From the NCBI GenBank assembly GCA_020721205.1, contig DYNF01000007.1:1241-65240 (forward strand): DNA of 64,000 nucleotides, read 5' to 3'. Made by a program: the position numbers and the translations under genes. This DNA is from Prochloron sp. SulCav_FS08_3_32_3330 (lineage in GTDB: Bacteria > Cyanobacteriota > Cyanobacteriia > Cyanobacteriales > DYNF01). The notes under the pieces were generated by a model. The model did no database searches. It saw only the letters and a program-made list of their open reading frames with translations, and had not been told where the DNA came from. Below are positions 1 to 64,000 of the stretch, piece after piece. Numbering within the stretch: the stretch's first letter is position 1; each line of letters begins with the position of its first letter.

Positions 1-5
1 AACAA

Positions 6-704
6 ATGAATCATTTTAATTGGTTAACATCAAGTCATTTTATTATTTTTGGATTGTTGACAGGATTTGCGATCGCCCATAGTGGTTTAGCGGCTTTACG
101 TCCTTGGGGAGAGGAAAAAATCGGTGCTAGATTTTACCGAGTATTATTTGCGATCGTTAGTATTCCTTTTGCCACAATTATTATTATTTATTTCTTAAAT
201 CATCGCTATGATGGGTTAATTTTATGGCAATTATACAATTTTTCTTGGCTTAAACCGATTGTCTGGATCTTATCTGCTATATCTTTTATTTTCCTTTATC
301 CTGCTACTTTTAACCTTTTAGAAATAGCGGCAATCCAAAAACCGGAAGTACATTTGTACGAAACAGGTATTATTCGCATTAGTCGTCATCCTCAAATGGT
401 AGGACAAGTGATCTGGTGTGTGGCACATAGTTTATGGATCGGTAGTACATTTATGTTAGTTACTTGTTTCGGACTGATCGCTCATCATTTATTTTCGGTG
501 TGGCATGGCGATCGCCGTTTAGAAAAGCGTTATGGAGAAGCATTTTTACAAGTAAAAGCCCGAACATCTGTAATCCCCTTTTTAGCCGTATTAGATGGAA
601 GACAAACTTTAAAACTAGAGGAATTTTTACGTCCAGCTTATTTAGGAGTAACAATTTTTGTCTTATTCGTCTGGTATGTCCATCTTTGGCTACAACAAAT
701 GTAA
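6..704 (+). CDS. NnrU-family integral membrane protein (Z-ISO-like)
   Basis: 232-aa ORF with several hydrophobic spans and an 'ISRHPQMVG' motif recalled as typical of the NnrU/Z-ISO family. Confidence 0.5.
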   Translation: MNHFNWLTSSHFIIFGLLTGFAIAHSGLAALRPWGEEKIGARFYRVLFAIVSIPFATIIIIYFLNHRYDGLILWQLYNFSWLKPIVWILSAISFIFLYPATFNLLEIAAIQKPEVHLYETGIIRISRHPQMVGQVIWCVAHSLWIGSTFMLVTCFGLIAHHLFSVWHGDRRLEKRYGEAFLQVKARTSVIPFLAVLDGRQTLKLEEFLRPAYLGVTIFVLFVWYVHLWLQQM

Positions 705-725
705 TATTTTCTGTATTAATTAAAT

Positions 726-2237
726 TTAACCTAAAAATAATTGATAAGCAAGATTATTACTTTCATCCCAATAAAGATAACCTAAATTATCTAAAAATTC
801 CTGCCATTCTTTCATTTCTGAGGGTGGCACTTGTATTCCTACCGCAATCCTGCCATAATCTGCTCCATTATTACGATAATGAAACACACTAATATTCCAA
901 TCTGGACTCAGAGAACTCACAAATTTCATTAAAGCGCCCGGACGTTCAGGAAATTCAAAACGATAAAATAACTCATGATTAGCTAAAGGAGATCTTCCTC
1001 CTACCATGTGTCTTAAATGGAGTTTAGTTAATTCATCATCAGTGAGATCAAGAGTTTTAAAACCACCTTTTTCCCATGTTTGTGCCAGTTGAGTCGCATC
1101 CGCCTTATTTTGAATCTGTACCCCGATAAAAATATGAGCCTCTTTTTCCTCAGCTATTCGATAACTAAATTCCGTTAAATTTCGTCGTCCTAAAAGCTCA
1201 CAAAACTCTCTTAAACTTCCGGGTTTTTCAGGAATAGTAACAGCAAAAATCGCTTCTCGACGCTCCCCTAACTCCGCCCTTTCCGCCACAAAACGGAGGC
1301 GATCGAAATTCATATTTGCACCACAAGCCACCGCCACAAGAGTTTTACCCTCAATTTTTTCCCTTTCAATATAAGCTTTAGCTCCGGCGATCGCCAAAGC
1401 CCCCGCAGGTTCTAAAATAGATCTCGTATCCTCAAAAACGTCTTTAATCGCCGCACAAATGTCGTCTGTATCCACTAAAATCACTTCATCCACATATTCC
1501 TGACATAAACGGAAAGTTTCCTCCCCCACTTCTCGCACCGCCACCCCATCAGCAAATAAGCCCACTTGAGAGAGTTTCACCCGTTTTCCTGCCTCTAAAG
1601 ACTGTTTCATCGCATCAGCGTCTACAGGCTCAACACCGATGATTTTTATATCAGGATATAACCTCTTAATATACGCAGAAATTCCAGCGATTAAACCACC
1701 ACCCCCGATCGCCACAAAAATAGCATGGATCGGTTTTTGATATTGACGTAAAATTTCCATGCCGATCGTACCTTGCCCCGCAATAACGTAGGGATCATCA
1801 AAAGGATGAATAAAAGTTAAGCCCTTTTCCCGCTCCAGTTGACGAGCATAAGCGTAGGCATCATCGTAGGTATCACCGTATAAAACCACATTTCCCCCTC
1901 TCGCCTTCACCGCATATACCTTCATTTGAGGAGTAGTTACGGGCATAACGATAATAGCGATCGTGCCTAAACGACTAGCACCGAGAGCCACTCCTTGAGC
2001 GTGATTACCCGCCGAAGCCGCAATTACTCCTTTTTTCAATAATTCTGGACTTAATTGAGCCATTTTATTATAAGCTCCTCTCAATTTAAAAGAGAAAACA
2101 GACTGCATATCCTCTCGTTTTAAGAGGATTTTATTCTTTAATCTTTTTGAGAGATTAGGAGCGATTTCTAAAGGAGTTTCTTGTGCCACATCATAGACAC
2201 GAGCGGTTAAAATTTGAACAAGGTAATCACAAATCAT
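726..2237 (-). CDS. ilvA: Biosynthetic threonine ammonia-lyase (threonine dehydratase)
   Basis: 503 aa; PLP-lysine motif 'SFKLRGAYN'; 'GGGGL' loop; long C-terminal regulatory region typical of biosynthetic IlvA. Confidence 0.9.
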   Translation of the reverse strand: MICDYLVQILTARVYDVAQETPLEIAPNLSKRLKNKILLKREDMQSVFSFKLRGAYNKMAQLSPELLKKGVIAASAGNHAQGVALGASRLGTIAIIVMPVTTPQMKVYAVKARGGNVVLYGDTYDDAYAYARQLEREKGLTFIHPFDDPYVIAGQGTIGMEILRQYQKPIHAIFVAIGGGGLIAGISAYIKRLYPDIKIIGVEPVDADAMKQSLEAGKRVKLSQVGLFADGVAVREVGEETFRLCQEYVDEVILVDTDDICAAIKDVFEDTRSILEPAGALAIAGAKAYIEREKIEGKTLVAVACGANMNFDRLRFVAERAELGERREAIFAVTIPEKPGSLREFCELLGRRNLTEFSYRIAEEKEAHIFIGVQIQNKADATQLAQTWEKGGFKTLDLTDDELTKLHLRHMVGGRSPLANHELFYRFEFPERPGALMKFVSSLSPDWNISVFHYRNNGADYGRIAVGIQVPPSEMKEWQEFLDNLGYLYWDESNNLAYQLFLG

Positions 2238-2301
2238 GGTTTAGGGTTATTATTGTGCGAATAAAATTATTTAGTTAATTTATCATATTTGTTTGTAAAA
2301 A

Positions 2302-2631
2302 TCAAAATTGAGGTTTAATATTTGCTGTCCAAGTTATCTTAATTTTTTCGCCATCTTCATCAGAAATTATCCCTATTTTAGCAATAAATAGAGATTTTTC
2401 CAAACAATCTAAACGAGATAATCTAACAGTAGAAGCCACTTTTAAACCACTATTTTCCCAATTTTCTAAAGCTATATCAGTGACAGTGCGAGGTTTTGCA
2501 GACGTTACCACAGCACAAACAGCATCATCTCCATCTAACCATAATACTAAAACTGGTCTTTTTTTCGTACTTTTTAATGTCGTAAATGGTAGATTAACAA
2601 CCCAAAATTCACCCGCTTTAATATTCATCAT
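2302..2631 (-). CDS. PemK/MazF-family toxin
   Basis: 'MNIKAGEFWVVNLPF...KKRPVLVL' matches the MazF/PemK N-terminal pattern. Likely start at an internal Met (2631/2628), overlapping the stop of the upstream small ORF. Confidence 0.65.
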   Translation of the reverse strand: MMNIKAGEFWVVNLPFTTLKSTKKRPVLVLWLDGDDAVCAVVTSAKPRTVTDIALENWENSGLKVASTVRLSRLDCLEKSLFIAKIGIISDEDGEKIKITWTANIKPQF

Positions 2632-2818
2632 ATAAGCCCTCATCTTCTTCATTATAACCATTGAAAAAGGCACTATGATCTCGAATTTCTTGAGTTTTGA
2701 TAATAATAACTTTTATCTGATCATCAGTATTAAATTCATTTTGGTATTTTTCAGGTAATAAAATTAAACCTTTTTCTTCAATTTTTGTATTAAATTCTAT
2801 ACAAGATAACATAAGCAA
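2618..2818 (-). CDS. Putative antitoxin partner of the MazF-like toxin
   Basis: 66-aa acidic-tailed ORF directly upstream of, and overlapping, the MazF-like gene. Family not recognised. Confidence 0.4.
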   Translation of the reverse strand: MLMLSCIEFNTKIEEKGLILLPEKYQNEFNTDDQIKVIIIKTQEIRDHSAFFNGYNEEDEGLYDEY

Positions 2819-2878
2819 TTACCTCAAATGTTGATTTAGTTAACTCAATAGTAATTATATCACAAAAGTTAAATTATT

Positions 2879-3368
2879 GTAGGGGCATGGCATCGTTAAT
2901 TTATGATCATAATAATTAACTTTAAAAATTGCCATGCCCAACCAACCATTTAATTTAAAATTAAAGAAAATTAAGATTTATTTTTGATGGTTATTGATGG
3001 GATTGGGCATGACAAAATATAATGTAATCGTTATTGACAAATGTTATTGATGGGATTGGGCATGACAAAATATAATTTAATGATTATTAACAAATGTTAT
3101 TGATGTCATGCCCCTACAGGTTAAACTTTATCAATAATTTTTATCTCAAAAAATAAAACTTTTGTAGGGGCATGGCATCGTTAATTTGTGATAAGAATAA
3201 TTAACCTAACAAATGCCATGCCCAACCCAACCATTTAATTTAAAATTAAACAAAATTTTGATTTATTTTTGATGGTTATTGATGGGATTGGGCATGACAA
3301 AATATAATGTAATCGTTATTGACAAATGTTATTGATGTCATGCCCCTACAGGTTAAACTTTATCAATA
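2879..3368. repeat. Tandemly duplicated element bounded by TGTAGGGGCATG / CATGCCCCTACA
   Basis: Copy A 2879-3140 and copy B 3164-3368 share the 12-bp terminal inverted repeat and internal hairpins (ggcatggca...tgccatgcc; gggcatgaca...tgtcatgccc). Copy A has an extra internal duplication of about 57 bp. Confidence 0.8.
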
Positions 3369-3629
3369 ATCTTTAATATTTTCTCGACAGCAAATTATAC
3401 CTTGATGACTTTGACCTTCTTTATGTAATTTTAAAAAATCTTTACGATTATAAGTTATTAAAACTCGATTTTGTTCTTTTGCAAATTGTAATTGAAGATC
3501 ATCAGGAATTTTTTGATTATCTCGTTTTGCTTCACGGGAAGTTAAAACATTATACCCTAAAGCGCGTAAAGCATTAATTAAATCTAAACGCAAATTTTCG
3601 TTAGCATATAAATTAGGTTTAATCATCAT
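3363..3629 (-). CDS. DUF5615-like (PIN/Mut7-C-like) putative toxin
   Basis: 88-aa ORF overlapping the stop of a DUF433-like ORF. This pairing is common in cyanobacteria. Family call from memory. Confidence 0.55.
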   Translation of the reverse strand: MMIKPNLYANENLRLDLINALRALGYNVLTSREAKRDNQKIPDDLQLQFAKEQNRVLITYNRKDFLKLHKEGQSHQGIICCRENIKDY

Positions 3630-3873
3630 CCTGTGCTAAAATTTCTTGTTCAATTTCCGTTTGATTTTGTTGATAATAATGCCACATTGCTTCTAAATCT
3701 ATTTGAGTTAAACTAGGATAATTTCTTAATAAATCTTGATCCGTTGCTCCCATTTTTTTTAAAGAAACTAATGTCCAAACTGGAATCCTTGTCTTTCTTA
3801 TACAAGCAGAACCACCACAAACTCCTGTAGTTTTTTGAATTAAATCTGTTGATAAGTTAATAGTTTTTAGCAT
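3619..3873 (-). CDS. DUF433-family protein (putative antitoxin)
   Basis: 84 aa; 'GVCGGSACIRKTRIPVWTLV' matches the DUF433 core. Confidence 0.65.
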   Translation of the reverse strand: MLKTINLSTDLIQKTTGVCGGSACIRKTRIPVWTLVSLKKMGATDQDLLRNYPSLTQIDLEAMWHYYQQNQTEIEQEILAQDDD

Positions 3874-3990
3874 GGTTTTTTATTTGATTTTTGATTAAGG
3901 AATATTTTGATTATAACATAAAAAGTCGGGGATTTTAACTAAATTTAATTATCTAATCTTGAATAACTACAAATTAAACTTTAATCACTA

Positions 3991-4131
3991 TCAAGACCTA
4001 AAAAACTTAATATTGCTTGTAAATACCTTTCTTTGATAACGCTCCATTAATAACAATTTTTGACCGCATTTTTGACAAAAATTATTATTAGTTGGATTTT
4101 GATGTAAACAATCAGGATTAAAACATTTCAT
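3991..4131 (-). pseudogene. Orphan 46-codon ORF encoding a 4-Cys zinc-ribbon 'prefix' (likely remnant of a larger gene)
   Basis: My translation: MKCFNPDCLHQNPTNNNFCQKCGQKLLLMERYQRKVFTSNIKFFRS*. The CxxC...CxxC...LLL..RY pattern normally precedes cyanobacterial kinase domains. Not in the ORF track because it is under 60 aa. Confidence 0.35.
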
Positions 4132-4166
4132 AGAATTAAGAAAAATTATTCATTGATATTATTAGA

Positions 4167-4943
4167 TTAATTTGAAAAGAAATTTTTTACCAAAACCATT
4201 AATATTATAGCACAAATAGCACCGATTAAAGTATTAATAATATTAACAATTTCATTGGTTAACCATGTAAATTTTGTTTGTAAAGTTGCCCCGATTAAAC
4301 TTTCAATAGTGGTAGCAATAAAAGCGGAAATTACTGATATAATTACCCCCTGAATATTAATTAAATTAACAGCAAATGCTAGTAAAGAAATTACTAAAGA
4401 AGCGAAAATTCCTGCTAATGTTCCCTCTAAACTAACTGCTCCTTCCGTACCTCTAGGCACAGGTTTTAAAGTAGTAATTAAAAAGGTACTTTTTCCGTAA
4501 GCTTTACCGATTTCACTGGCAGTAGTATCGGATAATTTTGTGCTAAAATTTGCTACATATCCTAATATTAATAAAGATTGAATATAAACATCTTTAAAAA
4601 TTAAAATTCCTAAAGCACAAAAAGCGGCTATTAAAGCAGATCCCCACACATTTTCCGCTCCTCTAGCACCCGATCTTTTTTCTGCGATACCTTCAGCTTC
4701 TTTTTCCTTAATTTTAATGCGAGTTACCCCCGATCCTACTAGGAAATAAAAGCCGACAATCGTATAACCTTGCCATCCTAAAGTTCCCCAAATTAAAACA
4801 CCTAAAATCCAAGCATTAATAATACCATTTAAGGTTAATAATTTTTTCGGGGCGATCCAAACTAAAGTTAAGAAAAATGTATTTAAAATTATGGCAATTA
4901 ACCAAGGATTTAAAGTTGTGAAAATATTTGTTAATTCTATCAT
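4167..4943 (-). CDS. DUF92/TIGR00297-family membrane protein (VTE6-like)
   Basis: 258 aa, polytopic, with a 'AEKRSGARGAENVWGSA' loop. Family call from memory. Confidence 0.55.
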   Translation of the reverse strand: MIELTNIFTTLNPWLIAIILNTFFLTLVWIAPKKLLTLNGIINAWILGVLIWGTLGWQGYTIVGFYFLVGSGVTRIKIKEKEAEGIAEKRSGARGAENVWGSALIAAFCALGILIFKDVYIQSLLILGYVANFSTKLSDTTASEIGKAYGKSTFLITTLKPVPRGTEGAVSLEGTLAGIFASLVISLLAFAVNLINIQGVIISVISAFIATTIESLIGATLQTKFTWLTNEIVNIINTLIGAICAIILMVLVKNFFSN

Positions 4944-4961
4944 GTTAAGACTCCTTAATAA

Positions 4962-5022
4962 AAAGTTTGTAATAGGGCTTAAGCCCTACAAAGTTTGTAA
5001 TAGGGCTTAAGCCCTACTACGA
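4962..5022. repeat. Two tandem REP-like palindromic units (TAGGGCTTAAGCCCTAC)
   Basis: 'agtttgtaatagggcttaagccctac' occurs twice. The second copy ends '...ctactacgaac', like the dispersed REP-like family. Lies between ggt and the DUF92 gene and probably also terminates transcription. Confidence 0.7.
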
Positions 5023-5027
5023 ACATA

Positions 5028-6590
5028 TTAATTACTTAAAAATACACCACAACGGCGCAGATCTCCAGCCCCTTTCATGAGACTTTGATCTGTTTTTATT
5101 ACCCCATGTACACCGCCAAAAAACATATTTTGTTCTTGCCAAAAAACGGTATTTGTTTCTGGTGGTAAATTCAGATTTTCTAATAAAATTGATTCTTGAT
5201 CCGGTTCAATACTAAAGGTTTTATTTTCCCAATGTACCCTCGGTAAATTAATTGCTTCATTAATCGGTAAATTAAAATCAATTATATTAGAAATTACCTG
5301 AAAAATTGCTGTTCTAATCCGATTTGATCCTCCCGATCCTAACACAATTTTAGGTTTACCATTTTTTAAAACCATTGTGGGCGACATCATGGAAGATATA
5401 CGTTGATTACATTGCCATTGATGAAAACCAAACGGGTTTAAATCTTCTTCCCCTAACATATTATTTAACATAATACCAGTATTAGGAATAATATAACCCG
5501 ATCCTTCTCCGTTTGAAGTGGTAACACTGGCGGCATTTCCATCTTCATCTAAAACACTAATATGGGTGGTACTACCTAACTTATTAACGGTATTTATTAA
5601 TTGATTTTGATAGCATCTTAAATGTTTTTCTCCTAAAAATTCCTCAATAATATCAGGACGATAAATGTGGGCATCATAGCCATCTTTTCGGGCTTCATTA
5701 GTTAAACTCATTACCATAGCTAATATTTCTAAATGTTCTTGACTTCGCCATTTAATCTTATCTAAATTTAAACTAGCTAACAGTTTTAAAGAAAAGGCGA
5801 TTAAAGCTCCTCCTGAGCTTGGCGGAGGATTAGTTAATAACTCATAACCTCGATAATTTATTTGTAAAGGTTTTCTCATAATTACTTGATAATTTTTTAA
5901 ATCTTCTAAGGTTAAATATCCTCCTTCTTTCAGATCTTTTACTAATAAATTAGCTATTTCTCCTCGATAAAATTCCTCAAAACCTTCTTCGATTAAATAA
6001 CTTAAAGTATCAGCTAATTGGGGTATAGTATAAATATCATTTTCTTGTAATAATTTACCTTTCTTTTCATAAATATTTTTTCCTGCCTGTTTTTCGGTTA
6101 AAATTGGTTTTAAAATTTCCATACAAAAAGCCTGAAATTTATTAACTTCAATGCCATTTTTAGCGTAATTAATCGCAGGTTCAGCCAAAATTTTTAAGGG
6201 TAATTTCCCTAATTTTTGATGAACTTTTAATAATCCTGCTAAATTTCCCGGCACAGCGATCGAGGCTTTTCCGATATGAAATTTCTGACTTTCTTCCCCC
6301 CCAAAATTAACATTTACCGGGTAAAAATCTAGTTCAGAAATTGGTTTTTTCTTGAGAGGAGTTTGACAGAAAAAATCAAATAAAATATTATCCCCTTTCT
6401 GAGTATGTGCCAATAAAAAACCACTCCCCCCAATAGAAGTTAACATCGGTTCTACCGCAAAAGCCGTTAATACTGAGGCGATCGCCGCATCAAAAGCGTT
6501 TCCCCCTTGATTTAAAATTTCGATCCCAGCCTCGGCGGTTTTTTGATGCCCGGCGGCTATTACCCCTTTTGTTTTTTTTGTCATAATCAA
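5028..6590 (-). CDS. ggt: Gamma-glutamyltransferase
   Basis: 520 aa; autoprocessing/nucleophile region 'GSTTHISVLD'; 'GSGGSNRI' near the C-terminus. Confidence 0.85.
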   Translation of the reverse strand: MIMTKKTKGVIAAGHQKTAEAGIEILNQGGNAFDAAIASVLTAFAVEPMLTSIGGSGFLLAHTQKGDNILFDFFCQTPLKKKPISELDFYPVNVNFGGEESQKFHIGKASIAVPGNLAGLLKVHQKLGKLPLKILAEPAINYAKNGIEVNKFQAFCMEILKPILTEKQAGKNIYEKKGKLLQENDIYTIPQLADTLSYLIEEGFEEFYRGEIANLLVKDLKEGGYLTLEDLKNYQVIMRKPLQINYRGYELLTNPPPSSGGALIAFSLKLLASLNLDKIKWRSQEHLEILAMVMSLTNEARKDGYDAHIYRPDIIEEFLGEKHLRCYQNQLINTVNKLGSTTHISVLDEDGNAASVTTSNGEGSGYIIPNTGIMLNNMLGEEDLNPFGFHQWQCNQRISSMMSPTMVLKNGKPKIVLGSGGSNRIRTAIFQVISNIIDFNLPINEAINLPRVHWENKTFSIEPDQESILLENLNLPPETNTVFWQEQNMFFGGVHGVIKTDQSLMKGAGDLRRCGVFLSN

Positions 6591-6630
6591 TTAATATTAA
6601 ATAAAAATAATTGCTAATTATCTAAAAATA

Positions 6631-7092
6631 ATGTTACAAGAGTTTCCAGAAATTTTAATTATTGGTTATGGTAATACTTTACGCAGTGATGATGGGATCG
6701 GGCAAAAAGTAGCCGAAGAAGTGGAAAAATGGGGCGATCCAAGGGTGCGATCGCTCTATTTACATCAACTTACCCCTGAGTTAGTTTTAGAGATGGCTAC
6801 GGCAAAAATGGTTATTTTTGTTGATGCGATTCAAATGACAGATCAAATCAGAGAAATTGAATTTAAAACAATAACAGTAAATGAAGATAATAATAATAGT
6901 AATCACTCTAGTAATCCTCAATATTTACTCAATTTAACTCAACAACTTTATAATAAAAAACCTGTAGTTTTCTGGTTATTAATTCCGGTAATTAATTTTG
7001 ATTTTGGAGAGAATTTTTCGCCCATCGCTCTTAAAGGTTTAGAAATAGCTTTAACAAAGATTAAACTATTGAGCCAAATTAATCAAAATTGA
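6631..7092 (+). CDS. hoxW: Hydrogenase maturation endopeptidase
   Basis: 153 aa; N-terminal 'ILIIGYGNTLRSDDGIGQKVAEEV' typical of the HoxW/HybD protease family. Confidence 0.65.
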   Translation: MLQEFPEILIIGYGNTLRSDDGIGQKVAEEVEKWGDPRVRSLYLHQLTPELVLEMATAKMVIFVDAIQMTDQIREIEFKTITVNEDNNNSNHSSNPQYLLNLTQQLYNKKPVVFWLLIPVINFDFGENFSPIALKGLEIALTKIKLLSQINQN

Positions 7093-7217
7093 TTAAAGTT
7101 TTGGATTTTGTTGAAAAAAGGAACTTATAGAAATCGAAAATTTAAAATAGATTGGTAATTATTTGATACAATCTAAAGTTTATGTTTAATCATATTATCT
7201 TTAATTTTTAATCCGTT

Positions 7218-8612
7218 ATGGTAACTCAAAGCACAACACAAGTTAAATCTGGACTTCAATATTTAGCCAAAGCAACGGGAAAACCCTTATCTCCTAATCA
7301 ACATTTACTCCCTTTGACCGCAAAAGTCAATGATCAGGATCACTTGGAAATAGGGGGCTGTGATATTACTACTTTAGTGGCAAGATTTGGCTCACCATTA
7401 TATGTATTAGATGAGTTTACCCTGCGCACAACTTGTCAACAATATCGAGACGCTTTTAAAACCTATTATCCGGGAGAATCTCAAGTTATTTATGCTTCTA
7501 AAGCTTGGAGTTGTTTAGGAGTATGTGCGATCATCGCTAGTGAAGGCTTAGGTTTTGATGTGGTATCAGGAGGCGAACTTTATACTACGATTCAAGCCGG
7601 AGTAAAGGGTGATTTAATTTATCTTCATGGTAATAATAAATCTTTATCTGAGTTAGAATTAGCCATTGATTATGATTGTACAATCATTGTAGATAATTGG
7701 CTAGAGTTAGAAATGCTCAGAGAAATGGGTAAAACTAGAGATAAAATTATCTCAATTATGTTACGTTTAACTCCCGGAATTGAATGTCATACTCATGAAT
7801 ATATCAGAACTGGTCATTTAGATAGTAAGTTTGGCTTTGATCCTAACGAAATTGATCGGGTATTTACCTTCGTTTCTGAAACCCCTAATTTAAAATGTAT
7901 TGGACTTCATGCTCATATTGGTTCACAAATATTTGAGCGTCAACCTCATCAAGATTTGGGAGAAGTGTTAGTAGATTGGCTGGTAAAATCGGAAAATTAC
8001 GGCTTAGAAATCAAACAGATTAATATTGGAGGAGGTTTAGGAATTTGTTATACTGAACAAGATGATCCTCCGAGTATTGATGAATGGGTACAAGCTACTT
8101 GTAACGCCGTTATTAAGGCTTGTGAAGGTCATAATATCCCTTTCCCAAAATTATTAGCTGAACCCGGCAGATCCCTAGTAGGATCTGCCTGTGTTACAGC
8201 TTATACCGTAGGAAGTAGTAAGATTGTACCAGATATTCGTACTTATATCTCAGTAGATGGGGGAATGTCTGATAATCCTCGTCCTATTACCTATCAATCA
8301 GTATATCGCACTTTAATCGCCAATCGAATGTCTGCACCTCTTACTCAAACCGTGACAGTAGCAGGGAAACATTGTGAGTCTGGCGATATTGTAATTAAAG
8401 AGGCACTCTTACCAGACACAGAAACCGGAGATATTTTAGTCGTGATGGCAACGGGTGCTTATAACTATAGTATGGCTTCTAATTATAACCGTTTACCTCG
8501 TCCGGCGGCAATTTTAGTTAATGAGGGTGAAGCGAATTTAATTTTACAAAGGGAAACTTATCAAGATTTAATCCGTCAAGATTTGTTACCCTATAGACTT
8601 TTAAGACATTAA
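7218..8612 (+). CDS. lysA: Diaminopimelate decarboxylase
   Basis: 464 aa; 'YASKAW' PLP-lysine region, 'HIGSQI', 'EPGRSLV', 'CESGD'. Confidence 0.92.
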   Translation: MVTQSTTQVKSGLQYLAKATGKPLSPNQHLLPLTAKVNDQDHLEIGGCDITTLVARFGSPLYVLDEFTLRTTCQQYRDAFKTYYPGESQVIYASKAWSCLGVCAIIASEGLGFDVVSGGELYTTIQAGVKGDLIYLHGNNKSLSELELAIDYDCTIIVDNWLELEMLREMGKTRDKIISIMLRLTPGIECHTHEYIRTGHLDSKFGFDPNEIDRVFTFVSETPNLKCIGLHAHIGSQIFERQPHQDLGEVLVDWLVKSENYGLEIKQINIGGGLGICYTEQDDPPSIDEWVQATCNAVIKACEGHNIPFPKLLAEPGRSLVGSACVTAYTVGSSKIVPDIRTYISVDGGMSDNPRPITYQSVYRTLIANRMSAPLTQTVTVAGKHCESGDIVIKEALLPDTETGDILVVMATGAYNYSMASNYNRLPRPAAILVNEGEANLILQRETYQDLIRQDLLPYRLLRH

Positions 8613-8618
8613 TTAAGT

Positions 8619-8757
8619 TATCGCAATCCGTCAGGGGTTATGACAAAAAAGTTAAGGTTTTTGTCATTTGTCCTTTGTCCTTTGTCATTTGGATCAGTAT
8701 TTAGACCATGTTTTTTATAATAATTGATCTGTTACATCCCCTGACGGATTGCTATAG
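8619..8757. mobile_element. MITE-like element with inverted repeat gcaatccgtcagggg / cccctgacggattgc and tgtcMtt heptamer core
   Basis: Left repeat 8623-8637, right repeat 8737-8751; internal 'ttgtcatttgtcctttgtcctttgtcattt'; ends '...ggattgctatagtt', like the element at 9790-9935. Confidence 0.6.
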
Positions 8758-8838
8758 TTATTTGTTATTAGTTATTAATGTTTACTGATTACTGATTATT
8801 GAATTTCTCCCACCTTATTTAATTTTGAACTTTGAATT

Positions 8839-9735
8839 TTGAATTTTACTTGGTTATCCACTAATTTCCTAACTATTCTTGATTTTGCCCTAGTTCTTTT
8901 TGTTACCTATCTTCTATTTTTAATTATTGGTGAAAGAAGGGTTTTATGGATGGTTAGAGGTTTAGTCATTCTAATTTTTTTTACATTAATTAGTAATTAT
9001 TTTCAACTAATTCTCTTAAGTTTTGTCTTAGAAAAATTGGTTTTAGGGGCGGCTGTAGCGATCGCCATTACATTTCAATCTCAATTACGTCATTTTTTAG
9101 AAAAATTAGGGCGAGGAGAATTTCGTGCCTTATTTCAACAGTCTAAAAGAAGTGTAGATCAATCTGATAATGTAATTGATGAAATTGTAGACGCAGTGAA
9201 AGAATTATCCCAAAATCGTAAAGGAGCATTAATTATTATCGAAACTGTCGGCTCAATAGATGAGCAAGATTTTTCTGTGCCGGGAGTTTTTCTTGATGCG
9301 GAAGTCTCCAAAGAGTTATTACAAACGATTTTTCAGACTACTACCCTTTTACATGACGGGGCGGTATTTATTCGAGGCTCTCGTCTTATTTCCGCCGGAG
9401 TGATTTTACCCTTATCCGATCGCACCGCATCCCGTCAGTTAGGCACAAGACACCGGGCGGCGATGGGGGTGACAGAAAGAATGGGAAACTGTATCTGTGT
9501 AGTGGTTTCAGAAGAAACTGGCTCGATTTCCTTAGCAGAAAGAGGAATTTTAAATCGCCCTTTGACCAGTAGTAAATTAAAAGAACTTTTGTCTGCTAAA
9601 TTATCAAGTATAGTAGAACGGGAAGTAGCGGGTTCTAATTTAAGTCGTTGGAGTCGAAAAATTGGCTCAATCCTACCTAAATTATTCCCACGTCTATTTA
9701 AAAAATCTTCCTTTAATTCACAAGATAAAAAATAG
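8839..9735 (+). CDS. cdaA: Diadenylate cyclase (c-di-AMP synthase)
   Basis: 298 aa; three N-terminal TM helices; DAC domain motifs 'DGAVFI', 'GTRHRAAMGVTE', 'VVVSEETGSISLA'; TTG start in the ORF track. Confidence 0.85.
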   Translation: MNFTWLSTNFLTILDFALVLFVTYLLFLIIGERRVLWMVRGLVILIFFTLISNYFQLILLSFVLEKLVLGAAVAIAITFQSQLRHFLEKLGRGEFRALFQQSKRSVDQSDNVIDEIVDAVKELSQNRKGALIIIETVGSIDEQDFSVPGVFLDAEVSKELLQTIFQTTTLLHDGAVFIRGSRLISAGVILPLSDRTASRQLGTRHRAAMGVTERMGNCICVVVSEETGSISLAERGILNRPLTSSKLKELLSAKLSSIVEREVAGSNLSRWSRKIGSILPKLFPRLFKKSSFNSQDKK

Positions 9736-9789
9736 TGCTTAAAATGTAAATTATAGTTTATTTTTTGAATTTAGATTATATTGTTTATT

Positions 9790-9935
9790 TTAGATCGCAG
9801 TCCTAAATCAGTCATCGCAAATCAAATATTTTTAAAAAGAAGCTTAAAGTCTTGTCATAAAAAACCAATGACCAATGACAAATGACAAAAGCGATCAACC
9901 ATTTGGGACACAAGCTATTTAGGATTGCTATAGTT
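9790..9935. mobile_element. Second copy of the MITE-like inverted-repeat/heptamer element
   Basis: Inverted repeat gcagtcctaaat (9797-9808) / atttaggattgc (9917-9928); core 'ccaatgaccaatgacaaatgacaaaag' (TTGGTCA/TTGTCAT heptamers); same 'ggattgctatagtt' terminus as 8619-8757. Confidence 0.55.
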
Positions 9936-9970
9936 TGTTGTTATAAATTTAAGATTATTAAATCATTTTT

Positions 9971-10741
9971 TTGGGTAAGATTCTATTATTTATGCTGTCA
10001 AAAGTTAACTTATTAAAAGAGCTTCCTCCCGATTTAGATCAAAGCCGTTTACCACGTCATGTAGCGGTGATTATGGATGGAAATGGACGTTGGGCAAAAA
10101 ATCGAGGAAAAGCCCGTATTTTTGGGCATCAAAAAGGCGTAGATGTGTTAAAAGATTTGTTACGTTGTTGTCAAGATTGGGGAATTTCTGCCCTCACTGC
10201 TTATGCTTTTTCCACAGAAAATTGGGGTAGACCTCAACCCGAAGTAGAGTTTTTAATGACTTTATTTGAGAGGGTTTTAAGAAAAGAATTAGACGAAATG
10301 GTAGCAAAAGATGTATGTATTCGCTTTATTGGGGATTTAACGAATTTACCTCACTCTTTACAAGAGGAGATTAAGAGGGGAATGGAAGCTACAAAAGAGA
10401 ATAAAGGAGTTAAATTTAATATTGCCACAAATTACGGCGGTAGACAAGAAATAATCCAAGCTTGTGTAGCGATCGCCTCAAATGTGGAAAAAGGCTTAAT
10501 CAAAGTAGAAGAAATTGACGAAAAACTATTTGAAAATCATTTATATACGACTGGAATTATCTCACCAGATTTATTAATTCGTACTAGTGGAGAAATGAGA
10601 ATTAGTAATTTTTTATTATGGCAAATGGCTTATACAGAAATTTATGTGACATCTACATTGTGGCCCGATTTTAATAGAGAGAAATTTCATCAAGCTTTAT
10701 TAAATTATCAACAAAGAGATCGGCGTTTTGGTAAAGTTTAA
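9971..10741 (+). CDS. uppS: Isoprenyl transferase (undecaprenyl-diphosphate synthase)
   Basis: '[13 protein letters not shown]', 'FSTENW', '[15 protein letters not shown]'. True start may be the internal Met (MLSKV...). Confidence 0.9.
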
Positions 10742-10756
10742 AAGCTGAAAAAATAT

Positions 10757-10782
10757 GCCCGTTGTTGCGCTTTAGCGCTACA
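10757..10782. repeat. Single REP-like unit (cgttgttgcgctttagcgct)
   Basis: Member of the dispersed GTTGTTG-NGCTTTAGCN family, just after the uppS stop. Confidence 0.6.
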
Positions 10783-10812
10783 ATTATATATAACTTACCC
10801 GATTTAGGTTTA

Positions 10813-11547
10813 CTACAGAAAAAACCTAAATTCTATACTAATTCTATCATTTTTCATTGTAGAATTAACATAAGTTTGATGTAAAGTACCATTTAAAAAA
10901 ATCACAGCATCCCCTCTATTTAATTCAGGAGTATAAAAATCTTCAAAACTAAATTTTTCTCTTAATATTTCTTCTTTTAAATAATTAAAATGTAAAGGTT
11001 TTTTAAGATATTTTGTAATAAATTGTAAGCCGGGACGATCCATCCCACAATCTGTTAAAGGTAGCCATAAAGTGATTAAATTAGTTAAAGGAATATCTAC
11101 ATATTGATCCTCAGAAATTAAAGGAAATTTTAACCCTAAAGCCCCATCTTGATGCCACCTGTGGGGCTGATGTAAATTATGATAGTTAGAGGGAGCATAT
11201 TGTTTTCTTAACCAACATTGATCTAATTTAATTTTTAAATTTTCTCCCATAATTTGTACTAATATTTGTTGAATTAAAGAATTTTTAATTAAACTTAAAA
11301 TATCTGTTATAATTTGACTATCATAATCATTTAAAGCTGAAATATTTAAGGAAGTAACATGAGGTAAAAAATTATAACTTGAAGGTAAATAATTGTTTAC
11401 TTGATTAATCCCTTTTTCTTTAATTAATATTTCAATATCATTAAAACATTTTTCCGTTACTTGTCTTAACTGGAATAATTGTTCAAAATTAAAAATATTT
11501 TTTAAGACAATTACCCCTTTTTGTTGTAAAGTTAAAAGATGAGACAT
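10813..11547 (-). CDS. Putative Fe(II)/2-oxoglutarate dioxygenase (PhyH-like)
   Basis: 244 aa; 'HRWHQDG' resembles the HxD iron-binding motif of phytanoyl-CoA dioxygenase-like enzymes, with a distal 'LHQT'. Weak motif-only call. Confidence 0.35.
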   Translation of the reverse strand: MSHLLTLQQKGVIVLKNIFNFEQLFQLRQVTEKCFNDIEILIKEKGINQVNNYLPSSYNFLPHVTSLNISALNDYDSQIITDILSLIKNSLIQQILVQIMGENLKIKLDQCWLRKQYAPSNYHNLHQPHRWHQDGALGLKFPLISEDQYVDIPLTNLITLWLPLTDCGMDRPGLQFITKYLKKPLHFNYLKEEILREKFSFEDFYTPELNRGDAVIFLNGTLHQTYVNSTMKNDRISIEFRFFL

Positions 11548-11643
11548 AAAACTAAATTTTTAATAAAAAATAAACTTGTAGGCTAGACAATTTTTAAGTT
11601 ATAATTATTTATAAAAAAATTGTCATTCTTAGGATAAGAAGTT

Positions 11644-13803
11644 ATGAAAAATAATAAGAAAAAGAAACAATCTATCTGGATTGAAGGTACAACTCAAACG
11701 GGAAAAACTACCCGTTTAACTAAGTTATTTTCTCTATGGGTAAATCAACAATTTAAAAAGCAAAATTCTGAACAAGAAAAACTTAAACCTGTTACACCTT
11801 CAACTTTAATTTTAGCAGGAAATGATGAGAATAAAAAACTTTTAGGTGCGCAACTTTCTCTGTCAGTTAAAGGTAGTTATCCTGTCATTTGTAAAACTCC
11901 TTTAGGCTTTTTTTCCGATGAGGTAATTTTATTTTTTCCTTTAATTTCTACACAATTAAATCTAAAAGCTCAATTTCCTCTGAGATTACGTCCAGAAACT
12001 GAGCAAGATTTAGCGACTAGACTCTGGCGAGATCAACTAGAGGAAGATGATATCGCTTTATTTGGCAATGAATATCGCTTTGTGCGTCGCACCTTGGATC
12101 TCTTACAGTTGGCGGGTGCTAGTGGTATCCCTACGGAAAGAATTAGTGATATTTTAGAGAAAAGTAAAGTTTTAACTCTCCTACAAAATACTACGAATAT
12201 TACTCATAATTCTTTAACTCGAAAAATTGGTAAATTATTAATCCAGTGGCGAGATTACTGTTTAGAAAGAGGTTTATTAAGTTATGGTTTAATTTATGAG
12301 CTTTATTGGCAATATTTATTACCTGATCCCGGATATCAAGAGCATTTATTTAAACGATATCAGGCAATATTTGCTGATAATATTGACGATTATCCGGCGA
12401 TCGCTAAGGATTTGTTTGATGTCCTCTTAGATCAAGGTGTTTATGGCGTTTTTACCTATAATCCTGATGGTCAGATCCGCAAAGGCTTAAACGCTGATCC
12501 TGATTATTTAATGATGTTAAAAGAAAGATGTAAAATTGAAGATTTAAGCCCGAAAGACTATCTAGGTAAAGCATTAACGGATATTATTATTCCTTGTATC
12601 ACAGAAAATAGTGTAATATCTCAATTTCCTGAGTCAATTAAATCTATTCAAACAGTTTCTAGGGCTGAATTATTGCGTCAAACTACGGATTATATTATTC
12701 ATTTAGTGAAAAATGAAAAGATCGATCCTGCTGATATCGCTATTATTGCCCCGGGTTTAGATGAGATCGCCCGTTATAGTTTTTTAGAGATATTTTCTGC
12801 TCATAATATTCCCATTGAGCCTTTAAATGAGCAACGTCCTCTGATTAGTTCTGCTTTAATTCGTGGTTTATTAACTCTTTTATGTCTAATTTATCCCCAT
12901 TTAGGCAGATTAGCCGATCGGGATGCTGTGGCGGAAATGCTTGTTATCTTAAGTCAAAAACCTGTTAATTCTAATGATCAAATCCGCCGTTTACAGGCTG
13001 AGATTGATCCGGTTAGGGCAGGATTATTAGCTGAGTATTGTTACTATTTGGCAGAGCAGAATCCTCACTTATTACCCTACGAAAATTATACTCGTTGGGA
13101 TCGTCTCGGCTATCATGCTACGACGGCTTATAGTGATATTTGTCACAAAATCGAGAACCTGAAAAACCTTGTAAAACAAGGAGAAAATGCTTCTCCTCTG
13201 GTAATATTAGATCAAGCAATCGAAGATTTTTTTGCTAATGGTAATATCTTACCTTTTGAGCAACTTTCAGCGTTACGGGAGTTGATGGAAACGGCACAAC
13301 ACTTCTGGGAAGTGGATCTCAGACTAAGACAAAATGGTGATATTGTAGCGGATGAAACGGCAACGATTGCTCAATTTATTTATTTATTACGACGGGGAAC
13401 AATTACCGCAAATCCCCGTCCTATGAAGCTTTTTGGGCATAAAAAATCTAATATTACTTTAGCAAATATCTTTCAATATCGTTCTTTGCGTTCACGTCAT
13501 AAATATCAATTTTGGTTAGATGCGGGATCAATATTATGGACAAAAGGAGGGGCTTCTGATTTATTTGGGGCGCAATTTTTCTTAAGAAATAGATTAGGAA
13601 AACCTTTAACAACTAATGAGGAAAATGAAGAAGATCAGGCACGTTTACAACGTATTTTAAGGGATTTATTGGGTAGAGTGGAAACAAAAGTTTATCTATG
13701 TCATAGTGATTTAAGTGTTACTGGTACGGAGCAAAATGGGGCTTTATTAATATTAGTTCATAGTTCGTTGTTGTGCTTTAGCACCACTTTATCACAATAT
13801 TAG
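11644..13803 (+). CDS. P-loop NTPase, degenerate UvrD/AddB-like helicase-nuclease family protein
   Basis: 719 aa; Walker A 'GTTQTGKTT'; 'IFADNIDDY' resembles helicase motif II. The last ~14 codons are encoded by REP-like repeats. Confidence 0.4.
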   Translation: MKNNKKKKQSIWIEGTTQTGKTTRLTKLFSLWVNQQFKKQNSEQEKLKPVTPSTLILAGNDENKKLLGAQLSLSVKGSYPVICKTPLGFFSDEVILFFPLISTQLNLKAQFPLRLRPETEQDLATRLWRDQLEEDDIALFGNEYRFVRRTLDLLQLAGASGIPTERISDILEKSKVLTLLQNTTNITHNSLTRKIGKLLIQWRDYCLERGLLSYGLIYELYWQYLLPDPGYQEHLFKRYQAIFADNIDDYPAIAKDLFDVLLDQGVYGVFTYNPDGQIRKGLNADPDYLMMLKERCKIEDLSPKDYLGKALTDIIIPCITENSVISQFPESIKSIQTVSRAELLRQTTDYIIHLVKNEKIDPADIAIIAPGLDEIARYSFLEIFSAHNIPIEPLNEQRPLISSALIRGLLTLLCLIYPHLGRLADRDAVAEMLVILSQKPVNSNDQIRRLQAEIDPVRAGLLAEYCYYLAEQNPHLLPYENYTRWDRLGYHATTAYSDICHKIENLKNLVKQGENASPLVILDQAIEDFFANGNILPFEQLSALRELMETAQHFWEVDLRLRQNGDIVADETATIAQFIYLLRRGTITANPRPMKLFGHKKSNITLANIFQYRSLRSRHKYQFWLDAGSILWTKGGASDLFGAQFFLRNRLGKPLTTNEENEEDQARLQRILRDLLGRVETKVYLCHSDLSVTGTEQNGALLILVHSSLLCFSTTLSQY

Positions 13804-13980
13804 TTAATCGTTCGTTGTTGTGCTTTAGCACCACCTTTTAGTGCTGAAGCGCAACAACGAGCCTTTTAGCGCTGAAGCGCAACAACGAGCCTTTTAGTGC
13901 TGAAGCGCAACAACGAGCCTTTTAGCGCTGAAGCGCAACAACGAGCCTGTAGCGCTGAAGCGCAACAACGAGCCTTTTAG
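13763..13980. repeat. REP-like repeat array: 2 forward units plus 5 inverted units in 28-bp tandem
   Basis: 'gttcgttgttgtgctttagcaccac' twice, then 'ccttttagYgctgaagcgcaacaacgag' five times with a 28-bp period. Overlaps the 3' ends of both convergent genes. Confidence 0.9.
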
Positions 13981-15455
13981 CTTAAGATCCAGTTAACTAA
14001 AGTCCGCACAGGATACCCCGTTGCCCCTTGATTATTAATCCCACTTTCTTTATCCGCCCACACTGGACCCGCAATATCTATATGCGCCCAAGGGGTTTTT
14101 TCGATAAATTGTTTTAAAAATAAAGCGGCGGTAATCGCCCCTCCTGAGCGACTTCCTGTGTTTTTCATATCGGCGATCGGGGATTTCATTAACTCAAAAT
14201 AGTTCTCTTTCAGAGGCATTTCCCACATTGGTTCACCAGAGGCTTCTGAGGCTTGTTTGAGTTCTTTAGTTAGGTTTTCATCCGTTGACCAGAAACCCGC
14301 AATATCATCCCCTAAAGCCACCACACAAGCCCCTGTTAAAGTAGCTAAATCTACGATCGCATCTAACTCTAATTTTTCCGTATAAACTAGAGCATCAGCG
14401 AGGGTTAAACGCCCTTCAGCGTCGGTGTTATTCACCTCGATCGTTTTACCATTGGAAGCCGTTAAAATATCCCCCGGACGCAAAGCACGACCACTGATCA
14501 TATTTTCCGTAACGGCGGAAATAAAATGTACTTCCACATCAGGTTTAAGTTGAGCGATCGCTTTTGCCGCACCGAAAGTCGCCCCAGCACCCCCCATATC
14601 TACTTTCATACTCTCAATCCCACTACCGCTAACTTTTAAGTTTAAACCGCCCGAATCAAAAGTTAAGCCTTTCCCGACGATCGCCACTTTACGGCGAGGA
14701 GTACCGGAAGGATTATAAATTAAATGAATAAATTTAGGAGGTAATTCAGAGGCTTTTGCCACTCCTAAAAAAGAACCCATCCCTAATTTTTCACAGTCTT
14801 CTTGTTCCAGAATTTCCAGTTTTAACCCGTAATTATGAGCTAATTCTTTGGCTGTTTCTGCCATTGTGACAGGAGTTAACACATTAGCCGGAGCATTAAC
14901 CAATTCTTTTGCTAAAATTACCCCTGAGCAAATTTGCTCCGTGCGAGTAATTACGGTTTCAATCGCACTAAAACCAAGTAAATCAACTGTTTCCAGTTTT
15001 AAATCTTGATCTTGAGGATCCGATTTAAAACGATTATCCTGATGGAGAGCGAGGATCAGTCCCTCAGCGATCGCTCCGGCTGAACCCTCTTTATCCTCAT
15101 TAAAGTTTGGTAATTGTAGGGCAAGAGTTTTAATTTTTTCCTTTTTAGCGATTCGGGCGATCGCCGCCCCAGTTTTACGCAGAGTATTTAAACTAAAATC
15201 AGAGGATTTGCCCAATCCCACAATCATAATTTTACGGATAGGGGTATTACTGCCCACACGAGTGAGACAGATACATCCTGTTTTCCCTTTACACTCTTTT
15301 TCCTGAATCAACTCAGAAATTGTCCCTAAAAGTTTTTGATCAAGTTGAGTCATTTCGTCATTGAGGGTAAGAATTTCCTCTCTTTCAAAAAAGCCCACTG
15401 CTAAAGCATCTCCAGTCCAGTCTAAAACTGATATTTCTTTGCCGTAAATTTTCAT
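13977..15455 (-). CDS. pepA: Leucyl aminopeptidase (M17)
   Basis: 492 aa; '[14 protein letters not shown]' and '[11 protein letters not shown]' M17 signatures. Confidence 0.9.
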
Positions 15456-15513
15456 TGTTTATTAAAAACCTCTTATAGAAAGAATCCTGTTGGCATCAAA
15501 AAATTAGGTTTAT

Positions 15514-15667
15514 TCATTCTTTTTGTTTCCAACAGATTAAAATCTGTTGCTACCTAGACAAAACCCGTGAAGACGGGTTTTATGATTAAATATTAACTAA
15601 ATATTTAAAAAAATCAACCTGCGTAGGCAGGTTTTGTTTATGTAGCAACAGATTTTAATCTGTTGCC
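15514..15667 (+). mobile_element. Four-hairpin MITE, copy 1 (divergent, lacks a clear right terminal repeat)
   Basis: Same architecture as the copies at 19.7, 28.7, 37.3 and 59.5 kb. Hairpins 1 and 4 read caacagatt...aatctgttg (compensated changes). Hairpin 2 is flipped (cccgtgaagacggg). Confidence 0.75.
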
Positions 15668-15677
15668 TAAATGTATT

Positions 15678-16718
15678 TTATCTGTAAGGAGTATCAACAA
15701 ATCCTAAATCATAAAGCTGTTGATAAGCCTGTCTTCCTAAATCACCGCTAGGAGACTGAGAGCCAATCACTTGAATCAGTAAAGGAATAGCCAGAGGAGC
15801 TTGATTTTGTTGACGATGAATCAATGCCATTTGATAGGTACTTTCATCCCGTTTTTGTCCCGTTTCAAACGCTCTTTTTCTTTGATCTGCGTAAATATCG
15901 GGGTTAATACCTTGAAAAACATCTGCTAATCTGAGATGAAGACTCGATAATTGTTGAAACATTTGACGAGCTTCTTGTAATTTAGCGATCGCACCCTCAT
16001 AATCTTGTTGATCAATTTTTTCTTGAGCCTGTATCATTAAATTTTGTCCAACAGTAAAACTGAAAATATCATTTTCCGAGGCGATCGGTTGATTTACCAG
16101 AGTTTCAGGAGTTTCGCTATTATTTTCCTCTGGATTAGTTTCAGGAGTTTCAGGAGTTTCAGGAGTTGATAAAGGAATATTCGTAAAACCAAAAGCCAGA
16201 AGACGTTGATAAGCTTGTTTTCCTAGATCACTGGTAGGTAACTGAGACTCTAAAACTTGAATCAATAAAGGGAGGGCTAAAGGAGCTTCTCCCGCTTCCT
16301 CATGGGTAACAGCTAATAAATAAGTCACTTCATCCCGTTTTTGTCCAGCATCTAAAGCACTTCTACGTCTAGCATTATAAATATTATTATTAACTCCCTG
16401 AAATTGATTTGCTAGTTGCAAATGAAAATTAGAAAGTTGATTAAAAACTTGACGAGATTCCTGTAACTTTTCAATCGCTAAGGAATAATTTTGAGCAGAA
16501 ATAGCTGTAGTGGCTTCTGTGTGTAATCTTTCGCCCCCCGCCATACTAAAAAGATTATCTTGGGATAAAGGGCGCACAATCGTAACACCAGAGTTATTAA
16601 TATTTTCTTCAGGAATAGGAGTTTGAGCATTAACATTAATTTTTGGGGTTAATACTAGAATTAATAACAGAGAAAATAGACTTTTAGAGAATAAAAAAAG
16701 TGACTTAAAGCGAAACAT
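15678..16718 (-). CDS. Secreted protein with an internal ~150-aa duplication and TPE linker
   Basis: 346 aa; signal-peptide-like N-terminus. Two homologous halves ('LQESRQVFNQLSNFHLQLANQFQG...' and 'LQEARQMFQQLSSLHLRLADVFQG...') joined by 'TPETPETPET'. Confidence 0.5.
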   Translation of the reverse strand: MFRFKSLFLFSKSLFSLLLILVLTPKINVNAQTPIPEENINNSGVTIVRPLSQDNLFSMAGGERLHTEATTAISAQNYSLAIEKLQESRQVFNQLSNFHLQLANQFQGVNNNIYNARRRSALDAGQKRDEVTYLLAVTHEEAGEAPLALPLLIQVLESQLPTSDLGKQAYQRLLAFGFTNIPLSTPETPETPETNPEENNSETPETLVNQPIASENDIFSFTVGQNLMIQAQEKIDQQDYEGAIAKLQEARQMFQQLSSLHLRLADVFQGINPDIYADQRKRAFETGQKRDESTYQMALIHRQQNQAPLAIPLLIQVIGSQSPSGDLGRQAYQQLYDLGFVDTPYR

Positions 16719-16823
16719 AAAATTAAAGTAATAACTCAGCTAAATTTAATAAAATTTATTTATTTACATATCTTAACATTTATAATTCAAAATTCCCCAT
16801 TCAAAAAAGGTTTTCTAACAACA

Positions 16824-16853
16824 AGTATAGACGTGCCATGGCACGTCTATACT
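16824..16853 (-). terminator. Perfect 30-bp palindrome downstream of the S41 protease gene
   Basis: agtatagacgtgccatggcacgtctatact is self-complementary and lies 14 bp after the stop of the 16867-18189 gene, with a distal U-rich tract on the minus strand. Confidence 0.5.
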
Positions 16854-16866
16854 TCAAATTTTCTGT

Positions 16867-18189
16867 TTAAGGACGGGCTTGACGAGTAGAAGAATTTTGT
16901 GCTGTAATTTCATCACTTAGTACATCCCAAGCTTTCACAAATTGAGGATCATCAAAAGTACCGATTAAATTACGATCACGAGAAAGAGTTTGTCTTTCTT
17001 CATCACTCAATTCAGAAATTATATCAGGATGGATCCCTTCCTTATTAATATCACGACCATTAGGAGTTAAATATTTAGCAATAGTCACCGCCATTCCCGC
17101 TTGACTATGGTTTAATTCTTTCACAGATTGAACCAAACCCTTGCCAAAAGTTTTTGTTCCCACTAACTTAGCACGATGATGATCTTGAAGCGCACCAGAA
17201 AGAATTTCACTAGCACTAGCGGATCCACCATCTACTAAAACCACTAAAGGTTTATCACTTAAAGCACGATGATTAGCCGATTCCACATCCACCGTCCCTT
17301 GACGATTAACAGTAGACACAATTGTGCCATCATCAATCCACATTCTCGCAATTTCAATACTAGCGCTTAAAAGACCCCCCGGATTAGACCTTAAGTCTAA
17401 AACATAACCTTTTACCCCTTGATCTTCTAAGTCAGCAATCGCATCATCCATTTCCCCTGAAGCTTGAGCGCTAAACTGATTAAGACGAATATAACCAATT
17501 TTACCAAGATCAGAATTATGATCAATTACTTTAAAACTGACAGGATGAATTTGAATAATATCTCGGATAATAGGAAAATCTTTAATTTCTTCCTTAATCT
17601 CCTCCCCTTCTTTATTTTCCCGAAGGATCGTTAAAATAACTTCTGTACCCCGTATCCCTCTAATTTTACTTACCGCTTCTTCCAGAGTCATTCCCTCCGT
17701 AGTAATACCATCAATTTTAATAATTGTATCCCCACCATAAATTCCAGCCCGAAAAGCTGGACTACCTTCAATCGGTGATTCCACAAAGATTTTACCCGTT
17801 TCTTCATCCTGTCGAATCTGGATCCCCACCCCAGTTAATTCGCCCGAAGTATCAATTTTCATATTTTGAAACTGCTCGGGATCCATAAATCTTGTATAGG
17901 GATCATCAAGATTTTTTAACATTTCTCGGATCGCTTCGTAAGCTTCTTCATCAGTGTTATAGGTCCGTCCTAAATATTCTTGACGAATTGCTCTCCAATC
18001 TTTACCATTAAATGTGCCATCCACATATTCTCGATAGACAATTTGCCATACTTCATCCACCAGTTCTTTAGAACTGTCTGAATATAAAGATTGACTATGG
18101 GAAAGGTGGATCCCTGCCCCAATCACGGCAACGGTCGTAACTGCCATTGCCGTGCATCCGAGAATTAGTCCTCGTTTTGAAATAATCAT
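16867..18189 (-). CDS. Carboxyl-terminal processing protease (S41, Ctp family)
   Basis: 440 aa; N-terminal TM/signal; PDZ region 'GVGIQI...SPIEGSPAFRAGI'; 'RSNPGGLL', 'GSASASEI', 'TFGKG'. Confidence 0.88.
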   Translation of the reverse strand: MIISKRGLILGCTAMAVTTVAVIGAGIHLSHSQSLYSDSSKELVDEVWQIVYREYVDGTFNGKDWRAIRQEYLGRTYNTDEEAYEAIREMLKNLDDPYTRFMDPEQFQNMKIDTSGELTGVGIQIRQDEETGKIFVESPIEGSPAFRAGIYGGDTIIKIDGITTEGMTLEEAVSKIRGIRGTEVILTILRENKEGEEIKEEIKDFPIIRDIIQIHPVSFKVIDHNSDLGKIGYIRLNQFSAQASGEMDDAIADLEDQGVKGYVLDLRSNPGGLLSASIEIARMWIDDGTIVSTVNRQGTVDVESANHRALSDKPLVVLVDGGSASASEILSGALQDHHRAKLVGTKTFGKGLVQSVKELNHSQAGMAVTIAKYLTPNGRDINKEGIHPDIISELSDEERQTLSRDRNLIGTFDDPQFVKAWDVLSDEITAQNSSTRQARP

Positions 18190-18463
18190 AAGCGAATTAA
18201 TTAAGATAGGTGAATTAATATTAAGATGATCTACTATATATTTAAAATTTTAGCTTTAAATTTCGGAATTTACTTGAAGCAATTGATGTTAATATATCCC
18301 ATTGCCTTCAATTATAACAACAGCTAAACAGGAAACCTATTTTCCGAATAGATTTGTTAAATGCGAGGGCGACGATCGCTTCTACTAACTTCTATTATAT
18401 CTAATCTTGAAAAGAATTTTTGATCTACTATAATTAAACGGGGATCAATGGAGTAACAAATCA

Positions 18464-19309
18464 ATGACAAGTATTGTATCAGTTTCTTCTGAACAACTAA
18501 GAGAACGCAGAAAACAACTTAGACGAGAAAAAAAAATCTTTTTTTGGCAGGGTTTATGGCGTTTTACCTTAATTACGGCGATCACAGGCGGGTTAACTTG
18601 GATTATTACTCGTCCTAACTGGATTATTTACGAAAATACCCAAATTGAGATTGAAGGGAATCAATTTTTATCTCAAGATGCCATTCGAGCTTTATTACCT
18701 TTATCTTACCCTCAATCTTTATTACAAATTCAACCTCAAGAATTAGTCAATCAATTAGAGTCTACCGGACCCATTGCCGAGGCGGTGGTTTCTCGTCAGG
18801 TATTTCCCCCCAGTTTGACGATTGAAGTAAGGGAAAGAAAACCTGTAGCGATCGCCCCTTCTCCTTTTGATAATGAACCCGGATTTTTAGATGCCCAAGG
18901 AATTTGGATGCCCCAAAGCAGTTATACTCAAATTAAAGAGAAATTAGATTTACCAAAATTAAGGGTTTTAGGTTTTCAAGAAGAATTAAGATCCCATTGG
19001 CAAACTCTTTATCCTTTAATTCAGCGTTCTGTGGTAAAAATTACCGTAGTAGATTGGCACAATCCCAATAATTTAGTTTTAGTGACAGAATTAGGAAAAG
19101 TCCATTGTGGTGGGACGGATGCTTTTCTGAATGAACAGTTAAGGGTATTAACAAAAATGCGAGAATTACCCAATCAGATTGCGATTACAGAGATTGAATA
19201 TATAGATTTAACTAATCCCCAATATCCCACGATTCAATTAGTTAGGGATCCCAAAAGTCCTTCAGGAGGGGCTACTTTTTCATCATCGGAAATTGCCCAA
19301 AGGCTTTAG
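18464..19309 (+). CDS. ftsQ: Cell division protein FtsQ
   Basis: 281 aa; basic N-terminus, single TM helix, POTRA-like 'IEIEGNQFLSQDAIRALL'. Size and architecture of cyanobacterial FtsQ. Confidence 0.7.
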   Translation: MTSIVSVSSEQLRERRKQLRREKKIFFWQGLWRFTLITAITGGLTWIITRPNWIIYENTQIEIEGNQFLSQDAIRALLPLSYPQSLLQIQPQELVNQLESTGPIAEAVVSRQVFPPSLTIEVRERKPVAIAPSPFDNEPGFLDAQGIWMPQSSYTQIKEKLDLPKLRVLGFQEELRSHWQTLYPLIQRSVVKITVVDWHNPNNLVLVTELGKVHCGGTDAFLNEQLRVLTKMRELPNQIAITEIEYIDLTNPQYPTIQLVRDPKSPSGGATFSSSEIAQRL

Positions 19310-19394
19310 TCTGACAAAATTTCACTGACAATATAAAATTATCTTGAACATACAGCCCTTTGCGTAACGGTTAGGTACAATTTATTTTCCCCCT

Positions 19395-19717
19395 CTCCTG
19401 TGGGCAGGGTGTTTTCATTCTCAAATTTTGTGATCTTTATAACCTTTTTCTGATCAAGTTTTTAGCTTGTTTTTGATATTAATTAGTCAAATATTATTAA
19501 AAAACCTGATCATTGTTAACAGAAATTTAGTTCAATTTATTGAACGATTTTTATTAGCAATGAAATTCATTTCATTGCGGTATCAATACTTTCAGGGATA
19601 ACTGTGTGTAATTAACCCGCTTTGAAATAGAATTTCAAAGCTAATAGCGATCGTTCAATAAATTGAACTAAGAAAACGCAATTTACCCCCGAGAATGAAA
19701 ACGCCCTGCTCCTGTGG
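19395..19717 (+). mobile_element. MITE variant A: same terminal repeats as the four-hairpin MITE, different interior
   Basis: Left terminal repeat gcagggtgttttcattc (19404-19420), right repeat gaatgaaaacgccctg (19693-19708), flanked by the 9-bp direct repeat ctcctgtgg (19395-19403 and 19709-19717). Confidence 0.8.
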
Positions 19718-20040
19718 GCAGGGCGTTTTCATTCTTTTTTTTCCAACGGGTTAAAACCCGTTGCTACCCAAACAAAACCCGTCTTCACGGGTTTCGAGAT
19801 TAAATATTAACTAATATTAAAAAAATTCAACCTGCGTAGGCAGGTTTTGCTTATGTAGCAACGGGTTTCAACCCGTTGCTTTTTGAGATCAGTTTTTTAG
19901 CTTGTTTTTGATATTAATTAATCAAAAATTATGAAAAAACGGATCAAAATTTAAAATTCAAGTCGCTTTAGCAGACTTTTGCTATTAGCTGTGAAATTTA
20001 TTTCAAAGCGGTTTTATTATTTATTCCTTTAACTTTGTTT
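19718..20040 (+). mobile_element. Four-hairpin MITE copy 2 fused to a rearranged variant-A-like tail
   Basis: The left terminal repeat starts directly after variant A's right duplication. The core ends near 19879. It is followed by a 'tttttagcttgtttttgatattaatta' module (also at 19451-19480) and an inverted copy of the 'gctttgaaat...caaagctaatagc' module. No right terminal repeat. Confidence 0.7.
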
Positions 20041-20048
20041 AATAAAAA

Positions 20049-22364
20049 TTAATAACATTTCATCACAGAATCAGGAAATTTTTGCTTTAAAAAATTAATA
20101 ATTGGACAGGGATCTTGTGTTTGTAAATTAGTTTTATCTTTCCCACGAAAAATACTCCAACTAAACGGTGCTTTGTTAGAAGCTGACATCCAAAGTAATT
20201 TTTTTGCCCTCGTCATTGCCACATAAAGTAAACGATAAGATTCTGCTTTTTGTAATAAAATTGCTTCTTGCCAAGCCTCATGAGGTAAGGGAATTTGTAC
20301 ATTATTATTATGCTCTAAATATTGACTATGTAAAACACTTCTAATCTGTACTCTTGCCACTTCAGCTAAAGTGAAATTACCCAAAAATTTAGTCGAATTT
20401 GGCACCCAAGGATCACCCGGAAGGGTTTTTTCATGCAAAAATGGCAAGAAAACATAATCCCAATCTAATCCTTTAGCTTTGTGCATAGTAATAATTGTTA
20501 GTTGTTTCGGACGCACATATTTATTTTCCGTTTCTTCTTCTACCCCTTCAAACTGTTCAGAATTAACAATTTCTGTTAAGGTAGAAATAATATTTTTTAA
20601 GGAACTTTTCCCGATAATTTGTTGATTAATTCTTTCCGATAATTTTTGAATTGTGGCTAATTCTGCCCCTTGACATTGTAAAGTCATACCCAAAAAAGAA
20701 ATTAATTGATAATGAGGTAATTCTAATCTCGCTTTGAGTAAATTACAACAATATTGACGGGCATTTTTAACCATTTCTTTTTGAGGGGGATCAAGAGGAG
20801 TTGGATATAAAAATATTTCGGGATTTGTTGCCAATAAATTTAAGTCTTGAGTAGCAATTAATTGACGAATTTCTAATACTTCTAAAGCGGATTTTAATAA
20901 CTCACAAGAATGGGGGCGATCAATAAATTGTAATAATTTTAAAATTTCTTCAGGAATATGAGAATGACGATCACTTTCACTAACTTCATAAACTTTAATC
21001 CCATATTCTTGATATAAATGACTCAATTCTTTAGCAATAAAACGTCCTTGACGATTTTCTCTTACTAAAATTGCCCCACTATGATCGGGATTATTTGTTA
21101 ATAATTCAATTACTCTTTTTTCCATTAATTTAACAGTATGAAATATATCTTCAGGAGTATAAATTTCTAAGCCTTTTCCTTCAGGATTAGGATTAGCATT
21201 AAGTTGAGGATCATTAATATCAACAGGCTGAATATTTTGACGACGAAAAGGATATTTATTTACCAATTTTTGAGCATTAAGTTGTTCCGTTTTATCCCAT
21301 ACATCACAAATCCAATTTAACATAAAATTAGAAGCCTCTAAAATAATTTGACTACTTCTTCCTGCTTGATCCATTGTTGCTAATTTACCTTGATTTTGAC
21401 AAGTTTCACAAAACCAATTAAAATACATAGGATCCGCAGGGGTAAAAGTAGAATTAATGGCTTGATTAGGGTCTCCTACTCTAACTAAATTACTTTCATT
21501 TTGGTCAAAATCCTGTGCCAAAATTGTAATTAATCTCTCTTGTAATGGGCTAGAATCTTGTGCTTCATCTTCAAAAACTGCAAATATTTGATGTTGCCAA
21601 ATTTGTCGAATTTCTGGATTTTCTAATACTTTTAATGCTCCTAAAATCATATCATCATAATCAATAAAATTATTCTCTTTCATCACTTTTTGATATTCTG
21701 CAAATAACCCGGCTGATACCGCTAAAATTTCATACTCATCCCTCGATTTTTCACTCATTTCCCATAAATTTTCGGGTAATAATCCTGAACTTTTTGCTTC
21801 CCTAATTACTTGATGAGCTAAATTTGGTAAAATTTCTGTTCTTAAAGCAGATTGACGACGTAATTTTTCTGTTTCTTCTCTATCAAATTTGTGTTTTTCT
21901 CCCTCTAATAATCTATTATATCTTTTTTTATCATTTAATATCCATTTTTCTACTGCTGTCCTCATAATTCTGTGACTAGGAGTAGGAATAACAAGGGTTG
22001 AATCTTGGGAATTTAAGCCGGATAACTCAGGATGACTATTAGCAATATTTAAAGCTAAACCGTGTAAAGTATTCACCATAAAGCCTCCGGGGGGATAGGA
22101 AAGCTCTTTTAATCTGTCTCTAATCTTACTTTTAATACTAGCGGCGGCAGAACGGGTATAAGTCACGATCAACAGTTGACGACGGGAATGTAGCTGATTT
22201 TTAATAATAGCGATCGCCGCCGCTACGGAGAGACTATGGGATTTTCCCGCCCCCGGCACGGCAGAAACCGCCATCTGACCGCCTTCCCATTCTGCTAAAC
22301 TTTTTTGTCCTGATCTGAGGCTTTGTTTAAGAGTTTTTAAATGAGGAATTACTGAGGCTATCAT
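20049..22364 (-). CDS. UvrD/Rep-family ATP-dependent DNA helicase
   Basis: 771 aa; motif I 'AVPGAGKSH', motif II 'FEDEAQD', 'TMHKAKGLDWDYVFLP', 'LLYVAMTRAKKLL'. Confidence 0.8.
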   Translation of the reverse strand: MIASVIPHLKTLKQSLRSGQKSLAEWEGGQMAVSAVPGAGKSHSLSVAAAIAIIKNQLHSRRQLLIVTYTRSAAASIKSKIRDRLKELSYPPGGFMVNTLHGLALNIANSHPELSGLNSQDSTLVIPTPSHRIMRTAVEKWILNDKKRYNRLLEGEKHKFDREETEKLRRQSALRTEILPNLAHQVIREAKSSGLLPENLWEMSEKSRDEYEILAVSAGLFAEYQKVMKENNFIDYDDMILGALKVLENPEIRQIWQHQIFAVFEDEAQDSSPLQERLITILAQDFDQNESNLVRVGDPNQAINSTFTPADPMYFNWFCETCQNQGKLATMDQAGRSSQIILEASNFMLNWICDVWDKTEQLNAQKLVNKYPFRRQNIQPVDINDPQLNANPNPEGKGLEIYTPEDIFHTVKLMEKRVIELLTNNPDHSGAILVRENRQGRFIAKELSHLYQEYGIKVYEVSESDRHSHIPEEILKLLQFIDRPHSCELLKSALEVLEIRQLIATQDLNLLATNPEIFLYPTPLDPPQKEMVKNARQYCCNLLKARLELPHYQLISFLGMTLQCQGAELATIQKLSERINQQIIGKSSLKNIISTLTEIVNSEQFEGVEEETENKYVRPKQLTIITMHKAKGLDWDYVFLPFLHEKTLPGDPWVPNSTKFLGNFTLAEVARVQIRSVLHSQYLEHNNNVQIPLPHEAWQEAILLQKAESYRLLYVAMTRAKKLLWMSASNKAPFSWSIFRGKDKTNLQTQDPCPIINFLKQKFPDSVMKCY

Positions 22365-22490
22365 TATTAGTGGGTTTTTGATTTATAATTAAGATTAATT
22401 TAACATTTTAAAGATTATGATCAATTTATTACGAAAGATTGTGTAAAAATGTAAGTAGTTATAATATTTATTTGATCGTTTTAAGGTAAT

Positions 22491-22547
22491 GGTTTGTTGT
22501 TGTGCTTTAGCACCACCGATTAATAGTGCTAAAGTGCAACAACGAAC
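22491..22547. repeat. Inverted pair of REP-like units forming a long hairpin
   Basis: ggtttgttgttgtgctttagcaccac ... tagtgctaaagtgcaacaacgaac. Confidence 0.8.
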
Positions 22548-22558
22548 TTTTGATTTAT

Positions 22559-23587
22559 TTATTGATCAAATTTTACATAAATTTTTTGGGCATCATAAAG
22601 ATGACAATTATTAATGATATTTTTCATTAAATCCCAAGAAAAATTACATTCTTGATAGAGATAATCTTGCCAATTTTCTTTGATACTTTGATGAGCAGAA
22701 CGTAAATTATACCAAGGGATTCCTGGTGAAAGATGATGGGGTACATGAACATTAATATCATGACACATAATTTCTACCCAACGAGGATAATTACAATGTA
22801 CACTTCCTCTAAGTTGTGCTTCTACTTCATTCCATTTGTCTTCCGTTTTAAAGGGAATATCGGGCATGGTGTGATGAATAAGGGTAAAGGTACTCATCCA
22901 AAAGTGATAACATAACCAAGGTAATACCCAAAATTTGACAAAGCCCCAAATTCCTGTATAAAAGATTAGGAGGGGGAAGAAGATTACGGCAAAAGCAATA
23001 ACGGCAAAAATCGAAAATTTAACTCGATCGCGCTGTTTTCCTTCAAATTGTTGCCAATTGAAATGAAACATTGCCCAATGTCCGATCGAGCCTAACCACC
23101 AAAAGTTACCACGAATTTCACGATTTACGAATTTCATAAAAGGAGAACATTGGGCGTAAAATTCTGGAGTTAAAGCGTCCCAAGCGTTATCAATACCGAG
23201 TTTATTGGTATGTTTATGATGGTGATCATGATGATATCGCCAAGCATGAAAAGGATAAATTAAGGGTAGTAAAAGTAACTGTCCTAAGGTATTATTTAGC
23301 CAATTGTTATTAGAGAAAGAGCGATGTCCACAGTCATGGGCGATCACAAATAAACCTGTTAAAGCTGTGCCTGTAAAAAACCAGAAAAAGGGAAGTAAAT
23401 ATTCTGGTGCGATCGCAATACCAATATATCCTAAAATTACACAAGTAAGACTAAAAACAAGAGTAGACCACGCTTTGAAGGAATTTTTGACAAATACTTC
23501 TGGGGGCAAAGTTTTTATTACATCTTTGAGGCGTAAATTTTGATCTATAGATAAGGGGGGTTTTTCTTGAGAAATAGATAAATTCAT
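22559..23587 (-). CDS. Membrane acyl-lipid fatty-acid desaturase (DesA/DesB type)
   Basis: 342 aa; three His boxes 'HDCGH', 'HHDHHH', 'HVPHH'; hydrophobic spans. Regiospecificity not determinable by eye. Confidence 0.8.
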   Translation of the reverse strand: MNLSISQEKPPLSIDQNLRLKDVIKTLPPEVFVKNSFKAWSTLVFSLTCVILGYIGIAIAPEYLLPFFWFFTGTALTGLFVIAHDCGHRSFSNNNWLNNTLGQLLLLPLIYPFHAWRYHHDHHHKHTNKLGIDNAWDALTPEFYAQCSPFMKFVNREIRGNFWWLGSIGHWAMFHFNWQQFEGKQRDRVKFSIFAVIAFAVIFFPLLIFYTGIWGFVKFWVLPWLCYHFWMSTFTLIHHTMPDIPFKTEDKWNEVEAQLRGSVHCNYPRWVEIMCHDINVHVPHHLSPGIPWYNLRSAHQSIKENWQDYLYQECNFSWDLMKNIINNCHLYDAQKIYVKFDQ

Positions 23588-23835
23588 GAAAAATGATAAA
23601 ATGATAAAAAGGGCTATAACTTTGGACTAGGTAACTTAAGATAGAAGAAAATACCAAAATTGTTGAGTTAATTTTAATAAATCCCCATTTGACTTAATTA
23701 AATCATAAGCTAATTTTATCAATAAATCAAGATATTTTTAGTCAAAATTTTTCTTTCTTTTTTTAAGATTTTTTGTTAACTAAACTTTATTTATGATCAA
23801 AGTTTATATTTTTTTACTATTATTAATCATTTATT

Positions 23836-25248
23836 GTGTCTAATTATTCTTTCTTTGATTATCAAGAGAAATCTGTAAATTTTGCTAGTCCAAAAATTTG
23901 GACTTTATTACAAATAGCCATTTTTGTGTTACCAATTATTCCAGCATTGGGAACTATTTTAATTTTTATTGTTACTATTTCCACATGGATTAAATATAGC
24001 AAAATAGCCTGTCAAAGTATTTTAAATAAGCTTTTAGGTATTTTAACTTTATGGTTAATTTTCACTGCTTTTTTAGCACCTTATCCGGGGGAAGCTTTCT
24101 TAGGTTTAGCTAATTATTTACCTTTCTTTTTGGCATTTTCTTCTATTCATTTATTATTTAATAATCCTAGTCAACTAAGACAAATTGCATGGTTAATTGT
24201 AATTTCTTCTTTTTTAGTTGTTATTTTAGGTTTGGGACAATTATTTTTAAATTGGCATATTCCCTATATTTTAGGCTGGGATTTAGTAACAGGAGGAGTG
24301 CCAAAAGGAAGGATGAACTCTGTCTTTATTTATGCTAATTTTTTAGCTATTTATTTACAAATTGTTTTGATTTTAGGGTTAGGATTAGGGTTAGAATTTT
24401 ATCAAAATTTACGAGAGAAAAAACCCGTTTTCAAATCTCTTTTTGATCCTCATTTCCCTTTTCTCTTTACAGAAAGAATTAAAAATAAATCTAATAATAC
24501 TGTATCCCCTAATCAAAACGTCTCAGAACAGCTTATTTTTAAGCTTAATTCTTATCAAAATCAAGTTTTTGGCTTTTTAATCCTAACTTTAATTTTAGAT
24601 AGTATAGGCTTAATTTTAACCAGTTCTCGTAATAGTTGGTTAATCAGTTTTATCGCCGTAATTTGCTTTTTATTTAATCGAGGTTGGCATAAAATAATTT
24701 TAGCATTAAGTACCATGATTTTAACTATTATTTGGTCAGCGATCGGGGCTGATCCTGTGAAAACATGGTTAAGACAAATAATTCCTATGTCTATTTGGGG
24801 GAGACTTTCCGATGAAATTTATCCCGATCGCACGGTAGAAAGTTTAAGAATAACTCAATGGAAATTTACGATAGAATTAATCAAAAAACATCCTTTAACG
24901 GGTTGGGGATTGCGTAATTTTACGCCTCTTTATGAAGAAAAATGGAATTTATGGTTGGGGCATCCCCACAATTTATTTTTAATGTTTACGGCGGAAACTG
25001 GTTTTATCGGAATGATTTTATTAGGAAGTTTTGTGGGTTTAATTCTCTCCAAAAATATGTTATTATTAAAACAATTATCCATAAAACATCAAGATCATTT
25101 AATCATTTTTACTTATATAATTGCTTTTGGAAGTTGTATATTATTTAATTGTTTTGATGTCAGTTTATTTGATTTAAGAGTAAATATTTTAACATGGATT
25201 TTATTATTTGCTTTAGGGGGAATTACCAAATTTTTAAAATTAAAATAA
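23836..25248 (+). CDS. O-antigen ligase (Wzy_C) domain membrane protein, IctB-like
   Basis: 470 aa, highly polytopic; 'TSSRNSWL' loop typical of Wzy_C proteins. Size and architecture like cyanobacterial IctB. GTG start. Confidence 0.55.
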   Translation: MSNYSFFDYQEKSVNFASPKIWTLLQIAIFVLPIIPALGTILIFIVTISTWIKYSKIACQSILNKLLGILTLWLIFTAFLAPYPGEAFLGLANYLPFFLAFSSIHLLFNNPSQLRQIAWLIVISSFLVVILGLGQLFLNWHIPYILGWDLVTGGVPKGRMNSVFIYANFLAIYLQIVLILGLGLGLEFYQNLREKKPVFKSLFDPHFPFLFTERIKNKSNNTVSPNQNVSEQLIFKLNSYQNQVFGFLILTLILDSIGLILTSSRNSWLISFIAVICFLFNRGWHKIILALSTMILTIIWSAIGADPVKTWLRQIIPMSIWGRLSDEIYPDRTVESLRITQWKFTIELIKKHPLTGWGLRNFTPLYEEKWNLWLGHPHNLFLMFTAETGFIGMILLGSFVGLILSKNMLLLKQLSIKHQDHLIIFTYIIAFGSCILFNCFDVSLFDLRVNILTWILLFALGGITKFLKLK

Positions 25249-25250
25249 TA

Positions 25251-25276
25251 GGCTCGATGTGGGGCTTTAGCACCAT
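25251..25276. repeat. Single degenerate REP-like unit
   Basis: ggctcgatgtggggctttagcaccat. Confidence 0.5.
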
Positions 25277-25304
25277 AAAATCATTTAAGTAAAAAGGGGA
25301 TTAA

Positions 25305-25598
25305 TTAATTCAATATAATATCTTCACTTTTAATACCTGCTTTAATCAGAGAATAGGTTAAACCTTCTTCAAAATTATCCTCCTCAATCACAATTTTACT
25401 ATTATCAACTAAACGGGCATGAAATAAAATATTATTAATCCATTTTTTTTGATCAATACCTGTAGCTAAAACCAAAAAATTACCTGAATCACTATCACAA
25501 ACAGGATAAATTTTAATAGTTTGTAAACTAGGTTGATTCAAAGTAGCTTCTTGCAATGTTTTTTTTATAATTTCTGTGTAATTTAATGAGTTAGCCAT
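25305..25598 (-). CDS. xisI: XisI-family protein
   Basis: 97 aa, overlapping the stop of the XisH ORF by 16 nt. Sequence pattern and pairing typical of XisI. Confidence 0.7.
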   Translation of the reverse strand: MANSLNYTEIIKKTLQEATLNQPSLQTIKIYPVCDSDSGNFLVLATGIDQKKWINNILFHARLVDNSKIVIEEDNFEEGLTYSLIKAGIKSEDIILN

Positions 25599-26002
25599 TG
25601 TGTAATAACCTCCTGTTCAGGTTCATAAACTAATAAATTAATTTTAGTACGGGTGAGTGCTAATTGAAAAATGGGTTTTTGAAAGTGTCTGATATAAATA
25701 TCTTGATTGATGGCTAAAAATAGTTGACGTTCAGGCTCTTGTGTTTCTAAAGCCCATTGATAAAGTTGAATTTGTCCCATAGTTTTTTCCAGTTCACTAA
25801 TGACAGATGGACTATCAAAATCTTTAATTTCTACTGCGATTTTACGTCCTTCTTTCTCAGCTATAAAAAATTTTTCAGCCCCCAGATCTGCCCTTAAAAG
25901 TGTTTCTTCTAGGATTAAAATTAAAGGATCATTAGTAATTTTCCAGCCATCTTTTTCCAGTGTGCGACACAGGGAATAATGTAAATTATCTCGCCTAGAC
26001 AT
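25583..26002 (-). CDS. xisH: XisH-family protein
   Basis: 139 aa; N-terminal 'RRDNLHYSLCRTLEKDGWKITNDPL' closely follows the XisH consensus as I recall it. Confidence 0.75.
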   Translation of the reverse strand: MSRRDNLHYSLCRTLEKDGWKITNDPLILILEETLLRADLGAEKFFIAEKEGRKIAVEIKDFDSPSVISELEKTMGQIQLYQWALETQEPERQLFLAINQDIYIRHFQKPIFQLALTRTKINLLVYEPEQEVITQWLTH

Positions 26003-26183
26003 AATTAATATAATAAAATTGTCAAAAAGAACTTATCTTGATTATATCATCAAAAGTTACTCAACTTTGCTATAATATAATTGAAAAATATTTTACCTCA
26101 AGTATAAAAATATCCACAGGAACAAAATTTATGTTAAAAATAGATTTAGAAACTATCTAAACTTTAAATAAGGAGAAATAATT

Positions 26184-26435
26184 ATGCTTAATATTCAACA
26201 AAAAATTAATCAAACAATGGAAAAATTATCCAATAATGAATTACAACAAGTTTTTGATTTTGTTTTACAATTAAAAAACGACAAGAATCAAATAAATTCG
26301 GAAATAACAGATAATAATAATTTAGATATGATCAAAAATGTTGATGGAGTTTTAGTTATTAAAAGTAGTAAAAATAAGCAACTATTGACTATAGAAGAAA
26401 TTAACAACATGAATCCCAAAAGTCGGGGATTTTGA
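26184..26435 (+). CDS. Hypothetical small protein (DUF2281-like N-terminus?)
   Basis: 83-aa ORF preceded by 'aaggag'. 'LSNNELQQVFDFVLQLK' resembles antitoxin-like DUF2281. No partner gene seen. Confidence 0.3.
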   Translation: MLNIQQKINQTMEKLSNNELQQVFDFVLQLKNDKNQINSEITDNNNLDMIKNVDGVLVIKSSKNKQLLTIEEINNMNPKSRGF

Positions 26436-26450
26436 AAATCCCTGACTTTT
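26418..26450 (+). terminator. Hairpin plus T-run terminator
   Basis: aaaagtcgggga-tttt-gaaaa-tccctgactttt overlapping the stop codon. The same 'agtcggggatttt' arm recurs at 62.5 kb. Confidence 0.55.
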
Positions 26451-26467
26451 AAATAATCATTTACATT

Positions 26468-26738
26468 GACTGCTCCCCGACCTAAAGGTACGGGGATTCA
26501 GATTTAGTAATTACTTACTAAAACCTACTCTCTTACGAGGTTTACTAGGCTGAGCGTGAAACCACTACTCATATATCCATCTGGGAAACCCAGACACCTT
26601 GCCGATTCAAGGTTAGTCGTCACTTCGTCGGGGACTCCGACTAGGTAGCATATTTGCTACTCTTTCATTCTAACACAAAGCCGTCCTAGAAGGCGATGCA
26701 CAGAAGCTCCTCGAAGTGACGGGGTTTTAAACCCATTT
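26468..26738. ncRNA. Candidate structured RNA of unknown class (strand unresolved)
   Basis: Visibly GC-richer ~270-nt stretch with no ORF in a convergent intergenic gap. At least 6 local hairpins (26475-26495, 26580-26594, 26597-26612, 26627-26641, 26646-26661, and ttagtaa..ttactaa near 26505-26522). A 10-bp long-range helix pairs cgtcacttcg (26618-26627) with cgaagtgacg (26712-26721). Confidence 0.35.
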
Positions 26739-26764
26739 TTTCTGATAATCAAGATTATTAATCT

Positions 26765-28378
26765 TTAAAAACCAGAACCCACAGGCGCACTAGAATTTAA
26801 TTTTAAATCAGGATGATCTGATCTTACTTGGTTTAAATTCCACTCATTTTTAAACAATAAAACAGGGCGATCCCAGTTATCTTTTACCGTTAAAGTATTA
26901 AATAATTTACCCACTTTATCTAATACTTCCCAACCTCCGGCGACCCAACGTGCTACACTGTAACCTAAAGGCTCTAAGGTGGTTTCAACTCCATATTCGT
27001 TTAACATCCGAAATTGTACTACATCAAATTGTAACTGCCCTACGGCGGCTAAAATAGGCTCTCTTTTAAAATCATTAGTAGAATACATAATTTGAATTGC
27101 TCCTTCCTCTCTTAACTCAGTAATTCCTTTTTGAAATTGTTTAAATTTAGAAGGATTCGGATTTTTTAGATAGGCAAATATTTCCGGTGAAAAACAGGGA
27201 ATACCCTCATATTCTAATTTTTGTCCTTGATAAATTGTATCCCCGATCGCAAATACCCCCGGATTATTTAAACCGATCACATCCCCCGGATAAGCTTCCT
27301 CAATAGATTCCCGCCCTTGAGCGAATAACTTTTGTGGACGAGATAAACGAACCGTTTTACCTGTGCGCGCATGGGAAACACTCATATCTTTCTCAAATTT
27401 ACCTGTGCATATCCTCACAAAAGCTACTCTATCTCGGTGTTTAGGGTCCATATTAGCTTGTAATTTAAAGACAAAACCACTAAAATCGGGAGTAGTAGGA
27501 GGTAATTTACCAAGAGAGGATAAGCGAGGCTCAGGTTTTAAAGCATAATCTAAAAAGGTTTTTAAGAATAATTCTACGCCAAAATTAGTCATTGCACTCC
27601 CAAAAAATACCGGAGTCATTTGTCCTTGATGGATTAATTCTAAATCAAAATCCTCACCTATTTCATCTAAAATTTCTAATTCCTCTTTCAACTGTTCATA
27701 AAGCTCAGTGTCTAAATATTGTTCAAGTTTCGGATTATTCAGAGTTAACACCGTATCCAGAGCCTCTTGTGAGCCATGCGCTTGACGTTCAAATAGATGA
27801 ATTTCCTTTTCACGACGGTCAAAAATCCCTTTAAAGCGATCGCCTGAACCAATTGCCCAATTAATAGGGTAGGTTTTTAAGCCTAATTCCTGTTCAATTT
27901 CATCTAATAATTCCAGAGGATGTCGTCCGGGACGATCCATTTTATTAATAAAAGTAAAAATAGGTAAACCCCGCAGTTGACAGACTTCAAACAGTTTTCT
28001 TGTTTGAGTTTCTAACCCTTTAGCTGAGTCAATTAACATTACCGCATTATCCGCCGCCGCTAAAGTACGGTAAGTATCCTCACTAAAATCTTGGTGTCCG
28101 GGAGTATCTAATAAATTAATTTGAAAATTATTATATTCAAATTGTAAAACAGTAGAGGTAATTGAGATGCCCCTCTGTTTTTCCATTTCCATCCAATCAG
28201 AAGTCGCTTTACGTTGATCACGCCTAGCTTTAACAGCCCCTGCTTGATGAATCGCCCCTCCATAAAGTAACAATTTTTCCGTTAAAGTAGTTTTTCCCGC
28301 ATCGGGGTGAGAAATAATCGCAAAATTACGACGACAACTAACGGCAGTTTCTAATTCATTTAAAAGTTCTAGGTACAT
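26765..28378 (-). CDS. prfC: Peptide chain release factor 3
   Basis: 537 aa; '[22 protein letters not shown]', 'DTPGHQDF', 'NKMDR' GTPase motifs and RF3 length. Confidence 0.92.
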
Positions 28379-28628
28379 GATTTACTGAAAAAAATAGAGA
28401 TGTGAATTAACTCATCTCTATTTAACATCAAAACTGTCTTAATAGCAAAAAGCTCTATATATTGATCACAATAGTTAAGAAATTCATAAATATCTTCACG
28501 TTTTACTTTCATTTTCGACTTTCCCAATATTTTGTATTTTTTATTTCTAAAGTAGCTAGGCGCAATTAAATATAAAACAATTGTAGGATATGCCCTGCCC
28601 CGAATGGTTTTATGGTAATTCTTTTAAG

Positions 28629-28829
28629 CTTTTGTAGCAGGGCGTTTTCATTCTTTTTTTTTCAACGGGTTAAAACCCGTTGCTACCCAAACAAAACCCG
28701 TCTTCACGGGTTTTCTGATTAAATATTAACTAATATTAAAAAATTAAACCTGCGTAGGCAGGTTTTGTTTATGTAGCAAGGGGTTTCAACCCTTTGCCTC
28801 CCGAGAATGAAAACGCCCTGCTTTTGTAG
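28629..28829 (+). mobile_element. Four-hairpin MITE copy 3 (complete, with target-site duplication)
   Basis: Perfect 16-bp terminal repeats cagggcgttttcattc (28638-28653) / gaatgaaaacgccctg (28805-28820), flanked by the 9-bp direct repeat cttttgtag (28629-28637, 28821-28829). Confidence 0.9.
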
Positions 28830-28875
28830 GGCAGGGCATACCGATCATTTAATTATGCCGACTTACTTAATTATT

Positions 28876-29574
28876 TTAAGGAGTAACATTAGTATTATTA
28901 GGAGAAGGATTAGTATTAGGATTTAATAAAGGACGCATCACAATAAAACCCGCTCCAAAAGCCGTTAAAACAATTAATAAAATTGCTAAAAATAATAACC
29001 AACCATTTAAACTATTAGGATTATTAGCATCGGATTCATCCTCGTGTTCTTCAAACTGTAATTTTTCTTTTTTAACCGGAGGTTTTGCCCGTTTTTTTCT
29101 AACTTTTAAGGCTGAAGAACTAGCAGGTTTAATCTCACTGGAAGAAGGTGTAGCTATGGGCATAATTTCTTCCTCCTTTAGATTAGAATTAAGATTAGAT
29201 TCGGCTTCAACAGGTGGATTTAAAGGTGTTTCTTTGACAGAACTAGGCACATTAAAATTACTTGGTGTAGGGGTTTTATTAACCGGAGAAACTTGAGGAA
29301 TATTTAATTTTATTACATTTTGTTGCACCTGTTCCGCCGCTTGTAATATATAAATAATTTCTTGACGCAATTGTTGATTTTGTGTCACTAATTCTTGATT
29401 AATTTGTTTAATCTGTTCTAATTGTTCTTGAGTATTATGTAAATTTTCAACTAATTGCTGATAAACAAAAATAGGTACAGCCGAGCGAGAATTTTTGCCA
29501 ATAAAATTGTTTTCTATAGGCTCACTATCCTTAAAAGATTGATTTTCAGAATTGATGGGGAAGTTACTGGTCAT
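28876..29574 (-). CDS. Hypothetical coiled-coil, Pro/Asn-rich, C-terminally membrane-anchored protein
   Basis: 232 aa; Q-rich heptad segment 'QQLVENLHNTQEQLEQIKQINQELVTQNQQLRQEI'; TM helix 'WLLFLAILLIVLTAFGAGFIVM'. Lies directly downstream of ftsZ on the same strand. Confidence 0.5.
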   Translation of the reverse strand: MTSNFPINSENQSFKDSEPIENNFIGKNSRSAVPIFVYQQLVENLHNTQEQLEQIKQINQELVTQNQQLRQEIIYILQAAEQVQQNVIKLNIPQVSPVNKTPTPSNFNVPSSVKETPLNPPVEAESNLNSNLKEEEIMPIATPSSSEIKPASSSALKVRKKRAKPPVKKEKLQFEEHEDESDANNPNSLNGWLLFLAILLIVLTAFGAGFIVMRPLLNPNTNPSPNNTNVTP

Positions 29575-29665
29575 TTGTTATTTATTATTAGTTATTTTCA
29601 AGCTTTTAGGTCAGGACTTACGCAAAAGTGCGTCATTGCGACGAGAGGGAGAAATCTCAAAGCTT

Positions 29666-29698
29666 AATTTTGAATTTTGAATTTTGAATTTTGAATTT
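29666..29698. repeat. Heptamer tandem repeat (ATTTTGA)n
   Basis: aattttgaattttgaattttgaattttgaattt. A similar tract lies at 8819-8848. Preceded by a 'gtcaggacttacgcaaaagtgcgtcattgcgac' motif. Confidence 0.8.
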
Positions 29699-29701
29699 GT
29701 T

Positions 29702-31048
29702 TTAACGACGGGGAAAACGACGACGTTGCAGAAAATCAGGAATATCTAAGCCACCATTTTTTTTCGGAGGATTTTCCACCGGAGGAATAGGCGCTGGAGG
29801 TAGATTTTGAGCGATCGGCGGAGGTGATGGATTTTGAGCGATCGGTGGGGGAGAAATCGTTTGATTTACGGGATTTTGACGTATAGGATTAGCCATTGCC
29901 ACTCTTGTGGGAGTAATAGAGGCTGTTTCCGGGGAAAAACCCGTAGCAATGACCGTAATTTTTATTTCTCCCTGCATTTTTTCATCAATCACAGCCCCAA
30001 AAATAATATTAGCATTAGGATCCACCACTTCATAAATAGTTTCGGCGGCAGTATTAACCTCATGTAAAGTTAAATCATGACCTCCCGTAATATTTAAAAC
30101 CACTCCTTTTGCCCCATCAATAGAAGCTTCTAATAAAGGAGACGAAATAGCCGCCACAGCCGCCTCTCTCGCACGAGATTTACCCGATCCGATCCCAATG
30201 CCCATTAAAGCGGATCCCGCATCAGCCATGACCGCTCTAACATCAGCAAAATCCACATTTACTAAGCCCGGAATCGTAATAATATCAGAAATGCCTTGAA
30301 CCCCTTGACGCAATATATCATCTGCTACTCGAAAAGCCTCTTGTACAGGAGTTTCAGCCGGAATTACCTGTAAAAGTTGATTATTAGGAATCACAATTAA
30401 AGTATCTACTTGACTTTGAAAAGCATTTATGCCATCTTCAGCTTGATTAGTGCGTCGTCGCCCTTCAAACGTAAAAGGACGGGTTACTACCCCCACCGTT
30501 AAACAGCCCATTTCCTTAGCGATTTCTGCCACAATGGGAGCGGCTCCCGTGCCAGTTCCTCCGCCCATTCCAGCAGTAATAAAGACTAAATCCGTATGTT
30601 CTAAAGCGTGGGCGATTTCATCTCTTGATTCTTCTGCCGCTTTTTGTCCGATCGCCGGATTACCTCCCGCCCCCAGCCCTCTCGTTAATTTTTGTCCAAT
30701 TTGCAGACGACGGGGGGCTTGGGATTGTGCTAAAGCTTGGGCATCGGTATTAATCGCCCAAAATTCAATCCCGCTTACACCACTGATGATCATGCGGTTG
30801 ACCCCATTACAGCCTCCACCACCAACACCAATCACTTTAATTCGTGCCAGAGTTGATGGGGTTATATTATCTTGACGAGACTCCTCTTTCGGAATATCTG
30901 AGGAACTATTAGAATCAGGATTATAGGGTAATCCTGAAGAATTAAAGGGGTGATGATTTTCCACTGTTTTTGATGATAATGATAAACTAGGGGATTCAGT
31001 CTGATTACTGGGAGAAGAATTTAATAATGATAATGAATTAGGTGTCAT
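29702..31048 (-). CDS. ftsZ: Cell division GTPase FtsZ
   Basis: 448 aa; '[13 protein letters not shown]', tubulin signature '[10 protein letters not shown]', 'NTDAQAL'; Pro-rich C-terminal linker and conserved '[10 protein letters not shown]' tail. Confidence 0.95.
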
Positions 31049-31338
31049 CTGGACAAGTTAAAATATAATGGTTATTAAATAAGGGCTTTAAATTTAATCT
31101 CTTACAATAAAATTTACAAGTTTAAGGGATTATGTCAACTATTATGTCTTTTAACGGGATTTTTGGCACAAAAATATATTTTAGTTTTATGATACAACTT
31201 AATAAGGCGTATCGGGTGTTAAGGTTTCAGAAATCTCATTTTTTCCTAGAATTGTCAGGAGGGGATTAGGGGATATCACCACCACCAATGTTTAGAGGGT
31301 TTTAAACTGGTTCAATAATACATAATTTGATTCTTGTG

Positions 31339-31578
31339 TCATATTCCCAATTTTGCTTTAGCATCTTCCCAACTAATAGTTTCTTCTCGTTGCATTTGCA
31401 AAATACTTTCTTGTAATTTATCCGTAATTAAACGCTGTCTCCACTCACTTAACACCGAAAAATCAAAACCTTGATCCGTTAATGCTACTCTTTCCGTTTC
31501 CGATGGAATTTTCCATTGTGCTTGAGGGTGCATGGTCATGATTAAACTCTCCAAATTCTCTATATTTAACAGATACAC
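31339..31578 (-). CDS. Hypothetical small protein
   Basis: 79-aa ORF (shorter if an internal Met is used). C-terminal 'ISWEDAKAKL' resembles addiction-module-type tails. No partner seen. Confidence 0.25.
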   Translation of the reverse strand: MYLLNIENLESLIMTMHPQAQWKIPSETERVALTDQGFDFSVLSEWRQRLITDKLQESILQMQREETISWEDAKAKLGI

Positions 31579-31743
31579 AAATTATTAGTTTTGTCAAGTT
31601 TTATGTTAAGATTTGTTTCGCCAACAGGATCATAAATTTCATTGCGATCTTTTCTATAGTATAAAGACAAAAAAAGTCGGGTTTTTTTTGATTATTAATG
31701 GATTTTTATAAAATTTCCGACTTTTATGATCATTAAGTAGTTT

Positions 31744-31767
31744 TAGTGCTAAAGCACAACAACGAAC
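31744..31767. repeat. Single REP-like unit (inverted orientation)
   Basis: tagtgctaaagcacaacaacgaac, immediately after the stop of the 31777-32544 gene. Confidence 0.65.
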
Positions 31768-31776
31768 TTTTAATTA

Positions 31777-32544
31777 TTAAGCCGTTTTAAAAAACCGGAT
31801 AATTTCTCTCACATGATCTAAAAATTGACCATCTTCTGTTAATTGAGAAATCGCACTTTTTGCTTCTTGAGATAATCTTTGATGTGCTACTTCATTATCA
31901 GCTTTAGACTGATCTAAAGTGGCTTTTAATATGTTTAATTCTTTTCTCGTATTAGTTAATTGATTTTGTTGTTTTGCTAATAAAGAATCAGGTTTTTCTA
32001 AATCAATTTCTGTTAATAAATGTTTAACATTTTCTTCTAATTTATTAACTTTTCCTCTTAATTCAATTACGTCCTCCCTTGGGTATTTAATTTGTTGACG
32101 AATCATCGCTAAACGAGTCGCTAAATATTTATAAGTACGCACAGCAGGACGCAAAAATGTTAATAATAAAGTAGCGATTGAACTAATATAACCAACGGCA
32201 CTAATCCCTGTTACAGCAAGAAAATAAAGCCCTAATGCTGATAAAAAATGTAAAGATAAAGCGACAATAATCGAAATTTTTGAAACCTTATTTACATAGT
32301 TTAATTGTTTTTGATCAACCTGAATATTTTTCTCTTGAGAAATATTAGCTTCGGCAATTACTTCCCTTGCATCAAAATAGATATTCCAAGGTACAGTAAC
32401 GATAATTAATAACCATGAAAAACTAGCAATACCAATAAACCAATCTACAAAATTTCCCGCCGGAATATGTAACCATTGTAAAATAGCATAAGCAATTAAT
32501 GCTAAAATTACAAAAATAAAACTAAACCCATAATAGCCAAACAT
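31777..32544 (-). CDS. Hypothetical membrane protein with C-terminal coiled coil
   Basis: 255 aa; four hydrophobic spans, then a heptad-rich tail ('LEENVKHLLTEIDLEKPDSLLAKQQNQLTNTRKELNILKATL'). Confidence 0.45.
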   Translation of the reverse strand: MFGYYGFSFIFVILALIAYAILQWLHIPAGNFVDWFIGIASFSWLLIIVTVPWNIYFDAREVIAEANISQEKNIQVDQKQLNYVNKVSKISIIVALSLHFLSALGLYFLAVTGISAVGYISSIATLLLTFLRPAVRTYKYLATRLAMIRQQIKYPREDVIELRGKVNKLEENVKHLLTEIDLEKPDSLLAKQQNQLTNTRKELNILKATLDQSKADNEVAHQRLSQEAKSAISQLTEDGQFLDHVREIIRFFKTA

Positions 32545-32809
32545 AATCTTTTCTCCTTGTAAATTTTTAACTAAAAAATATAATCTATATATTGATCATG
32601 AAAGATAAATATTTAAAATAGAAAAACCTTGTGATGCTTTAATAATTTACACAATTGTTATGAATAAAAATAATATTTTATCGAAGTCTTTTGACAATTT
32701 TCTTAATAAAAGTTAAAATCTAAATGTGACAATTTTAAATTTGTCTTTAAATAAGAAAAAACCAAGTCTTGAATAACTTGGTTTTTTCCTTAATCTGATT
32801 GACTTATTT

Positions 32810-33763
32810 TTAATTTAAGTCATCTCTAAATTTTGTTAATAATTCTTCTCGACTCAGAGTAATTAATAAACGGGTTAAATCTTCTGTTGGTAATTGTAAC
32901 ATCAGAGGAATAATTGCTTTTAATTCTTGATCTAAATTTTGAAATCTTACTTTTAAAAGATTTTCAATTAATTCTCTTTTTGCCTTAAATTCCCCTTCAA
33001 TTATTCCCTCAAGTTTACCCTCAAGTTTACCCTCAAGTTTACCCTCAAGTTTACCCTCAAGTAGCCATTGTTCTCGATCTTGTAAATAAGCTGGTGATAA
33101 GTTCATAATGACCTCCTGATCATTTTTATTTTTATTATCTCTCAATTCTAAATTTTTGCGCCAATTTGCTAATAATTCGAGTAAATTAGTCTTTAAAGAA
33201 TCTTCTATTGGCAATGCAACTAATTCTTCAATTGCTATTTTTTGTGTTTTGCCCCTCCCTAATATTCTTAACCATAATGTGTTATTATTTACTGGTAATT
33301 GATGAATAACAATGATTGCCCCACAAAAAAAATCAGGGAAAAAATAAATTCCTTCCTCTCCTTTTTCTACTAATTTTGCACCAAAATTATTTAAAATTCT
33401 TTGAGAACAAGTTGGTGTTAATATCCATAAAAATGGAAATTTAATAGTTGATAAAAGGACTTTTTCTTGTTTTTTCGTTCTTAAAATATGCTCATGAATA
33501 CTATATAATTTAGCTAAACAACTTCTAATTTCTCTTTCCGTACAAGGATTGTGGAATGGTTCAATTAAACAGCTTGTTTTCGCTAGATTTTGTAATAAAC
33601 CAAGGGAATTAAGATTAGTTTGATTTTCAGAATTAGGCGTAAATATTAGGTCTATTTCTCGACGTTCACTAATAAGAGGATATCCTGTTTCTACTAAACC
33701 AAATGGTTTTAATAATTCTTCTAAATATGCCTTGGTAAATTCATCATGAAGTTGTCTTGTCAT
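32810..33763 (-). CDS. Rpn/YhgA-like PD-(D/E)XK family protein with DUF4351-like C-terminus and KLEG repeats
   Basis: 317 aa; N-terminal 'HDEFTKAYLEELL' pattern; C-terminal 'LLKVRFQNLDQELKAIIPLMLQLPTEDLTRLL' resembles DUF4351; (KLEG)x4 encoded by a 12-bp tandem repeat (cctcaagtttac) at about 33008-33062. Confidence 0.5.
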   Translation of the reverse strand: MTRQLHDEFTKAYLEELLKPFGLVETGYPLISERREIDLIFTPNSENQTNLNSLGLLQNLAKTSCLIEPFHNPCTEREIRSCLAKLYSIHEHILRTKKQEKVLLSTIKFPFLWILTPTCSQRILNNFGAKLVEKGEEGIYFFPDFFCGAIIVIHQLPVNNNTLWLRILGRGKTQKIAIEELVALPIEDSLKTNLLELLANWRKNLELRDNKNKNDQEVIMNLSPAYLQDREQWLLEGKLEGKLEGKLEGKLEGIIEGEFKAKRELIENLLKVRFQNLDQELKAIIPLMLQLPTEDLTRLLITLSREELLTKFRDDLN

Positions 33764-33880
33764 AATTTTAAATTTCCTTTACTATTACTATTATATAATA
33801 AATAGATAAATCTTGATCAAAAAATGATCTATTTTTACTAGATTTATATTATTATTAAACCTAAACATTGAGGAGGTAGT

Positions 33881-34828
33881 GTGTTTTTTAGTATTGTTAT
33901 TCCTACTTATAACCGAAAACCGATTTTAGAAAAGTGTTTGAGGGCTTTAGAAAATCAGGTTTTTCCATCGGAAATTATTACAAATTATGAAATTATTGTG
34001 GTAGATGATGGCTCTACTGATGGTACATTATCATGGTTAGGGGATCAGACTCAGGATTTTCCTCATGTTACCCTCTGTTCACAAGATCATCAAGGAGCGG
34101 CGATCGCCCGAAATTTGGGCGTGACAAAAGCCCACGGTGATTTTATTATCTTTATTGATAGTGATCTAGTCGTTACAGAGTGCTTTTTACAGGCTCATAG
34201 TTCAGCTTTACTAGCAGGAGAAAAGCAGTTAAACAGCGATCGCATTTTTACTTATGGTGCGGTAATTAATACCTGTAATTTTGACGATCCTACCTCAGAA
34301 AAGTATAAAATAACTGATTTTTCTGCCGCTTATTTTGCCACAGGAAACGTAGCAATTGCTAAAAAATGGTTAGAAAAAGTTGGATTATTTGATACCCAAT
34401 TTCAACTTTATGGTTGGGAAGATCTAGAGTTAGGAGTAAGATTAAAACAAATTGGTTTAAAATTGATAAAATGTCCAAAAGCGGTAGGTTTTCATTGGCA
34501 TCCTCCCTTTAATTTAACCCAAATTCCTCACCTAATTGATCAGGAAATTCAAAGAGGAAAAATGGGAATTTTATTTTATCAAAAACATCCCACTTTTGAT
34601 GTTAAAATGATGATTCAAATGACTATTTTTCATCGTTTATTATGGGGAATATTATCCTTAAATGGATTATTAAATGAAAAAACTTTATCTCCTCTTTTGC
34701 AGTGGTTAATTAATCAAGGAAAACCACAATTAGCATTAGAAATTGCCCGGATTTTTCTTAATTGGTATAATGTAAAAGGTGTCTATCAAGCTTATGATGA
34801 ATTACAAAAACAAAGCGATCTTAAATAA
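33881..34828 (+). CDS. Family 2 glycosyltransferase
   Basis: 'FSIVIPTYNR', 'VVDDGSTDGT', 'IIFIDSD' (DxD). Confidence 0.8.
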   Translation: MFFSIVIPTYNRKPILEKCLRALENQVFPSEIITNYEIIVVDDGSTDGTLSWLGDQTQDFPHVTLCSQDHQGAAIARNLGVTKAHGDFIIFIDSDLVVTECFLQAHSSALLAGEKQLNSDRIFTYGAVINTCNFDDPTSEKYKITDFSAAYFATGNVAIAKKWLEKVGLFDTQFQLYGWEDLELGVRLKQIGLKLIKCPKAVGFHWHPPFNLTQIPHLIDQEIQRGKMGILFYQKHPTFDVKMMIQMTIFHRLLWGILSLNGLLNEKTLSPLLQWLINQGKPQLALEIARIFLNWYNVKGVYQAYDELQKQSDLK

Positions 34829-37172
34829 ATCTGAAGTTGGGATAAATTCAGAACAAATTAAAGCAAAATCACCGAAAAAAAATACGGTTCAAACAATAAC
34901 AAAATCCTCAAGAAAAAGTTTTTTTGGCTTTAGTTATTTGACAGTATTTTTAACAGCGATCAGCACAATTTTATTAAGTTCATGGATCGGTTATATTTTA
35001 ATTTTAGATCCTAATGCTGTGCTGTGGATAAATCGCTTTTTACCCCAAAGTTTACAAATACCAATGGCGTTACAAACTGCCCCCCAAACTTTAGCAGTTA
35101 TTACAAAAGAAGCCCAAACAGAAAACTTAATTATGGGGGCTAGTATCCCTTTAGGAAATGAAATTTTAATCCCTTTTTCTCAAACTTTGAAAAGTTGTAC
35201 CGAACATTGTCAAACCATTGTAGAATTAAGGGTTTATACCCCGATTTATTTAAACAATCAAGAGTTAAAATATAGTTTAATAGATATTCTAACTATTGGA
35301 GACTTAAATGGTACATTTTCTGAGGAATTTAAAGAATTTTCAGAAAGTCTAAAATTAACTAATTTAGAATTAATTAAAAATGCCCCTAATACTGATGGAA
35401 TGTGGTTTAATCTTTCAGGAGAAACGAAAGATCAAACTTCTTTTTATGGCGAAATTTTATATTATGATCCTATTCAAAAAAATCTAAGTTTAATTTTACC
35501 TTGGCAAAGTAAAGCAAAAAAAATCCCTCAATGGCAAGAAATTACCGGGCAAAAATATCCAGAATTATTAATTGATCAAAGTCAATTATTTAGTCCTTTA
35601 TTTCAGATTTATACGATTAAAATTAATCCCGAATATAACAAATTTGAACAAGATCAGGAAGCAAAAAAACCTTATTTATTTTTGGAAGAAATATCCTTAG
35701 AAAAACCTGCTATTTTTTTACCTGAATATACAGAAATTATGCCCCAAATTAAAGAAGGTTTATGGAATTTAGCCTTACAACATTTAAACGCTTTAAAAAA
35801 GGAAATTCATCCTTCTATTTGGACAGAAACAGCGACTCTACAAAAAGATGCTATTGCTTATCATGCTCAACTTTTTGAAAAACAATGTTCTAATGAACAA
35901 GATACAATGGAAAATCAAATAACTGCTTGTTTATATAATAGTAATGGCACGGTAGCATTAGAACATTTTAAAGCCCTTTTAATGGCAAAGAAAAAAAGAA
36001 AATTAGAAGGAATTTTAACTTGGTTAAAAGAAGATAATTTGAACTTTAAACAGCGTTTAGAAAAAACGATTAAATTAAATCAATTTAATGAAGATTTAAA
36101 AATTTGGCAAGGTTTAATTATCTATAGTCAAGAAGGGAAAGAAAAAGCAATTAACTGGTTAAAAAAATTAGATAATACCAGTATAGAAACTATGACTAAA
36201 TTTGAGACTATTTTAACAGAAATTGATCTAACTTTAACCGAAAATACTGATTATACAGGGCATAATAGTCGGATTATTGGTACTGCTATTCTAGGAGAAA
36301 ATATCGAACTTTATCAATGGCAAAATCCCACTTCTAGGGAAGCCTTAAAACCGATTAAATCCCCTCAAAAATGGTATATTATAGATATTAATTCTTTTTA
36401 TGATGGACAAGAATGGAATCATTTTCCTTTTGAATATCTCAAACTTGATCAATATTCTACTTCTATTTTACCTTTATGGAAAATGTTAGGATTAGAGGGT
36501 AATTCTCCCTTAAAAATTATTACGAAAAAAGCCCAAGGATCCGAAGAAATTACTTTAGCAAATATTAAAGGAATTAAACTTAATAATAATAAAATTCAAC
36601 TGTTAGCTGTGGGTATTCCTTTGGACGAAAATCAATCTATTCCTGCTCAACCTTTACCCTTAGCATATAGTGAATCTGCTTTTAATCTGATGAATTTAGG
36701 AAAAGCAAGTTTATTAGATTTATATCAAATTCAACCCGAATTAATGACTAAAGTTTTACCAAAATTATGGCAAATTTTACCCGCTAAAATGAAAGATTCT
36801 AATGTTAATAATACGGAAGCAATTTTAACTAAAATTGGACATTGGAAAGTTAGTTTTACGGATCTAACGAGTAATAATCAACCGGAAAGTATTTTAACTT
36901 TATATACTGATAAAAAAGGGAATATAGATGCTAATCCTTTTCCGAAAAATGAAGTAAATATATCTTCAGAAATAGATCAACATACAGTTATTTTTTCAGA
37001 TCAAGGAGATATTATTTATAATGAATTAAAGGAAAATTCGGCTGAATTTATGATGAGTATTGCTGATTTACAAAATGATCAGTCTCCAGTATTATTAATT
37101 GATAATGGAGAGGGAAACTATATTATGAAAATATGGTCATCTTCTCAACAAAAATTTATTCAATTGGAATAA
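34779..37172 (+). CDS. Large hypothetical protein with N-terminal membrane anchor
   Basis: 797-aa uninterrupted ORF; TM 'FGFSYLTVFLTAISTILLSSWIGYILIL'. No recognisable motif. The start probably lies downstream of the 50-bp overlap with the GT2 gene. Confidence 0.5.
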   Translation: MSIKLMMNYKNKAILNKSEVGINSEQIKAKSPKKNTVQTITKSSRKSFFGFSYLTVFLTAISTILLSSWIGYILILDPNAVLWINRFLPQSLQIPMALQTAPQTLAVITKEAQTENLIMGASIPLGNEILIPFSQTLKSCTEHCQTIVELRVYTPIYLNNQELKYSLIDILTIGDLNGTFSEEFKEFSESLKLTNLELIKNAPNTDGMWFNLSGETKDQTSFYGEILYYDPIQKNLSLILPWQSKAKKIPQWQEITGQKYPELLIDQSQLFSPLFQIYTIKINPEYNKFEQDQEAKKPYLFLEEISLEKPAIFLPEYTEIMPQIKEGLWNLALQHLNALKKEIHPSIWTETATLQKDAIAYHAQLFEKQCSNEQDTMENQITACLYNSNGTVALEHFKALLMAKKKRKLEGILTWLKEDNLNFKQRLEKTIKLNQFNEDLKIWQGLIIYSQEGKEKAINWLKKLDNTSIETMTKFETILTEIDLTLTENTDYTGHNSRIIGTAILGENIELYQWQNPTSREALKPIKSPQKWYIIDINSFYDGQEWNHFPFEYLKLDQYSTSILPLWKMLGLEGNSPLKIITKKAQGSEEITLANIKGIKLNNNKIQLLAVGIPLDENQSIPAQPLPLAYSESAFNLMNLGKASLLDLYQIQPELMTKVLPKLWQILPAKMKDSNVNNTEAILTKIGHWKVSFTDLTSNNQPESILTLYTDKKGNIDANPFPKNEVNISSEIDQHTVIFSDQGDIIYNELKENSAEFMMSIADLQNDQSPVLLIDNGEGNYIMKIWSSSQQKFIQLE

Positions 37173-37210
37173 TATCTAACATAAATTAAAACAATTGTAG
37201 GGTATGCCCT

Positions 37211-37411
37211 GCTACAGCATGGCGTTTTCATTCTTTTTTTTCCAACGGGTTAAAACCCGTTGCTACCCAAACAAAACCCGTCTTCACGGGTTTTCTGATT
37301 AAATATTAACTAATATTAAAAAATTAAACCTGCGTAGGCAGGTTTTGTTTATGTAGCAAGGGGTTTCAACCCCTTGCCTCCCGAGAATGAAAACACCCTG
37401 CTGCTACAGAG
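37211..37411 (+). mobile_element. Four-hairpin MITE copy 4 (complete, with target-site duplication)
   Basis: Terminal repeats catggcgttttcattc (37220-37235) / gaatgaaaacaccctg (37387-37402), flanked by the 9-bp direct repeat ctgctacag (37211-37219, 37403-37411). Confidence 0.88.
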
Positions 37412-37423
37412 GCTAGGGATCAA

Positions 37424-38017
37424 TTAAGACTCTCTTAATGCTTTTTGATAAGCAATAACAGCTTGAGTTTGACTAGCATAATTCATAAATTGACTTAATA
37501 AAGAAAAATCTAATTCGGGTAAAAATTGACTGCGATTAATTTGTTGATATTTGTCATTAATTAAACGATAAATTAAAAACTTATTATTTTGCCAAAACCA
37601 AACTTCAGGCACACCTAAACCTTGATAAACTTTAAGTTTATCAATACCACCACTGGTTAAAGCAATTTCTAAAGCAATATCAGGAAATTGATGAAATGAA
37701 CCTAAATAATAACATTCATCGGGTTCTAAACCTCTTTCATTTGCTTGTTTACGAAAGGTTGTATTGCCATAACCATTAAGTTCAATTTGTTTTTCGACGG
37801 CGAATATTTCAATTAAACGGGCTGTGATTTTTTTCAATCTTTCGTGTTCAGAGGAAGTTCCCATAATTTCTAAAGCTCCTTCTAAATAAATCATTCTTAA
37901 ACTAGGAAATTGATCAATAAATAAATTAACAAGGGTATCATATTGTTCCCAAGTTACACCATAAAGTAAAATGCGATTTTCATTGGTTAAAGTGTTAATT
38001 TCATTTAAAAGTTGCAT
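37424..38017 (-). CDS. Uma2-family (DUF820) endonuclease
   Basis: 197 aa; 'YLEGALEIMGTSSEHE', 'EPDECYYLG', 'PDIALEI' fit the Uma2 PD-(D/E)XK pattern. Confidence 0.7.
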   Translation of the reverse strand: MQLLNEINTLTNENRILLYGVTWEQYDTLVNLFIDQFPSLRMIYLEGALEIMGTSSEHERLKKITARLIEIFAVEKQIELNGYGNTTFRKQANERGLEPDECYYLGSFHQFPDIALEIALTSGGIDKLKVYQGLGVPEVWFWQNNKFLIYRLINDKYQQINRSQFLPELDFSLLSQFMNYASQTQAVIAYQKALRES

Positions 38018-38044
38018 AATAATTAAATCTCCTTTTTTAGATTA

Positions 38045-39523
38045 TTATTTAATATTCATTAGGGGTAAAAAGATGGTTAAAACTTCTCCAGAATTAGGTT
38101 TTTGACGCACAATTAATTTACCTCCTAAAGCTTGAAATAAATTTTTTGTGACATCAATATTTAATGTTAAACTACCTGTAGCTGGTTGAAACATTAACAA
38201 ATTTCCTAACGATTTTAAGGGATTATTTTCATAAGTACATTGAGATAACATTTGTAATTTTAATTGATTTCCCGCCGTAGTAATTTGGACTTTTATATGT
38301 CCTCCATTGGGCGCACTACGGGTAAATTTTTCCATTAATCCTGTTAAAATTTGGTCTAACATTGCCGGATCACTAACAATATTTGGTAATTGTTTTGGCA
38401 CAATTACATCTAATAAAACATTGCGTCTTTGTGCTTGTTTTTTCCAGCGTGGAATACTTTGTTGAAATACTTGTTCTAAGGAAATTTGAGTTAAACTAAC
38501 TTTTTGATAATTAGAGGATTTACTTTCAAATTCTGCCGCTTTAAATATTAACTCCATTCTGTTAATTTGTTCGGTACATTCTTGATCAATTACTTCTAAA
38601 TGTTTTAAGACTTTTTCATTCAAATCTTTTCTTTTTAATAACAATTTTGTTAAGGTGCGAATTGTGGTTAAAGGCGTACGAATTTCGTGCGTTAATGCTT
38701 GTAATAATTCTAAATCTGAACCGTTACCAGAGGTTTCACAGGTTTTAAGAGGCTCTAAATTGACTTTTTCCGAAATCTTATTTTCTCCTTGAGATTCCAC
38801 AATCGTTTTTTCGGTTAGAGGAGAATGAGAAGGTAAAATTTGTAACAGATAATTGCTAAATTCTGTAACTAGCCGATAATCAGGATCAGGGGGAGTAAAT
38901 TGACTTACCCACTGATCTAATTGATTTAATTGAGGATGACGGGTGAAAATTAAGCGCGATCGCAAAATTTCCCAACTTTGTGCCAATAATTGAGGATCAA
39001 AGGAAAAATAAAACTGAGGATTTCCCCGTTGATCTTGTCCTAATACCATTAATAAACCGAAATAAGGCGTAAAAATAAGACTAAATTGTTCTTGTGCTAG
39101 GGGATCCGTCGGGAATAATGGTAATTGAGTAATAGCAGGATAAACAGAGTAAGATTGAGAATTAAGGGAGGCTGGAAGTTGAAAAGGAGAATTATTAAAA
39201 TATTGATAAGCTTCGGAGGTAAAAATTCCCGTTTGAAATTGAGAAATTAAAACGTCTTTACTGAGGATAGGAGCAGGACTTGATAAAATTAATCCTTGAG
39301 TTAAATGAGTTTTTTGTGAAATTAGTTTTAATAAAAGTTCTTCTAAAGCGATAATTCCACAACGCCATTTCGAGATCGCCCCTAGCCATTCCGCCGTCGC
39401 TTTAATTTTGCCACTGGTGATCGGATTCGGATTTACTTCAATCGTCGGATTAAGAGGTAAAGCAATGGTTTGAGAGTCATGGAATAAATGACTGAGAGTT
39501 TGCAAAAGTAAATTTTCTTTCAT
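38045..39523 (-). CDS. Sensor histidine kinase
   Basis: 492 aa; H-box 'HEIRTPLTTIRTL'; C-terminal HATPase region ('GGHIKV...', 'GGKLIV'). N-terminal sensor domain unassigned. Confidence 0.8.
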   Translation of the reverse strand: MKENLLLQTLSHLFHDSQTIALPLNPTIEVNPNPITSGKIKATAEWLGAISKWRCGIIALEELLLKLISQKTHLTQGLILSSPAPILSKDVLISQFQTGIFTSEAYQYFNNSPFQLPASLNSQSYSVYPAITQLPLFPTDPLAQEQFSLIFTPYFGLLMVLGQDQRGNPQFYFSFDPQLLAQSWEILRSRLIFTRHPQLNQLDQWVSQFTPPDPDYRLVTEFSNYLLQILPSHSPLTEKTIVESQGENKISEKVNLEPLKTCETSGNGSDLELLQALTHEIRTPLTTIRTLTKLLLKRKDLNEKVLKHLEVIDQECTEQINRMELIFKAAEFESKSSNYQKVSLTQISLEQVFQQSIPRWKKQAQRRNVLLDVIVPKQLPNIVSDPAMLDQILTGLMEKFTRSAPNGGHIKVQITTAGNQLKLQMLSQCTYENNPLKSLGNLLMFQPATGSLTLNIDVTKNLFQALGGKLIVRQKPNSGEVLTIFLPLMNIK

Positions 39524-39685
39524 TGTTAAATTATGTTAAAAGATCACCAGAAATGAGAATAATTATAATTTTTATTATGACCATAATTCTAGCTTAATTA
39601 ATAAACATATTACCACCGATATAACCGAACTTTTTGATTCGCAATTTCCGGTCTAAATTAATCAAAATCCTCGATTTTTAACTAA

Positions 39686-42124
39686 TTATTTAATCTCTTT
39701 AAAACCTGTTAAAACGCCATAAATAGCCCAGATTGCCATAGCCCTTAAATAATGACTGGCACGGAATGTACCCCTAGGGGTAATAGCTTCAGGAGTGCGA
39801 AACTGTAAACCATTTTCATAAATTTGTTTTACCACTGTTTCAGCTATTTTTAAACCTTCTTCTTTCATCTCATTTTTAATCATAAAGGCGGCTAAACCAA
39901 AATTAATTCCGATCCATACTTCTAAGGGATGAGTCGCATCTGGTTTCTCCGGTGATCCGTCAATTTTAACTCCATTTGCCACTCCATATTTTCCATTATG
40001 AAACTTTAAGAAACAAGCTGAATAAATGGTTTTTAAAGTGGTTTCTACATACTCTTTTTCCACCACATTTGGTAAGTTTAATAATTGGGCATAAAACTCT
40101 CCACTAAGTTGATCTGCCATTACTACATCCGATTTACTTTCACTATCTAAATTATAATAATTCCCATTCCATAAAGTATCATGATAAATTGATCTAGCTT
40201 GTTGTAACCAAGCTTGATAACTTGTTATTTTATCCTTAATATCTTCGGGATCAAAATCATCTATTCTTTCAGGATAAAAACTAGGATTTTCGATTAAAAT
40301 TTCCCCAATTTTAATCGCCGCTTCTAAGGCAGAAATCCATAAACCGCCACAATAGGCACTAATACCTTCTAAACGCCAATCATCAAAAGTTTGATCCGGC
40401 GCCCCTGAATTTTCGGGAATGCCATCTTCATCTTGATCAAAGGTTTTTAAATAGGTTAAAGTTTCTGTAATTCCATCCCAACAATCCCATAAAAATTCTG
40501 TGTCTTTTGCTCCTGTTAAAACATAATCCCGATATACTTGCAAAACAAAATCACAGGGTAAATCCTTCCATTGGTTACAATCCTGATAAGAGGTATAATT
40601 TGTTTTTTCCCAAGGATGTTCATTCGGCGCTCCTAAATCGTGGGGAGTAGCCCCGATCCTTTTTCTGACTGCCATAGTCAGGTTATAACCGATTAAACGA
40701 GGGGTATTATTTCCCTCAGAAATCGCCCTCGCAAATGCCTGTAATACTGATTTATCTAATTTAGACCAACCCATTAATAAGCCAAATGATCCGTACAACC
40801 TCACATCCAAACTCTCATACCACCGATAATCAAGACATTCTAACACTCCAAATTGTCCGATAGGATCATCTTCTGAGGCTGATGTCCATAATGTACCACC
40901 ATCTGCTAATAAATAAAGTTCGTTAAACAGAGCCATTTTCAGCCATGAAGGGAGATCCGCCCTTCCCAAAATCGGTTTTTGCCATGCCTCTATTTTTTCT
41001 TTCCACAGATCCCCATGTTTTAAAGCGGTGCGCACGATCGTCCAAGCATTTTTACCACTACGTCCAAAAAAGTCAGTATAACGACGATAATAGTTAACAT
41101 TCTGAGCAAATTCTGTAATCGGAAAATCCCAAGCTAAAATAAAAGGAATTTTACGAGTTTTACCCGGAGGAATAGTGAATCTAATCGCCATAGCCGTGGC
41201 AATTTGTTCCCCGGGTTCAGAGGGAGTTTCATCCTCATAATCTCTTAAACTACCATTGTGAGCAAAATCATCCCAGAGATCACTTCCGTCTCCTGTGGCA
41301 TCCCAACGAGTCTGATAAAAAACTTCCATAAATGGGCTAGTTACACTGGCGATCGCAAATTGTCCTTCACTCTCTCTAATTTCATCATAAAGACGCACCC
41401 GATCCATCAAACAGCCCACTCGATGATAATCTTTAATCCATTGGTTATAATTCCCCGTACTATTACCCAACCGAGGTTGATACTCATAAACAGGACTACC
41501 ATCATCCCTCATTGTAATTTCTGAGCTTTTCGCCCCATTAGTAAACCAGCCTACCATATTTTGCCATGTGAGCATAATACTAACAGTAATCGGTTTATCC
41601 GTAGGATTATGAGCAGTCCACTCAAATAATGCGACGGGATAACTACTTTCTTGATAATTTTCAGCCCAAATGGGGGAGAATTGCTCACAAATTAATTTTG
41701 AGTGAAAAACGCCCTCATATTCATACCAACTCATAGGATAAAGAGCGCTATAAGTACCTTTTTCCTTGGGATACCATGCCCAACGGGAAAGACTACCATC
41801 CTTCGGCGCTTGGGTAGCCATAGCATAAACTTGGGGCGTTTCTCCTTCCTTATGCTCAAAAACGCTAAACTGACAAGCTGGAATCGAGCGAAAAATATGT
41901 TCTCCGCCGTCTATATGCCATAAATTAAAATCCCCAGAAGTTGAGCGCCCGATCGCCCCGGCACCAAAACCACCGAGGGGCATTCCGTGATCAGCACCAT
42001 CATCTAAATTACTTTGAGTTCTAACTGTGTAGGGGTTTTCCCACTGTTTACCAATGGGATGAGACCAAGCGATTTCGGGAATTGTGGGTAATGAGATTTG
42101 TAGTTTCATGGAAAAATTAGACAA
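39686..42124 (-). CDS. GH116-family beta-glucosidase (GBA2-type glucosylceramidase-like)
   Basis: 812 aa; N-terminal 'PLGGFGAGAIGRSTSGDFNLWHI', characteristic of the GBA2-type domain, and a large (alpha/alpha)6-type C-terminal region. Confidence 0.75.
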   Translation of the reverse strand: MSNFSMKLQISLPTIPEIAWSHPIGKQWENPYTVRTQSNLDDGADHGMPLGGFGAGAIGRSTSGDFNLWHIDGGEHIFRSIPACQFSVFEHKEGETPQVYAMATQAPKDGSLSRWAWYPKEKGTYSALYPMSWYEYEGVFHSKLICEQFSPIWAENYQESSYPVALFEWTAHNPTDKPITVSIMLTWQNMVGWFTNGAKSSEITMRDDGSPVYEYQPRLGNSTGNYNQWIKDYHRVGCLMDRVRLYDEIRESEGQFAIASVTSPFMEVFYQTRWDATGDGSDLWDDFAHNGSLRDYEDETPSEPGEQIATAMAIRFTIPPGKTRKIPFILAWDFPITEFAQNVNYYRRYTDFFGRSGKNAWTIVRTALKHGDLWKEKIEAWQKPILGRADLPSWLKMALFNELYLLADGGTLWTSASEDDPIGQFGVLECLDYRWYESLDVRLYGSFGLLMGWSKLDKSVLQAFARAISEGNNTPRLIGYNLTMAVRKRIGATPHDLGAPNEHPWEKTNYTSYQDCNQWKDLPCDFVLQVYRDYVLTGAKDTEFLWDCWDGITETLTYLKTFDQDEDGIPENSGAPDQTFDDWRLEGISAYCGGLWISALEAAIKIGEILIENPSFYPERIDDFDPEDIKDKITSYQAWLQQARSIYHDTLWNGNYYNLDSESKSDVVMADQLSGEFYAQLLNLPNVVEKEYVETTLKTIYSACFLKFHNGKYGVANGVKIDGSPEKPDATHPLEVWIGINFGLAAFMIKNEMKEEGLKIAETVVKQIYENGLQFRTPEAITPRGTFRASHYLRAMAIWAIYGVLTGFKEIK

Positions 42125-42251
42125 GTTTATGATATTTTACCTAATAAAAATTAAAATAACACAAATTTGCCCTGAATCCCGCATTTCTCACAAAAAGAGT
42201 GAATTGGGTAGAGTTATAAAGCGATCGCAGTGATCGCCCTTTTAATTATCA

Positions 42252-42453
42252 ACGGAGTTAATCGCTGATTTACGGGATGAGCCTGTGCCTACCACATCAC
42301 CGACATAAGCCACAGGATAGCCATTTTCTTTCAATTTAGCGATGGTTTCTAAGCCTTCGGGCATTTTTGATTCTAACATCGCTAAAGCGTGTAAGGGAAT
42401 GTCCGGGCGTGTGGTAGCGTGGGGTGCTGGAGATAAATCATCGGTATTGGTTT
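42252..42453 (-). pseudogene. Internal fragment of acnB (direct repeat of 50245-50446)
   Basis: 202 bp aligning colinearly with intact acnB, with 11 mismatches and no gaps by hand alignment. No flanking acnB sequence on either side. Confidence 0.85.
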
Positions 42454-42546
42454 TTTAAACTGATTTTAGGTTATGATAATTTTGAGCAAATTTTAGGCTA
42501 TGATAAAATCATCTTTACCAATCAAGATTATATGGAGGTAGGTATT

Positions 42547-42843
42547 ATGTTAGCAACTGAAAATAAACAAAAATCAATCCTTAAGAGAATTGAGCAAGTT
42601 GTATCTGTCATTATGGAAGAAAATCCTTTATTTAAAGAGGATCTGAATTATTCAGAAATGGTAAAACTTTTAGTTAATCTTGCTCAAGAAAATTTGACTT
42701 TTGAAGATTTTAACAGTATGCCAGATACAGAATTAAAAAAACATTGTGATGGCGTAATGGCAATAGAGATATTGTCAAAAATTGGTCGAGATTTTACTCC
42801 TGAACAAATGGTAATTTTTGAAGATGCAATTAAACGTAAATAG
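42547..42843 (+). CDS. Putative antitoxin of the adjacent VapC
   Basis: The track ORF 42424-42843 starts inside the acnB fragment. A GGAGG box precedes the ATG at 42547 (MLATENKQ...). The stop lies 7 nt before the vapC start. Family not recognised. Confidence 0.4.
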   Translation: MLATENKQKSILKRIEQVVSVIMEENPLFKEDLNYSEMVKLLVNLAQENLTFEDFNSMPDTELKKHCDGVMAIEILSKIGRDFTPEQMVIFEDAIKRK

Positions 42844-42850
42844 AAGATTT

Positions 42851-43255
42851 ATGAGTTATTTATTAGATACTAATATTGTCTCTTTAGCTGTTAGAGATAA
42901 TTTAAAAATCAAAGCTAAACTACAATCAATTGAATTTCGAGGTATAGATATTTATATTAGCTGTATTACTTATTTTGAAATTAGACGAGGTTTTTTAGCT
43001 GTTGATGCTCCTAAACAAAGGGAAAGATTTGAGGATTTTTGTCAAAAATATCCGATTCTTTTCTTAGATGATTTGGCAATATTAGAAAAAGCCGCCGAAA
43101 TTCATGCTAATCTGAGATTAAGGGGTTTACCTATTCAAACTGAAGATATTTTAATTGCGGCTACTGCTATGATTAAAGATTTAATTGTGGTTTCTAATGA
43201 TACTGATTTAGCTAGAGTTGAAGGTTTAAGTTTAGAGAATTGGGTAGAATTGTAA
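42851..43255 (+). CDS. vapC: PIN-domain toxin VapC
   Basis: 'MSYLLDTNIVS' with the first PIN Asp; later 'TEDILIAATA' and 'VVSNDTDL' acidic motifs. Confidence 0.8.
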   Translation: MSYLLDTNIVSLAVRDNLKIKAKLQSIEFRGIDIYISCITYFEIRRGFLAVDAPKQRERFEDFCQKYPILFLDDLAILEKAAEIHANLRLRGLPIQTEDILIAATAMIKDLIVVSNDTDLARVEGLSLENWVEL

Positions 43256-43350
43256 GATTTGTAAATATCTTAATTAATTGATTGATTGATCATTCTTATT
43301 CTAGGTTATAATTATGATTATCTTTAAAATAAATCAGGAGGTTAAATTGA

Positions 43351-43701
43351 TTGTTGTTTGATAAGTTGACTTCACCTAGTTATTTTGAAATTCCTTTAGC
43401 TAAAGCTCAATATCTTTTTAGTCGTGGTAATGGTCAAGGTGGAGATAAACAAAAATTTTGGCGAGAAATTATGGGTTTTACTTCTCCAGAAGCCATTAAA
43501 GAAGCTATTTTAAAAGAGGTAAGTCTCGATTTATTAGAACCCCAAAATCAAAATGAATTTGGACAATTATATCGGGCTTATATTAATATTACTGGTGAAT
43601 CTGGTTTAACTCGAAGAATTAGAACGGTTTGGATTGTTTTATTTTATGATAATGTCGCTAAATTGGTGACAGCATTTCCTGATAGATTAGGAGGTTTATA
43701 A
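43351..43701 (+). CDS. DUF6883-like protein
   Basis: 116 aa (TTG start); 'KAQYLFS...GGDKQKFW...GFTSPEA...RTVWIV...LVTAFP' follows the DUF6883 pattern as I recall it. Confidence 0.45.
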   Translation: MLFDKLTSPSYFEIPLAKAQYLFSRGNGQGGDKQKFWREIMGFTSPEAIKEAILKEVSLDLLEPQNQNEFGQLYRAYINITGESGLTRRIRTVWIVLFYDNVAKLVTAFPDRLGGL

Positions 43702-44099
43702 TGACTCGATTTCAATTATTTGATAATGTTAAATTAACTGAAAATATCCCTTTAAATGATGGCGGAATTGCACATCAAGAAACTAGAGGAACAATTGTTG
43801 AAGTTTTTAATAATGGTGAAGCTTATTTAGTTGAATTATTTGGTGATTGGATTAAATATGATGCTGAGGGAAATTTTATCACAGCAAATAAAGATGAAAA
43901 AGATGCTTTTATGCAAACTTTAGGAGTAGAAACGGTTTATGATCATCAAATGGTTTTAACAGTTTCAGCAAGAGAAATTATGGGAGTTAAAGAACATTTA
44001 AACGCTTTATTAGAAACTTTACCTGATAATTTGGTTTTACAAGTTAGAGATTTTGCTGAATTTTTACAACAAAGACAACAATTAACTGTTAAAAATTAA
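43701..44099 (+). CDS. DUF4926-like protein
   Basis: 132 aa; the start overlaps the upstream stop (ATAATG). N-terminal 'FQLFDNVKLTENIPLNDGGIAHQETRGTIVEVFNNGEAYLVELF' fits the DUF4926 SH3-like pattern. Confidence 0.55.
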   Translation: MTRFQLFDNVKLTENIPLNDGGIAHQETRGTIVEVFNNGEAYLVELFGDWIKYDAEGNFITANKDEKDAFMQTLGVETVYDHQMVLTVSAREIMGVKEHLNALLETLPDNLVLQVRDFAEFLQQRQQLTVKN

Positions 44100-44194
44100 A
44101 TCATCATGGTTATATTAATTTAGAGGATAAAAATGAATTTATCAAACCAGCTTTTAGTGATTTAAAGGTGTTAGTTTAATTTTCATTAAGTTTT

Positions 44195-45067
44195 TTATAA
44201 TATTAAATAACCCCTATCTAATCCTTGTTCTAATCCTTTTTCCCAATCAGATGTTAAATGTTTTCTAACTATTTCAAATAAATGAATAACAACATCATCA
44301 TAAATTGGATTCTTAACATAACTTTCAAGATAACGAAATTCTCGATCTGTATTTTTCTGTTTTCTTAATATATAAATTTGATCAACTTTGAATTTTTGTA
44401 AATTGATTGAACTGGTTAATTTAAGCCATTCAGCAACAATAATATAAATAGCATTAGGATTGCGTAACTTTAACTGTTCTGCTGCGGTCGAAGCACCCTC
44501 TAACATGGTTTTATCTAAATAGGTTTTACATTCAATTACCACTGCTGGTAGTTGAAACTGATAAGTTTCAATTTCTTCACTACCAATACAATTAAAATCG
44601 GCTTTAATATCTGTACCAATAACAAAATCATGATCCTTTGTTTCTAATCTTACGTTAGGTTTTGTTACCATTTCTTGATAAGAACTAGGACGGAAAAATA
44701 TATCTTTAAATGTGTTTGCTTTTCCTAATAAAGCAGATTGAGATATATCATAAACTAAATCTCTAAATAAGTAAAAAATAAATTCTTCTAACACTGAAGA
44801 ATGCAAATTTGAACGAGAATCAAATTTTTCAGCATATTTTTGTTGATCTAAAAAATTTTTATAGATATTAAGTAATTTAACTCTACGTTTGATAATTTTA
44901 GTATCCTGATCTGTTGATTGTGCAAAAGCTCCTCTTAATTTCTCATTAATTCTTCTCCATTGATCATATTGTATACGAATTTCTTGAAGAAATTGCCGAG
45001 ATTCAGGATCAGTATATTTAGTTTTGTGTAATTCTTTTTGTCTTAAATTATCACCATGAACATACAT
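44195..45067 (-). CDS. Type II restriction endonuclease (specificity unknown)
   Basis: 290-aa ORF 12 bp downstream of the m5C methyltransferase gene on the same strand. PD-(D/E)XK-like 'DFVIGTD ... VVIECK'. Confidence 0.55.
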   Translation of the reverse strand: MYVHGDNLRQKELHKTKYTDPESRQFLQEIRIQYDQWRRINEKLRGAFAQSTDQDTKIIKRRVKLLNIYKNFLDQQKYAEKFDSRSNLHSSVLEEFIFYLFRDLVYDISQSALLGKANTFKDIFFRPSSYQEMVTKPNVRLETKDHDFVIGTDIKADFNCIGSEEIETYQFQLPAVVIECKTYLDKTMLEGASTAAEQLKLRNPNAIYIIVAEWLKLTSSINLQKFKVDQIYILRKQKNTDREFRYLESYVKNPIYDDVVIHLFEIVRKHLTSDWEKGLEQGLDRGYLIL

Positions 45068-45079
45068 AATTAATACCTC

Positions 45080-46279
45080 TTAAATTGATATTTGTTGTAA
45101 TAAATTTTCAGCGATCGCTTTAGCTAATAAAGGAGGAACAGCATTACCAATTTGATTATATTGACATAGGTGTTTTTCATCAAATCTTCCTTCTCTTTGT
45201 AATAATTTTTGACTAACTACTGTGGGTTTACCTTTAAAAATATACCAATCTGGAAAAGATTGGATTCTAGCACCTTCTCTAGCGGTAAAATTTCTATGTT
45301 GATAGGGATGAACAAAGTTAGCATAAAAGGAAGCAGGTATAGTATGACATGGTTTATCGGGGTGCATTCTCCTACTATTTTGATCATAAATTTTATCGGA
45401 AATTATTCCTTGATTATTTCTTTTAAATGGTTTTAAATGTTGGGGAATATTGGCTAAAGAATCACCATGAGACATTAAAGAAAAACGCTCTACTGTACGT
45501 TTAGAATGTTTCATAGCCACATGATTATAAACCGTTGGCGAACCTAAACGCATTTGTATTTGATATTCGTGATCAGAAGGTTTTGTGTAATCCATTTCTT
45601 CTGCTCCTTCTCTAGCAGAAATTTCGGGTAAATCTGCGATCGCTTCCCATAATGTAGGACATTTTTTCAACATAGTTTTAAAAATTGGTAATACTTCTGA
45701 ATCAAGATAATGGGTAGGTTGAGGAAATGGTTGTTTCAAGGGATGAATTGAACCAATAATAAATAGTCTTTTTCTAATTTGAGGAATGCCATAATCTGTT
45801 GCTTCTAAAATATCGTAATATACATAATAGCCTAATTCTTGTAAATTTTGACAAATCAGATAAATAATTAATTGATTATCGTGATTTTTAGCTTTTAATA
45901 AGTTAGGTACATTTTCAATAATTAAATATTCGGGTTTAAATAATTTAATAATTCTAATAAATTGAAAAAATAAAGAATTACGATGATCATTTGGATCACC
46001 TGCATTTTTATTACAAATTGAAAAACCTTGACAGGGAAGACCACCTAAAATAATATTAGGTGATTGATGATTAAATGTTTCTATTAAATTATCATCAGTA
46101 ATATTTTCTATTTTATCAGTAATTACTGTTGCCATTGTATGATTATAAACAAAAGTTTCTGATGCCCACTTGTCTTGTTCAATAGCACCAATAATATCAC
46201 ATCCTGCTAGTTTAAAGCCTAAACTAAAGCCTCCTGCTCCGGCAAATATATCTAAAACTTTAAGGTTGTTATTGGTCAT
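45080..46279 (-). CDS. DNA (cytosine-5)-methyltransferase
   Basis: 399 aa; motif I 'DIFAGAGGFSLGF', IV 'GGLPCQGFS', VI 'ENVPNL', VIII 'QIRKRLFIIG', X 'GNAVPPLL'. Confidence 0.92.
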   Translation of the reverse strand: MTNNNLKVLDIFAGAGGFSLGFKLAGCDIIGAIEQDKWASETFVYNHTMATVITDKIENITDDNLIETFNHQSPNIILGGLPCQGFSICNKNAGDPNDHRNSLFFQFIRIIKLFKPEYLIIENVPNLLKAKNHDNQLIIYLICQNLQELGYYVYYDILEATDYGIPQIRKRLFIIGSIHPLKQPFPQPTHYLDSEVLPIFKTMLKKCPTLWEAIADLPEISAREGAEEMDYTKPSDHEYQIQMRLGSPTVYNHVAMKHSKRTVERFSLMSHGDSLANIPQHLKPFKRNNQGIISDKIYDQNSRRMHPDKPCHTIPASFYANFVHPYQHRNFTAREGARIQSFPDWYIFKGKPTVVSQKLLQREGRFDEKHLCQYNQIGNAVPPLLAKAIAENLLQQISI

Positions 46280-46354
46280 TATTTATCAATTAATATAGGG
46301 TTAATTTTTAGATGTTTACTGTTTAATAATATTATTATAAGGCAAAAATGAATA

Positions 46355-46790
46355 TATTTAGCAGCGATCGCACCCCAATCTCCCCTACAAAGCGATCGCA
46401 CCTTAAACTCCCCTAAAAAGCGATCGCACCCCAAACTCCCCCACAAAGCGATCGCACCCCAAACTTCCCCAAAGAGCGATCGCACCTTAAACTCCCCTAC
46501 AAAGCGATCGCACCTCAAACTCCCCAAAGAGCGATCGCACCCCAAACTTCCCCAAAGAGCGATCGCACCCCAAACTTCCCCAAAGAGCGATCGCACCCCA
46601 AACTTCCCCAAAGAGCGATCGCACCTCAAACTCCCCTAAAAAGCGATCGCATATCTAACTCCCCTCAAAAAGCGATCGCACCTCAAACTCCCCTAAAAAG
46701 CGATCGCACCACCAACTCCAACAACAAGCGATCGCATCCCAAACTCCCCTAACAAGCGATCACATCTCAATCTCTCCTTACAGGAGATAA
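46355..46790 (-). repeat. 28-bp HIP1-containing minisatellite, 15 units
   Basis: GCGATCGC at 46364, 46392, 46420, 46448, 46476, 46504, 46531, 46559, 46587, 46615, 46643, 46672, 46700 and 46728, plus a degenerate gcgatcac at 46756. Unit approximately AAAGCGATCGCACCYCAAACTYCCCYAA. No unique spacers. Confidence 0.95.
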
Positions 46791-46864
46791 ATTTATTAAA
46801 TGGTGTACTCAAGATTGCTCAAATTCAATAACGTAGACAAGAATTATAGCGTTTGCAATCTATT

Positions 46865-47887
46865 TTAGTAGAATAGCAAAGGTTTAATTCTTCTTTTTCG
46901 TTCATATAATTCTGTAATAAGCAATTCTTTATTATAATGAAATTGTCTAAGATATTCAATAAATAAATCAATAGTTGTTTCATATATAGTACCACCATTA
47001 AAATGAACATGAAAATCATCATGAATTTTATAAGTGATTGTAATTAAATTATCAATATTAGCAGCAAGATAAGGATAGTGAGATTCATCATATAAGTGAT
47101 GAACTCTTAAATTGACCTGATAACGATTATATTGATTTTTTTGAATACCAGTAACTTGACAAGTATTATTATCTCTTTTAAGAGCTTTTTCCTTCATATA
47201 ATTGATCAGATTTCTATCTGGTTGATGAGGGAGTGATTTAGTTCTTTGTTCTAAAATAGGAAGACCTATATTTAAAAATTCACTATAATAATTTTTTTGC
47301 TCTGGTATTGTTTTTGATAATTCTTGACTAAATTTAGCTAAACCAGAAAATGAATAATATCTTTGTGTTTCAATAGTACAAAAATCTTCATCAATAATTA
47401 AGCTATCTGGAGGACGAAACCTTCTTAATTTAAGAAAAAGTTGATCAAGCTGTTCTGATGTTGTTTGCAATATATTGATTGTATCAATTTTACTTAAAAA
47501 ATGACGATTATTTACTTTTGTCAGAGAAGTACAGTTTTGATTAATGACTTCTGTTACTTTATATCTTAATAATTGTTGTTCTTTTTTTGTTATTAATTGA
47601 TTAATAAAATTTTTATTTTTATCGCCAATCAGAGCTACAAAATCTTGAATTTCGGAATCAGAAATTAGACCTCTAGTATCAAGATAATTAGCGATGATAA
47701 AAGCACCTTGTTTTGAAAACAATTTTTCTTGATATGTCTTGTTACAAATTCTAAAATGATCATTTTCAGTCAATTTATTATTTGAAATAAGTTGTTTTAT
47801 TATTGCAGTTAATTGATCTCTTTGTATATATAGAGATTTTGCAATTTCTTCTTCATCAAATAAAAAAGTTGTATTATCAATATACAT
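46865..47887 (-). CDS. HNH-endonuclease-domain protein with unassigned N-terminal region
   Basis: 340 aa; C-terminal 'CQVTGIQ...LRVHHLYDESHYPYLAANIDNLITITYKIHDDFH' HNH motif. GGAGG lies 11 nt upstream of the ATG, inside the end of the J-domain gene. Confidence 0.7.
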   Translation of the reverse strand: MYIDNTTFLFDEEEIAKSLYIQRDQLTAIIKQLISNNKLTENDHFRICNKTYQEKLFSKQGAFIIANYLDTRGLISDSEIQDFVALIGDKNKNFINQLITKKEQQLLRYKVTEVINQNCTSLTKVNNRHFLSKIDTINILQTTSEQLDQLFLKLRRFRPPDSLIIDEDFCTIETQRYYSFSGLAKFSQELSKTIPEQKNYYSEFLNIGLPILEQRTKSLPHQPDRNLINYMKEKALKRDNNTCQVTGIQKNQYNRYQVNLRVHHLYDESHYPYLAANIDNLITITYKIHDDFHVHFNGGTIYETTIDLFIEYLRQFHYNKELLITELYERKRRIKPLLFY

Positions 47888-47893
47888 TATTGA

Positions 47894-48310
47894 TTAAGCC
47901 TCCGCAGTAATAGTTCTATACATTTGATTGATTCTATTAAAAATTTTAGAATCACCAGTTTCTATGACATCAGGATGGTAAATTTTGCTTAATCTATAGT
48001 AAGCTGTCTTTATGTCTTGATCCGTAGCAGTATCAGGATTTAATTCAAATACTGTCCAAGGATCAAAATAATCAAATATATTAATTCCATTAATACAACC
48101 ATAACCATTCTGATTTTCTTCAGAAGGAAGAACACCTACAAATTTACGATATAATAGTTCCCACGTTTTTTTATATCGAAAATCTAATTTGTCCATGCCA
48201 TCAATTGAAAGTTTAAATAAACCAGATTTCTTTAATTCTGATGTATTTTTAACATTGAATTTAATATAAACTTTTTCTTTTAGTTTTTTAATTGTTAAAG
48301 TTGATCTCAT
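47894..48310 (-). CDS. Small J-domain (DnaJ-like) protein
   Basis: C-terminal 'DQDIKTAYYRLSKIYHPDVIETGDSKIFNRINQMYRTI' with the HPD tripeptide. Likely start is Met33 of the track ORF (48310), because the longer ORF overlaps the acnB 3' end. The N-terminal ~85 aa are unassigned. Confidence 0.75.
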   Translation of the reverse strand: MRSTLTIKKLKEKVYIKFNVKNTSELKKSGLFKLSIDGMDKLDFRYKKTWELLYRKFVGVLPSEENQNGYGCINGINIFDYFDPWTVFELNPDTATDQDIKTAYYRLSKIYHPDVIETGDSKIFNRINQMYRTITAEA

Positions 48311-48386
48311 TTCATACTCAATACTATGTAAAAGATTACTTATTATAAGGTGAGTCCTAAAATTAAGACCCACCCTAAAAATTATA

Positions 48387-50975
48387 CTACACCAAAACAT
48401 CCTCAAACTTAGGCATTTTCTCCACAGGAATTACCCGCCCGAAATCCTCAAAACCCGCAATCTCATCAAAATTGAGATAACGGTATAAATCACCCTTAAA
48501 CGGGTCAACTTTTTGAGCCACAATACTCATATATTCCTCAACAGTAGGAATCTTACCTAATAACGCACATACCGCCGCCAACTCCGCACTACCGAGATAC
48601 ACCCTTGCACCCTTACCCATGCGATTATTAAAATTACGGGTAGAAGTAGAGAAAACAGTAGCATTATCCTCAACTCTTGCCTGATTTCCCATACAGAGGG
48701 AACATCCGGGCATTTCTGTCCTTGCACCCGAAGCTACAAAGATATCATAAACCCCTTCCTCTTGTAACATTTGTTCATCCATGCGGGTGGGTGGACATAT
48801 CCATAAACGCCCTTTAACCGTACCTGCACCCTCAAGAATCTTAGCCGCAGCCCGATAATGTCCGATATTGGTCATACATGAACCAATAAACACCTCATCT
48901 ACCTTGTCTCCGGCACATTCGCTCATTAATTTTACATTATCAGGGTCATTGGGTGCGGCGACAATGGGTTCTTTTATCTCACTTAAGTTTACCTCAATGG
49001 TATCCACATATTCTGCATCCGCATCGGCAGACATTAAACTCGGATTTTGCAACCATGCTTCCATTTTGGCAATACGGCGTAACAAGGTACGAGCATCTTG
49101 ATATCCCCTTGCGATCATATTTTTCATTAAGACGATATTAGAACGCAAGTATTCCGCTACAGTCTCCTCACTGAGTTTAATGGTACTACCAGAACAACTA
49201 CGCTCTGCTGTAGCATCGGTTAATTCAAAAGCCTGTTCTACCTTTAAATCGGGTAATCCTTCCATTTCCATAATGCGACCATTGAAAACATTGATTTTGT
49301 TCTCTTTGCCGTAGGTAAGTTTACCCTGTTGCATGGCTACCCAGGGAATAGCGTTAACGATATCTCGTAATGTTACCCCTGGTTGTAATTCCCCTGTAAA
49401 CTTGACTAAGACCGATTCTGGCATATCTAAAGGCATTACCCCTAAAGCCGCCGCAAAAGCGACTAAACCTGAACCTGCGGGAAATGATATTCCTAAAGGG
49501 AAACGGGTATGAGAGTCGCCCCCTGTACCCACTGTATCGGGTAATAACATCCGATTTAACCAAGAGTGAATGATACCATCTCCCGGACGTAAAGCCACTC
49601 CCCCTCTCGTTGAGAAAAAGTCGGGTAATGATTTGTGGGTTTTGATGTCAACGGGTTTGGGGTAAGCGGCGGTATGACAGAAGGTTTGTAAGGTTAAATC
49701 AGCATTGAAACCTAAACAGGCTAACTCTTTTAACTCGTCTCTGGTCATAGGTCCTGTGGTATCCTGAGAGCCTACGGTGGTCATTATCGGTTCGCAGGAT
49801 GTACCCGGACGAATACCAGTAACTCCACAGGCTTTACCTACCATTTTCTGAGCTAACGTATAGCCTTTACCCGTGTCTTCTGGAGGTATAGGACGTACAA
49901 ATAGGGTAGAAGTCTCTAATCCTAAAGCATGACGGGCTTTATCGGTTAAGGTGCGTCCAATTAAAAGAGGAATACGTCCACCCGCACGAACTTCATCTAA
50001 AATCGTATCGGGTTTGAGGGTAAAGGTGGTAATGGTTTCGCCGTTTTGATTGGTAATCTTACCCAGATAGGGGTGTATTGTGATTACATCACCCGTATTC
50101 AGTTGAGTTACATCGCATTCTATGGGTAATGCGCCTGAATCTTCGGCAGTATTAAAGAAAATGGGAGCGATTTTCCCCCCTAGAATGTAACCACCTGCCC
50201 GTTTATTGGGTACAAAGGGAATATCGTTACCAATATGCCATAATACGGAGTTAATCGCTGATTTACGGGATGAGCCTGTGCCTACCACATCACCGACATA
50301 AGCCACAGGATAGCCGTTTTCTTTCAATTTGGCGATGGTTTCTATGCCTTCGGGCATTTTTGACTCTAACATCGCTAAGGCGTGTAAGGGTATATCGGGG
50401 CGGGTGGTGGCGTGGGGTGCTGGGGATAAATCATCGGTATTGGTTTCCCCTGGCACTTTAAACACGGTGACGGTGATTTCTTTGGCAACTTTCGGTTTAC
50501 TGATAAACCATGCACCGTTAGCCCAAGCATCCATCACCTGTTTAGCGTAGGGGTTGGTATCGCATCCATGCAATACATCGTTAAACGCATCAAAGACTAA
50601 CAGGGTTTTACTTAGTGCGATCGCTGCTTCTGAAGCAATATTACTATCTTGAGACTTGAGCAGTTCGATCAGGGATTGCACATTATAGCCTCCCATCATT
50701 GTACCGAGTAAGTCCACCGCACCTTGAGGACTGATCAAAGGACATTTAATTTCACCTTTAGCAACACCTGTTAAAAATCCGGCTTTGACGTAGGCGGCTT
50801 CGTCAACTCCGGGGGGTATGCGATCCCTGAGTAACATCATCAGGGTTTCGGCTTCGCCTTCGGGGGGATTTTTCAGTAACTCGCACAGTTGGGAGGTTTG
50901 TTCGGCATTGAGGGGTAAGGGGGGAATGCCTAATTTTGCCCGTTCTTCGGCGTGTTTCCGGTATTCTTGTAACAT
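48387..50975 (-). CDS. acnB: Aconitate hydratase B (bifunctional aconitase 2 / 2-methylisocitrate dehydratase)
   Basis: 862 aa; N-terminal '[22 protein letters not shown]', typical of AcnB; Fe-S ligand regions 'IGSCMTN' and '[12 protein letters not shown]'. Confidence 0.93.
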
Positions 50976-51114
50976 TTGGGTTGGTTCTCCTATATTTGTT
51001 TGTTTTCTGTTATTGTATTGTAAAGGAATTGTTACAAGAGTTACTGGTAAACGGATTGATCAGAAAAGATGATTTATAGATTATGATCAAGAATAGAATC
51101 TTTATTTTAGGTAG

Positions 51115-51336
51115 GTGACTATGGTTACAAAACAAATAGTTCAAGAAAAATTAGACAATTTAACAGAAGAACAACTTAATCAAGTTTATGGAATCATTGA
51201 ACAATTAAGTAACGTAGAAAAACCTGTTAAAAAGCCTAGTTTAATGTCTCAATTACAGGAAATTTCTATTGATGCTCCTGAAGATTTCTCTGTTCAAATG
51301 GCTATTCGTTTTGGGAGAGATGTCAGTGAGGACTAA
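51115..51336 (+). CDS. Putative VapB-type antitoxin
   Basis: About 71-73 aa, overlapping the PIN gene start by 17 nt. 'LDNLTEEQLNQVYGIIEQL' is an antitoxin-like helix. Confidence 0.5.
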   Translation: MTMVTKQIVQEKLDNLTEEQLNQVYGIIEQLSNVEKPVKKPSLMSQLQEISIDAPEDFSVQMAIRFGRDVSED

Positions 51337-51730
51337 AATTTTTGTTGATACTTGGTTTATTGTTGCTTTAATTAATAAGCGAGATCAATATCATTCAAAA
51401 GCTTTACAATTAGCTAAACAATTTGAAAAGTATCCTTTAATTACAACAGATGCAATTTTCTTAGAAGTTGGTAATGCTTTATCAAGTAATTACAAAAATG
51501 AAGCAGTAGAATTAATAGAAAGATTTTTAGCATCTGATGAAGCTGAAGTTATCCGTTTAACTCCTAAATTATTTGATGAAGCGTTAAGCTTATATAAAAA
51601 ACATCAAGATAAATCTTGGGGTTTAGTTGACTGTGTTTCTTTTGTGGTAATGAAACAAAATAATATTACTCAAGCATTAACTTTTGATAAACATTTTATT
51701 CAAGCTGGTTTTCAAGCATTGATGAAATGA
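51320..51730 (+). CDS. vapC: PIN-domain toxin VapC
   Basis: In-frame ATG at 51320 (MSVRTKIFVDTWF...); 'FVDT', 'TTDAIFLEV', 'LVDCVSF', 'LTFDKHF' give the PIN acidic residues. Confidence 0.75.
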   Translation: MSVRTKIFVDTWFIVALINKRDQYHSKALQLAKQFEKYPLITTDAIFLEVGNALSSNYKNEAVELIERFLASDEAEVIRLTPKLFDEALSLYKKHQDKSWGLVDCVSFVVMKQNNITQALTFDKHFIQAGFQALMK

Positions 51731-51765
51731 TTTTTCATTTTTTAATTTTTTTAAGGAGGTTTATT

Positions 51766-52629
51766 ATGGCTTGGTCAAGAGGCTATAGATTAAATAATGG
51801 TAAATATACCATTAGTCAAGTATTAGGTGAAGGTGGTTTTGGAATTAGCTATCTTGCTACAGATTATCAGGGAAAAAATGTGGTAATTAAAACTTGTAAT
51901 GATAGTGTTAGACGAGAGCCAAATTTTGCGAAATTTCAACAAGATTTTGTCAATGAAGCTCTTAGACTAAGAGGATGTCAGCATCCTCATATTGTTCAAG
52001 TTTATGAGTTAATTCAAGAAGGTTCATTGTGGTGTATGGTTATGGAGTATATATCAGGTAAAAGTTTGTGGGATTCAGTTAAAAGTTCTGGATATTTAAC
52101 AGAAGGAGAAGCGTTAATAAATATTCAGTTTATTGGAGAAGCCCTTAAAGTTGTGCATCGAAATGGTTTATTACATCGAGATTTAAACCCTAAAAATATT
52201 ATGATAGACCGATTATTTGGAGCAACATTAATTGATTTTGGTTTAGCTCGTGAATTTGTCACTAATCGAACTAAAACTCATACGGTAGCTGCTTTTCCTG
52301 GATTTGCTCCTATTGAACAGTATGGTACAAGAAATAAACGAGGAGCTTATACTGATGTTTATGGTTTAGCCGCCTCATCCTACTACGCTTTAACAGGTCA
52401 AATTCCTACATCTGCTCCTGATCGAGTTTCAGGAATTAGATTAGAGTCACCACAATGGTTAAATCCACAGATTAGTAATCGGATCAATCAAGCTATTTTA
52501 GATGGTATGGAATTATATCCAGAAAATCGTCCTCAATCAGTGCAGGAATGGTTAAATGGTTTGACAAACAGTCCTCCTCCGGTTGATTTTAAGCAATTTG
52601 CAAATCTCGTTGATCCTCAAGGGTTTTAG
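51766..52629 (+). CDS. Stand-alone Hanks-type Ser/Thr protein kinase (catalytic domain only)
   Basis: AAGGAGG lies 8 nt upstream of the ATG at 51766. 'GEGGFGISYLA' G-loop, 'VVIKT', 'HRDLNPKNIM', 'DFGLA', 'APIEQ'. No sensor or repeat domain. Confidence 0.85.
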   Translation: MAWSRGYRLNNGKYTISQVLGEGGFGISYLATDYQGKNVVIKTCNDSVRREPNFAKFQQDFVNEALRLRGCQHPHIVQVYELIQEGSLWCMVMEYISGKSLWDSVKSSGYLTEGEALINIQFIGEALKVVHRNGLLHRDLNPKNIMIDRLFGATLIDFGLAREFVTNRTKTHTVAAFPGFAPIEQYGTRNKRGAYTDVYGLAASSYYALTGQIPTSAPDRVSGIRLESPQWLNPQISNRINQAILDGMELYPENRPQSVQEWLNGLTNSPPPVDFKQFANLVDPQGF

Positions 52630-52772
52630 AGGAGTTTTGAGGTGCGATCGCTTTGGTAAGGGAGTTTTGAGGTGCGATCGCTTTTTAAGGGAGTTTGAAG
52701 TGCGATCGCTCTTTAGGGTAGTTTGAGGTGCGATCGCTTTTAGTGGTAGTTTGGGGTGCGATCGCTTTTAAG
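52630..52772 (+). repeat. Cluster of 5 units of the 28-bp HIP1 repeat (GGGAGTTTGAGGTGCGATCGCTTTT)
   Basis: HIP1 at 52644, 52674, 52702, 52730 and 52758. Starts at the kinase stop codon. Reverse-complement orientation relative to the 46.3-46.8 kb array. Confidence 0.9.
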
Positions 52773-52835
52773 GACAAATCAGTAATTATAGATTATGATT
52801 ATAATAGTTTATTGTTAATTTTGAGGAATTTACTA

Positions 52836-53111
52836 ATGATTACAGTTAATCAAAATCTAAATAATAATGACCTTTTAGCATTAGTTAAAAAAGTCGAAAC
52901 TGAAGGCGAAAGAATCATTATTGAAACGGAAAATAAAGGAAAAGTCGCTATTATTAATTATGCAGATTTGCAACAATTAGAAGATGCTAGAGATTGTGCA
53001 GAATTACGTCAAGCTATAGCAGAAAGTAGTGGTGAATTTTATACACTTGATCAAGTTTTAGCTGAAAGAGGTTTAACTTTAGAAGATATTATGAGTGAGG
53101 AAGATGAGTAA
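52836..53111 (+). CDS. Phd/YefM-like antitoxin
   Basis: In-frame ATG at 52836 (MITVNQNL...). The upstream part of the track ORF is repeat-encoded. 'GKVAIINYADLQQLEDARD' resembles a Phd/YefM core. Confidence 0.55.
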   Translation: MITVNQNLNNNDLLALVKKVETEGERIIIETENKGKVAIINYADLQQLEDARDCAELRQAIAESSGEFYTLDQVLAERGLTLEDIMSEEDE

Positions 53112-53373
53112 AGTATATTTATTATTGGTGGAGAAATCAGTTTTAAAAACTTTAAATGATCTTCCTCTTAAGCAGTATAAGCAAGTGACAATGAAATTAT
53201 TTTCACTGCAAAGAAATCCTTTTCCTCAAGATTCTAAAAAGTTAAAAGGTTTTGAGGACAGTTATCGAGTAGATCAAGGTGAATATCGAATTTTATACAC
53301 GGTTGAGGATGATAAAATTAGGGTGTTTAAAACTGGTAAACGTAATGATGATGAAGTTTATCAAAATTTGTAA
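53095..53373 (+). CDS. RelE/ParE-family toxin
   Basis: 92 aa, overlaps the antitoxin stop; 'SYRVDQGEYRILYTVEDDKIRVFKTGKR'. Confidence 0.7.
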   Translation: MRKMSKVYLLLVEKSVLKTLNDLPLKQYKQVTMKLFSLQRNPFPQDSKKLKGFEDSYRVDQGEYRILYTVEDDKIRVFKTGKRNDDEVYQNL

Positions 53374-53382
53374 ATTGATTAT

Positions 53383-53453
53383 GGTGTGATCTCTTTTAAG
53401 CGGAGTTTAAAGGGTGATCGCTTTGTGGGAGTTAGCGGTGCGATCGCTTTTTA
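53383..53453 (+). repeat. About 3 degenerate units of the 28-bp repeat
   Basis: tggtgtgatctcttttaag / cggagtttaaagggtgatcgctttgt / gggagttagcggtgcgatcgcttttta. Confidence 0.7.
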
Positions 53454-53469
53454 TGAATTATAATGTTAA

Positions 53470-53566
53470 CTAGAATCTTTATTTTAGGTAGATGACTATG
53501 GTAACTACAAATAATTCAAGAAAAATTAGACAATTTAACATTCGTTTTGGGAGAGGTGTTACTTAA
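53470..53566 (+). pseudogene. Internally deleted copy of the 51115-51336 antitoxin cassette head
   Basis: 'tagaatctttattttaggtagatgactatggtaac...aaaaattagacaatttaaca' matches 51094-51163 and joins directly to 'ttcgttttgggagag', which matches 51306-51320. About 140 bp are missing. Confidence 0.65.
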
Positions 53567-53571
53567 AAATA

Positions 53572-53841
53572 ATGACTGGTATTAATTATCCTATTGAATT
53601 AGATATAAAACACATCGCCAAACATTTACCTAATACTCCTCAAATGAGACGACTTTTAAGAAAAGGACTTTCAGCACATATTTTTAAAGATATTGAAACT
53701 TTAGAAAGAGTTACTCAAGCTATTATTGAAAGAGGAGAATATACAGGTAAAATAAGAAAATATGAACGATATGGTTTATATTTTAGTGACGTAATTGGTT
53801 ATAGAATTGATCCTGATGGCACACAATTAAACCTTTATTAG
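53572..53841 (+). CDS. Hypothetical 89-aa protein (toxin-like, unassigned)
   Basis: ORF beginning 5 nt after the remnant's stop. No motif recognised. First gene of a tight two-gene module. Confidence 0.35.
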   Translation: MTGINYPIELDIKHIAKHLPNTPQMRRLLRKGLSAHIFKDIETLERVTQAIIERGEYTGKIRKYERYGLYFSDVIGYRIDPDGTQLNLY

Positions 53842-53857
53842 GTCGAAATGAAAATCA

Positions 53858-54130
53858 ATGACAGCAACAAATATCATGTTATCCCTAGAACAAGCCCAAG
53901 TAGAGAATAATTGGCAATTTACAGAGGTTTGGATTGATCCGATGTTAACACCTCCTTATCTACTTTTATTATTAGTTGATAGTGAAGGAAAATGTCATAT
54001 TTATGATCCTGCTAAAGATTATCAAGTAATATTTTCTAGTAATGATTATGAAACAGCTAAATTATGGTTATTAGAGGATGAATATGAACCAATTGAGGGT
54101 AGATTATCTTTAGATGAATTGCTTGTTTGA
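53858..54130 (+). CDS. Hypothetical 90-aa acidic protein (immunity/antitoxin-like, unassigned)
   Basis: ORF 16 nt downstream of 53572-53841. Acidic ('LLEDEYEPIEGRLSLDELL'). No motif recognised. Confidence 0.35.
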   Translation: MTATNIMLSLEQAQVENNWQFTEVWIDPMLTPPYLLLLLVDSEGKCHIYDPAKDYQVIFSSNDYETAKLWLLEDEYEPIEGRLSLDELLV

Positions 54131-54243
54131 AGGGTGGTTTGAGGTGCGATCTCTTTGATGGGGGTTTAAGGCGCGATCTCTTTTGTAAGGGAGTTAGTGA
54201 TGAGATCGCTTGTTGGGGAGTTTAAGATGCGATCTCTTTTAAC
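54131..54243 (+). repeat. 4 units of the 28-bp repeat (gcgatctc variant)
   Basis: gggtggtttgaggtgcgatctc / ggggtttaaggcgcgatctc / gggagttagtgatgagatcgc / gggagtttaagatgcgatctc. Confidence 0.8.
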
Positions 54244-54306
54244 CACAAATTGGTAATTATAGATTATGATCGCATTAGTTCATTCTTGATATTGAGGAAA
54301 TTACTA

Positions 54307-54597
54307 ATGATTACAGTTAATCAAAATCTAAATAATAATGACCTTTTAGCATTAGTTAAAAAAGTCGAAACTGAAGGCGAAAGAATCATTATTGAAACGG
54401 AAAATAAGGGAAAAGTAGCTCTTATTAATTATCAAGATTTACAATTGTTAGAAGATTTAGAAGATGCTAGAGATTGTGCTGAATTACGTCAAGCAATAGA
54501 AGAAAGTAAGGGGCAACCTAGTATTACCTTTAATGAGTTATTAGACGAATTAGGTTTAACAATTGAAGATTTAACATCTGGAGATGAAAATGAGTAA
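54307..54597 (+). CDS. Phd/YefM-like antitoxin (paralog of 52836-53111)
   Basis: The first ~40 codons are identical at the protein level to 52836-53111. The C-terminus diverges, with an extra 'LEDLED'. Confidence 0.55.
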   Translation: MITVNQNLNNNDLLALVKKVETEGERIIIETENKGKVALINYQDLQLLEDLEDARDCAELRQAIEESKGQPSITFNELLDELGLTIEDLTSGDENE

Positions 54598-54859
54598 AGA
54601 ATATTCTTTAATTATTGAACATTCGGCTAGAAAAAGTTTAAAAAATCTTCAACCCAAATTTATAAAACAGATTGTTTTTAAGATATTTACTTTACAAGAT
54701 AATCCTTTTCCTCAAGACTCTACAAAATTAAAGGGTTTTGAGGACAGTTATCGAGTAGATCAAGGTGAATATCGTATTTTATATACCGTTGAGGATGATA
54801 AAATTAGGGTATTTAAAATTGGTAAACGTAATGATGACGAAGTTTATCAAAATTTATAA
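54584..54859 (+). CDS. RelE/ParE-family toxin (paralog of 53095-53373)
   Basis: The C-terminal ~45 aa are nearly identical to 53095-53373 ('NPFPQDS.KLKGFEDSYRVDQGEYRILYTVEDDKIRVFK.GKRNDDEVYQNL'). The N-terminal third diverges. Confidence 0.7.
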   Translation: MKMSKEYSLIIEHSARKSLKNLQPKFIKQIVFKIFTLQDNPFPQDSTKLKGFEDSYRVDQGEYRILYTVEDDKIRVFKIGKRNDDEVYQNL

Positions 54860-54861
54860 GT

Positions 54862-54948
54862 AGGGTAGTTTGGGATGCGATCTCTTTTTGAAGGGAGATT
54901 GAGGTGCGATCTCTTGTTAGGTGGATTGAGGTGCGATCTCTTTTAATG
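54862..54948 (+). repeat. 3 units of the 28-bp repeat (gcgatctc variant)
   Basis: gggtagtttgggatgcgatctc / gggagattgaggtgcgatctc / gtggattgaggtgcgatctc. Confidence 0.8.
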
Positions 54949-55025
54949 ATAATTGCTATTATTGATAGCTTGTTGTTATAATCAAATTGATCGCTTTTTA
55001 TTAAAGTATCAAGGAAAATAAACTT

Positions 55026-55277
55026 ATGACTATTACTATTAATCTGCGTCCAGAAATAGAAACACAACTAACCGAAAAAGCAACAAAACAAGGTAAAGAT
55101 ATTTCAGAAATTGTAACTGAAATTATTACAAATGCGATAGAATTAGAATTACAAGATTATCAAGAAACTATCAAAGGGATTGCTAAAGGATTAGAAGATT
55201 TTGAAACAGGTAATTTTCGTTCTTTTGAAGATTTTACTAATGAACAATGTCGTAAATATAATTTATCTTTAGAATAA
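55026..55277 (+). CDS. RHH/ParD-like antitoxin
   Basis: 83 aa; 'MTITINLRPEIETQL' beta-strand start and 'GLEDFETGNFRSFEDF' tail, typical of antitoxins paired with ParE/RelE. Confidence 0.55.
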   Translation: MTITINLRPEIETQLTEKATKQGKDISEIVTEIITNAIELELQDYQETIKGIAKGLEDFETGNFRSFEDFTNEQCRKYNLSLE

Positions 55278-55345
55278 TGAAATATAAAATAGAAATCTCT
55301 AGTTTAGCAGAATCTGAAGCAGTTAAAGCTTTTTTATCGCTTTAA
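55277..55345 (+). pseudogene. Truncated ParE/RelE toxin gene (22 codons)
   Basis: The ATG overlaps the antitoxin stop (TAATG). 'MKYKIEISSLAESEAVKAFLSL*' is the usual ParE N-terminus cut short 4 bp before the oppositely oriented vapC. Confidence 0.6.
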
Positions 55346-55349
55346 TATT

Positions 55350-55754
55350 TTATAAATCAGGCTTTTTAACAGTTGAATTAGATAAATTTTGAGATTTTCT
55401 AATAAATTTCTCATCAAAAGTATAAAATTCTAAACAATGATTACTAGAAGCTAAATGAAAAGCATCTGCAAAATCTACACCTTTTTCATGCCATTCAATC
55501 ACTTGTAAAATCAACCTTTCATCAGTTAAATAAACATTAGGTAATCCAAAAACTTTTCTCAAAGCTTGACCAATTTCTACAGGTTTAAATTTATAAGCAA
55601 AACGTAATACCCATTCAGTTTCTAAGATAACAGTCTCAGCAATAAAAATATTTTTATTTTCAAACAATCTTAAGCTTTGCTGATATTGTAGTTTATCATC
55701 TTGAGTAATTAATCTAACAAGAATATTAGTATCAATAGCAATTATTGATTCCAT
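55350..55754 (-). CDS. vapC: PIN-domain toxin VapC
   Basis: 134 aa; 'IIAIDTNILVRL', 'ETVILETEWVL', 'DFADAFHL', 'YTFDEKF'. Confidence 0.8.
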   Translation of the reverse strand: MESIIAIDTNILVRLITQDDKLQYQQSLRLFENKNIFIAETVILETEWVLRFAYKFKPVEIGQALRKVFGLPNVYLTDERLILQVIEWHEKGVDFADAFHLASSNHCLEFYTFDEKFIRKSQNLSNSTVKKPDL

Positions 55755-55999
55755 GATTTTTCTATTCCCTGAGCAATAGCTTGATCCATTTCTTCAATTG
55801 TTTTTGCTTTTCCTTGATACTTCAAACACCCTGCAACATCAGCTAATTTAGTTTCAGGAAAAACTTTTTTAGGCTTTAATAAAATACCATCACCAAAATT
55901 AATTATAATTAATTCTTGACCATCTTCCCAATGAAACTGATCCCTTAAGATTTTGGGAATAGTAACTTGACCTTGACTTGATAATTTAGTAATTTCCAT
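55742..55999 (-). CDS. vapB: AbrB/MazE/SpoVT-family antitoxin (VapB)
   Basis: 85 aa; 'KLSSQGQVTIPKILRDQF' looped-hinge-helix motif; overlaps the vapC start by 13 nt. Confidence 0.75.
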   Translation of the reverse strand: MEITKLSSQGQVTIPKILRDQFHWEDGQELIIINFGDGILLKPKKVFPETKLADVAGCLKYQGKAKTIEEMDQAIAQGIEKSWNQ

Positions 56000-56092
56000 T
56001 GATAAATATTACTTCTATTTTTTCTATCTAAGTCTAACATAAATTACTGTCTGTGTAAAACTGATCACTGTGCGATCGCTTGTTTATATTAA

Positions 56093-56377
56093 TTATTCGT
56101 AAACTTTACTTCGATGAGCAATTAAAATTATTGTCACCAGAATTAAATTATCATTAATTTCATAAACAACTCGATAATCACCAACTCGATAACGATAATA
56201 ACCAGAATATTCACCTTTTAAAGGTTTAATATTTGGATGATAACGAGGATTGATTTTCAATTGTTCAAAACAACGATCTAATTTCTTTTGTAAAGAAGCA
56301 GGAGATGCTTCAAAAAACTTCTGAGCATCAACTTCAATAACAATATGATAATTAATATTTTCGCTTGAGTTGCTCAA
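56093..56377 (-). CDS. RelE/ParE-family toxin
   Basis: 94 aa; 'GYYRYRVGDYRVVYEINDNLILVTIILIAHRSKVY'. Confidence 0.7.
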   Translation of the reverse strand: MSNSSENINYHIVIEVDAQKFFEASPASLQKKLDRCFEQLKINPRYHPNIKPLKGEYSGYYRYRVGDYRVVYEINDNLILVTIILIAHRSKVYE

Positions 56378-56582
56378 CAGGTATCACCTTCCCTTGTTCA
56401 ACATTTTGCTTGGCTTTTTCAAAAGACTCTTTGAAACCATTAATTTTTAATAATTCTTCAGTGGGATCATCTTCCTCTTTTTCAGCTAAATAAGCCAAAA
56501 AATCTACTGCAACTAAAAGCTTTTGTGTTGATAGTTGCTCAACATAATCTTGAATTTGACTACGAAGTTGTATTGCGTCCAT
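56352..56582 (-). CDS. Putative antitoxin of the adjacent RelE/ParE toxin
   Basis: 76-aa ORF upstream of, and overlapping, the toxin gene. Helical, with an acidic middle. Confidence 0.5.
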   Translation of the reverse strand: MDAIQLRSQIQDYVEQLSTQKLLVAVDFLAYLAEKEEDDPTEELLKINGFKESFEKAKQNVEQGKVIPVEQLKRKY

Positions 56583-56651
56583 AAAAATAGCATTAACACA
56601 ATTAATTTATGTAAAAGTATAACATTTTTTTTGTTTTTTGACTAAAAAACT

Positions 56652-56748
56652 ATGCGATCGCTTGGTAGGGGAGTTGGTGGTGCGATCGCTCTTTGGTGGA
56701 GTTTGAGGTGCGATCGCTTGGTAGGGGAGTTGGTGGTGCGATCATTTA
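56652..56748 (+). repeat. 4 units of the 28-bp HIP1 repeat
   Basis: ctatgcgatcgc / ggggagttggtggtgcgatcgc / ggtggagtttgaggtgcgatcgc / ggggagttggtggtgcgatca. The last two overlap the 5' end of the BrnT ORF. Confidence 0.85.
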
Positions 56749-57001
56749 TGATAAAGTTATTTTATTATTATCAAAACATGGTATTTCATTTGAAGAAGCT
56801 CAAACTGTTTTTGATGATCCGTTATATGTAGATTTTTATGATCCTGACCACTCAGAAGATGAAGATCGTTATATTATTGTAGGAGAATCATCAAACAGTC
56901 GTGTTTTGTTAGTCTCTTATACGGAAAGATGCGATAAAATTAGACTTATTAGTGCAAGACAAGTTACCAAACAAGAATTAATTGCTTATCAGGAGGGTTA
57001 A
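56693..57001 (+). CDS. brnT: BrnT-family (DUF497) toxin
   Basis: 'KHGISFEEAQTVFDDPL...DRYIIVGESSNSRVLLVSYTERCDKIRLISARQVTKQE'. The only in-frame starts (TTG/GTG) lie within the repeat cluster. Confidence 0.7.
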   Translation: MVEFEVRSLGRGVGGAIIYDKVILLLSKHGISFEEAQTVFDDPLYVDFYDPDHSEDEDRYIIVGESSNSRVLLVSYTERCDKIRLISARQVTKQELIAYQEG

Positions 57002-57005
57002 AACA

Positions 57006-57209
57006 ATGGAAGATCAACTTAGAGATGAATATGATTTAAAAACTTTAAAAGTCAGGAAAATGGGAGCTAAACGTAAGAAATTTGGTGATAATATTATTAA
57101 ATTAGATTCAGATGTTGCTGAAGTTTTTTCTAGTGCTGAATCTGTTAATTCTGCTTTAAGATTTTTAATTAAAATTACTAAAGAAAATAAAGATCAAGCT
57201 ATATTTTAA
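57006..57209 (+). CDS. brnA: BrnA-family antitoxin
   Basis: In-frame ATG at 57006 (MEDQLRDEYDLKTLKVRKMG...), 5 nt after the brnT stop. The 'EYD...K' start and C-terminal RHH-like 'VNSALRFLI' are typical. Confidence 0.6.
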   Translation: MEDQLRDEYDLKTLKVRKMGAKRKKFGDNIIKLDSDVAEVFSSAESVNSALRFLIKITKENKDQAIF

Positions 57210-57210
57210 T

Positions 57211-57260
57211 TATGATCGCTTGTTTGGGAGATTGGAGTGTGATCGCTTTTAATAATATTG
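57211..57260 (+). repeat. 2 degenerate units of the 28-bp repeat (right edge of the TA island)
   Basis: ttatgatcgcttgtt / tgggagattggagtgtgatcgctttta. Confidence 0.6.
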
Positions 57261-57391
57261 TCTACTCTACAGTTAGGTTGTCTAAATGTCGAGGATTTTA
57301 CGTCAGTTAATTTTAACAAAATAAGTTAAGTAAAATTACCGACTTTGATATAATGATAGGTAATTTTTAAGAGAAATTTAAAGGGAAATAT

Positions 57392-58123
57392 ATGAAAATT
57401 CATCAATTGCAAAGAATTGTGATTAAGCCTGAACAAATACAGGAAAATAAGATTATTTTTACCTCGGATCAAGAGCATTATATTTATCGAGTTTTACGGT
57501 TAAAAGAAGGGAATCAAATTATTGTGATGGATGGCAAAGAAAAAGCATGGTTAGTCAATATTGAAAAAGAATCTAATCTAATTGTAAAACCTTTTGTCCA
57601 AAAAACTGAATTACCTGTTAATATTACTTTAATTTGTGCTTTACCAAAGGGTAATAATTTTGAGGAAATTGTGCGCTGTTGTACGGAGTTAGGTGTTAAT
57701 TCTATTATACCTGTAATTAGTGCAAGAACTTTACTTAAACCCGGTGAAAATAAAGTACAAAGATGGCGTAAAATTGCTTTAGAATCTGCTGAACAATCGG
57801 AACGTCAATTAGTTCCTAGTATAACGGATCCTTTACCTTTTGTTGATATTTTTAAGCACATAAATTTAGATCATAGTAATAATTATATTTGTGTGGCAAG
57901 GGGGGAAAATCCTCATTTGTTATCCTCTTTACAAAAGCAATCTTCACAAGATATCATAATTATGACAGGTACAGAAGGAGGCTGGACTGATTCAGAAATT
58001 GACACAGCAATTAAATTAAATTTTCAACCTATTTCCCTCGGAAAACGTATTTTAAGGGCTGTTACTGCACCGATTATGGCTTTATCCTTAATTTCTAGTT
58101 ATTATGAAATAAAAAAAATTTAG
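57392..58123 (+). CDS. rsmE: 16S rRNA (uracil1498-N3)-methyltransferase
   Basis: 243 aa; 'HYIYRVLRLKEGNQI' PUA-like N-terminus, 'KWRKIALESAEQSER', 'GTEGGW...E'. Confidence 0.85.
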   Translation: MKIHQLQRIVIKPEQIQENKIIFTSDQEHYIYRVLRLKEGNQIIVMDGKEKAWLVNIEKESNLIVKPFVQKTELPVNITLICALPKGNNFEEIVRCCTELGVNSIIPVISARTLLKPGENKVQRWRKIALESAEQSERQLVPSITDPLPFVDIFKHINLDHSNNYICVARGENPHLLSSLQKQSSQDIIIMTGTEGGWTDSEIDTAIKLNFQPISLGKRILRAVTAPIMALSLISSYYEIKKI

Positions 58124-58284
58124 GTTTGTTGGTGCATTTAGCACCATAAATTATAAATTAAAGACAATCTTAGTACAGCAATGAATTTATTTATAAAACA
58201 TTTTAATAAACTAAAATAAGTCTTATTTTTTTTTCGTATTAATCCTAATAATTAGGGTAAATAGTGCTAAATGCAACAACAAAC
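58123..58284. repeat. Inverted pair of REP-like units enclosing ~115 bp
   Basis: ggtttgttggtgcatttagcaccat (58123-58146) and tagtgctaaatgcaacaacaaac (58262-58284). Confidence 0.7.
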
Positions 58285-58320
58285 TTATTAATAACTAATC
58301 GTAAATAACAACTAATAATT

Positions 58321-59421
58321 ATGTTTGAAAATATAGCCGAAGCTATTAAAAATAAAGATTATCAAAACGCAAAAGAATTAATCCAACATTTGCGTAAAGA
58401 GGATCCAGAAAATCCTTGGTTAGATTTTTATACTGCCCATTTATATGAAATAAAAGGTAAAATAAATGAGGCAAAAAATGCTTATACTTATCTTTTAAAA
58501 GATACTATTAATCCTAAATTAATGAGTAAAATTCGTCAAGGAATTGAACGGATTAATCAAGTAGAAAAACAGGAAAAAGAACAAGCATTAATTAAGTTTA
58601 AATCTCAAGCAGGGGCGGAAGAAATGGGTGTATTTATCTTAGAATCAGTGCTAAAAGAGGATAAAACTATTGCGGCTCAAAATTTTGGTAAAATTATGGG
58701 GATGGATGCTTATAGTGCTAGATTACAAATTCCTAGTCGTTCATGGCGTTTATATCGTATTGGTATGATGGGAGAATTATCTTATTATGTTAATAGTTTA
58801 AAAGCGGTTAATATTCCTTGTTTTTGTTTACCAATTAATCAAATTAATCAATTGTCTGTTTATCAAGTTCAATATATTGAAAGTATTAATTCTGAAGTGA
58901 CAGTAATCTGTGAAAATAGCGAAGGTAAAGAAGGAAAATTTAGATTTAATTGGTTAGAAGTTAGTCAAAGAGTTGAAGGTCTAGTACCTATTTTTGAAAA
59001 TTCTTTTAAGTTTAATGCAAAACGGGAAATATATTATAAAAAAGAAATATTAGATTATGCTCAATTTTGTGATTTACATTTTCCTCATCGGAATACAATT
59101 TTAAGAATTTGTGATCAAAGTTATAATTTTAAAAAAGGCATTAATTTAATTAATTCTAATAATGCCCATAATTTACTAAATAAAGAAGTTACGATTAGAA
59201 AAAAATGGTCTAATTTTTTGCAATTTATTAATCAACAAATCCCAAATATTCCTCTTTTGTCTGAATTTACTTTTTTTGGTGAAACGGCTCTTGATTTTAA
59301 GGAATTTCTGTCAGAAATTACACCTCATATTTATTTATTTCGTCAAGAGCCTACTCTTTGGGATCAAGCTTTTCATTTATATAGTAGTTTAATTTTTCTC
59401 AGGTTCGTTGTTGGGCTTTAG
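58321..59421 (+). CDS. Hypothetical protein with TPR-like N-terminus
   Basis: 366-aa ORF; N-terminal 'YQNAKELIQHLRKEDPENPWLDFYTAHLYEIKGKINEAKNAY' is TPR-like. The last codons run into a REP-like unit. Confidence 0.45.
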   Translation: MFENIAEAIKNKDYQNAKELIQHLRKEDPENPWLDFYTAHLYEIKGKINEAKNAYTYLLKDTINPKLMSKIRQGIERINQVEKQEKEQALIKFKSQAGAEEMGVFILESVLKEDKTIAAQNFGKIMGMDAYSARLQIPSRSWRLYRIGMMGELSYYVNSLKAVNIPCFCLPINQINQLSVYQVQYIESINSEVTVICENSEGKEGKFRFNWLEVSQRVEGLVPIFENSFKFNAKREIYYKKEILDYAQFCDLHFPHRNTILRICDQSYNFKKGINLINSNNAHNLLNKEVTIRKKWSNFLQFINQQIPNIPLLSEFTFFGETALDFKEFLSEITPHIYLFRQEPTLWDQAFHLYSSLIFLRFVVGL

Positions 59422-59621
59422 CCCTACGCCGAAAAGTGTTTTCATTCTTTTTTTTCAACGGGTTAAAACCCGTTGCTACCCAAACAAAACCCGTCTTTAC
59501 GGGTTTTCTAATTAAATATTAACTAATATTAAAAAAATTCAACCTGCGTATGCCTGTTTTGCTTATGTAGCAACGGGTTTCAACCTGTTGCTTTTTGGAG
59601 AATGAAAACACCCTACGCCGG
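59422..59621 (+). mobile_element. Four-hairpin MITE copy 5 (degenerate), inserted inside a REP-like cluster
   Basis: Terminal repeats gtgttttcattc / gaatgaaaacac; 'cctacgccg' on both sides (59422-59430, 59612-59620). Hairpin 3 is broken (cctgcgtatgcctg). Confidence 0.8.
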
Positions 59622-59702
59622 AAAGGGCTGAAGCCCAACAACAAACCGGAAAGGGCTGAAGCCCAACTACAAACCGGAAAGGGCTGAAGCCCAACTACAA
59701 AC
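59619..59702. repeat. 3 tandem 28-bp REP-like units (ccggaaagggctgaagcccaacWacaaa)
   Basis: Three consecutive units. They form an inverted pair with ggttcgttgttgggctttagccctac at 59402-59427. Confidence 0.85.
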
Positions 59703-59753
59703 CTGATTATTTTTCTCTTAAAATTGTTTTAATTAATAACAAATAACGAATAA

Positions 59754-60365
59754 CTAAAAGTCAAAATCATCTTCAGGGGAAGATTCTTCTACATTTTGAT
59801 GATAGGGTGGAGTAATTATTCGATAATTAGCATCATAAACATCATCTTTCTTTTTCCGTTGAGATTTTTGAGGAGTAGAAGGTTCTTTTTTCTCATAATT
59901 ATTAGGAGGAGATGAAGTTTGTTGAGGTTGATTTTCTTTAAATGTAAATTCCCTTTCTCTTTGTTTTTCTCTTTCTTCTTGATTGAAAATTTCTGCCCTA
60001 GAAGATTTCTGAAAACGATCTTGAATCGGCGTTTTTTCGACCGGAGGTTCTTCAATATTCCATTCATCTTCGTCTTCTAAATCTTCATCATTTTTGTATT
60101 TATTTACTGGATTAGATCGTTTTGAAGAAGGAGAGGAATAAGTATCAGCAACGGGGATTATTTCTACGGGATTAAGTAATTTTATGATCCCACTTGTTAC
60201 TAATCCTGCTATTATAAAAATTATTACCCAAATTCCTAAAGGTAAAGCTAAAGTTAGAGGACGATTTAAAATTACTATGGTAATTAATTGACGATTTTGG
60301 ATCATAAAAATAACCAGAGTTATTAAACTAATTATTAATAATAATGATTTTAAACTACGTCCCAC
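59754..60365 (-). CDS. LapA-domain (DUF1049) membrane protein with acidic, low-complexity tail
   Basis: 203 aa; two N-terminal TM helices ('LLLIISLITLVIFMIQN...'); long E/K/P-rich C-terminus. Confidence 0.5.
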   Translation of the reverse strand: MGRSLKSLLLIISLITLVIFMIQNRQLITIVILNRPLTLALPLGIWVIIFIIAGLVTSGIIKLLNPVEIIPVADTYSSPSSKRSNPVNKYKNDEDLEDEDEWNIEEPPVEKTPIQDRFQKSSRAEIFNQEEREKQREREFTFKENQPQQTSSPPNNYEKKEPSTPQKSQRKKKDDVYDANYRIITPPYHQNVEESSPEDDFDF

Positions 60366-60536
60366 AATTTAACTCTCCTTTTTCTACAAAAATTCAAAAT
60401 AATCTATAAGTGACAAATCAACATCTTGCCTGTGACAAACATAATCGGCGTTGCATAATTAAGGTATGATGAAATCTCGCAAAGGCGCAAAGACGCAAAG
60501 AATTATTTTTAAATCATACCTCCATTCAGCAATGCT

Positions 60537-61145
60537 TTAATTTCCTTGCCAACGCTTTAAGGGAATACAATCAATATTTAATTGATCAAAAGCCCTTGCA
60601 ATGACAAAATCTACTAAATCATTAATGGTTTGAGGATTATGATACCATGCCGGAATCGCTGGAACAATTTTAACCCCTACTTCTGCTAAACTGGTTAAAT
60701 TCCGCAAATGAATTAAACTTAACGGCGTTTCCCTTGGTACAATGATTAAAGGGCGATTTTCTTTAATTTGTACGTCGGCGGCTCTTTCTAGTAAATCTGT
60801 ACTTAAACCCGTCGCAATTTTCGCTACTGTACTCATACTACAAGGTATGACAATCATTCCTAAAGTGGGAAAAGAACCACTGGCGATCGCTGCCCCTAAA
60901 TCTGACCAACGATGACAAGTTAATTTGCCTAAATCCTTTACCTGTGCCTGTTCTCGCCAAAAATCCTCCTGTTGTTCAGGTTCTAAGGGCATTTTAATCT
61001 GATTTTCACTTTGCCACACCATATAACTACCTTTTGAGGCTACCAGTTGAATCTCAAAATCCGCCTCTAATAGATATTTGATTGCCCTCACCGCATAGAT
61101 GAATCCTGATGCCCCACTAATCCCTAAAATTAAAGGTTTTTTCAT
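60537..61145 (-). CDS. ubiX: Flavin prenyltransferase UbiX
   Basis: 202 aa; 'LILGISGASGFIYAVR', 'IVIPCSMSTVAKIATG', 'VPRETPL'. Confidence 0.88.
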   Translation of the reverse strand: MKKPLILGISGASGFIYAVRAIKYLLEADFEIQLVASKGSYMVWQSENQIKMPLEPEQQEDFWREQAQVKDLGKLTCHRWSDLGAAIASGSFPTLGMIVIPCSMSTVAKIATGLSTDLLERAADVQIKENRPLIIVPRETPLSLIHLRNLTSLAEVGVKIVPAIPAWYHNPQTINDLVDFVIARAFDQLNIDCIPLKRWQGN

Positions 61146-61436
61146 AGTTTTGTCTAATTTTTTACTTTCTGTAATAAACCCCTTAATTTTATGGGGAATA
61201 AAACTTGTTTCAAAATCCTAATTAATATATTCAAAATTTACCCCTTTTGCTATACTGGTAAGTCTGTGTAACTATAACATTAATATACGGAAGTGTCCTA
61301 ATCTAATATACTCACATTTTCCACAGTTTAATTATCAAATAATTAAATTTAGAGTGAGAAACAAAAGATTAGTTTTCCCTTAAAAAAACACATTAACACA
61401 GTAAATTTTAAGGAGATTTTAAAAATAGGAAAAATT

Positions 61437-62465
61437 ATGTCCATGGTCAATCAGACAACAACGAAAACAAAAGAGATTGGGTTTACCCATGAAGACTTTG
61501 CCGCTCTTCTTGATAAATATGACTATCATTTCAGCCCCGGAGACATTGTAGCTGGGACTGTTTTTAGTATTGAACCGAGAGGAGCGCTGATTGACATTGG
61601 AGCAAAAACAGCAGCATACATTCCGATTCAGGAAATGTCTATCAATCGTTTAGAAAATCCTGATGAAGTTTTACAGTCCAACGAAACAAGAGAATTTTTT
61701 ATTTTAACCGATGAAAATGAAGATGGACAGTTAACTCTTTCGATCCGCCGTATTGAATATATGCGCGCTTGGGAAAGAGTTCGTCAACTCCAACAGGAAG
61801 ATGCTACAGTACGCTCCAATGTCTTTGCGACGAATCGAGGTGGTGCCTTAGTTCGCATCGAAGGATTAAGAGGATTTATCCCCGGCTCTCATATCAGTAC
61901 GCGCCAAGCGAAAGAGGATCTAGTCAATCAAGAATTACCTTTAAAATTCTTAGAAGTAGATGAAGATCGTAACCGTCTAGTTTTAAGTCATCGTCGTGCT
62001 TTAGTCGAGCGTAAGATGAATGGTTTAGAAGTAGGAGAAGTCGTGATTGGCTCTGTGCGTGGTATTAAACCTTACGGTGCGTTTATTGATATTGGTGGCG
62101 TAAGCGGATTATTACATATTTCCGAAATTTCTCACGATCATATTGATACTCCTCACAGTGTGTTTAATGTGAATGATGAGTTAAAAGTCATGATCATTGA
62201 TTTAGATGCGGAAAGAGGCAGAATTTCTTTATCTACCAAACAACTTGAACCTACTGCGGGAGATATGCTGAAAAATCGAGCTTTAGTGTTTGAAAAAGCC
62301 GATGAAATGGCGGAAAAATATCGTCAAAAACTCTTAGCAGATGCGACGGGTGTACCTGTGGAGGCGGAAAATATTGAGGATATTCCTCCGGCTACTGAGG
62401 AATATGAAATCCCTCCGGCTGTTGAGGAAGTTGATGAAGCTGAAGTCGTAGCAACGGCTGAATAA
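61437..62465 (+). CDS. rpsA: 30S ribosomal protein S1 (short cyanobacterial form)
   Basis: 342 aa; three S1 domains ('GDIVAGTVFSIEPRGALIDIG', 'RGGALVRIEGLRGFIPGSH', 'GSVRGIKPYGAFIDIGGVSGLLHISE'); acidic tail. Confidence 0.9.
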   Translation: MSMVNQTTTKTKEIGFTHEDFAALLDKYDYHFSPGDIVAGTVFSIEPRGALIDIGAKTAAYIPIQEMSINRLENPDEVLQSNETREFFILTDENEDGQLTLSIRRIEYMRAWERVRQLQQEDATVRSNVFATNRGGALVRIEGLRGFIPGSHISTRQAKEDLVNQELPLKFLEVDEDRNRLVLSHRRALVERKMNGLEVGEVVIGSVRGIKPYGAFIDIGGVSGLLHISEISHDHIDTPHSVFNVNDELKVMIIDLDAERGRISLSTKQLEPTAGDMLKNRALVFEKADEMAEKYRQKLLADATGVPVEAENIEDIPPATEEYEIPPAVEEVDEAEVVATAE

Positions 62466-62491
62466 GTTAATTTAATCATCAACAAATTAAC

Positions 62492-62530
62492 AAATCCCCG
62501 ACTTTTTTGAAAGGAAAAGTCGGGGATTTT
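62492..62530. terminator. Bidirectional hairpin terminator between convergent genes
   Basis: aaatccccgactttt-ttgaaagg-aaaagtcggggattt, with T/A runs on both sides. Confidence 0.65.
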
Positions 62531-64000
62531 AAGAAGTAGATAATTCTAATAATTCATGATATAAGGGTTCTCCATAAGTCATTAATCTTAAAGAGGGAAA
62601 CTGCTCAAAGATATCAGGATCAAATGTTATTTGATAGTTTTTATTTTGAGATTGAACTAACCAGATTTTATTATTTTGTGCAATAAATTCTATTCCTTTA
62701 CTTTTTAAAAATTGAGATTGAGTTAATAATTTTTCAGTCATTTCTGGAGTAATTTTAGTATGAGGAAAAGGCTCTCTAATTTCTTTTAAATCTGATTCCA
62801 CATTCATGGCTACCATAGTTTCAAAATCAGGGCGTAAAGGGGGTGTACTAATCATTTTATCTAATTCTTTTAATAAAACTCCTTCTTCTTCTGGATCCGC
62901 CGCCATAACAGCTTGTTCAATAAAGGTGGGAACTTGTGCTAAAATTGGCTGTAAATTACCGACTACTGTTTCAAAAGCATTAATTCTATTTCGTAATTTT
63001 TGATAAACTTTTGCCTCTACTGTACCATCATAATAAAAGTTGTGAATATAAATTTCTGGATAAATTTGTCCGATCCGATCTAGTCTACCGATTTGTTGTT
63101 CTACTTGCATCGGATTCCAAGGCATAGAATACATTAAAATAACGCCACAAGTTTGTAGATTTAAGCCTTCACTAGCGGATTTTGTTGCTAATAAAATTTT
63201 AATTTTCCTTTCTCTAAATAAATTTTTAATTAATTCTTTTTTGACAATTTTCCATTGATTATTCTCAAATAATTCTCCTCCTCTACCTGAATAACAGGCA
63301 ACTTGATCATGATATAATTTTGTTAAAGTTTCTCTCACATAATCCATTGTATCAGTATATTGAAAGAAAACGATCGCTGTTTCTCTTTTCATTAATTCCT
63401 GTCTTAAAATATCTAAAAATACCGATAATTTTGTATCTTCGCCTGTGTTTTCAAACTGTTTTAATAAGTCTTCTAAATAATTAATTTCTGCCGGATCCGT
63501 AGGGGTAAAATAATTTTCTAAACCCGCTATAATTTGATCATCAGCTTCATCAAGATCTATTAAATCATCCTCCGTAATACTAATACCTTCTAAACGTCTT
63601 TCTAAGGATTTTTTAATCGCATAAAATGAGCTTGTTAAACGTCTTCTGTATAAGGTCATTAAGAAGCCTAGAGCCTTTCTTTGTTCTTTTTGAGCTAAAT
63701 TGTAAAAATGTCTCACATAATCGCTTACAGCACGATATAAAGGCACTTCACGACGTTTTTCAAGGGCGATCGCATTATCAAAAACTTTTCTGGTAGGAAT
63801 GGAACTGTTAATAATTCCTTTTTGATAATATTCCCTTAAAGTATCTCTAGTATGACGAAACATTAAATCTTTTAAAGGAGTATGTAAAGTTAAAAATTGT
63901 CGAGAATGCTCGATAAAATCTGTTTCTTGAATTAATTTTTTACTATTATTAATAGTTTTCCCATTTTGCCAAAGATCTAATAAACGATAATATAAAAGTC
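62529..64000 (-). CDS. SNF2-family helicase, C-terminal part (gene continues past the window edge)
   Basis: 'LLATKSASEGLNLQ' (motif V) and 'MPWNPMQVEQQIGRLDRIGQ' (motif VI). The reading frame stays open upstream of the track Met to position 64000. Confidence 0.8.
   Translation of the reverse strand, partial: LLYYRLLDLWQNGKTINNSKKLIQETDFIEHSRQFLTLHTPLKDLMFRHTRDTLREYYQKGIINSSIPTRKVFDNAIALEKRREVPLYRAVSDYVRHFYNLAQKEQRKALGFLMTLYRRRLTSSFYAIKKSLERRLEGISITEDDLIDLDEADDQIIAGLENYFTPTDPAEINYLEDLLKQFENTGEDTKLSVFLDILRQELMKRETAIVFFQYTDTMDYVRETLTKLYHDQVACYSGRGGELFENNQWKIVKKELIKNLFRERKIKILLATKSASEGLNLQTCGVILMYSMPWNPMQVEQQIGRLDRIGQIYPEIYIHNFYYDGTVEAKVYQKLRNRINAFETVVGNLQPILAQVPTFIEQAVMAADPEEEGVLLKELDKMISTPPLRPDFETMVAMNVESDLKEIREPFPHTKITPEMTEKLLTQSQFLKSKGIEFIAQNNKIWLVQSQNKNYQITFDPDIFEQFPSLRLMTYGEPLYHELLELSTS

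Follow-up and report, generated by a model that had tools for sequence, protein, structure and literature searches.

The repeats in the window (the whole stretch of 64,000 nt analysed here) raise two questions: what kind of element they are, and why their hairpins stay complementary. The repeat family is real. As the original prediction had stated, five copies with four hairpins (H1 to H4) were present on re-examination, all on the + strand, and an ORF check placed all of them between ORFs. Their motifs occur far above chance, with 8 matches of the terminal repeat in the window against 0.44 expected, 9 of the H3 motif against 0.01 and 5 of the H2 motif against 0.01. The copies, c1 to c5, and the two duplications that flank the complete ones are as follows.

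15504-15684, + strand: c1, an old copy whose terminal repeats, ttaggtttattcattc and aaatgtattttatctg, have decayed
19719-19886, + strand: c2, with left terminal repeat, T-run and four-hairpin core, without the right terminal repeat
28638-28820, + strand: c3, complete MITE of 183 bp with perfect 16-bp terminal repeats
28629-28637 and 28821-28829: 9-bp target duplication of c3, cttttgtag, read directly from the sequence
37218-37400, + strand: c4, complete MITE, each terminal repeat with a single mismatch
37209-37217 and 37401-37409: 9-bp target duplication of c4, ctgctacag
59432-59615, + strand: c5, a decayed copy with left terminal repeat aaaagtgttttcattc and a right terminal repeat ending in ...CACCCTA

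The earlier position of c4 was 2 nt off, and the set of five copies itself was correct; on re-examination, narrower limits of 15513-15668, 19719-19879 and 59438-59614 were also recorded for c1, c2 and c5. The order in c3 is left terminal repeat CAGGGCGTTTTCATTC, T-run, H1, H2, AT-rich palindrome, H3, H4, CCTCCCGA and right terminal repeat GAATGAAAACGCCCTG. With 183 bp of non-coding DNA between ORFs, the element is below the MITE size limit of about 600 bp, and its terminal inverted repeats match at 16/16 positions in c3 and 15/16 in c4; the duplications of both copies are those originally proposed. The whole element is a dyad around the AT-rich central palindrome, with a 74% match to its own reverse complement over 183 bp, and as a single strand c3 is predicted to fold into one long hairpin (-87.3 kcal/mol, z -12.6). 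In c1, about 10/16 and 8/15 positions of the terminal repeats match, 32/32 stem pairs are Watson-Crick, and the stop codon of the ORF at 15678-16718(-) lies inside the decayed right end. In c5, H3 is disrupted (GCCTGTT) and H4 contains a G.T pair. The ends of this copy show erosion, and two registers are possible for its 9-bp repeat, with overlap of the right terminal repeat. Units of a 28-bp hairpin tandem repeat, inverted relative to each other, enclose c5. The wider count and alignment of copies that had been proposed added 13 copies from metagenomes, located beside unrelated genes, so that 18 copies were aligned.

A second MITE family is found next to c2.

19405-19708, + strand: element A, a 304-bp MITE with left terminal repeat CAGGGTGTTTTCATTC and right terminal repeat GAATGAAAACGCCCTG
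19395-19404 and 19709-19718: 10-bp direct repeat of element A, ctcctgtggg
19887-20040, + strand: remnant from the interior of an 'X-type' MITE, ttagcttgtttttgatattaattaatcaaaa..., with homology to the element A interior

Element A had not been recognised in the original prediction. Its ends are the terminal repeats of the four-hairpin MITE; its interior is different and resembles elements in contigs of Dolichospermum and Anabaena sp. 54. The 9-mer ctcctgtgg, earlier taken for the duplication of a 'variant A', is really part of the 10-bp repeat that borders this separate element. Copy c2 is a chimera that abuts element A and on its right side runs, with GCTTTTTGAGA as the fusion point, into the X-type remnant, which is 75% identical to the interior of element A over 138 bp. 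Contig L001 comes from the same organism (100% over 6758 bp) and has the c2 site without the core, a difference that is confined to the last 40 bp of the contig and may be an assembly artefact. The relatives were not syntenic.

The ends of the element point to its parent. The MITE ends are identical to the 18-bp sequence CAGGGYGTTTTCATTCTC, which flanks ISAs1 transposase genes of Anabaena, Dolichospermum and a Synechococcales MAG, and a genome scan showed the RAGAATGAAAACRCCCTG end in many cyanobacteria. In these genomes the start codon of a gene beginning MLNSLIEK... is 95-97 nt from such an end. This gene contains PF13808 (E 1e-21) plus PF01609, and its full-length homologues, named ISAs1 family transposase, have the same two domains (DDE_Tnp_1_assoc and DDE_Tnp_1). 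The cyanobacterial IS copies examined were about 1.42 kb long. The annotated reference ISAs1 has a length of 1212 bp and inverted repeats CAGGGCGGGATCGCAC... that start with CAGGGCG, and a reference copy shows the 10-bp direct repeat acatgaagac. Members of this family have inverted repeats beginning with CAGGG and duplications of 8-10 bp; the MITE begins with CAGGGCG... and duplicates 9-10 bp. No ISAs1 transposase was found by tblastn in the 64,000-nt window, in agreement with the earlier statement that no mobilising transposase is present there, and the suggested search for an IS with the same terminal repeats led to the ISAs1-family IS of other cyanobacteria. Since its ends border ISAs1 transposase genes, and the reference ISAs1 has the CAGGGCG start and a 10-bp duplication, the four-hairpin element of this uncultured cyanobacterium is, judged by its sequence, an ISAs1-derived MITE. 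The MITE interpretation was strengthened by the terminal repeats, the duplications of variable length and the multiple copies without coding capacity, together with a matching IS type. The repeats are a new MITE family, of a kind already known.

Three clean duplications, cttttgtag, ctgctacag and ctcctgtggg, are mutually different. The flanks of 43 ends gave C36 T26 T24 n n n A22 A24 G28, followed by a G-run, and the palindromic target CTTnnnAAG fits the flanking 9-mers. As these vary between copies and fit the target consensus, they represent duplicated target sites rather than a stretch of the element's own consensus, the possibility that the original prediction had held against itself. Right and left ends abutting across 9-10 bp were observed at 6/43 ends, and in L088 two cores are in tandem with the junction deleted.

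The best explanation of the whole is probably a non-autonomous ISAs1-family derivative that inserts into palindromic targets and whose arms are kept complementary mainly by templated events. An ISAs1-type DDE transposase, encoded elsewhere in the genome, would bind the ends (CAGGGCGTTTTCATTC(TC) on one side, subterminal CC(T/C)CCGA plus GAATGAAAACGCCCTG on the other) and insert the 183-bp unit by a staggered cut that duplicates 9-10 bp of CTTnnnAAG, a target that commonly has a C-run on one side and a G-run on the other. Such targets would in practice be the loops of intergenic palindromes that already existed at gene 3' ends. Because each insertion duplicates the preferred target, later insertions would land beside earlier ones and produce right-end / 9-10 bp / left-end junctions such as that at 19693-19734. 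These palindromic junctions would then be lost by deletion, which would leave copies with one end only, chimeras such as c2, and cores in tandem as in L088. The cargo is not IS-derived; it is a dyad-symmetric cassette, its interior unrelated to that of the IS, in which the outer palindromes, H1 and H4, carry a CTAC or GTAG tag each and the inner hairpins H2 and H3 are situated between an A-tract and a T-tract. Among the 12 copies with both ends readable, 9 are without one or both terminal repeats and 7 without the right one, which needs secondary deletions, or the core may also spread in another way.

The core might be a REPIN-like GTAG-REP doublet, which a RAYT tyrosine transposase would move in single-stranded form and which would only sometimes be located within ISAs1-type repeats. 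The inverted pair of GTAG-tagged palindromes that characterises REPINs is present: CTAC always follows H1 (14/14 copies) and GTAG precedes H4, though GTAG was part of the search seed. The many copies without one or both terminal repeats fit as well, and cyanobacterial GTAG REP dimers nested in longer palindromes were reported (PMC3733652). However, in the 624 kb searched, H1- or H4-type palindromes did not occur outside the full four-hairpin core, nor did solo units free of terminal repeats and duplications. The complete copies end in terminal repeats and are flanked by 9-bp duplications, features that REPINs do not generate, and a constant T-run connects the left terminal repeat to H1, so that core and left end travel together. 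We therefore regard a REPIN-like origin as very improbable. It is hardly credible that the copies are not mobile at all, being remnants of segmental duplications or chance resemblances, since this is contradicted by their unrelated flanks, the different 9-bp duplications, the sharp boundaries at the terminal repeats and the metagenome copies next to unrelated genes; motifs at the observed counts were obtained 0 times in shuffles.

The persistence of the stems was analysed in the 18 copies. The local hairpins are 97.0% paired, better than the long-range pairing of H1 with H4, and stems diverge from the consensus by 4.2%, spacers by 7.5% and loops by 15.3%. Covariation is present in the outer H1 and H4. 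Double changes were observed for 6 pairs and 11 cells, a level reached in 0/500 shuffles. Covariation was absent in H2 and H3, except for one compensated pair within a rearranged H2 (L089), and the compensatory stem changes claimed originally hold for H1 and H4 only. For all stems taken together, the 23 non-Watson-Crick cells (7 are G.T) outnumber the 11 compensated cells, a balance that the original prediction had named as speaking against it. Its readings of c1, with caacAgAtt/aaTcTgttg in both H1 and H4 and a flipped H2 loop, were found in the sequence. The compensation in H4 is complete in c4 (caaGggg/ccccCttg) and incomplete in c3, which has caagggg/cccTttg with a G.T pair.

Several changes are of the kind left by gene conversion or template switching between the arms of a palindrome, a cause that fits at least as well as selection. 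The H2 loop exists in CTTC and GAAG versions, and also as CTTT and AAAG, and the H1 loop as AA and TT. In three copies the 3' arm of H3 has changed from CAGG to its own complement CCTG, and H4 of c1 is the exact reverse complement of H1 of c1. Mutation by template switching has been described as generating and preserving hairpins (PMC8794818), and there too apparent compensatory pairs accompany loop inversions in hairpins with short loops; the study dealt with RNA genes, whereas here the substrate would be a repeated mobile palindrome. Since a templated process yields compensated pairs without selection, the step from covariation to selection is not secured. The suggestion of selection on structure is thus upheld for the covariation in H1 and H4 and not for the conclusion drawn from it, and the hairpin complementarity may be a product of palindromic-DNA mutation rather than of function. 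In c1, all 32 pairs are kept despite the decayed ends; selection would give the same outcome. A role of the hairpins as transposase substrate, also considered originally, is unlikely because the ends of the parent IS carry no such hairpins. For the ISAs1-derived MITE we propose that the complementarity of the arms is maintained mainly by gene conversion or template switching, which would act on neighbouring arms as well as on the pair of H1 and H4. A contribution of weak selection is possible, with the inner hairpins as putative bidirectional intrinsic terminators at the insertion site.

Alternatively, the cassette could function as RNA and be under purifying selection, as a mobile terminator and stabiliser with H2 and H3, each made up of an A-tract, a stem and a U-tract, as bidirectional terminators and H1 and H4 as stem-loops that protect 3' ends. 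This can coexist with the MITE explanation and competes with it only over the retention of the stems. The covariation above all shuffles, the lower divergence of the stems and the perfect stems of c1 beside its decayed terminal repeats are in its favour. H3 is predicted to be terminator-like on both strands (a G+C stem followed by a T-run), and the A-run before and the T-run after it are invariant in 18/18 copies. No copy is found between divergent gene starts, 3/5 window copies are between convergent genes as compared to 11/60 such intergenic regions in the window (p 0.04), and gene 3' ends are next to the H4 side in 12/14 cases and next to the other side in 4/10 (Fisher p about 0.03, a modest orientation bias). 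Cyanobacteria are not known to have Rho and depend on intrinsic terminators, which also counts for a function as RNA. On the other hand, Rfam 15 gave 0 matches at the gathering score in the window (best sub-threshold match 30 bits, gathering score 195). Terminator prediction did not flag H2, the terminator-like H2 and H3 are without compensated pairs except in the rearranged H2, and H3 is broken in 4/18 copies. G.T pairs of the + strand become A.C in the mRNA of the converging gene, and the wobble bias, with 7 G.T and 2 A.C on the + strand (p 0.18, not significant), does not favour the converging-gene transcript. The 3'-end location would be expected anyway from tolerated insertions and an element that targets palindromes. 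A terminator role for the copies is possible from these predictions, and we are doubtful that purifying selection on an RNA has kept the stems. That the cargo is a domesticated mobile 3'-end module, with H2 and H3 as terminators, protective H1 and H4, a preferred orientation and RNA-level selection in a Rho-less host, seems unlikely.

Cyanobacterial members of the ISAs1 family have been named ISMae35 and ISAsp2 (PMC2779907, PMC3542288). The IS of this family (1.2-1.6 kb) share the CAGGGCG start, the 9-10-bp duplication and the 18-bp end with the MITE, which in contrast is 183 bp long, has no transposase and differs in its interior. The passages on Nezha (Zhou et al. 2008; PMC3184786, PMC6042816) describe a cyanobacterial MITE of 130-170 bp with a very stable predicted hairpin, as here, with terminal repeats common to the IS ISNpu3 and a 10-bp direct repeat, akin to the present pair of MITE and ISAs1. 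Its hosts are Nostocales and these passages report no four-hairpin cassette, a distinction by description only. The MITE groups of Anabaena sp. 90 (PMC3542288) are likewise intergenic, 77-541 bp long and made of several nested inverted repeats. No IS with matching repeats was found by their authors, who assigned them to type II, and this genome also carries the ISAs1-family ISAsp2; as these MITEs were published as coordinates only, they are likened to the X-type element by description. REPINs and GTAG-tagged REP dimers (PMC3116915, PMC3733652) also consist of two inverted GTAG-tagged palindromes, 20-100 bp apart and intergenic, and their nesting inside longer palindromes was reported in Anabaena variabilis; the present element differs by its DDE-type terminal repeats and target duplications, and no solo REPs were seen in 624 kb. 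SPRITE, Correia, ERIC and RUP (PMC10969869) are similarly small palindromic repeats at gene ends with possible terminator-like stem-loops and mutual insertion. They have other parent IS families and other hosts, and here the terminator-like character is by prediction only.

Taken together, a cyanobacterial MITE family is tied to an ISAs1-type IS. In the genome paper on Anabaena sp. 90, the MITEs were classed as being without an IS partner. The preference for palindromic targets explains the nested and tandem insertions. The compensatory changes together with the loop inversions advise caution against taking covariation in repeated palindromes as proof of an RNA function. The repeats also break short-read assemblies of this lineage, and contig L001 ends at one. 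Should transcription indeed end at the cassette, the element would supply terminators in mobile form.

The window was searched by BLAST with the complete 183-bp unit c3 as the query. This located five copies of the four-hairpin MITE at the positions originally predicted, all on the plus strand and, as also claimed, all between open reading frames.

15513-15668, + strand, MITE copy c1
19719-19879, + strand, MITE copy c2
28638-28820, + strand, MITE copy c3, the complete 183-bp unit
37218-37400, + strand, MITE copy c4
59438-59614, + strand, MITE copy c5
28629-28637 and 28821-28829, target duplication cttttgtag on both flanks of c3
37209-37217 and 37401-37409, target duplication ctgctacag on both flanks of c4

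The 16-mer terminal repeat occurred 8 times in the window with up to 3 mismatches (0.44 expected), and the motifs of the inner hairpins H3 and H2 occurred 9 and 5 times, respectively (0.01 expected for each). These counts are far above chance. c3 is a perfect unit with the ends CAGGGCGTTTTCATTC and GAATGAAAACGCCCTG, and c4 has one mismatch in each end. The ends of c1 are decayed and those of c5 eroded, the 9-bp repeat of c5 being drawable in two registers. The MITE is a global dyad that matches its own reverse complement at 74% over the full length: H4 approximates the reverse complement of the other outer hairpin, H1, and H3 that of H2, with an AT-rich palindrome in the centre. The predicted single-strand fold was one long hairpin of -87.3 kcal/mol (z -12.6). 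The open reading frame at 15678-16718 on the minus strand has its stop and last codons inside the decayed right end of c1 (15669-15684), where the remnant appears to supply the end of the reading frame.

An extra left terminal repeat, overlooked in the original prediction, was found at 19405-19420, upstream of c2.

19405-19708, element A, 304 bp, left repeat 19405-19420 and right repeat 19693-19708, interior unlike the four-hairpin MITE
19395-19404 and 19709-19718, 10-bp direct repeat ctcctgtggg of element A

The sequence ctcctgtgg had been assigned to variant A; since it flanks the 304-bp element as ctcctgtggg, it is the duplication of this second MITE. c2 begins directly after element A, has only a left terminal repeat and, past H4, continues as a homologue of the element A interior. 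It is therefore a chimera of the four-hairpin MITE and a MITE with the element A kind of interior (X-type), joined at the short common GCTTTTTGAGA. In another assembly of the same organism (L001, 100% identity over 6758 bp) the c2 site showed an X-type left end and no hairpin core. The difference is limited to the last 40 bp of that contig and may be an assembly artefact. The X-type interior at 19405-19708 (ttgtttttgatattaattaatcaaaa...) was 78-80% identical over 66-100 bp to elements on contigs of Dolichospermum and Anabaena sp. 54; the X-type family is common to different cyanobacterial orders.

L015 207-348, X-type interior match
L030 1449-1548, X-type interior match
L034 7072-7210, X-type interior match

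The origin of the terminal repeats was traced by scanning species-representative genomes for RAGAATGAAAACRCCCTG, which gave at least 70 matches, so that the taxonomic spread is a lower bound. Those listed include Anabaena sp. 54, Dolichospermum, Geminocystis, Raphidiopsis, Trichodesmium and others, with many in a Synechococcales MAG; about half of those listed are chance matches or fall in unrelated taxa. In the matched genomes 95-97 nt separate an end ...TTACCCCCGAGAATGAAAACGCCCTG from the start codon of a gene that begins with MLNSLIEKLKEVKDFR.... Its assembled N-terminal 230 residues matched Pfam DDE_Tnp_1_assoc (E 1e-21), and full-length homologues of 363-368 aa contain PF13808 and PF01609 and are named ISAs1 family transposase in the sources. 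The IS copies examined have the ends CAGGGYGTTTTCA...gene...AAATGAAAACACCCTG and a length of about 1.42 kb. The right end of the MITE (CCTCCCGAGAATGAAAACGCCCTG) matches the transposase-proximal IS end and the left end matches the opposite one. An IS with the terminal repeats of the MITE, which the original prediction had proposed to look for, thus has its counterpart in other cyanobacteria, where matching ends border ISAs1 transposase genes. The annotated reference ISAs1 of a Raoultella plasmid (1212 bp) has inverted repeats CAGGGCGGGATCGCAC... and a 10-bp direct repeat acatgaagac; therefore, the CAGGGCG start and a 9-10-bp duplication are family traits. Judged by its ends and duplication length, the MITE belongs to the ISAs1 lineage. 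A mobilising ISAs1-family IS in this lineage would carry CAGGGYGTTTTCATTCTC ends; no ISAs1 transposase was found within the 64-kb window, in agreement with the earlier claim. In Lentisphaeria MAGs, the same 18-mer as in the cyanobacterial ISAs1 ends, GAGAATGAAAACGCCCTG, ends a repeated element at about 15 loci (e.g. L024, L031, L053, L068 and L071). On the Lentisphaeria contig L025 (178-874) it adjoins an ISAs1-like transposase that shares only 28% identity with its cyanobacterial counterpart, so that the inverted repeat is conserved even between very distant members of the ISAs1 family.

From the flanks of 43 distinct ends the consensus C(36) T(26) T(24) n n n A(22) A(24) G(28) was obtained, with four to five G after it. 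The preferred target is a palindromic 9-mer CTTnnnAAG, usually next to a G-run, and the window duplications CTTTTGTAG, CTGCTACAG and CTCCTGTGG fit it loosely. Because the flanks fit a preferred target, the 9-mers are, as had been proposed, real target duplications outside the element and not part of its consensus. A motif similar to the end of an inverted repeat (CAGGGCATAC or, in complement, GTATGCCCTG) adjoins TTGTAGG on both flanks of c3 (28589-28601 and 28830-28842) and on the left flank of c4 (37199-37214). The motif may derive from the eroded end of a related element, or it may belong to the preferred palindromic target itself. For six of the 43 ends, another end lies 9-10 bp away: at 19693-19734 in the window, in the right flank of c3, and in L004, L026, L034 and L072. 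Such abutting ends are explained if the duplicated target were struck again. Junctions of ISAs1-type elements in the order right end, 9-10 bp, left end are found repeatedly in unrelated cyanobacteria; they suggest either that elements re-inserted into the duplicated target or that the junctions are circle- or dimer-like.

L026, about 3693-3740, right-end / left-end junction
L004, 4491-4530, right-end / left-end junction
L034, about 7050-7089, right-end / left-end junction
L072, 2263-2303, right-end / left-end junction

L088 has two tandem cores and lacks precisely the palindromic junction (end / 9 bp / end); loss of such junctions would be one way for the many copies with a single end to arise. 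c5, like several metagenome copies, lies in or next to 28-bp hairpin tandem repeats. The window contains many tandem arrays with a period of 27-28 bp and as many as 14 copies, in two sequence classes.

4962-5017, tandem array
13834-13981, tandem array
46363-46761, tandem array
52624-52773, tandem array
54126-54239, tandem array
54876-54955, tandem array
56653-56743, tandem array
59618-59703, tandem array

One class is a small hairpin (GGGCTGAAGCCC or GCGCTGAAGCGC, then CAACAAC), the other a HIP1-like GCGATCGC, then ACCCCAAACTCCCCTAAAA. Hairpin-class units are found on the flanks of c5 and of several IS or MITE ends at other loci (L014, L079, L082).

Further copies were collected from metagenomes with a seed made of unpaired segments only (ATTAAATATTAACT, a 34-44-nt gap and TATGTAGC). 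Sixteen loci were returned, 13 of them true MITE copies; the contigs that carry these are low in GC and belong to uncultured cyanobacteria, with Myxosarcina and Xenococcus as the closest named relatives (72% for AroB). The aconitase of the window shares 90% identity with the Geminocystis enzyme. The contig L095 of a relative, with 92% aconitase identity, was not syntenic and had no MITE copy, and so yielded no empty site; it carries XisH/XisI pairs in repeated tandem copies next to the aconitase gene (12646-14176), and such gene pairs are present in the organism of the window too (25305-26002). PLSDB plasmids had no BLAST match to c3, and a scan of viral contigs for the four-hairpin core gave one chance match inside a coding region.

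Covariation was analysed in an alignment of 18 copies with 500 shuffles as the control. In the four local hairpins 97.0% of the cells were paired, and six pairs (11 cells) were changed on both sides. The pairing rate, the double-change pairs and the double-change cells were each reached by 0 of 500 shuffles, and with shifted partners the pairing dropped to 27-51%. Except for one in the rearranged H2 of L089, the compensated pairs were all in H1 and H4: GGG/CCC to AGA/TCT in c1 and in H1 of L078, AGG/CCT in H4 of L082, and C-G to G-C in H4 of c4 and L088, where c3 has G.T. Intermediates were seen as A.C in L078 and as G.T in c5 and L080. H3 had no compensated pair among the 18 copies and its stem was broken in four. 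Over all stems, 23 non-Watson-Crick cells (7 of them G.T) stood against 11 compensated cells, so the refutation criterion set beforehand, stem mismatches as often as compensated pairs, gives a borderline outcome; even so, double changes clearly exceed expectation. Stems diverged from the consensus by 4.2%, spacers by 7.5% and loops by 15.3%, and c1, with terminal repeats down to about 55-60% identity, has all 32 stem pairs intact. The minimum-energy fold has long-range H1:H4 pairing, but the variants of c4, L078, L082 and L088 disrupt this pairing and keep the local hairpins; the long-range pairing was therefore not accepted as the conserved structure.

The pairing of the stems had been ascribed to selection on structure, and a role as a bidirectional terminator at gene ends would fit the placement of the copies. 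No copy lay between divergent gene starts, and three of the five window copies lay between convergent genes, compared with 11 of 60 intergenic regions in the window (p 0.04). The 3' end of a converging gene was faced by the H4 side in 12 of 14 cases and by the other side in 4 of 10 (Fisher p 0.03), and the neighbouring reading frames look like real genes, e.g. AroB, PurM, NdhE and CobN. H3 (AAACCTGC-GTAG-GCAGGTTT) scored as terminator-like on both strands, with the T-run after it invariant in 18 of 18 copies; H2, which likewise consists of an A-tract, a stem and a T-tract, did not score as a terminator. This placement is equally expected of palindrome-targeting insertions that are tolerated only at gene ends. 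The ratio of G.T to A.C was 7 to 2, which is not significant and does not favour folding in the transcript of the converging gene. Rfam had no matching family, and its search at gathering and E-value thresholds returned nothing credible.

Several traits of the hairpins themselves indicate DNA-level events. The H2 loop is found both as CTTC and as its complement GAAG, also as CTTT and AAAG, and the H1 loop in AA and TT forms. In three copies the 3' arm of H3 reads CCTG where CAGG is expected, i.e. the other arm was copied and not complemented. H4 of c1 is the exact reverse complement of its H1, H1 of L078 is identical to H4 of c1, and the inner stem of H2 is inverted in L089. Loop inversion and one-step "compensation" of several bases are marks of replication template switching (PMC8794818), which would keep the arms complementary without selection and is proposed as the reason why compensation occurs only in arms 2-4 nt apart. 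Given the loop inversions and the arm copying, we rank templated mutation or gene conversion first among the candidate causes of stem pairing, to which selection may add.

By description, the element resembles Nezha, which likewise combines terminal repeats common to an IS with a direct repeat of 10 bp and a stable hairpin (PMC3184786, PMC6042816), and also the Anabaena sp. 90 MITEs with their multiple palindromes (PMC3542288). The outer hairpins H1 and H4 look like GTAG-tagged REP doublets (PMC3733652). Solo H1/H4 units were absent from the sequence examined and complete copies have DDE-type terminal repeats and duplications, and the element is therefore not filed as a REPIN. It is a MITE whose family is new and whose cyanobacterial lineage has been poorly sampled, the comparison with Nezha and the Anabaena sp. 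90 MITEs being by description. Among the most useful points, together with the ISAs1 link and the target rule, is that covariation in this MITE may be mutational.

Follow-up and report, generated by a model that had tools for sequence, protein, structure and literature searches.

Why does an internal segment of acnB, the gene for aconitate hydratase B, occur a second time outside the gene, at the far edge of a group of accessory genes, in Prochloron sp. SulCav_FS08_3_32_3330? The initial annotation of the 64,000-nucleotide stretch analysed here (hereafter the window) had read the second copy as a decaying relic, left behind either by an element integrated within acnB, as islands do at tRNA genes, or by replacement or duplication of the acnB locus. 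We analysed the repeat, its surroundings and the corresponding loci of related cyanobacteria.

A repeated acnB segment and the genes it brackets

The two copies (copy A at 42252-42453, hereafter the piece, and copy B at 50245-50446) are direct repeats of 202 nt with 11 mismatches, no gaps and 94.6% identity (BLAST E-value ~1e-84), and alignment with MAFFT and a repeat finder reproduced exactly the colinear, same-orientation match that had been described. Similarity is lost abruptly at both ends. Within acnB the repeat covers gene nt 530-731 of 2589 (codons 177-243/244), and the copies are spaced 7993 bp apart. As had been claimed, the piece has no acnB sequence beyond it: tblastn and short-word blastn found no further acnB-like sequence in the whole window. 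It does lie beside the start of the GH116 gene, but the distance is 127 nt to the TTG at 42124 that gives the longest GH116 gene, or 142 nt by coordinate arithmetic if the 807-aa gene call with its implied ATG is taken, and not the 125 bp first given. The same structure is present, identically, in an NCBI assembly (L001) and, with 1 SNP and one minisatellite unit fewer, in a JGI metagenome contig (L002), and a Logan unitig (L170) runs into the piece from the GH116 side, so that an assembly artefact is excluded; the three datasets represent one strain.

The accessory content reported between the copies was found again (Table 1), with the qualification that, of the Pfam matches in the DUF6883 gene pair, DUF6883 passes the cut-off, while DUF4926 and DUF2281 are sub-threshold. 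The vapBC module (42547-43255) has the standard order of a small antitoxin gene followed by a PIN-domain toxin gene. In this two-gene layout, the PIN domain and its matches to NCBIfam VapC models (73 bits, below the curated cut-offs), it resembles type II VapBC modules, of which the acnB-derived flank seen in four of nine copies is not known to be a feature. Homologues of VapC with 75-96% amino acid identity occur in many cyanobacterial genera, and the vapB homologues in L086, L171-L173, L006 and L183 all encode 98 aa. Together with the DUF6883 gene pair, vapBC forms a four-gene travelling block, which is 92% identical at the nucleotide level in L183 over 42535-44101; homology of the cassette with other loci begins at 42535, and the vapB upstream region of L006 is similar in sequence to that of the window. 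After clustering at 90% identity the island proteins are nearly all singletons, and no Pfam match was obtained for the 340-aa HNH-motif protein. The AcnB of the window matches P0121 at 100% identity, and the nearest relative apart from P0121 at 93%.

Table 1. Features of the locus; positions are counted from the first nucleotide of the window.
Feature	Position	Strand	Basis or remark
GH116 glycosyl hydrolase gene	39686-42124	-	Pfam Glyco_hydr_116N and GH116 catalytic domains; conserved flank beyond the putative scar
Conserved GH116 upstream region	42125-42170	.	Homology to L083 and L084 ends at 42170
Relic, 3' end of another vapC including stop codon, and following HIP1 site	42198-42229	+	Sequence matches
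Terminator-like hairpin, GCGATCGCAGTGATCGC then T-run	42221-42247	+	Directly 3' of the vapC relic
acnB piece (copy A)	42252-42453	-	Gene nt 530-731, codons 177-243; oriented like acnB, antisense to vapB
vapB promoter/operator region (predicted), ATTTTAGGYTATGATAA motif twice	42454-42546	+	Sequence reading; plus-strand promoter-like site
vapB antitoxin, 98 aa	42547-42843	+	Paired with vapC
vapC PIN-domain toxin, 134 aa	42851-43255	+	Pfam PIN domain, E-value 1e-14
DUF6883 gene and adjoining gene with DUF4926/DUF2281 matches	43351-44099	+	Pfam
Bpu10I-family endonuclease (Type II restriction-modification)	44195-45067	-	Pfam, PADLOC, NCBIfam
C5 cytosine methyltransferase (Type II restriction-modification)	45080-46279	-	Pfam, PADLOC, NCBIfam
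28-bp minisatellite containing HIP1, 14.2 copies	46363-46761	.	Tandem Repeats Finder and repeat finder
340-aa protein, C-terminal HNH endonuclease motif	46865-47887	-	PHROG HNH families, best E-value 8e-6, residues 230-293
Small J-domain protein	47894-48406	-	Pfam DnaJ domain, E-value 6e-9; NCBIfam matches weak
Intact acnB (aconitate hydratase B), 862 aa	48387-50975	-	Pfam Aconitase_B_N, Aconitase_2_N, Aconitase
Copy B, resident repeat segment inside acnB	50245-50446	-	Alignment with copy A

On the GH116 side, the gene is 93% identical at the nucleotide level to that of L083 and 86% to that of L084. Both genomes diverge from the window at 42170 and have no acnB sequence there, and neither an empty site nor a strain polymorphic for the island was found. 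Between this point and the piece lies the end of a second vapC, observed directly. It matches the vapC end of L086 at 22 of 23 positions and that of L172, plus HIP1, at 90.6% over 32 nt, as against 19 of 22 positions for the window's own vapC end, and its downstream sequence is unlike that of the current vapC. The hairpin that follows it is the sole terminator-like site in a scan of 41900-43000.

The piece derives from a different acnB allele

Seven of the 11 differences between the copies do indeed have G/C in the gene where the piece has A/T, one is the reverse and three are composition-neutral. The count was correct, but the decay in an AT-rich genome that had been read from it is contradicted by the synonymous pattern. 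Ten of the 11 differences fall at third codon positions and ten are synonymous; the only nonsynonymous one is I211L, and the leucine carried by the piece is found at codon 211 in 121 of 140 cyanobacterial AcnB sequences. A longer piece in the relative L086 (described below) differs from its own gene at 23 positions, of which 19 are third positions, none is a second position and 20 are synonymous. Of the 34 differences in the two pieces together, 29 fall at third positions and no second position is affected, a distribution significantly different both from a uniform spread (P = 6e-10) and from what neutral decay of the piece would give with the gene accepting synonymous changes only (P = 2e-6). 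Neither indels nor stop codons were found in the 202-nt piece of the window or in the 342-nt piece of L086. With almost purely synonymous differences, the piece must have diverged inside a working gene, and it is thus part of a different, once-working acnB allele.

That the resident acnB segment was duplicated locally and the duplicate then decayed neutrally as a pseudogene is therefore most improbable, even if the excess of A/T and the lack of a coding context are what such an origin of the piece would predict. Neutral decay leads one to expect about one third of the changes at each codon position, or ~46% at third positions if the gene itself drifts synonymously, and the adjoining vapC relic, with its other downstream sequence, is also unlike the current vapC. 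The codon-position test rejects such a pseudogene, except in the case that constraint acts on the sequence of the piece. Codon positions alone can thus tell the scar of a foreign allele from a decaying duplicate, and here they overturn the obvious reading of the repeat.

The differences are also unevenly placed along the piece: all lie within 42323-42431, and over its distal 71 nt the piece does not differ from the resident gene. In both long pieces the differences cluster at the vapB-proximal end, with the distal 71 nt and 46 nt, respectively, matching the resident gene (combined P = 0.003). This polarity would fit a crossover or repair tract within the piece.

Recurrence in relatives and the vapBC cassette

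The idea that part of another acnB copy was displaced to the far edge of the island gains from comparison with relatives, where the same architecture recurs. In L086, whose AcnB is 93% identical to that of the window in amino acid sequence, acnB is followed by an island, by vapC and vapB, and then by an acnB piece; this piece (342 nt, 93.3% identical to the gene of the same genome) comes from another segment of acnB than the one in the window. In a Roseofilum genome (L006) the order is again acnB, island, vapC and vapB, without a piece; in all, three genomes have the cassette 3-6 kb downstream of acnB. More generally, in this clade of cyanobacteria a variable island of selfish cargo (toxin-antitoxin pairs, XisH/XisI, restriction-modification genes and an HNH gene) comes after acnB, and in several genomes it ends in a convergent vapC-vapB pair.

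An acnB piece lies directly upstream of vapB, 50-93 nt from its start codon, in four of the nine cassette copies examined, and is antisense to vapB in every case. Besides the two long pieces, shorter ones are found in two more cassette contexts, of which one (L171) has an indel and a stop codon. One of the two contexts is a Planktothrix locus without adjacent acnB in the 4 kb of flanking sequence examined. The Planktothrix piece encodes KLTVGK, like acnB of L086 and Cyanobacterium, whereas AcnB of Planktothrix itself has KLTIGK, and the piece has therefore travelled with the cassette. One toxin-antitoxin cassette thus takes acnB pieces along between genera. In the four contexts the pieces begin at acnB nt 530, 1224, 1286 and ~1634. 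The literature searched contains no joint mention of acnB, VapC and cyanobacteria, and the recurring association of acnB pieces with this vapBC cassette appears not to have been described there.

Probable recombination at acnB and competing readings

On balance, the 202-bp copy is probably a scar left when the accessory island next to acnB was turned over by homologous or illegitimate recombination. The incoming DNA, from a related strain, would have contained acnB or its 3' part together with an island and vapBC, and would have recombined into the resident locus, with homology in the highly conserved acnB as one recombination arm and, at the other end, an illegitimate join just past the vapB promoter to the resident acnB at ~nt 530. 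The outcome would be an intact acnB, a new island and a 5'-truncated second acnB copy of a different allele. This truncated copy, together with the earlier occupant of the locus, would then have been trimmed by deletion or break repair, so that 202 bp of acnB remain next to a 32-nt vapC end and its terminator. The other allele, the recurring architecture, the vapC relic and the lack of a recombinase gene are direct observations; we infer the order of these events, which allele is the native one and the origin of the distal junction in break repair. The vapC relic (three mismatches to the current vapC in 22 positions) and the hairpin beside the piece may be traces of the previous occupant. Such a course of events needs at least one deletion after insertion, removing acnB nt 732-2589 from the second copy, and by itself it leaves the exact placement of the pieces at the edge of the vapB promoter, in four contexts, unaccounted for.

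A first parallel comes from natural transformation, in which homology-facilitated illegitimate recombination and additive integration (ends-in or Campbell-type) have been demonstrated experimentally in Acinetobacter, Streptococcus and Pseudomonas. These processes resemble the present case in having one junction anchored in conserved homologous sequence and one illegitimate join without homology; they bring in foreign cargo that lacks a mobility gene and may duplicate the anchor. Here an extra deletion would be needed to arrive at the observed structure. A second parallel is the insertion of restriction-modification units with long target duplication (Furuta, Abe and Kobayashi 2010, PMC2853133, building on work in Helicobacter pylori), for which repeats of 46 to ~420 bp with 90-100% identity have been reported, mostly in naturally competent species and including cases in Microcystis. 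Like these units, which are shorter than 20 kb, the DNA studied here contains restriction and modification genes (a Bpu10I-like endonuclease and a C5 methyltransferase) and no mobility gene, and it is bracketed over the 7993-bp spacing by long direct repeats (202 bp, above 30 bp). Unlike them, the bracketed DNA includes 72% of the target gene, the distal copy lacks the rest of the target, the copies are different alleles and no empty site was found.

The initial annotation had also warned that recombination between the repeats would destroy acnB. The longest identical run between the copies is 71 bp, and an exchange would indeed delete acnB nt 732-2589 (72% of the gene); the arrangement would be stable because selection would oppose this loss. 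The locus points to a turnover of cyanobacterial defence and addiction islands that would proceed by recombination anchored in a conserved housekeeping gene and involve neither integrases nor transposases. If the link between acnB pieces and the cassette is general, it offers a testable account of how toxin-antitoxin cassettes without mobility genes spread, and would explain why such cassettes pile up around particular core genes; if not, the feature is an ordinary recombination scar.

It is also conceivable, though unlikely, that small selfish cassettes of cyanobacteria use the highly conserved, essential acnB as a portable landing pad: with an acnB stretch as homology arm they would recombine beside the acnB of a new host or into it, the gene being restored and allele-specific pieces being left behind. 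The vapBC family found here would be one candidate for such behaviour; possible others are XisH/XisI, BrnT/BrnA, HicAB, restriction-modification and HNH genes. If true, cassettes would spread in a recombinase-free, homology-guided manner; in a variant of this idea, the antisense piece may couple vapBC expression to acnB mRNA.

That selection has kept the acnB piece in the mobile vapBC cassette, either as a homology arm for recombining cassette and cargo next to acnB in new hosts or as the source of a vapBC-tied RNA antisense to acnB, we consider decidedly unlikely. The constant antisense position upstream of vapB in four of nine copies, the travelling Planktothrix piece and the vicinity of the cassette to acnB in three genomes are all in line with it, as is the polarity of both long pieces, foreign in character close to vapB and without a difference from the resident gene at the distal end, which is expected of a crossover inside an arm. 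Yet the pieces have no sequence in common, two of them are short and decayed, and five of the nine cassette copies have none; orientation and adjacency, moreover, follow from the shared architecture of the locus. A terminator-like hairpin stands upstream of the piece in the window, where the scan of 41900-43000 yielded no promoter-like site from which transcription would cross the piece toward vapB. A single arm anchored within acnB would, finally, break an essential gene.

The discordance between the 5' and 3' parts of acnB, which as a sign of mosaic ancestry would speak for the recombination scar, bears on a further possibility as well. Divergence between the window and L086 is 20.6% over nt 1-529, 6.4% over nt 530-731 and ~12% beyond, and the maximum chi-square breakpoint falls at nt 510 (observed value reached in none of 300 permutations), a signal confounded by rate variation, the N-terminal domain evolving faster, and not attributable to the lineage of the window. 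The 5'/3' divergence ratio is 1.75, whereas in 530 control pairs the 75th percentile is 1.53 and the 95th is 1.81; neighbour-joining on the 5' part pairs the window weakly with L086 (57% bootstrap) in a topology that is not in conflict, and GC3 along acnB carries no mark of a foreign 3' part. The proposed comparison of the two parts for chimerism thus gave discordant distances and a breakpoint, and at the same time a ratio within the control range and no conflict of trees. One might speculate that an island nuclease, the HNH protein (46865-47887) or the restriction enzyme, cut a naive acnB near nt 530, whereupon one-ended repair copied the donor acnB 3' part and island, and end-joining left the piece. 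The breakpoint would be within ~20 nt of the proximal boundary of the piece, and an HNH-motif gene 0.5 kb downstream of acnB and a restriction-modification pair are at hand. Free-standing homing endonucleases do adjoin conserved genes, as with the Seg and Mob proteins of phage T4 and F-CphI at psbA in cyanophage, and a donor flank would likewise be co-converted here. Homing is nevertheless very unlikely: the HNH-motif protein, a putative nuclease, is a singleton without homologue beside acnB in ~165 other acnB loci examined, the island of L086 has no HNH gene, and the breakpoint is confounded as described.

Least probable, along with the decaying duplicate, is a site-specific integrative island carrying a replacement 3' portion of acnB, with the 202-bp repeats as attL and attR. 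Integrase-mediated islands use the 3' end of a tRNA, tmRNA or protein-coding gene as insertion site and rebuild that end, and they share with the present locus a target kept intact by the incoming portion, accessory genes bracketed by direct repeats of that target and a displaced copy at the far end. The likeness to islands at tRNA genes goes no further: the island contains no tRNA gene, searches with Pfam, NCBIfam, PADLOC and PHROGs turned up neither an integrase or other recombinase nor a transposase in the island or its vicinity, the repeat is internal to acnB without its 3' end, the putative attachment sites are 5.4% diverged, and the varying acnB segments in relatives imply that there is no fixed attachment site.

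Duplications of the acnB 3' end do flank small cassettes at several cyanobacterial loci, which would suit such an island but also belongs to the recurring architecture that speaks for a recombination scar. Copies derived from acnB adjoin the gene in six other loci, five of them being copies of its 3' end downstream of the gene. Toxin-antitoxin-like or XisH/XisI genes lie between copy and gene in L017, L056, L107 and L085, and only a 62-aa ORF in L113; L012 has a copy of acnB nt 29-224 upstream of the gene. Cassettes upstream of acnB are 90-95% identical at the nucleotide level to L085, as against just 82% for acnB itself. Like the spread of VapC homologues across genera and the singleton island proteins, this shows the cargo to be horizontally mobile, in line with the recombination scar favoured above.

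The repeat and the ancestry of the acnB piece

The direct repeat described in the initial annotation was reproduced: positions 42252-42453 (hereafter the piece) match 50245-50446, inside the intact acnB gene, in an ungapped alignment of 202 nt that contains 11 mismatches. The similarity, which covers codons 177-243, breaks off abruptly at both ends, and no other acnB-like sequence was found anywhere in the 64-kb window. The structure of the locus is identical in an NCBI contig and the same in a JGI contig, which differs by one SNP and one unit in minisatellite copy number, and a Logan unitig terminates within the piece. As three independent assemblies agree, an assembly artefact is ruled out; the three datasets carrying the locus represent one strain, the only one found by exact-protein look-ups.

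It had been proposed that the piece is a decaying relic, and the nature of the differences contradicts this. Read in the acnB frame, 10 of the 11 are synonymous and in third position, and the eleventh replaces Ile211 with Leu, the commonest residue at this codon (121 of 140 cyanobacterial AcnB sequences). Neutral drift after a local duplication would be expected to place about one third of the changes at each codon position; when synonymous drift in the functional gene is allowed, the expected third-position share rises to about 46%. For the distribution over codon positions of the differences pooled from the window and from a relative, the JGI contig L086, P = 6e-10. The differences must therefore have arisen while the piece sat in a working gene. 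The piece is part of a second acnB allele, about 5% diverged from acnB overall and 15% at third positions. The bias from G/C to A/T that had been noted is real (7 to 1), but reflects two alleles rather than decay.

The cassette, its acnB pieces and related loci

The genes between the two copies match those listed initially (see table), and the architecture of the locus has a counterpart in L086, whose AcnB is 93% identical in amino acids to that of the window. There, acnB is followed by an island that encodes a C39 peptidase as well as XisH and XisI, by vapC-vapB (81% identical in nucleotides to the window's) and then by an acnB piece of 342 nt, which starts 51 nt past the vapB start and is 93.3% identical to its own gene, with no gaps. 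Its 23 differences fall in third (19), first (4) and second (0) positions, and 20 are synonymous. A Roseofilum locus (L006) has acnB, island and vapC-vapB, and the piece is absent.

Positions of acnB, its partial copies and the island genes (coordinates are those of the window or of the locus named)
Feature	Locus	Coordinates	Extent in acnB (nt)	Remark
acnB	window	48387-50975		minus strand; ORF of 862 codons
acnB piece	window	42252-42453	530-731	
acnB piece	L086		1286-1627	
acnB piece	L171		1224-1310	decayed
acnB piece	Planktothrix locus (L173 and equivalents)		~1634-1700	
acnB 3'-end copy	L017	16697-16828		between: DUF433/DUF5615 to HicA
acnB 3'-end copy	L056	12290-12447		between: XisH-XisI
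acnB 3'-end copy	L107	13269-13399		between: BrnT
acnB 3'-end copy	L113	4944-5146		between: only one 62-aa ORF
acnB 3'-end copy	L085	14976-15198		between: XisH-XisI
acnB copy (196 nt)	L012 (Pleurocapsa)	470-659	29-224	1.7 kb upstream of the gene
Island: vapB + vapC	window	42547-42843, 42851-43255		
Island: DUF6883 gene + neighbour	window			neighbour with sub-threshold DUF4926/DUF2281 matches
Island: Bpu10I-like endonuclease + C5 methyltransferase	window			
Island: 28-bp minisatellite	window	46363-46761		with HIP1; 14.2 copies
Island: HNH-motif protein	window	46865-47887		minus strand; 340-aa ORF; detected only with PHROGs
Island: J-domain protein	window			
Inverted, shorter minisatellite array	window	52624-52773		5.3 copies; ~6 kb from the island array

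The VapC family spans many genera at 75-96% amino-acid identity. An acnB piece lies directly upstream of vapB in 4 of the 9 cassette copies examined, antisense to vapB in all 4; the 5 copies without it are three in tandem in L172, the one in Roseofilum and one in L183. At the Planktothrix cassette locus, acnB is not adjacent within the flanks examined, and the piece reads KLTVGK, the sequence of L086 and Cyanobacterium, and not KLTIGK as in the Planktothrix AcnB; this piece therefore travelled with the cassette. In L183, the homology to the window begins 12 nt ahead of the vapB start and takes in vapB, vapC, the DUF6883 gene and its DUF4926-like neighbour at 92% nucleotide identity, a conservation indicating that these genes move as one block. 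This vapBC cassette is absent from the plasmid and viral collections searched, and our literature search found no paper tying acnB to VapC in cyanobacteria.

The three tandem copies of L172 (4794-8352) are 80-89% identical in nucleotides to the window's cassette, and their spacers are HIP1-rich and similar to the window's minisatellite unit. VapB has 98 aa, starting at 42547, in the JGI gene call and in all homologues; the 139-aa form of the NCBI annotation, lengthened by 42424-42546 to a GTG start inside the piece, is probably an over-extension.

Six further loci have acnB-derived copies adjoining the gene. In five of them the last 100-200 nt of acnB are present again, as a displaced 3'-end copy, downstream of the gene, mostly continuing into the native downstream flank, and toxin-antitoxin-like or XisH/XisI genes were recognised between gene and copy in four (L017, L056, L107 and L085).

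Proposed origin as a recombination scar

Beside the piece, positions 42198-42229 correspond to the 3' end of another vapC, with its stop codon and a HIP1 site after it. This relic matches the vapC end of L086 at 22 of 23 positions and that of the window's own vapC at 19 of 22, and is 90.6% identical to L172 over 32 nt. It is followed by a terminator-like hairpin (42221-42247), the sole such site in the region, shortly before the piece begins. In the direction of acnB, the order is acnB, island, vapC-vapB, acnB nt 530-731, terminator and vapC end, and the upstream region of the glycosyl hydrolase gene GH116. The locus looks like two generations of one unit (acnB, island, vapCB), of which the older has been lost almost completely.

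In general kind the feature is known: it is most likely a scar left by recombination. The incoming DNA, from a related strain, would have carried acnB or its 3' part together with an island and vapBC, and would have been anchored by acnB homology at one end and joined illegitimately at the other. The outcome would have been acnB intact plus a second, truncated copy from a different allele, and deletion or break repair would afterwards have reduced the old unit to 202 bp and the vapC end. The new twist is the association of acnB pieces with this vapBC cassette, which is testable. That a displaced portion of acnB marks the island edge, as first suggested, is borne out. The analogy with integrative islands at tRNA genes did not hold up: the locus has neither an integrase or transposase gene nor a tRNA gene, and the acnB junctions differ among genomes, so that a site-specific element is unsupported. 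Rfam and tRNA scans gave no matches.

Among described categories, the nearest is "insertion with long target duplication", by which restriction-modification units insert free of any recombinase; it has been reported mostly from naturally competent bacteria and also from Microcystis (PMC2853133). Unlike such insertions, the bracketed DNA here takes in most of the target gene, the two copies are different alleles, and no empty site was found among the matches listed for AcnB in species-representative genomes and in JGI metagenomes. These matches are all at most 89% identical in amino acids, and GH116 is near acnB in none. In the closest GH116 relatives (L083 and L084), the homology ends at 42170 and carries no information on acnB.

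The scar model does not account for one striking pattern: in a single cassette family, acnB pieces turn up repeatedly, and precisely where the promoter region ends. This may be historical: if the home of the cassette is an acnB-linked island, scars would hitch-hike when the cassette moves. With low probability, the piece may instead act as a homology arm; that it acts as an antisense element is less likely still. A homing-type process could draw on the HNH gene adjoining acnB, but is improbable, this gene being confined to the present strain among the acnB loci listed. A simple intragenomic tandem duplication is ruled out, as the copies and the vapC relic represent different alleles with different downstream sequence, and so is a simple Campbell insertion of a circle with the 202-bp piece alone, which would split acnB.

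Possible mosaic ancestry of acnB and variation nearby

Divergence between the window and L086 reaches 20.6% in acnB nt 1-529, no closer than to unrelated alleles; it is 6.4% for nt 530-731 and about 12% over the remaining gene. The maximum chi-square breakpoint, nt 510, is separated from the piece boundary by 20 nt. However, the N-terminal domain is faster-evolving in all comparisons, and the 5'/3' divergence ratio of this pair stays within the distribution of 530 control pairs, above its 75th percentile and below its 95th. By neighbour-joining, the topology of the 5' part shows no conflict, and bootstraps give the 3' third yet another relationship, the gene being mosaic at several places besides nt 510; the GC3 profile along acnB has no step at the repeat. 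These comparisons are only suggestive of a mosaic acnB in the clade. Each of the two long pieces has its differences concentrated near vapB and none over its distal 71 nt or 46 nt, where the sequence is that of the resident gene (combined P = 0.003). This polarity fits a crossover at the distal junction, or a repair tract for which the intact gene served as template there.

The HNH motif, at the C-terminus of its ORF, matches PHROG HNH families (E-value 8e-6) and was missed by Pfam; the gene, which lies 0.5 kb downstream of acnB, is free-standing and stays a singleton when proteins are clustered at 90% identity. The two minisatellite arrays enclose the HNH gene, the J-domain gene, acnB and a PIN module, and as the arrays have opposite orientations, they could conceivably mediate an inversion. 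Upstream of acnB, a stretch of about 730 bp is duplicated within the toxin-antitoxin cluster, the copies (52658-53373 and 54130-54859) sharing 80.6% identity. Between 53565-54858 and L085 8125-9173, cassettes are 83-95% identical in nucleotides, and acnB only 82% between the two loci. A second small variable segment near GH116 (37175-38040) holds a Uma2-family ORF (37424-38017); in its place L083 has an AAA_15/SMC_N ATPase gene, with both sides 93% identical.

Follow-up and report, generated by a model that had tools for sequence, protein, structure and literature searches.

The locus and its tandem array

The DNA analyzed, hereafter the window, is a 64-kb stretch of a Cyanobacterium-like genome with a GC content of 33%. 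On its minus strand lie the two genes of a restriction-modification (R-M) module and, separated from them by a tandem repeat array and an AT-rich spacer, the gene of a 340-aa protein:

44195..45067, minus strand: restriction endonuclease of the Bpu10I/BbvCI family, 290 aa (PF09549, E=5.4e-30; BbvCI R2, 6eg7_A, E=6.7e-32)
45080..46279, minus strand: m5C DNA methyltransferase, 399 aa (PF00145, E=1.6e-66; PADLOC MTase_II match)
46280..46362, minus strand: AT-rich spacer of 83 nt that separates the array from the methyltransferase ATG (sequence; comparison of upstream regions)
46363..46782, minus strand: 15-unit tandem array of a 28-bp repeat, with 14 exact HIP1 sites and one degenerate unit
46865..47887, minus strand: protein of 340 aa carrying an HNH-like motif in its C-terminal part; this module adjoins the array on the side away from the R-M genes (weak evidence only)

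The flanking open reading frames, both on the minus strand, were found at the positions given in an earlier note on this DNA, and the PF00145 match agrees with its assignment of the methyltransferase. Its designation of the 340-aa product as an HNH protein is plausible and weakly supported: the protein had no match in Pfam, it contains the HNH-like motif RDNNTCQVTG...VHHLYDESHYPYLAANIDNLITITYKIHDDFH, and its match to the HNH region of IscB is weak (E=0.02). The stop codon of this gene occupies 46865-46867, the low-coordinate end of a gene read from the minus strand, which leaves a gap of 585 nt to the methyltransferase gene. The array, with approximately 420 nt, fills about 72% of this gap, hence most of it, as had been claimed.

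The array consists of 14 exact copies of the octamer GCGATCGC at 46364-46735 and a 15th, degenerate unit, GCGATCAC at 46756, which is situated at the end facing the HNH-like gene. The spacings of the octamer (28x5, 27, 28x4, 29, 28x2) and the output of Tandem Repeats Finder (a single array at 46363-46761, period 28, 14.2 copies, 87% matches, score 523) confirm the count of the earlier note, namely 14 recurrences at a 28-bp spacing, with one of 27 and one of 29, plus a degenerate unit. The modal base at each position yields the unit TTTTTAGGGGAGTTTGGGGT-GCGATCGC, the G-rich strand of which is the minus strand. All units are direct and head-to-tail. Units 7-9 are identical to each other, whereas the units closest to the HNH-like gene are the most degenerate, such that the array decays at its edges. 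As a head-to-tail series of copies of a unit between 10 and 100 bp in length, the array has the structure of a minisatellite. Its octamer is HIP1, defined by sequence and strong over-representation: the window contains 50 HIP1 sites, 14 of them within the array, compared with 0.12 expected from dinucleotide shuffles. A 116-aa open reading frame that runs across the array (46279-46629, minus strand) is not considered a gene, since its product is a repetitive, low-complexity read-through of the unit in three frames.

The 83-nt spacer contains a perfect TATAAT (46339..46334, minus strand) and the motif AACAGTAAACAT (46323..46312), which was found again upstream of three orthologous methyltransferase genes. 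A consensus promoter scan of the minus strand from the array to the ATG revealed neither a full -35/-10 pair nor a convincing sigma-70 pair, and a terminator scan of the minus strand found no terminator. Judged from its sequence, the spacer is likely to comprise the promoter and leader of the R-M genes.

The array and the restriction-modification genes

The earlier note had raised the possibility that the R-M pair recognizes a site embedded in HIP1, in which case the 14 sites upstream of the methyltransferase gene might act as a methylation-sensitive regulator or as a decoy. The arrangement would suit such a role, with the last array unit ending 83 nt from the methyltransferase ATG and approximately 23 nt upstream of the TATAAT. 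Moreover, orphan methyltransferases in cyanobacteria are known to form m5C in CGATCG (PMC4390886; bioRxiv 10.64898/2026.06.24.733823). The specificity predicted for the R-M pair nonetheless argues against the proposal. The endonuclease belongs to the Bpu10I/BbvCI-type family, which includes Bsu36I (CCTNAGG), BlpI (GCTNAGC) and Bpu10I (PMC6326814), and its recognition site is therefore predicted to be of the GCTNAGC or CCTNAGG type. In 134.5 kb of DNA from seven carriers of the R-M pair, these two sequences are the most depleted of the xxTNAxx palindromes. CTNAG does not occur in the 15-unit array, which is therefore devoid of the recognition site predicted by homology.

The orthologues of the module likewise speak against regulation by the array, which is absent from all of the orthologous modules compared. 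Five cyanobacterial pairs of methyltransferase and endonuclease genes (71-90% identity) have no array and upstream gaps of only 35-71 nt. The same two genes, also without an array, are found with 64% identity in Bacillus, a non-HIP1 organism, and the module is present in further non-cyanobacterial phyla. In the closest relative, Cyanobacterium sp. T60_A2020_053, the methyltransferase of which falls into the same 90%-identity cluster as that of the window, homology extends from 46295 to 44195, with a DNA identity of 90% vs. 78% for acnB; it thus begins just 16 nt before the methyltransferase ATG. In addition, related arrays in the window (see below) flank toxin-antitoxin (TA) cassettes that do not include a methyltransferase. 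Recognition of a HIP1-embedded site by the R-M pair is not borne out by these data, and a role of the array as regulator or decoy is left without support. The comparison largely refutes this reading, to which we assign very little probability, and the sequences do not support the array as a built-in control element of its neighbors. The array probably lies upstream of the methyltransferase gene because the R-M module is one exchangeable cassette, and not because of regulation; an effect on R-M expression, if any, would be a local side-effect.

A repeat of variable copy number beside a DNA methyltransferase gene is also reminiscent of phasevarions. The repeats of phasevarions are 1-7 nt long and are located inside the open reading frame or between the -35 and -10 regions. 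The HIP1 minisatellite, by contrast, has a 28-bp unit, is positioned upstream of the likely promoter and is missing from the orthologous modules. The size and position of the repeat rule it out as a switch of the phasevarion type.

Sister arrays and variation in unit number

At a threshold of at most three mismatches, the window contains 27 matches to the unit: 14 on the minus strand, in the 15-unit array, and 13 on the plus strand, at 52.6-57.3 kb; 100 shuffled sequences yielded none. An nhmmer profile of the units reached E values below 0.01 at the same two places only. The unit is therefore, as the earlier note had stated, the reverse complement of the repeats that accompany the TA cassettes in that region:

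52624..52773, plus strand: sister array 1, approximately 5 units, starting at the stop codon of a kinase gene, upstream of a Phd/ParE cassette
53414..53447, plus strand: sister array 2, 2 units, between the Phd/ParE and DUF6972 cassettes
54126..54239, plus strand: sister array 3, 4 units, with the HIP1 variant GCGATCTC
54861..54955, plus strand: sister array 4, 3 units, with the GCGATCTC variant, directly behind the ParE stop codon (54859)
56653..56743, plus strand: sister array 5, 3 units; the NCBI MAG assembly lacks two units (56 bp) here
57221..57246, plus strand: one degenerate unit that closes the cassette region and is closely followed by the core gene rsmE (57392-58123)

TA-type genes dominate between these arrays as well. 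The derived variant GCGATCTC is common to the two arrays that flank the cassette at 54250-54859 and occurs in no other array. The core genes that adjoin the cassette region of the window are acnB and rsmE. At 42.4-46.3 kb, cassettes abut without any array; since many cassettes of the same islands adjoin each other in this way, arrays are not required.

The number of units differs between related sequences. At orthologous junctions of other species, counts of 2 vs. 6, 3 vs. 12, 3 vs. 13 and 5 vs. 8 were obtained. The 15-unit array has 15 units in the window and one assembly but 14 where N's occupy exactly the affected units, a difference between short-read assemblies that may be an artefact of collapse. 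Sister array 5 shows a clean difference of 56 bp between two otherwise 100% identical assemblies, which were also built from short reads and may likewise have suffered collapse. Together with the three identical consecutive units of the 15-unit array, the difference in the sister array and the differing counts at orthologous junctions support the view, already expressed in the earlier note, that the array is prone to slippage.

A family of HIP1-anchored repeats in cyanobacteria

A profile made from the units of the window alone proved too narrow, as nhmmer found only 7 loci elsewhere with it, and was replaced by a rule that combines HIP1 spacing with spacer composition. Among 185,579 species genomes, 64 loci contain three exact HIP1 sites at 28-bp spacing, a search rule that biases the sample. 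GT-rich arrays of the type seen in the window are present at 36 of the 64 loci, in Nostocales, Pseudanabaena and Coleofasciculus; arrays reach 18 units, as in Dolichospermum, and further examples are those of Cronbergia (13 units) and Anabaena azotica (12 units). The unit is composed of HIP1 and a GT-rich, nearly C-free spacer of approximately 20 nt, with a modal length of 28 bp. The consensus of the spacer is TTTTTGGGGGTTGGGGGAGT in the other genomes vs. TTTTTAGGGGAGTTTGGGGT in the window; its C content is 0-5% per position in the former (0% at most positions), and in the window units C occurs at one position only (35%). From the Cyanobacterium-like genome to Nostocales and Pseudanabaena, the same design is retained: a T-run, two G-tracts, almost no C and a final GT. 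The array thus belongs to a cyanobacterium-wide family of HIP1-anchored tandem repeats.

A metagenome scan with the pattern AGTTTRRGGTGCGATCGC returned 67 single matches, with a 3-unit array of the same type on only one small contig, and a viral scan for the repeat pattern returned one match. BLAST of the array against plasmids gave no match, a result that masking of the query by the low-complexity filter may account for. The literature search yielded neither a named 28-bp HIP1 tandem repeat nor a link of such a repeat to TA cassettes.

Arrays at the junctions of cassettes

Throughout the family, the arrays are located at the junctions of cassettes, which encode type II TA pairs, nucleases or, in the case described here, a two-gene R-M module, in variable islands beside core genes; in other genomes, the conserved flanking core genes include chlH and pntAB. 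The arrays alternate with cassettes of approximately 0.7 kb in which PIN, ParE, Phd, ParD, MazF and HicAB genes predominate. Among 150 open reading frames of at most 260 aa within 1 kb of arrays, the most frequent Pfam families, in raw counts, were PIN (10), ParE (8), Phd (7), ParD (5) and Uma2 (4), followed by PemK, HicA and DUF433 (3 each) and HicB (2). Open reading frames far from arrays lie in the same islands and hence offer no independent control for these counts. The neighbors of long arrays are heterogeneous (MrcB-HNH, NucS-like, PIN_12, Uma2, NACHT and YhcG proteins), and no recombinase or nuclease common to the arrays was found among them. In 24 of the 25 loci with several arrays, all arrays have one orientation.

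The same islands differ in content from genome to genome. Cassettes of 0.6-0.85 kb with 85-95% identity are found beside differing neighbors, and homology stops inside the arrays; the breakpoints of synteny thus fall within the repeats. Breaks of this kind could instead reflect the build-up of arrays in non-essential junction DNA.

A possible role of the arrays at the level of the transcript was considered, in which they would act as insulators or terminators and stop read-through, either by the pairing of neighboring HIP1 copies in 8-bp GC stems that precede a U-run or by G-quadruplexes. Several features of the window are compatible with it: each HIP1 is followed on the G-rich strand by T4-5, arrays begin at stop codons, and the HNH-like gene, the methyltransferase and endonuclease genes and four plus-strand TA cassettes all have the G-rich strand as their sense strand. 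There are also 19 tracts of at least four G and, if loops as long as 16 nt are allowed, 12 motifs of the G4 type, and the fold energy of -168.5 kcal/mol is lower than that of shuffled sequences (-133.5 +/- 10.7). Yet no G4 motif remains when loops are limited to 7 nt, HIP1 stems would have to close over loops of 20 nt, and the terminator scan of the minus strand was blank. Above all, the G-rich strand has no consistent relation to the abutting gene across the 36 loci, being sense or antisense about equally often (33 vs. 33 upstream, 27 vs. 39 downstream). A terminator or G-quadruplex function was rejected because array orientation is independent of the genes, and the insulator reading as a whole appears improbable.

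Comparison with other short repeats

Like CRISPR arrays and the ToxI repeats of type III TA systems, the units are regular, short direct repeats near defense genes. The statement of the earlier note that the array is not a CRISPR proved correct: the units abut without unique spacers, the 20 nt between HIP1 sites are themselves repeated, and Pfam and PADLOC identified no cas genes at 42-60 kb. A ToxI-like RNA antitoxin would also be a tandem repeat directly upstream of a defense operon, in a region rich in TA genes. However, the genes downstream of the arrays encode the PF00145 methyltransferase and PF09549 endonuclease or type II antitoxins, and no ToxN-family or AbiQ-type endoribonuclease gene follows any array examined. 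Rfam gave no match at gathering scores in the whole window and none up to E = 1 at 46200-46900, and the orientation of the arrays is independent of the genes, so that the probability of a type III system is close to nil. REP and BIME sequences differ as well: the units are all direct and do not alternate, and no Y1 transposase was present among the window genes scanned.

The closest likeness in the cyanobacterial literature is SDR5, a HIP1-associated small dispersed repeat (Elhai et al. 2008, Genome Res 18:1484, as cited in PMC4390886 and PMC5861425). SDR5 and the array family are both very short cyanobacterial repeats tied to GCGATCGC, non-coding, abundant and with no known enzyme. In these citing accounts, SDR5 is described as a 21-nt dispersed insertion inside HIP1 that is confined to Nostocaceae. 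The array unit, unlike SDR5 as described, measures 28 bp, carries an intact HIP1, is repeated head-to-tail up to 15-18 times, occupies cassette junctions and occurs in a Cyanobacterium-like genome. The arrays could nevertheless have arisen from a tiny mobile element of the SDR5 type that repeatedly inserted into the HIP1 of an existing copy. According to PMC4390886, SDR5 of heterocystous cyanobacteria is inserted precisely between nucleotides 3 and 4 of HIP1, and each array unit does regenerate a HIP1. Insertion into a palindrome, however, should produce both orientations, yet the arrays are strictly head-to-tail; identical adjacent units are better explained by slippage, and 21 nt match neither the 20-nt spacer nor the 28-bp period. 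With SDR5 reported only from Nostocaceae in the accounts cited, such an origin is highly unlikely.

Possible recombination at the arrays

The arrangement of the islands resembles that of chromosomal integrons, such as the Vibrio superintegron with its TA cassettes and attC/VCR sites, in which each attC is a single imperfect palindrome of 57-141 bp. Common to both are a variable region beside core genes, small cassettes with many TA pairs, one repeated separator in a single orientation, and a cassette content that varies between relatives. In contrast to the attC hairpins, the separators here are tandem 28-bp units in which the only palindrome is 8 bp long; furthermore, the cassettes occur in both orientations with their own upstream regions, and some neighbors lack a separator. 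An IntI-type integrase was not detected among the window genes at 42-60 kb, the 150 flanking open reading frames or the larger neighbors of the arrays. A second resemblance, in sequence features, is to GT-rich recombinogenic minisatellites and Chi hotspots, with which the arrays share the GT strand asymmetry, the instability of copy number and the breakpoints within the repeats, but from which they differ in being anchored on a methylated palindrome. A Chi-like action of HIP1 has been proposed, and methylated HIP1 increases natural transformation and recombination (bioRxiv 10.1101/2024.09.10.611283). HIP1 abundance correlates with DNA-uptake genes, according to a further report (bioRxiv 10.64898/2026.06.24.733823).

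We favor, with a probability of roughly 60%, an interpretation in which the array, a junction minisatellite prone to slippage, provides a substrate of homologous recombination for the exchange of cassettes. According to this model, arrays would lengthen or shorten through slippage during replication or through unequal crossing-over, and in the single-stranded state neighboring HIP1 palindromes could pair. Given a length of 60-500 bp, direct repetition, GT-richness and a high density of HIP1, the arrays would form landing pads for homologous recombination, through which cassettes might be excised, inserted or swapped, also after natural transformation. Since no recombinase is associated with the arrays, the model leans on general recombination of the RecA type.

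Alternatively, the arrays may be functionless by-products, that is, neutral or mildly selfish minisatellites that arise by slippage in any HIP1-rich junction DNA free of constraint, accumulate in accessory islands solely owing to the weaker counter-selection there, and play no part in exchange. Freely varying unit numbers, degraded array edges, the missing enzyme, a strand unrelated to the genes and cassettes that abut without arrays would all be expected of such sequences. Drift alone does not easily account for the conservation of the spacer design and the 28-bp mode across lineages, and the uniform orientation within loci, the derived variant GCGATCTC in both arrays around one cassette and the location of synteny breakpoints within arrays also argue against a mere by-product, which we regard as rather unlikely, though worth serious consideration.

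Significance

The function of HIP1 has been debated for about 30 years, and recent work points to natural transformation and recombination. A conserved HIP1-anchored minisatellite at the breakpoints of exchangeable TA, nuclease and R-M modules provides a natural test system for such a role; the repeat family spans at least two distant lineages of cyanobacteria. Should the arrays indeed be recombination pads, they would correspond in function to the integron attC sites while requiring no integrase of their own, and they could be of use in cyanobacterial engineering as neutral sites for high-efficiency integration.

A more far-reaching proposal, which we put forward tentatively and consider doubtful as yet, is that HIP1-anchored 28-bp minisatellites constitute an integrase-free system of cassette capture across cyanobacteria. 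Arrays adjoining core genes would serve as landing pads, into which circular or transformed DNA consisting of a TA or defense module and a few units might integrate by RecA-type recombination, with the densely methylated HIP1 sites possibly acting as uptake or Chi-like signals. If this were true, it would explain the clustering of addiction and defense modules in uniformly oriented arrays, and HIP1 would acquire a definite function in horizontal gene transfer that can be put to the test.

The main array and its flanking genes

The 15-unit, 28-bp HIP1 tandem repeat at 46363-46782 (the main array) lies between the gene of an HNH-like protein and a restriction-modification (R-M) module of two genes:

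46865-47887, minus strand, 340-aa HNH-like protein (motif seen by eye; weak match to the IscB HNH region)
45080-46279, minus strand, m5C methyltransferase (PF00145)
44195-45067, minus strand, Bpu10I-family endonuclease (PF09549)

Tandem Repeats Finder located the array where the earlier note had placed it, with a period of 28, 14.2 copies and 87% matches over 46363-46761. The exact sequence GCGATCGC occurs 14 times, at spacings of 28 (five times), 27, 28 (four times), 29 and 28 bp (twice), and a degenerate fifteenth unit, GCGATCAC, is located at 46756. The majority base at each position of the minus strand gives the unit as TTTTTAGGGGAGTTTGGGGT-GCGATCGC. Units 7-9 are identical to one another, and degeneracy is highest beside the HNH-like gene. 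The window, with a GC content of 33%, contains 50 HIP1 sites, compared with 0.12 expected from shuffles.

No Pfam family was found for the 340-aa HNH-like protein, which is the sole member of its own 90%-identity cluster. Its gene is preceded by that of a 170-aa protein with a C-terminal DnaJ domain (47894-48406); the pair sits between acnB and the main array and is missing at the syntenic locus of a related species.

The main-array unit recurs in opposite orientation, as previously claimed, in six short arrays (1-5 units) between the toxin-antitoxin (TA) cassettes at 52.6-57.3 kb, and nowhere else in the window. Six of the seven units of the arrays at 54126-54239 and 54861-54955, which flank a Phd/ParE cassette (54250-54859), carry the variant GCGATCTC, which is absent from all other arrays. 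This derived, non-palindromic HIP1 variant has lost the CGATCG methylation site and kept GATC. Its presence on both sides would be expected from a cassette insertion that split one array, or from joint movement of the cassette and its flanks. The paralogous Phd/ParE cassettes at 52658-53373 and 54130-54859 are 80.6% identical over 737 bp, a similarity that takes in the upstream array and stops at the ParE stop codon.

Relation of the array to the R-M module

The methyltransferase shares its 90%-identity cluster with one from Cyanobacterium sp. T60_A2020_053, and the source organism is Cyanobacterium-like. In T60_A2020_053 (locus L074) the two R-M genes are likewise downstream of acnB, with a different upstream neighbour, a 61-nt gap and no array. 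DNA homology between window positions 44195-46295 and L074 7985-10085 is confined to a stretch that begins 16 nt ahead of the ATG and closes with the stop codon of the endonuclease gene. As the R-M module is 90% identical to its counterpart and the adjacent core gene acnB only 78%, the comparison indicates that the module was exchanged horizontally, and recently, into this same neighbourhood of the chromosome. T60_A2020_053 has one HIP1 site in a 17-kb stretch, versus 50 in the 64 kb of the window. Four further orthologous gene pairs (71-88% identity) occur in unrelated contexts with upstream gaps of 35-71 nt and no array. Homologues at 62-66% identity are found in Bacillus, Bacteroidales, Ignavibacteriales and others, that of Bacillus forming the same two-gene module. 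Judged by these comparisons, the main array is not part of the R-M system.

The endonuclease matches subunit R2 of BbvCI (E=6.7e-32). In 134.5 kb from seven carriers of the module, GCTNAGC occurs once and CCTNAGG twice, each against 11.9 expected; all other xxTNAxx palindromes, of 16 in total, are less depleted than these two. The main array contains no CTNAG, and the predicted recognition site, of the type GCTNAGC or CCTNAGG, is unrelated to HIP1. The earlier note had suggested that the R-M pair might read a HIP1-embedded site, of which the array would place 14 in the pair's own promoter region; given the array-free orthologous modules and the predicted site, this idea is unsupported. A local, incidental effect on R-M expression is conceivable: from the end of the array it is 83 nt to the ATG and about 23 nt to a perfect TATAAT, just downstream of which AACAGTAAACAT is common to three orthologous leaders.

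The window strongly avoids several palindromes, with GGCC found once (49 expected), CCWGG five times (33) and GGWCC five times (33), a pattern suggesting that the lineage has further R-M systems. CGATCG (76 versus 5.4 expected) and GATC (361 versus 197) are over-represented.

A repeat family in cyanobacteria

A pattern of three HIP1 sites spaced exactly 28 bp apart was searched for in 185,579 species, each represented by a single genome. The scan yielded 64 loci, the window's own species not being among them, and 36 of these carry arrays of the same design: HIP1, a T-run, two G-tracts, almost no C and a GT end. Most of the 36 belong to Nostocales (Dolichospermum, Anabaena, Cronbergia, Aphanizomenon, Nostoc, Tolypothrix and others); the others include Pseudanabaena and Coleofasciculus. 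Units of 28 bp are the commonest (146 of 326) within a range of 25-31, the spacer consensus reads TTTTTGGGGGTTGGGGGAGT in the family versus TTTTTAGGGGAGTTTGGGGT in the window, and the longest arrays have 18, 13, 12 and 12 units when one HIP1 mismatch is allowed. The densest example, a Cronbergia sp. UHCC 0137 locus (L010 13-3954), has seven arrays in 4 kb (8, 12, 9, 3, 8, 4 and 3 units) in one orientation, separated by cassettes of about 0.7-0.8 kb that include a Uma2 gene.

Between the family arrays lie small ORFs in pairs. In a set of 150 ORFs no longer than 260 aa and at most 1 kb from an array, raw Pfam counts were highest for PIN (10), ParE (8), Phd (7), ParD (5) and Uma2 (4), followed by PemK/MazF, HicA and DUF433 (3 each) and HicB and DUF5615 (2 each); BrnT, XisH, XisI and DUF6972 occurred once each. 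Larger neighbours are also of defence type (MrcB_N-HNH, NucS-like, PIN_12, NACHT/AAA, YhcG, T5orf172), and the conserved bordering genes are core genes: acnB and rsmE in the window, chlH and pntAB elsewhere. No recombinase was found among the small and larger neighbours, at 42-60 kb of the window or at the other loci.

Of 25 loci with more than one array, 24 have all their arrays in a single orientation. On either side the arrays come right up to stop codons, and they stay away from start codons. The strand of the G-rich array sequence bears no consistent relation to that of the neighbouring genes, which favours an element acting in DNA over one acting in the transcript. At least one test spoke against each of the other roles considered: terminator or G-quadruplex, SDR5-type nano-transposon, type III antitoxin and R-M regulator.

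Copy number and proposed cassette exchange

Cassettes of 0.6-0.85 kb recur across genomes at 85-95% identity with differing neighbours, and the homology stops inside the arrays. The match of L016 3475-4250 to L019 3147-3910, two loci with arrays of the family, is the only unique similarity between them. At orthologous cassette-array junctions, unit numbers are 2 versus 6, 3 versus 12, 3 versus 13, 5 versus 8 and 6 versus 4. Within the window's own lineage, the array at 56653-56743 is shorter by exactly two units (56 bp) in an NCBI MAG, the other 10.2 kb being 100% identical, and a JGI contig has 14 rather than 15 units in the main array, with N's at the affected units; each of these differences could be genuine or could stem from collapse during assembly.

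The arrays would grow and shrink through slippage or unequal crossing-over. The main rival explanation is that they are functionless products of slippage, piling up in unconstrained junction DNA. In the proposed mechanism, they would instead serve as substrates of homologous recombination, allowing the gain, loss and reshuffling of cassettes. In a single-stranded array the HIP1 copies might pair together; the predicted fold energy of the main array is -168.5 kcal/mol, compared with -133.5 +/- 10.7 for shuffles. Methylated HIP1 reportedly has a Chi-like effect, raising both recombination and natural transformation (bioRxiv 10.1101/2024.09.10.611283), and a second preprint reports that HIP1 abundance co-varies with DNA-uptake genes (bioRxiv 10.64898/2026.06.24.733823). 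Both fit the reading of the arrays as recombination substrates.

Other repeats and the acnB region

A 202-bp internal acnB fragment (42252-42453; 94.6% identity to 50245-50446, same strand) lies across the R-M/TA island from the intact gene, and at the T60_A2020_053 locus a fragment of the acnB 3' end (L074 10985-11114) is likewise beyond the R-M island. Downstream of acnB there appears to be a hot spot of repeated insertion with acnB fragments at its borders.

Three other tandem arrays of 28-bp period, unrelated in sequence to the main array, occur in the window (13834-13981, between two convergent genes; 59618-59703; 4962-5017), the units of each having their own small hairpin: GCGC-TGAA-GCGC, GGGC-TGAA-GCCC or the palindrome TAGGGCTTAAGCCCTA. 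Further repeats (29796-29845, 8660-8847, 29666-29698, 33006-33062 and 2990-3105) include a G-rich 27-bp repeat (x2) with the core GAGCGATCGG, heptamer (STRR-like) runs, a perfect 12-bp repeat (x4.8; CCCTCAAGTTTA) and a 53-bp repeat (x2.2).

Relation to known elements

The array was rated as a bacterial intergenic minisatellite or HIP1-associated repeat. By description, the closest entity is the 21-nt small dispersed repeat SDR5 in its association with HIP1, reported only from Nostocaceae (PMC4390886; PMC5861425). The literature search reached no paper on the tandem 28-bp organisation, the occurrence outside Nostocaceae or the association with cassettes. The layout of the islands resembles that of integron cassette arrays, whose defining features, IntI and attC, they lack. 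The family-level pattern provides a concrete handle on the function of HIP1.
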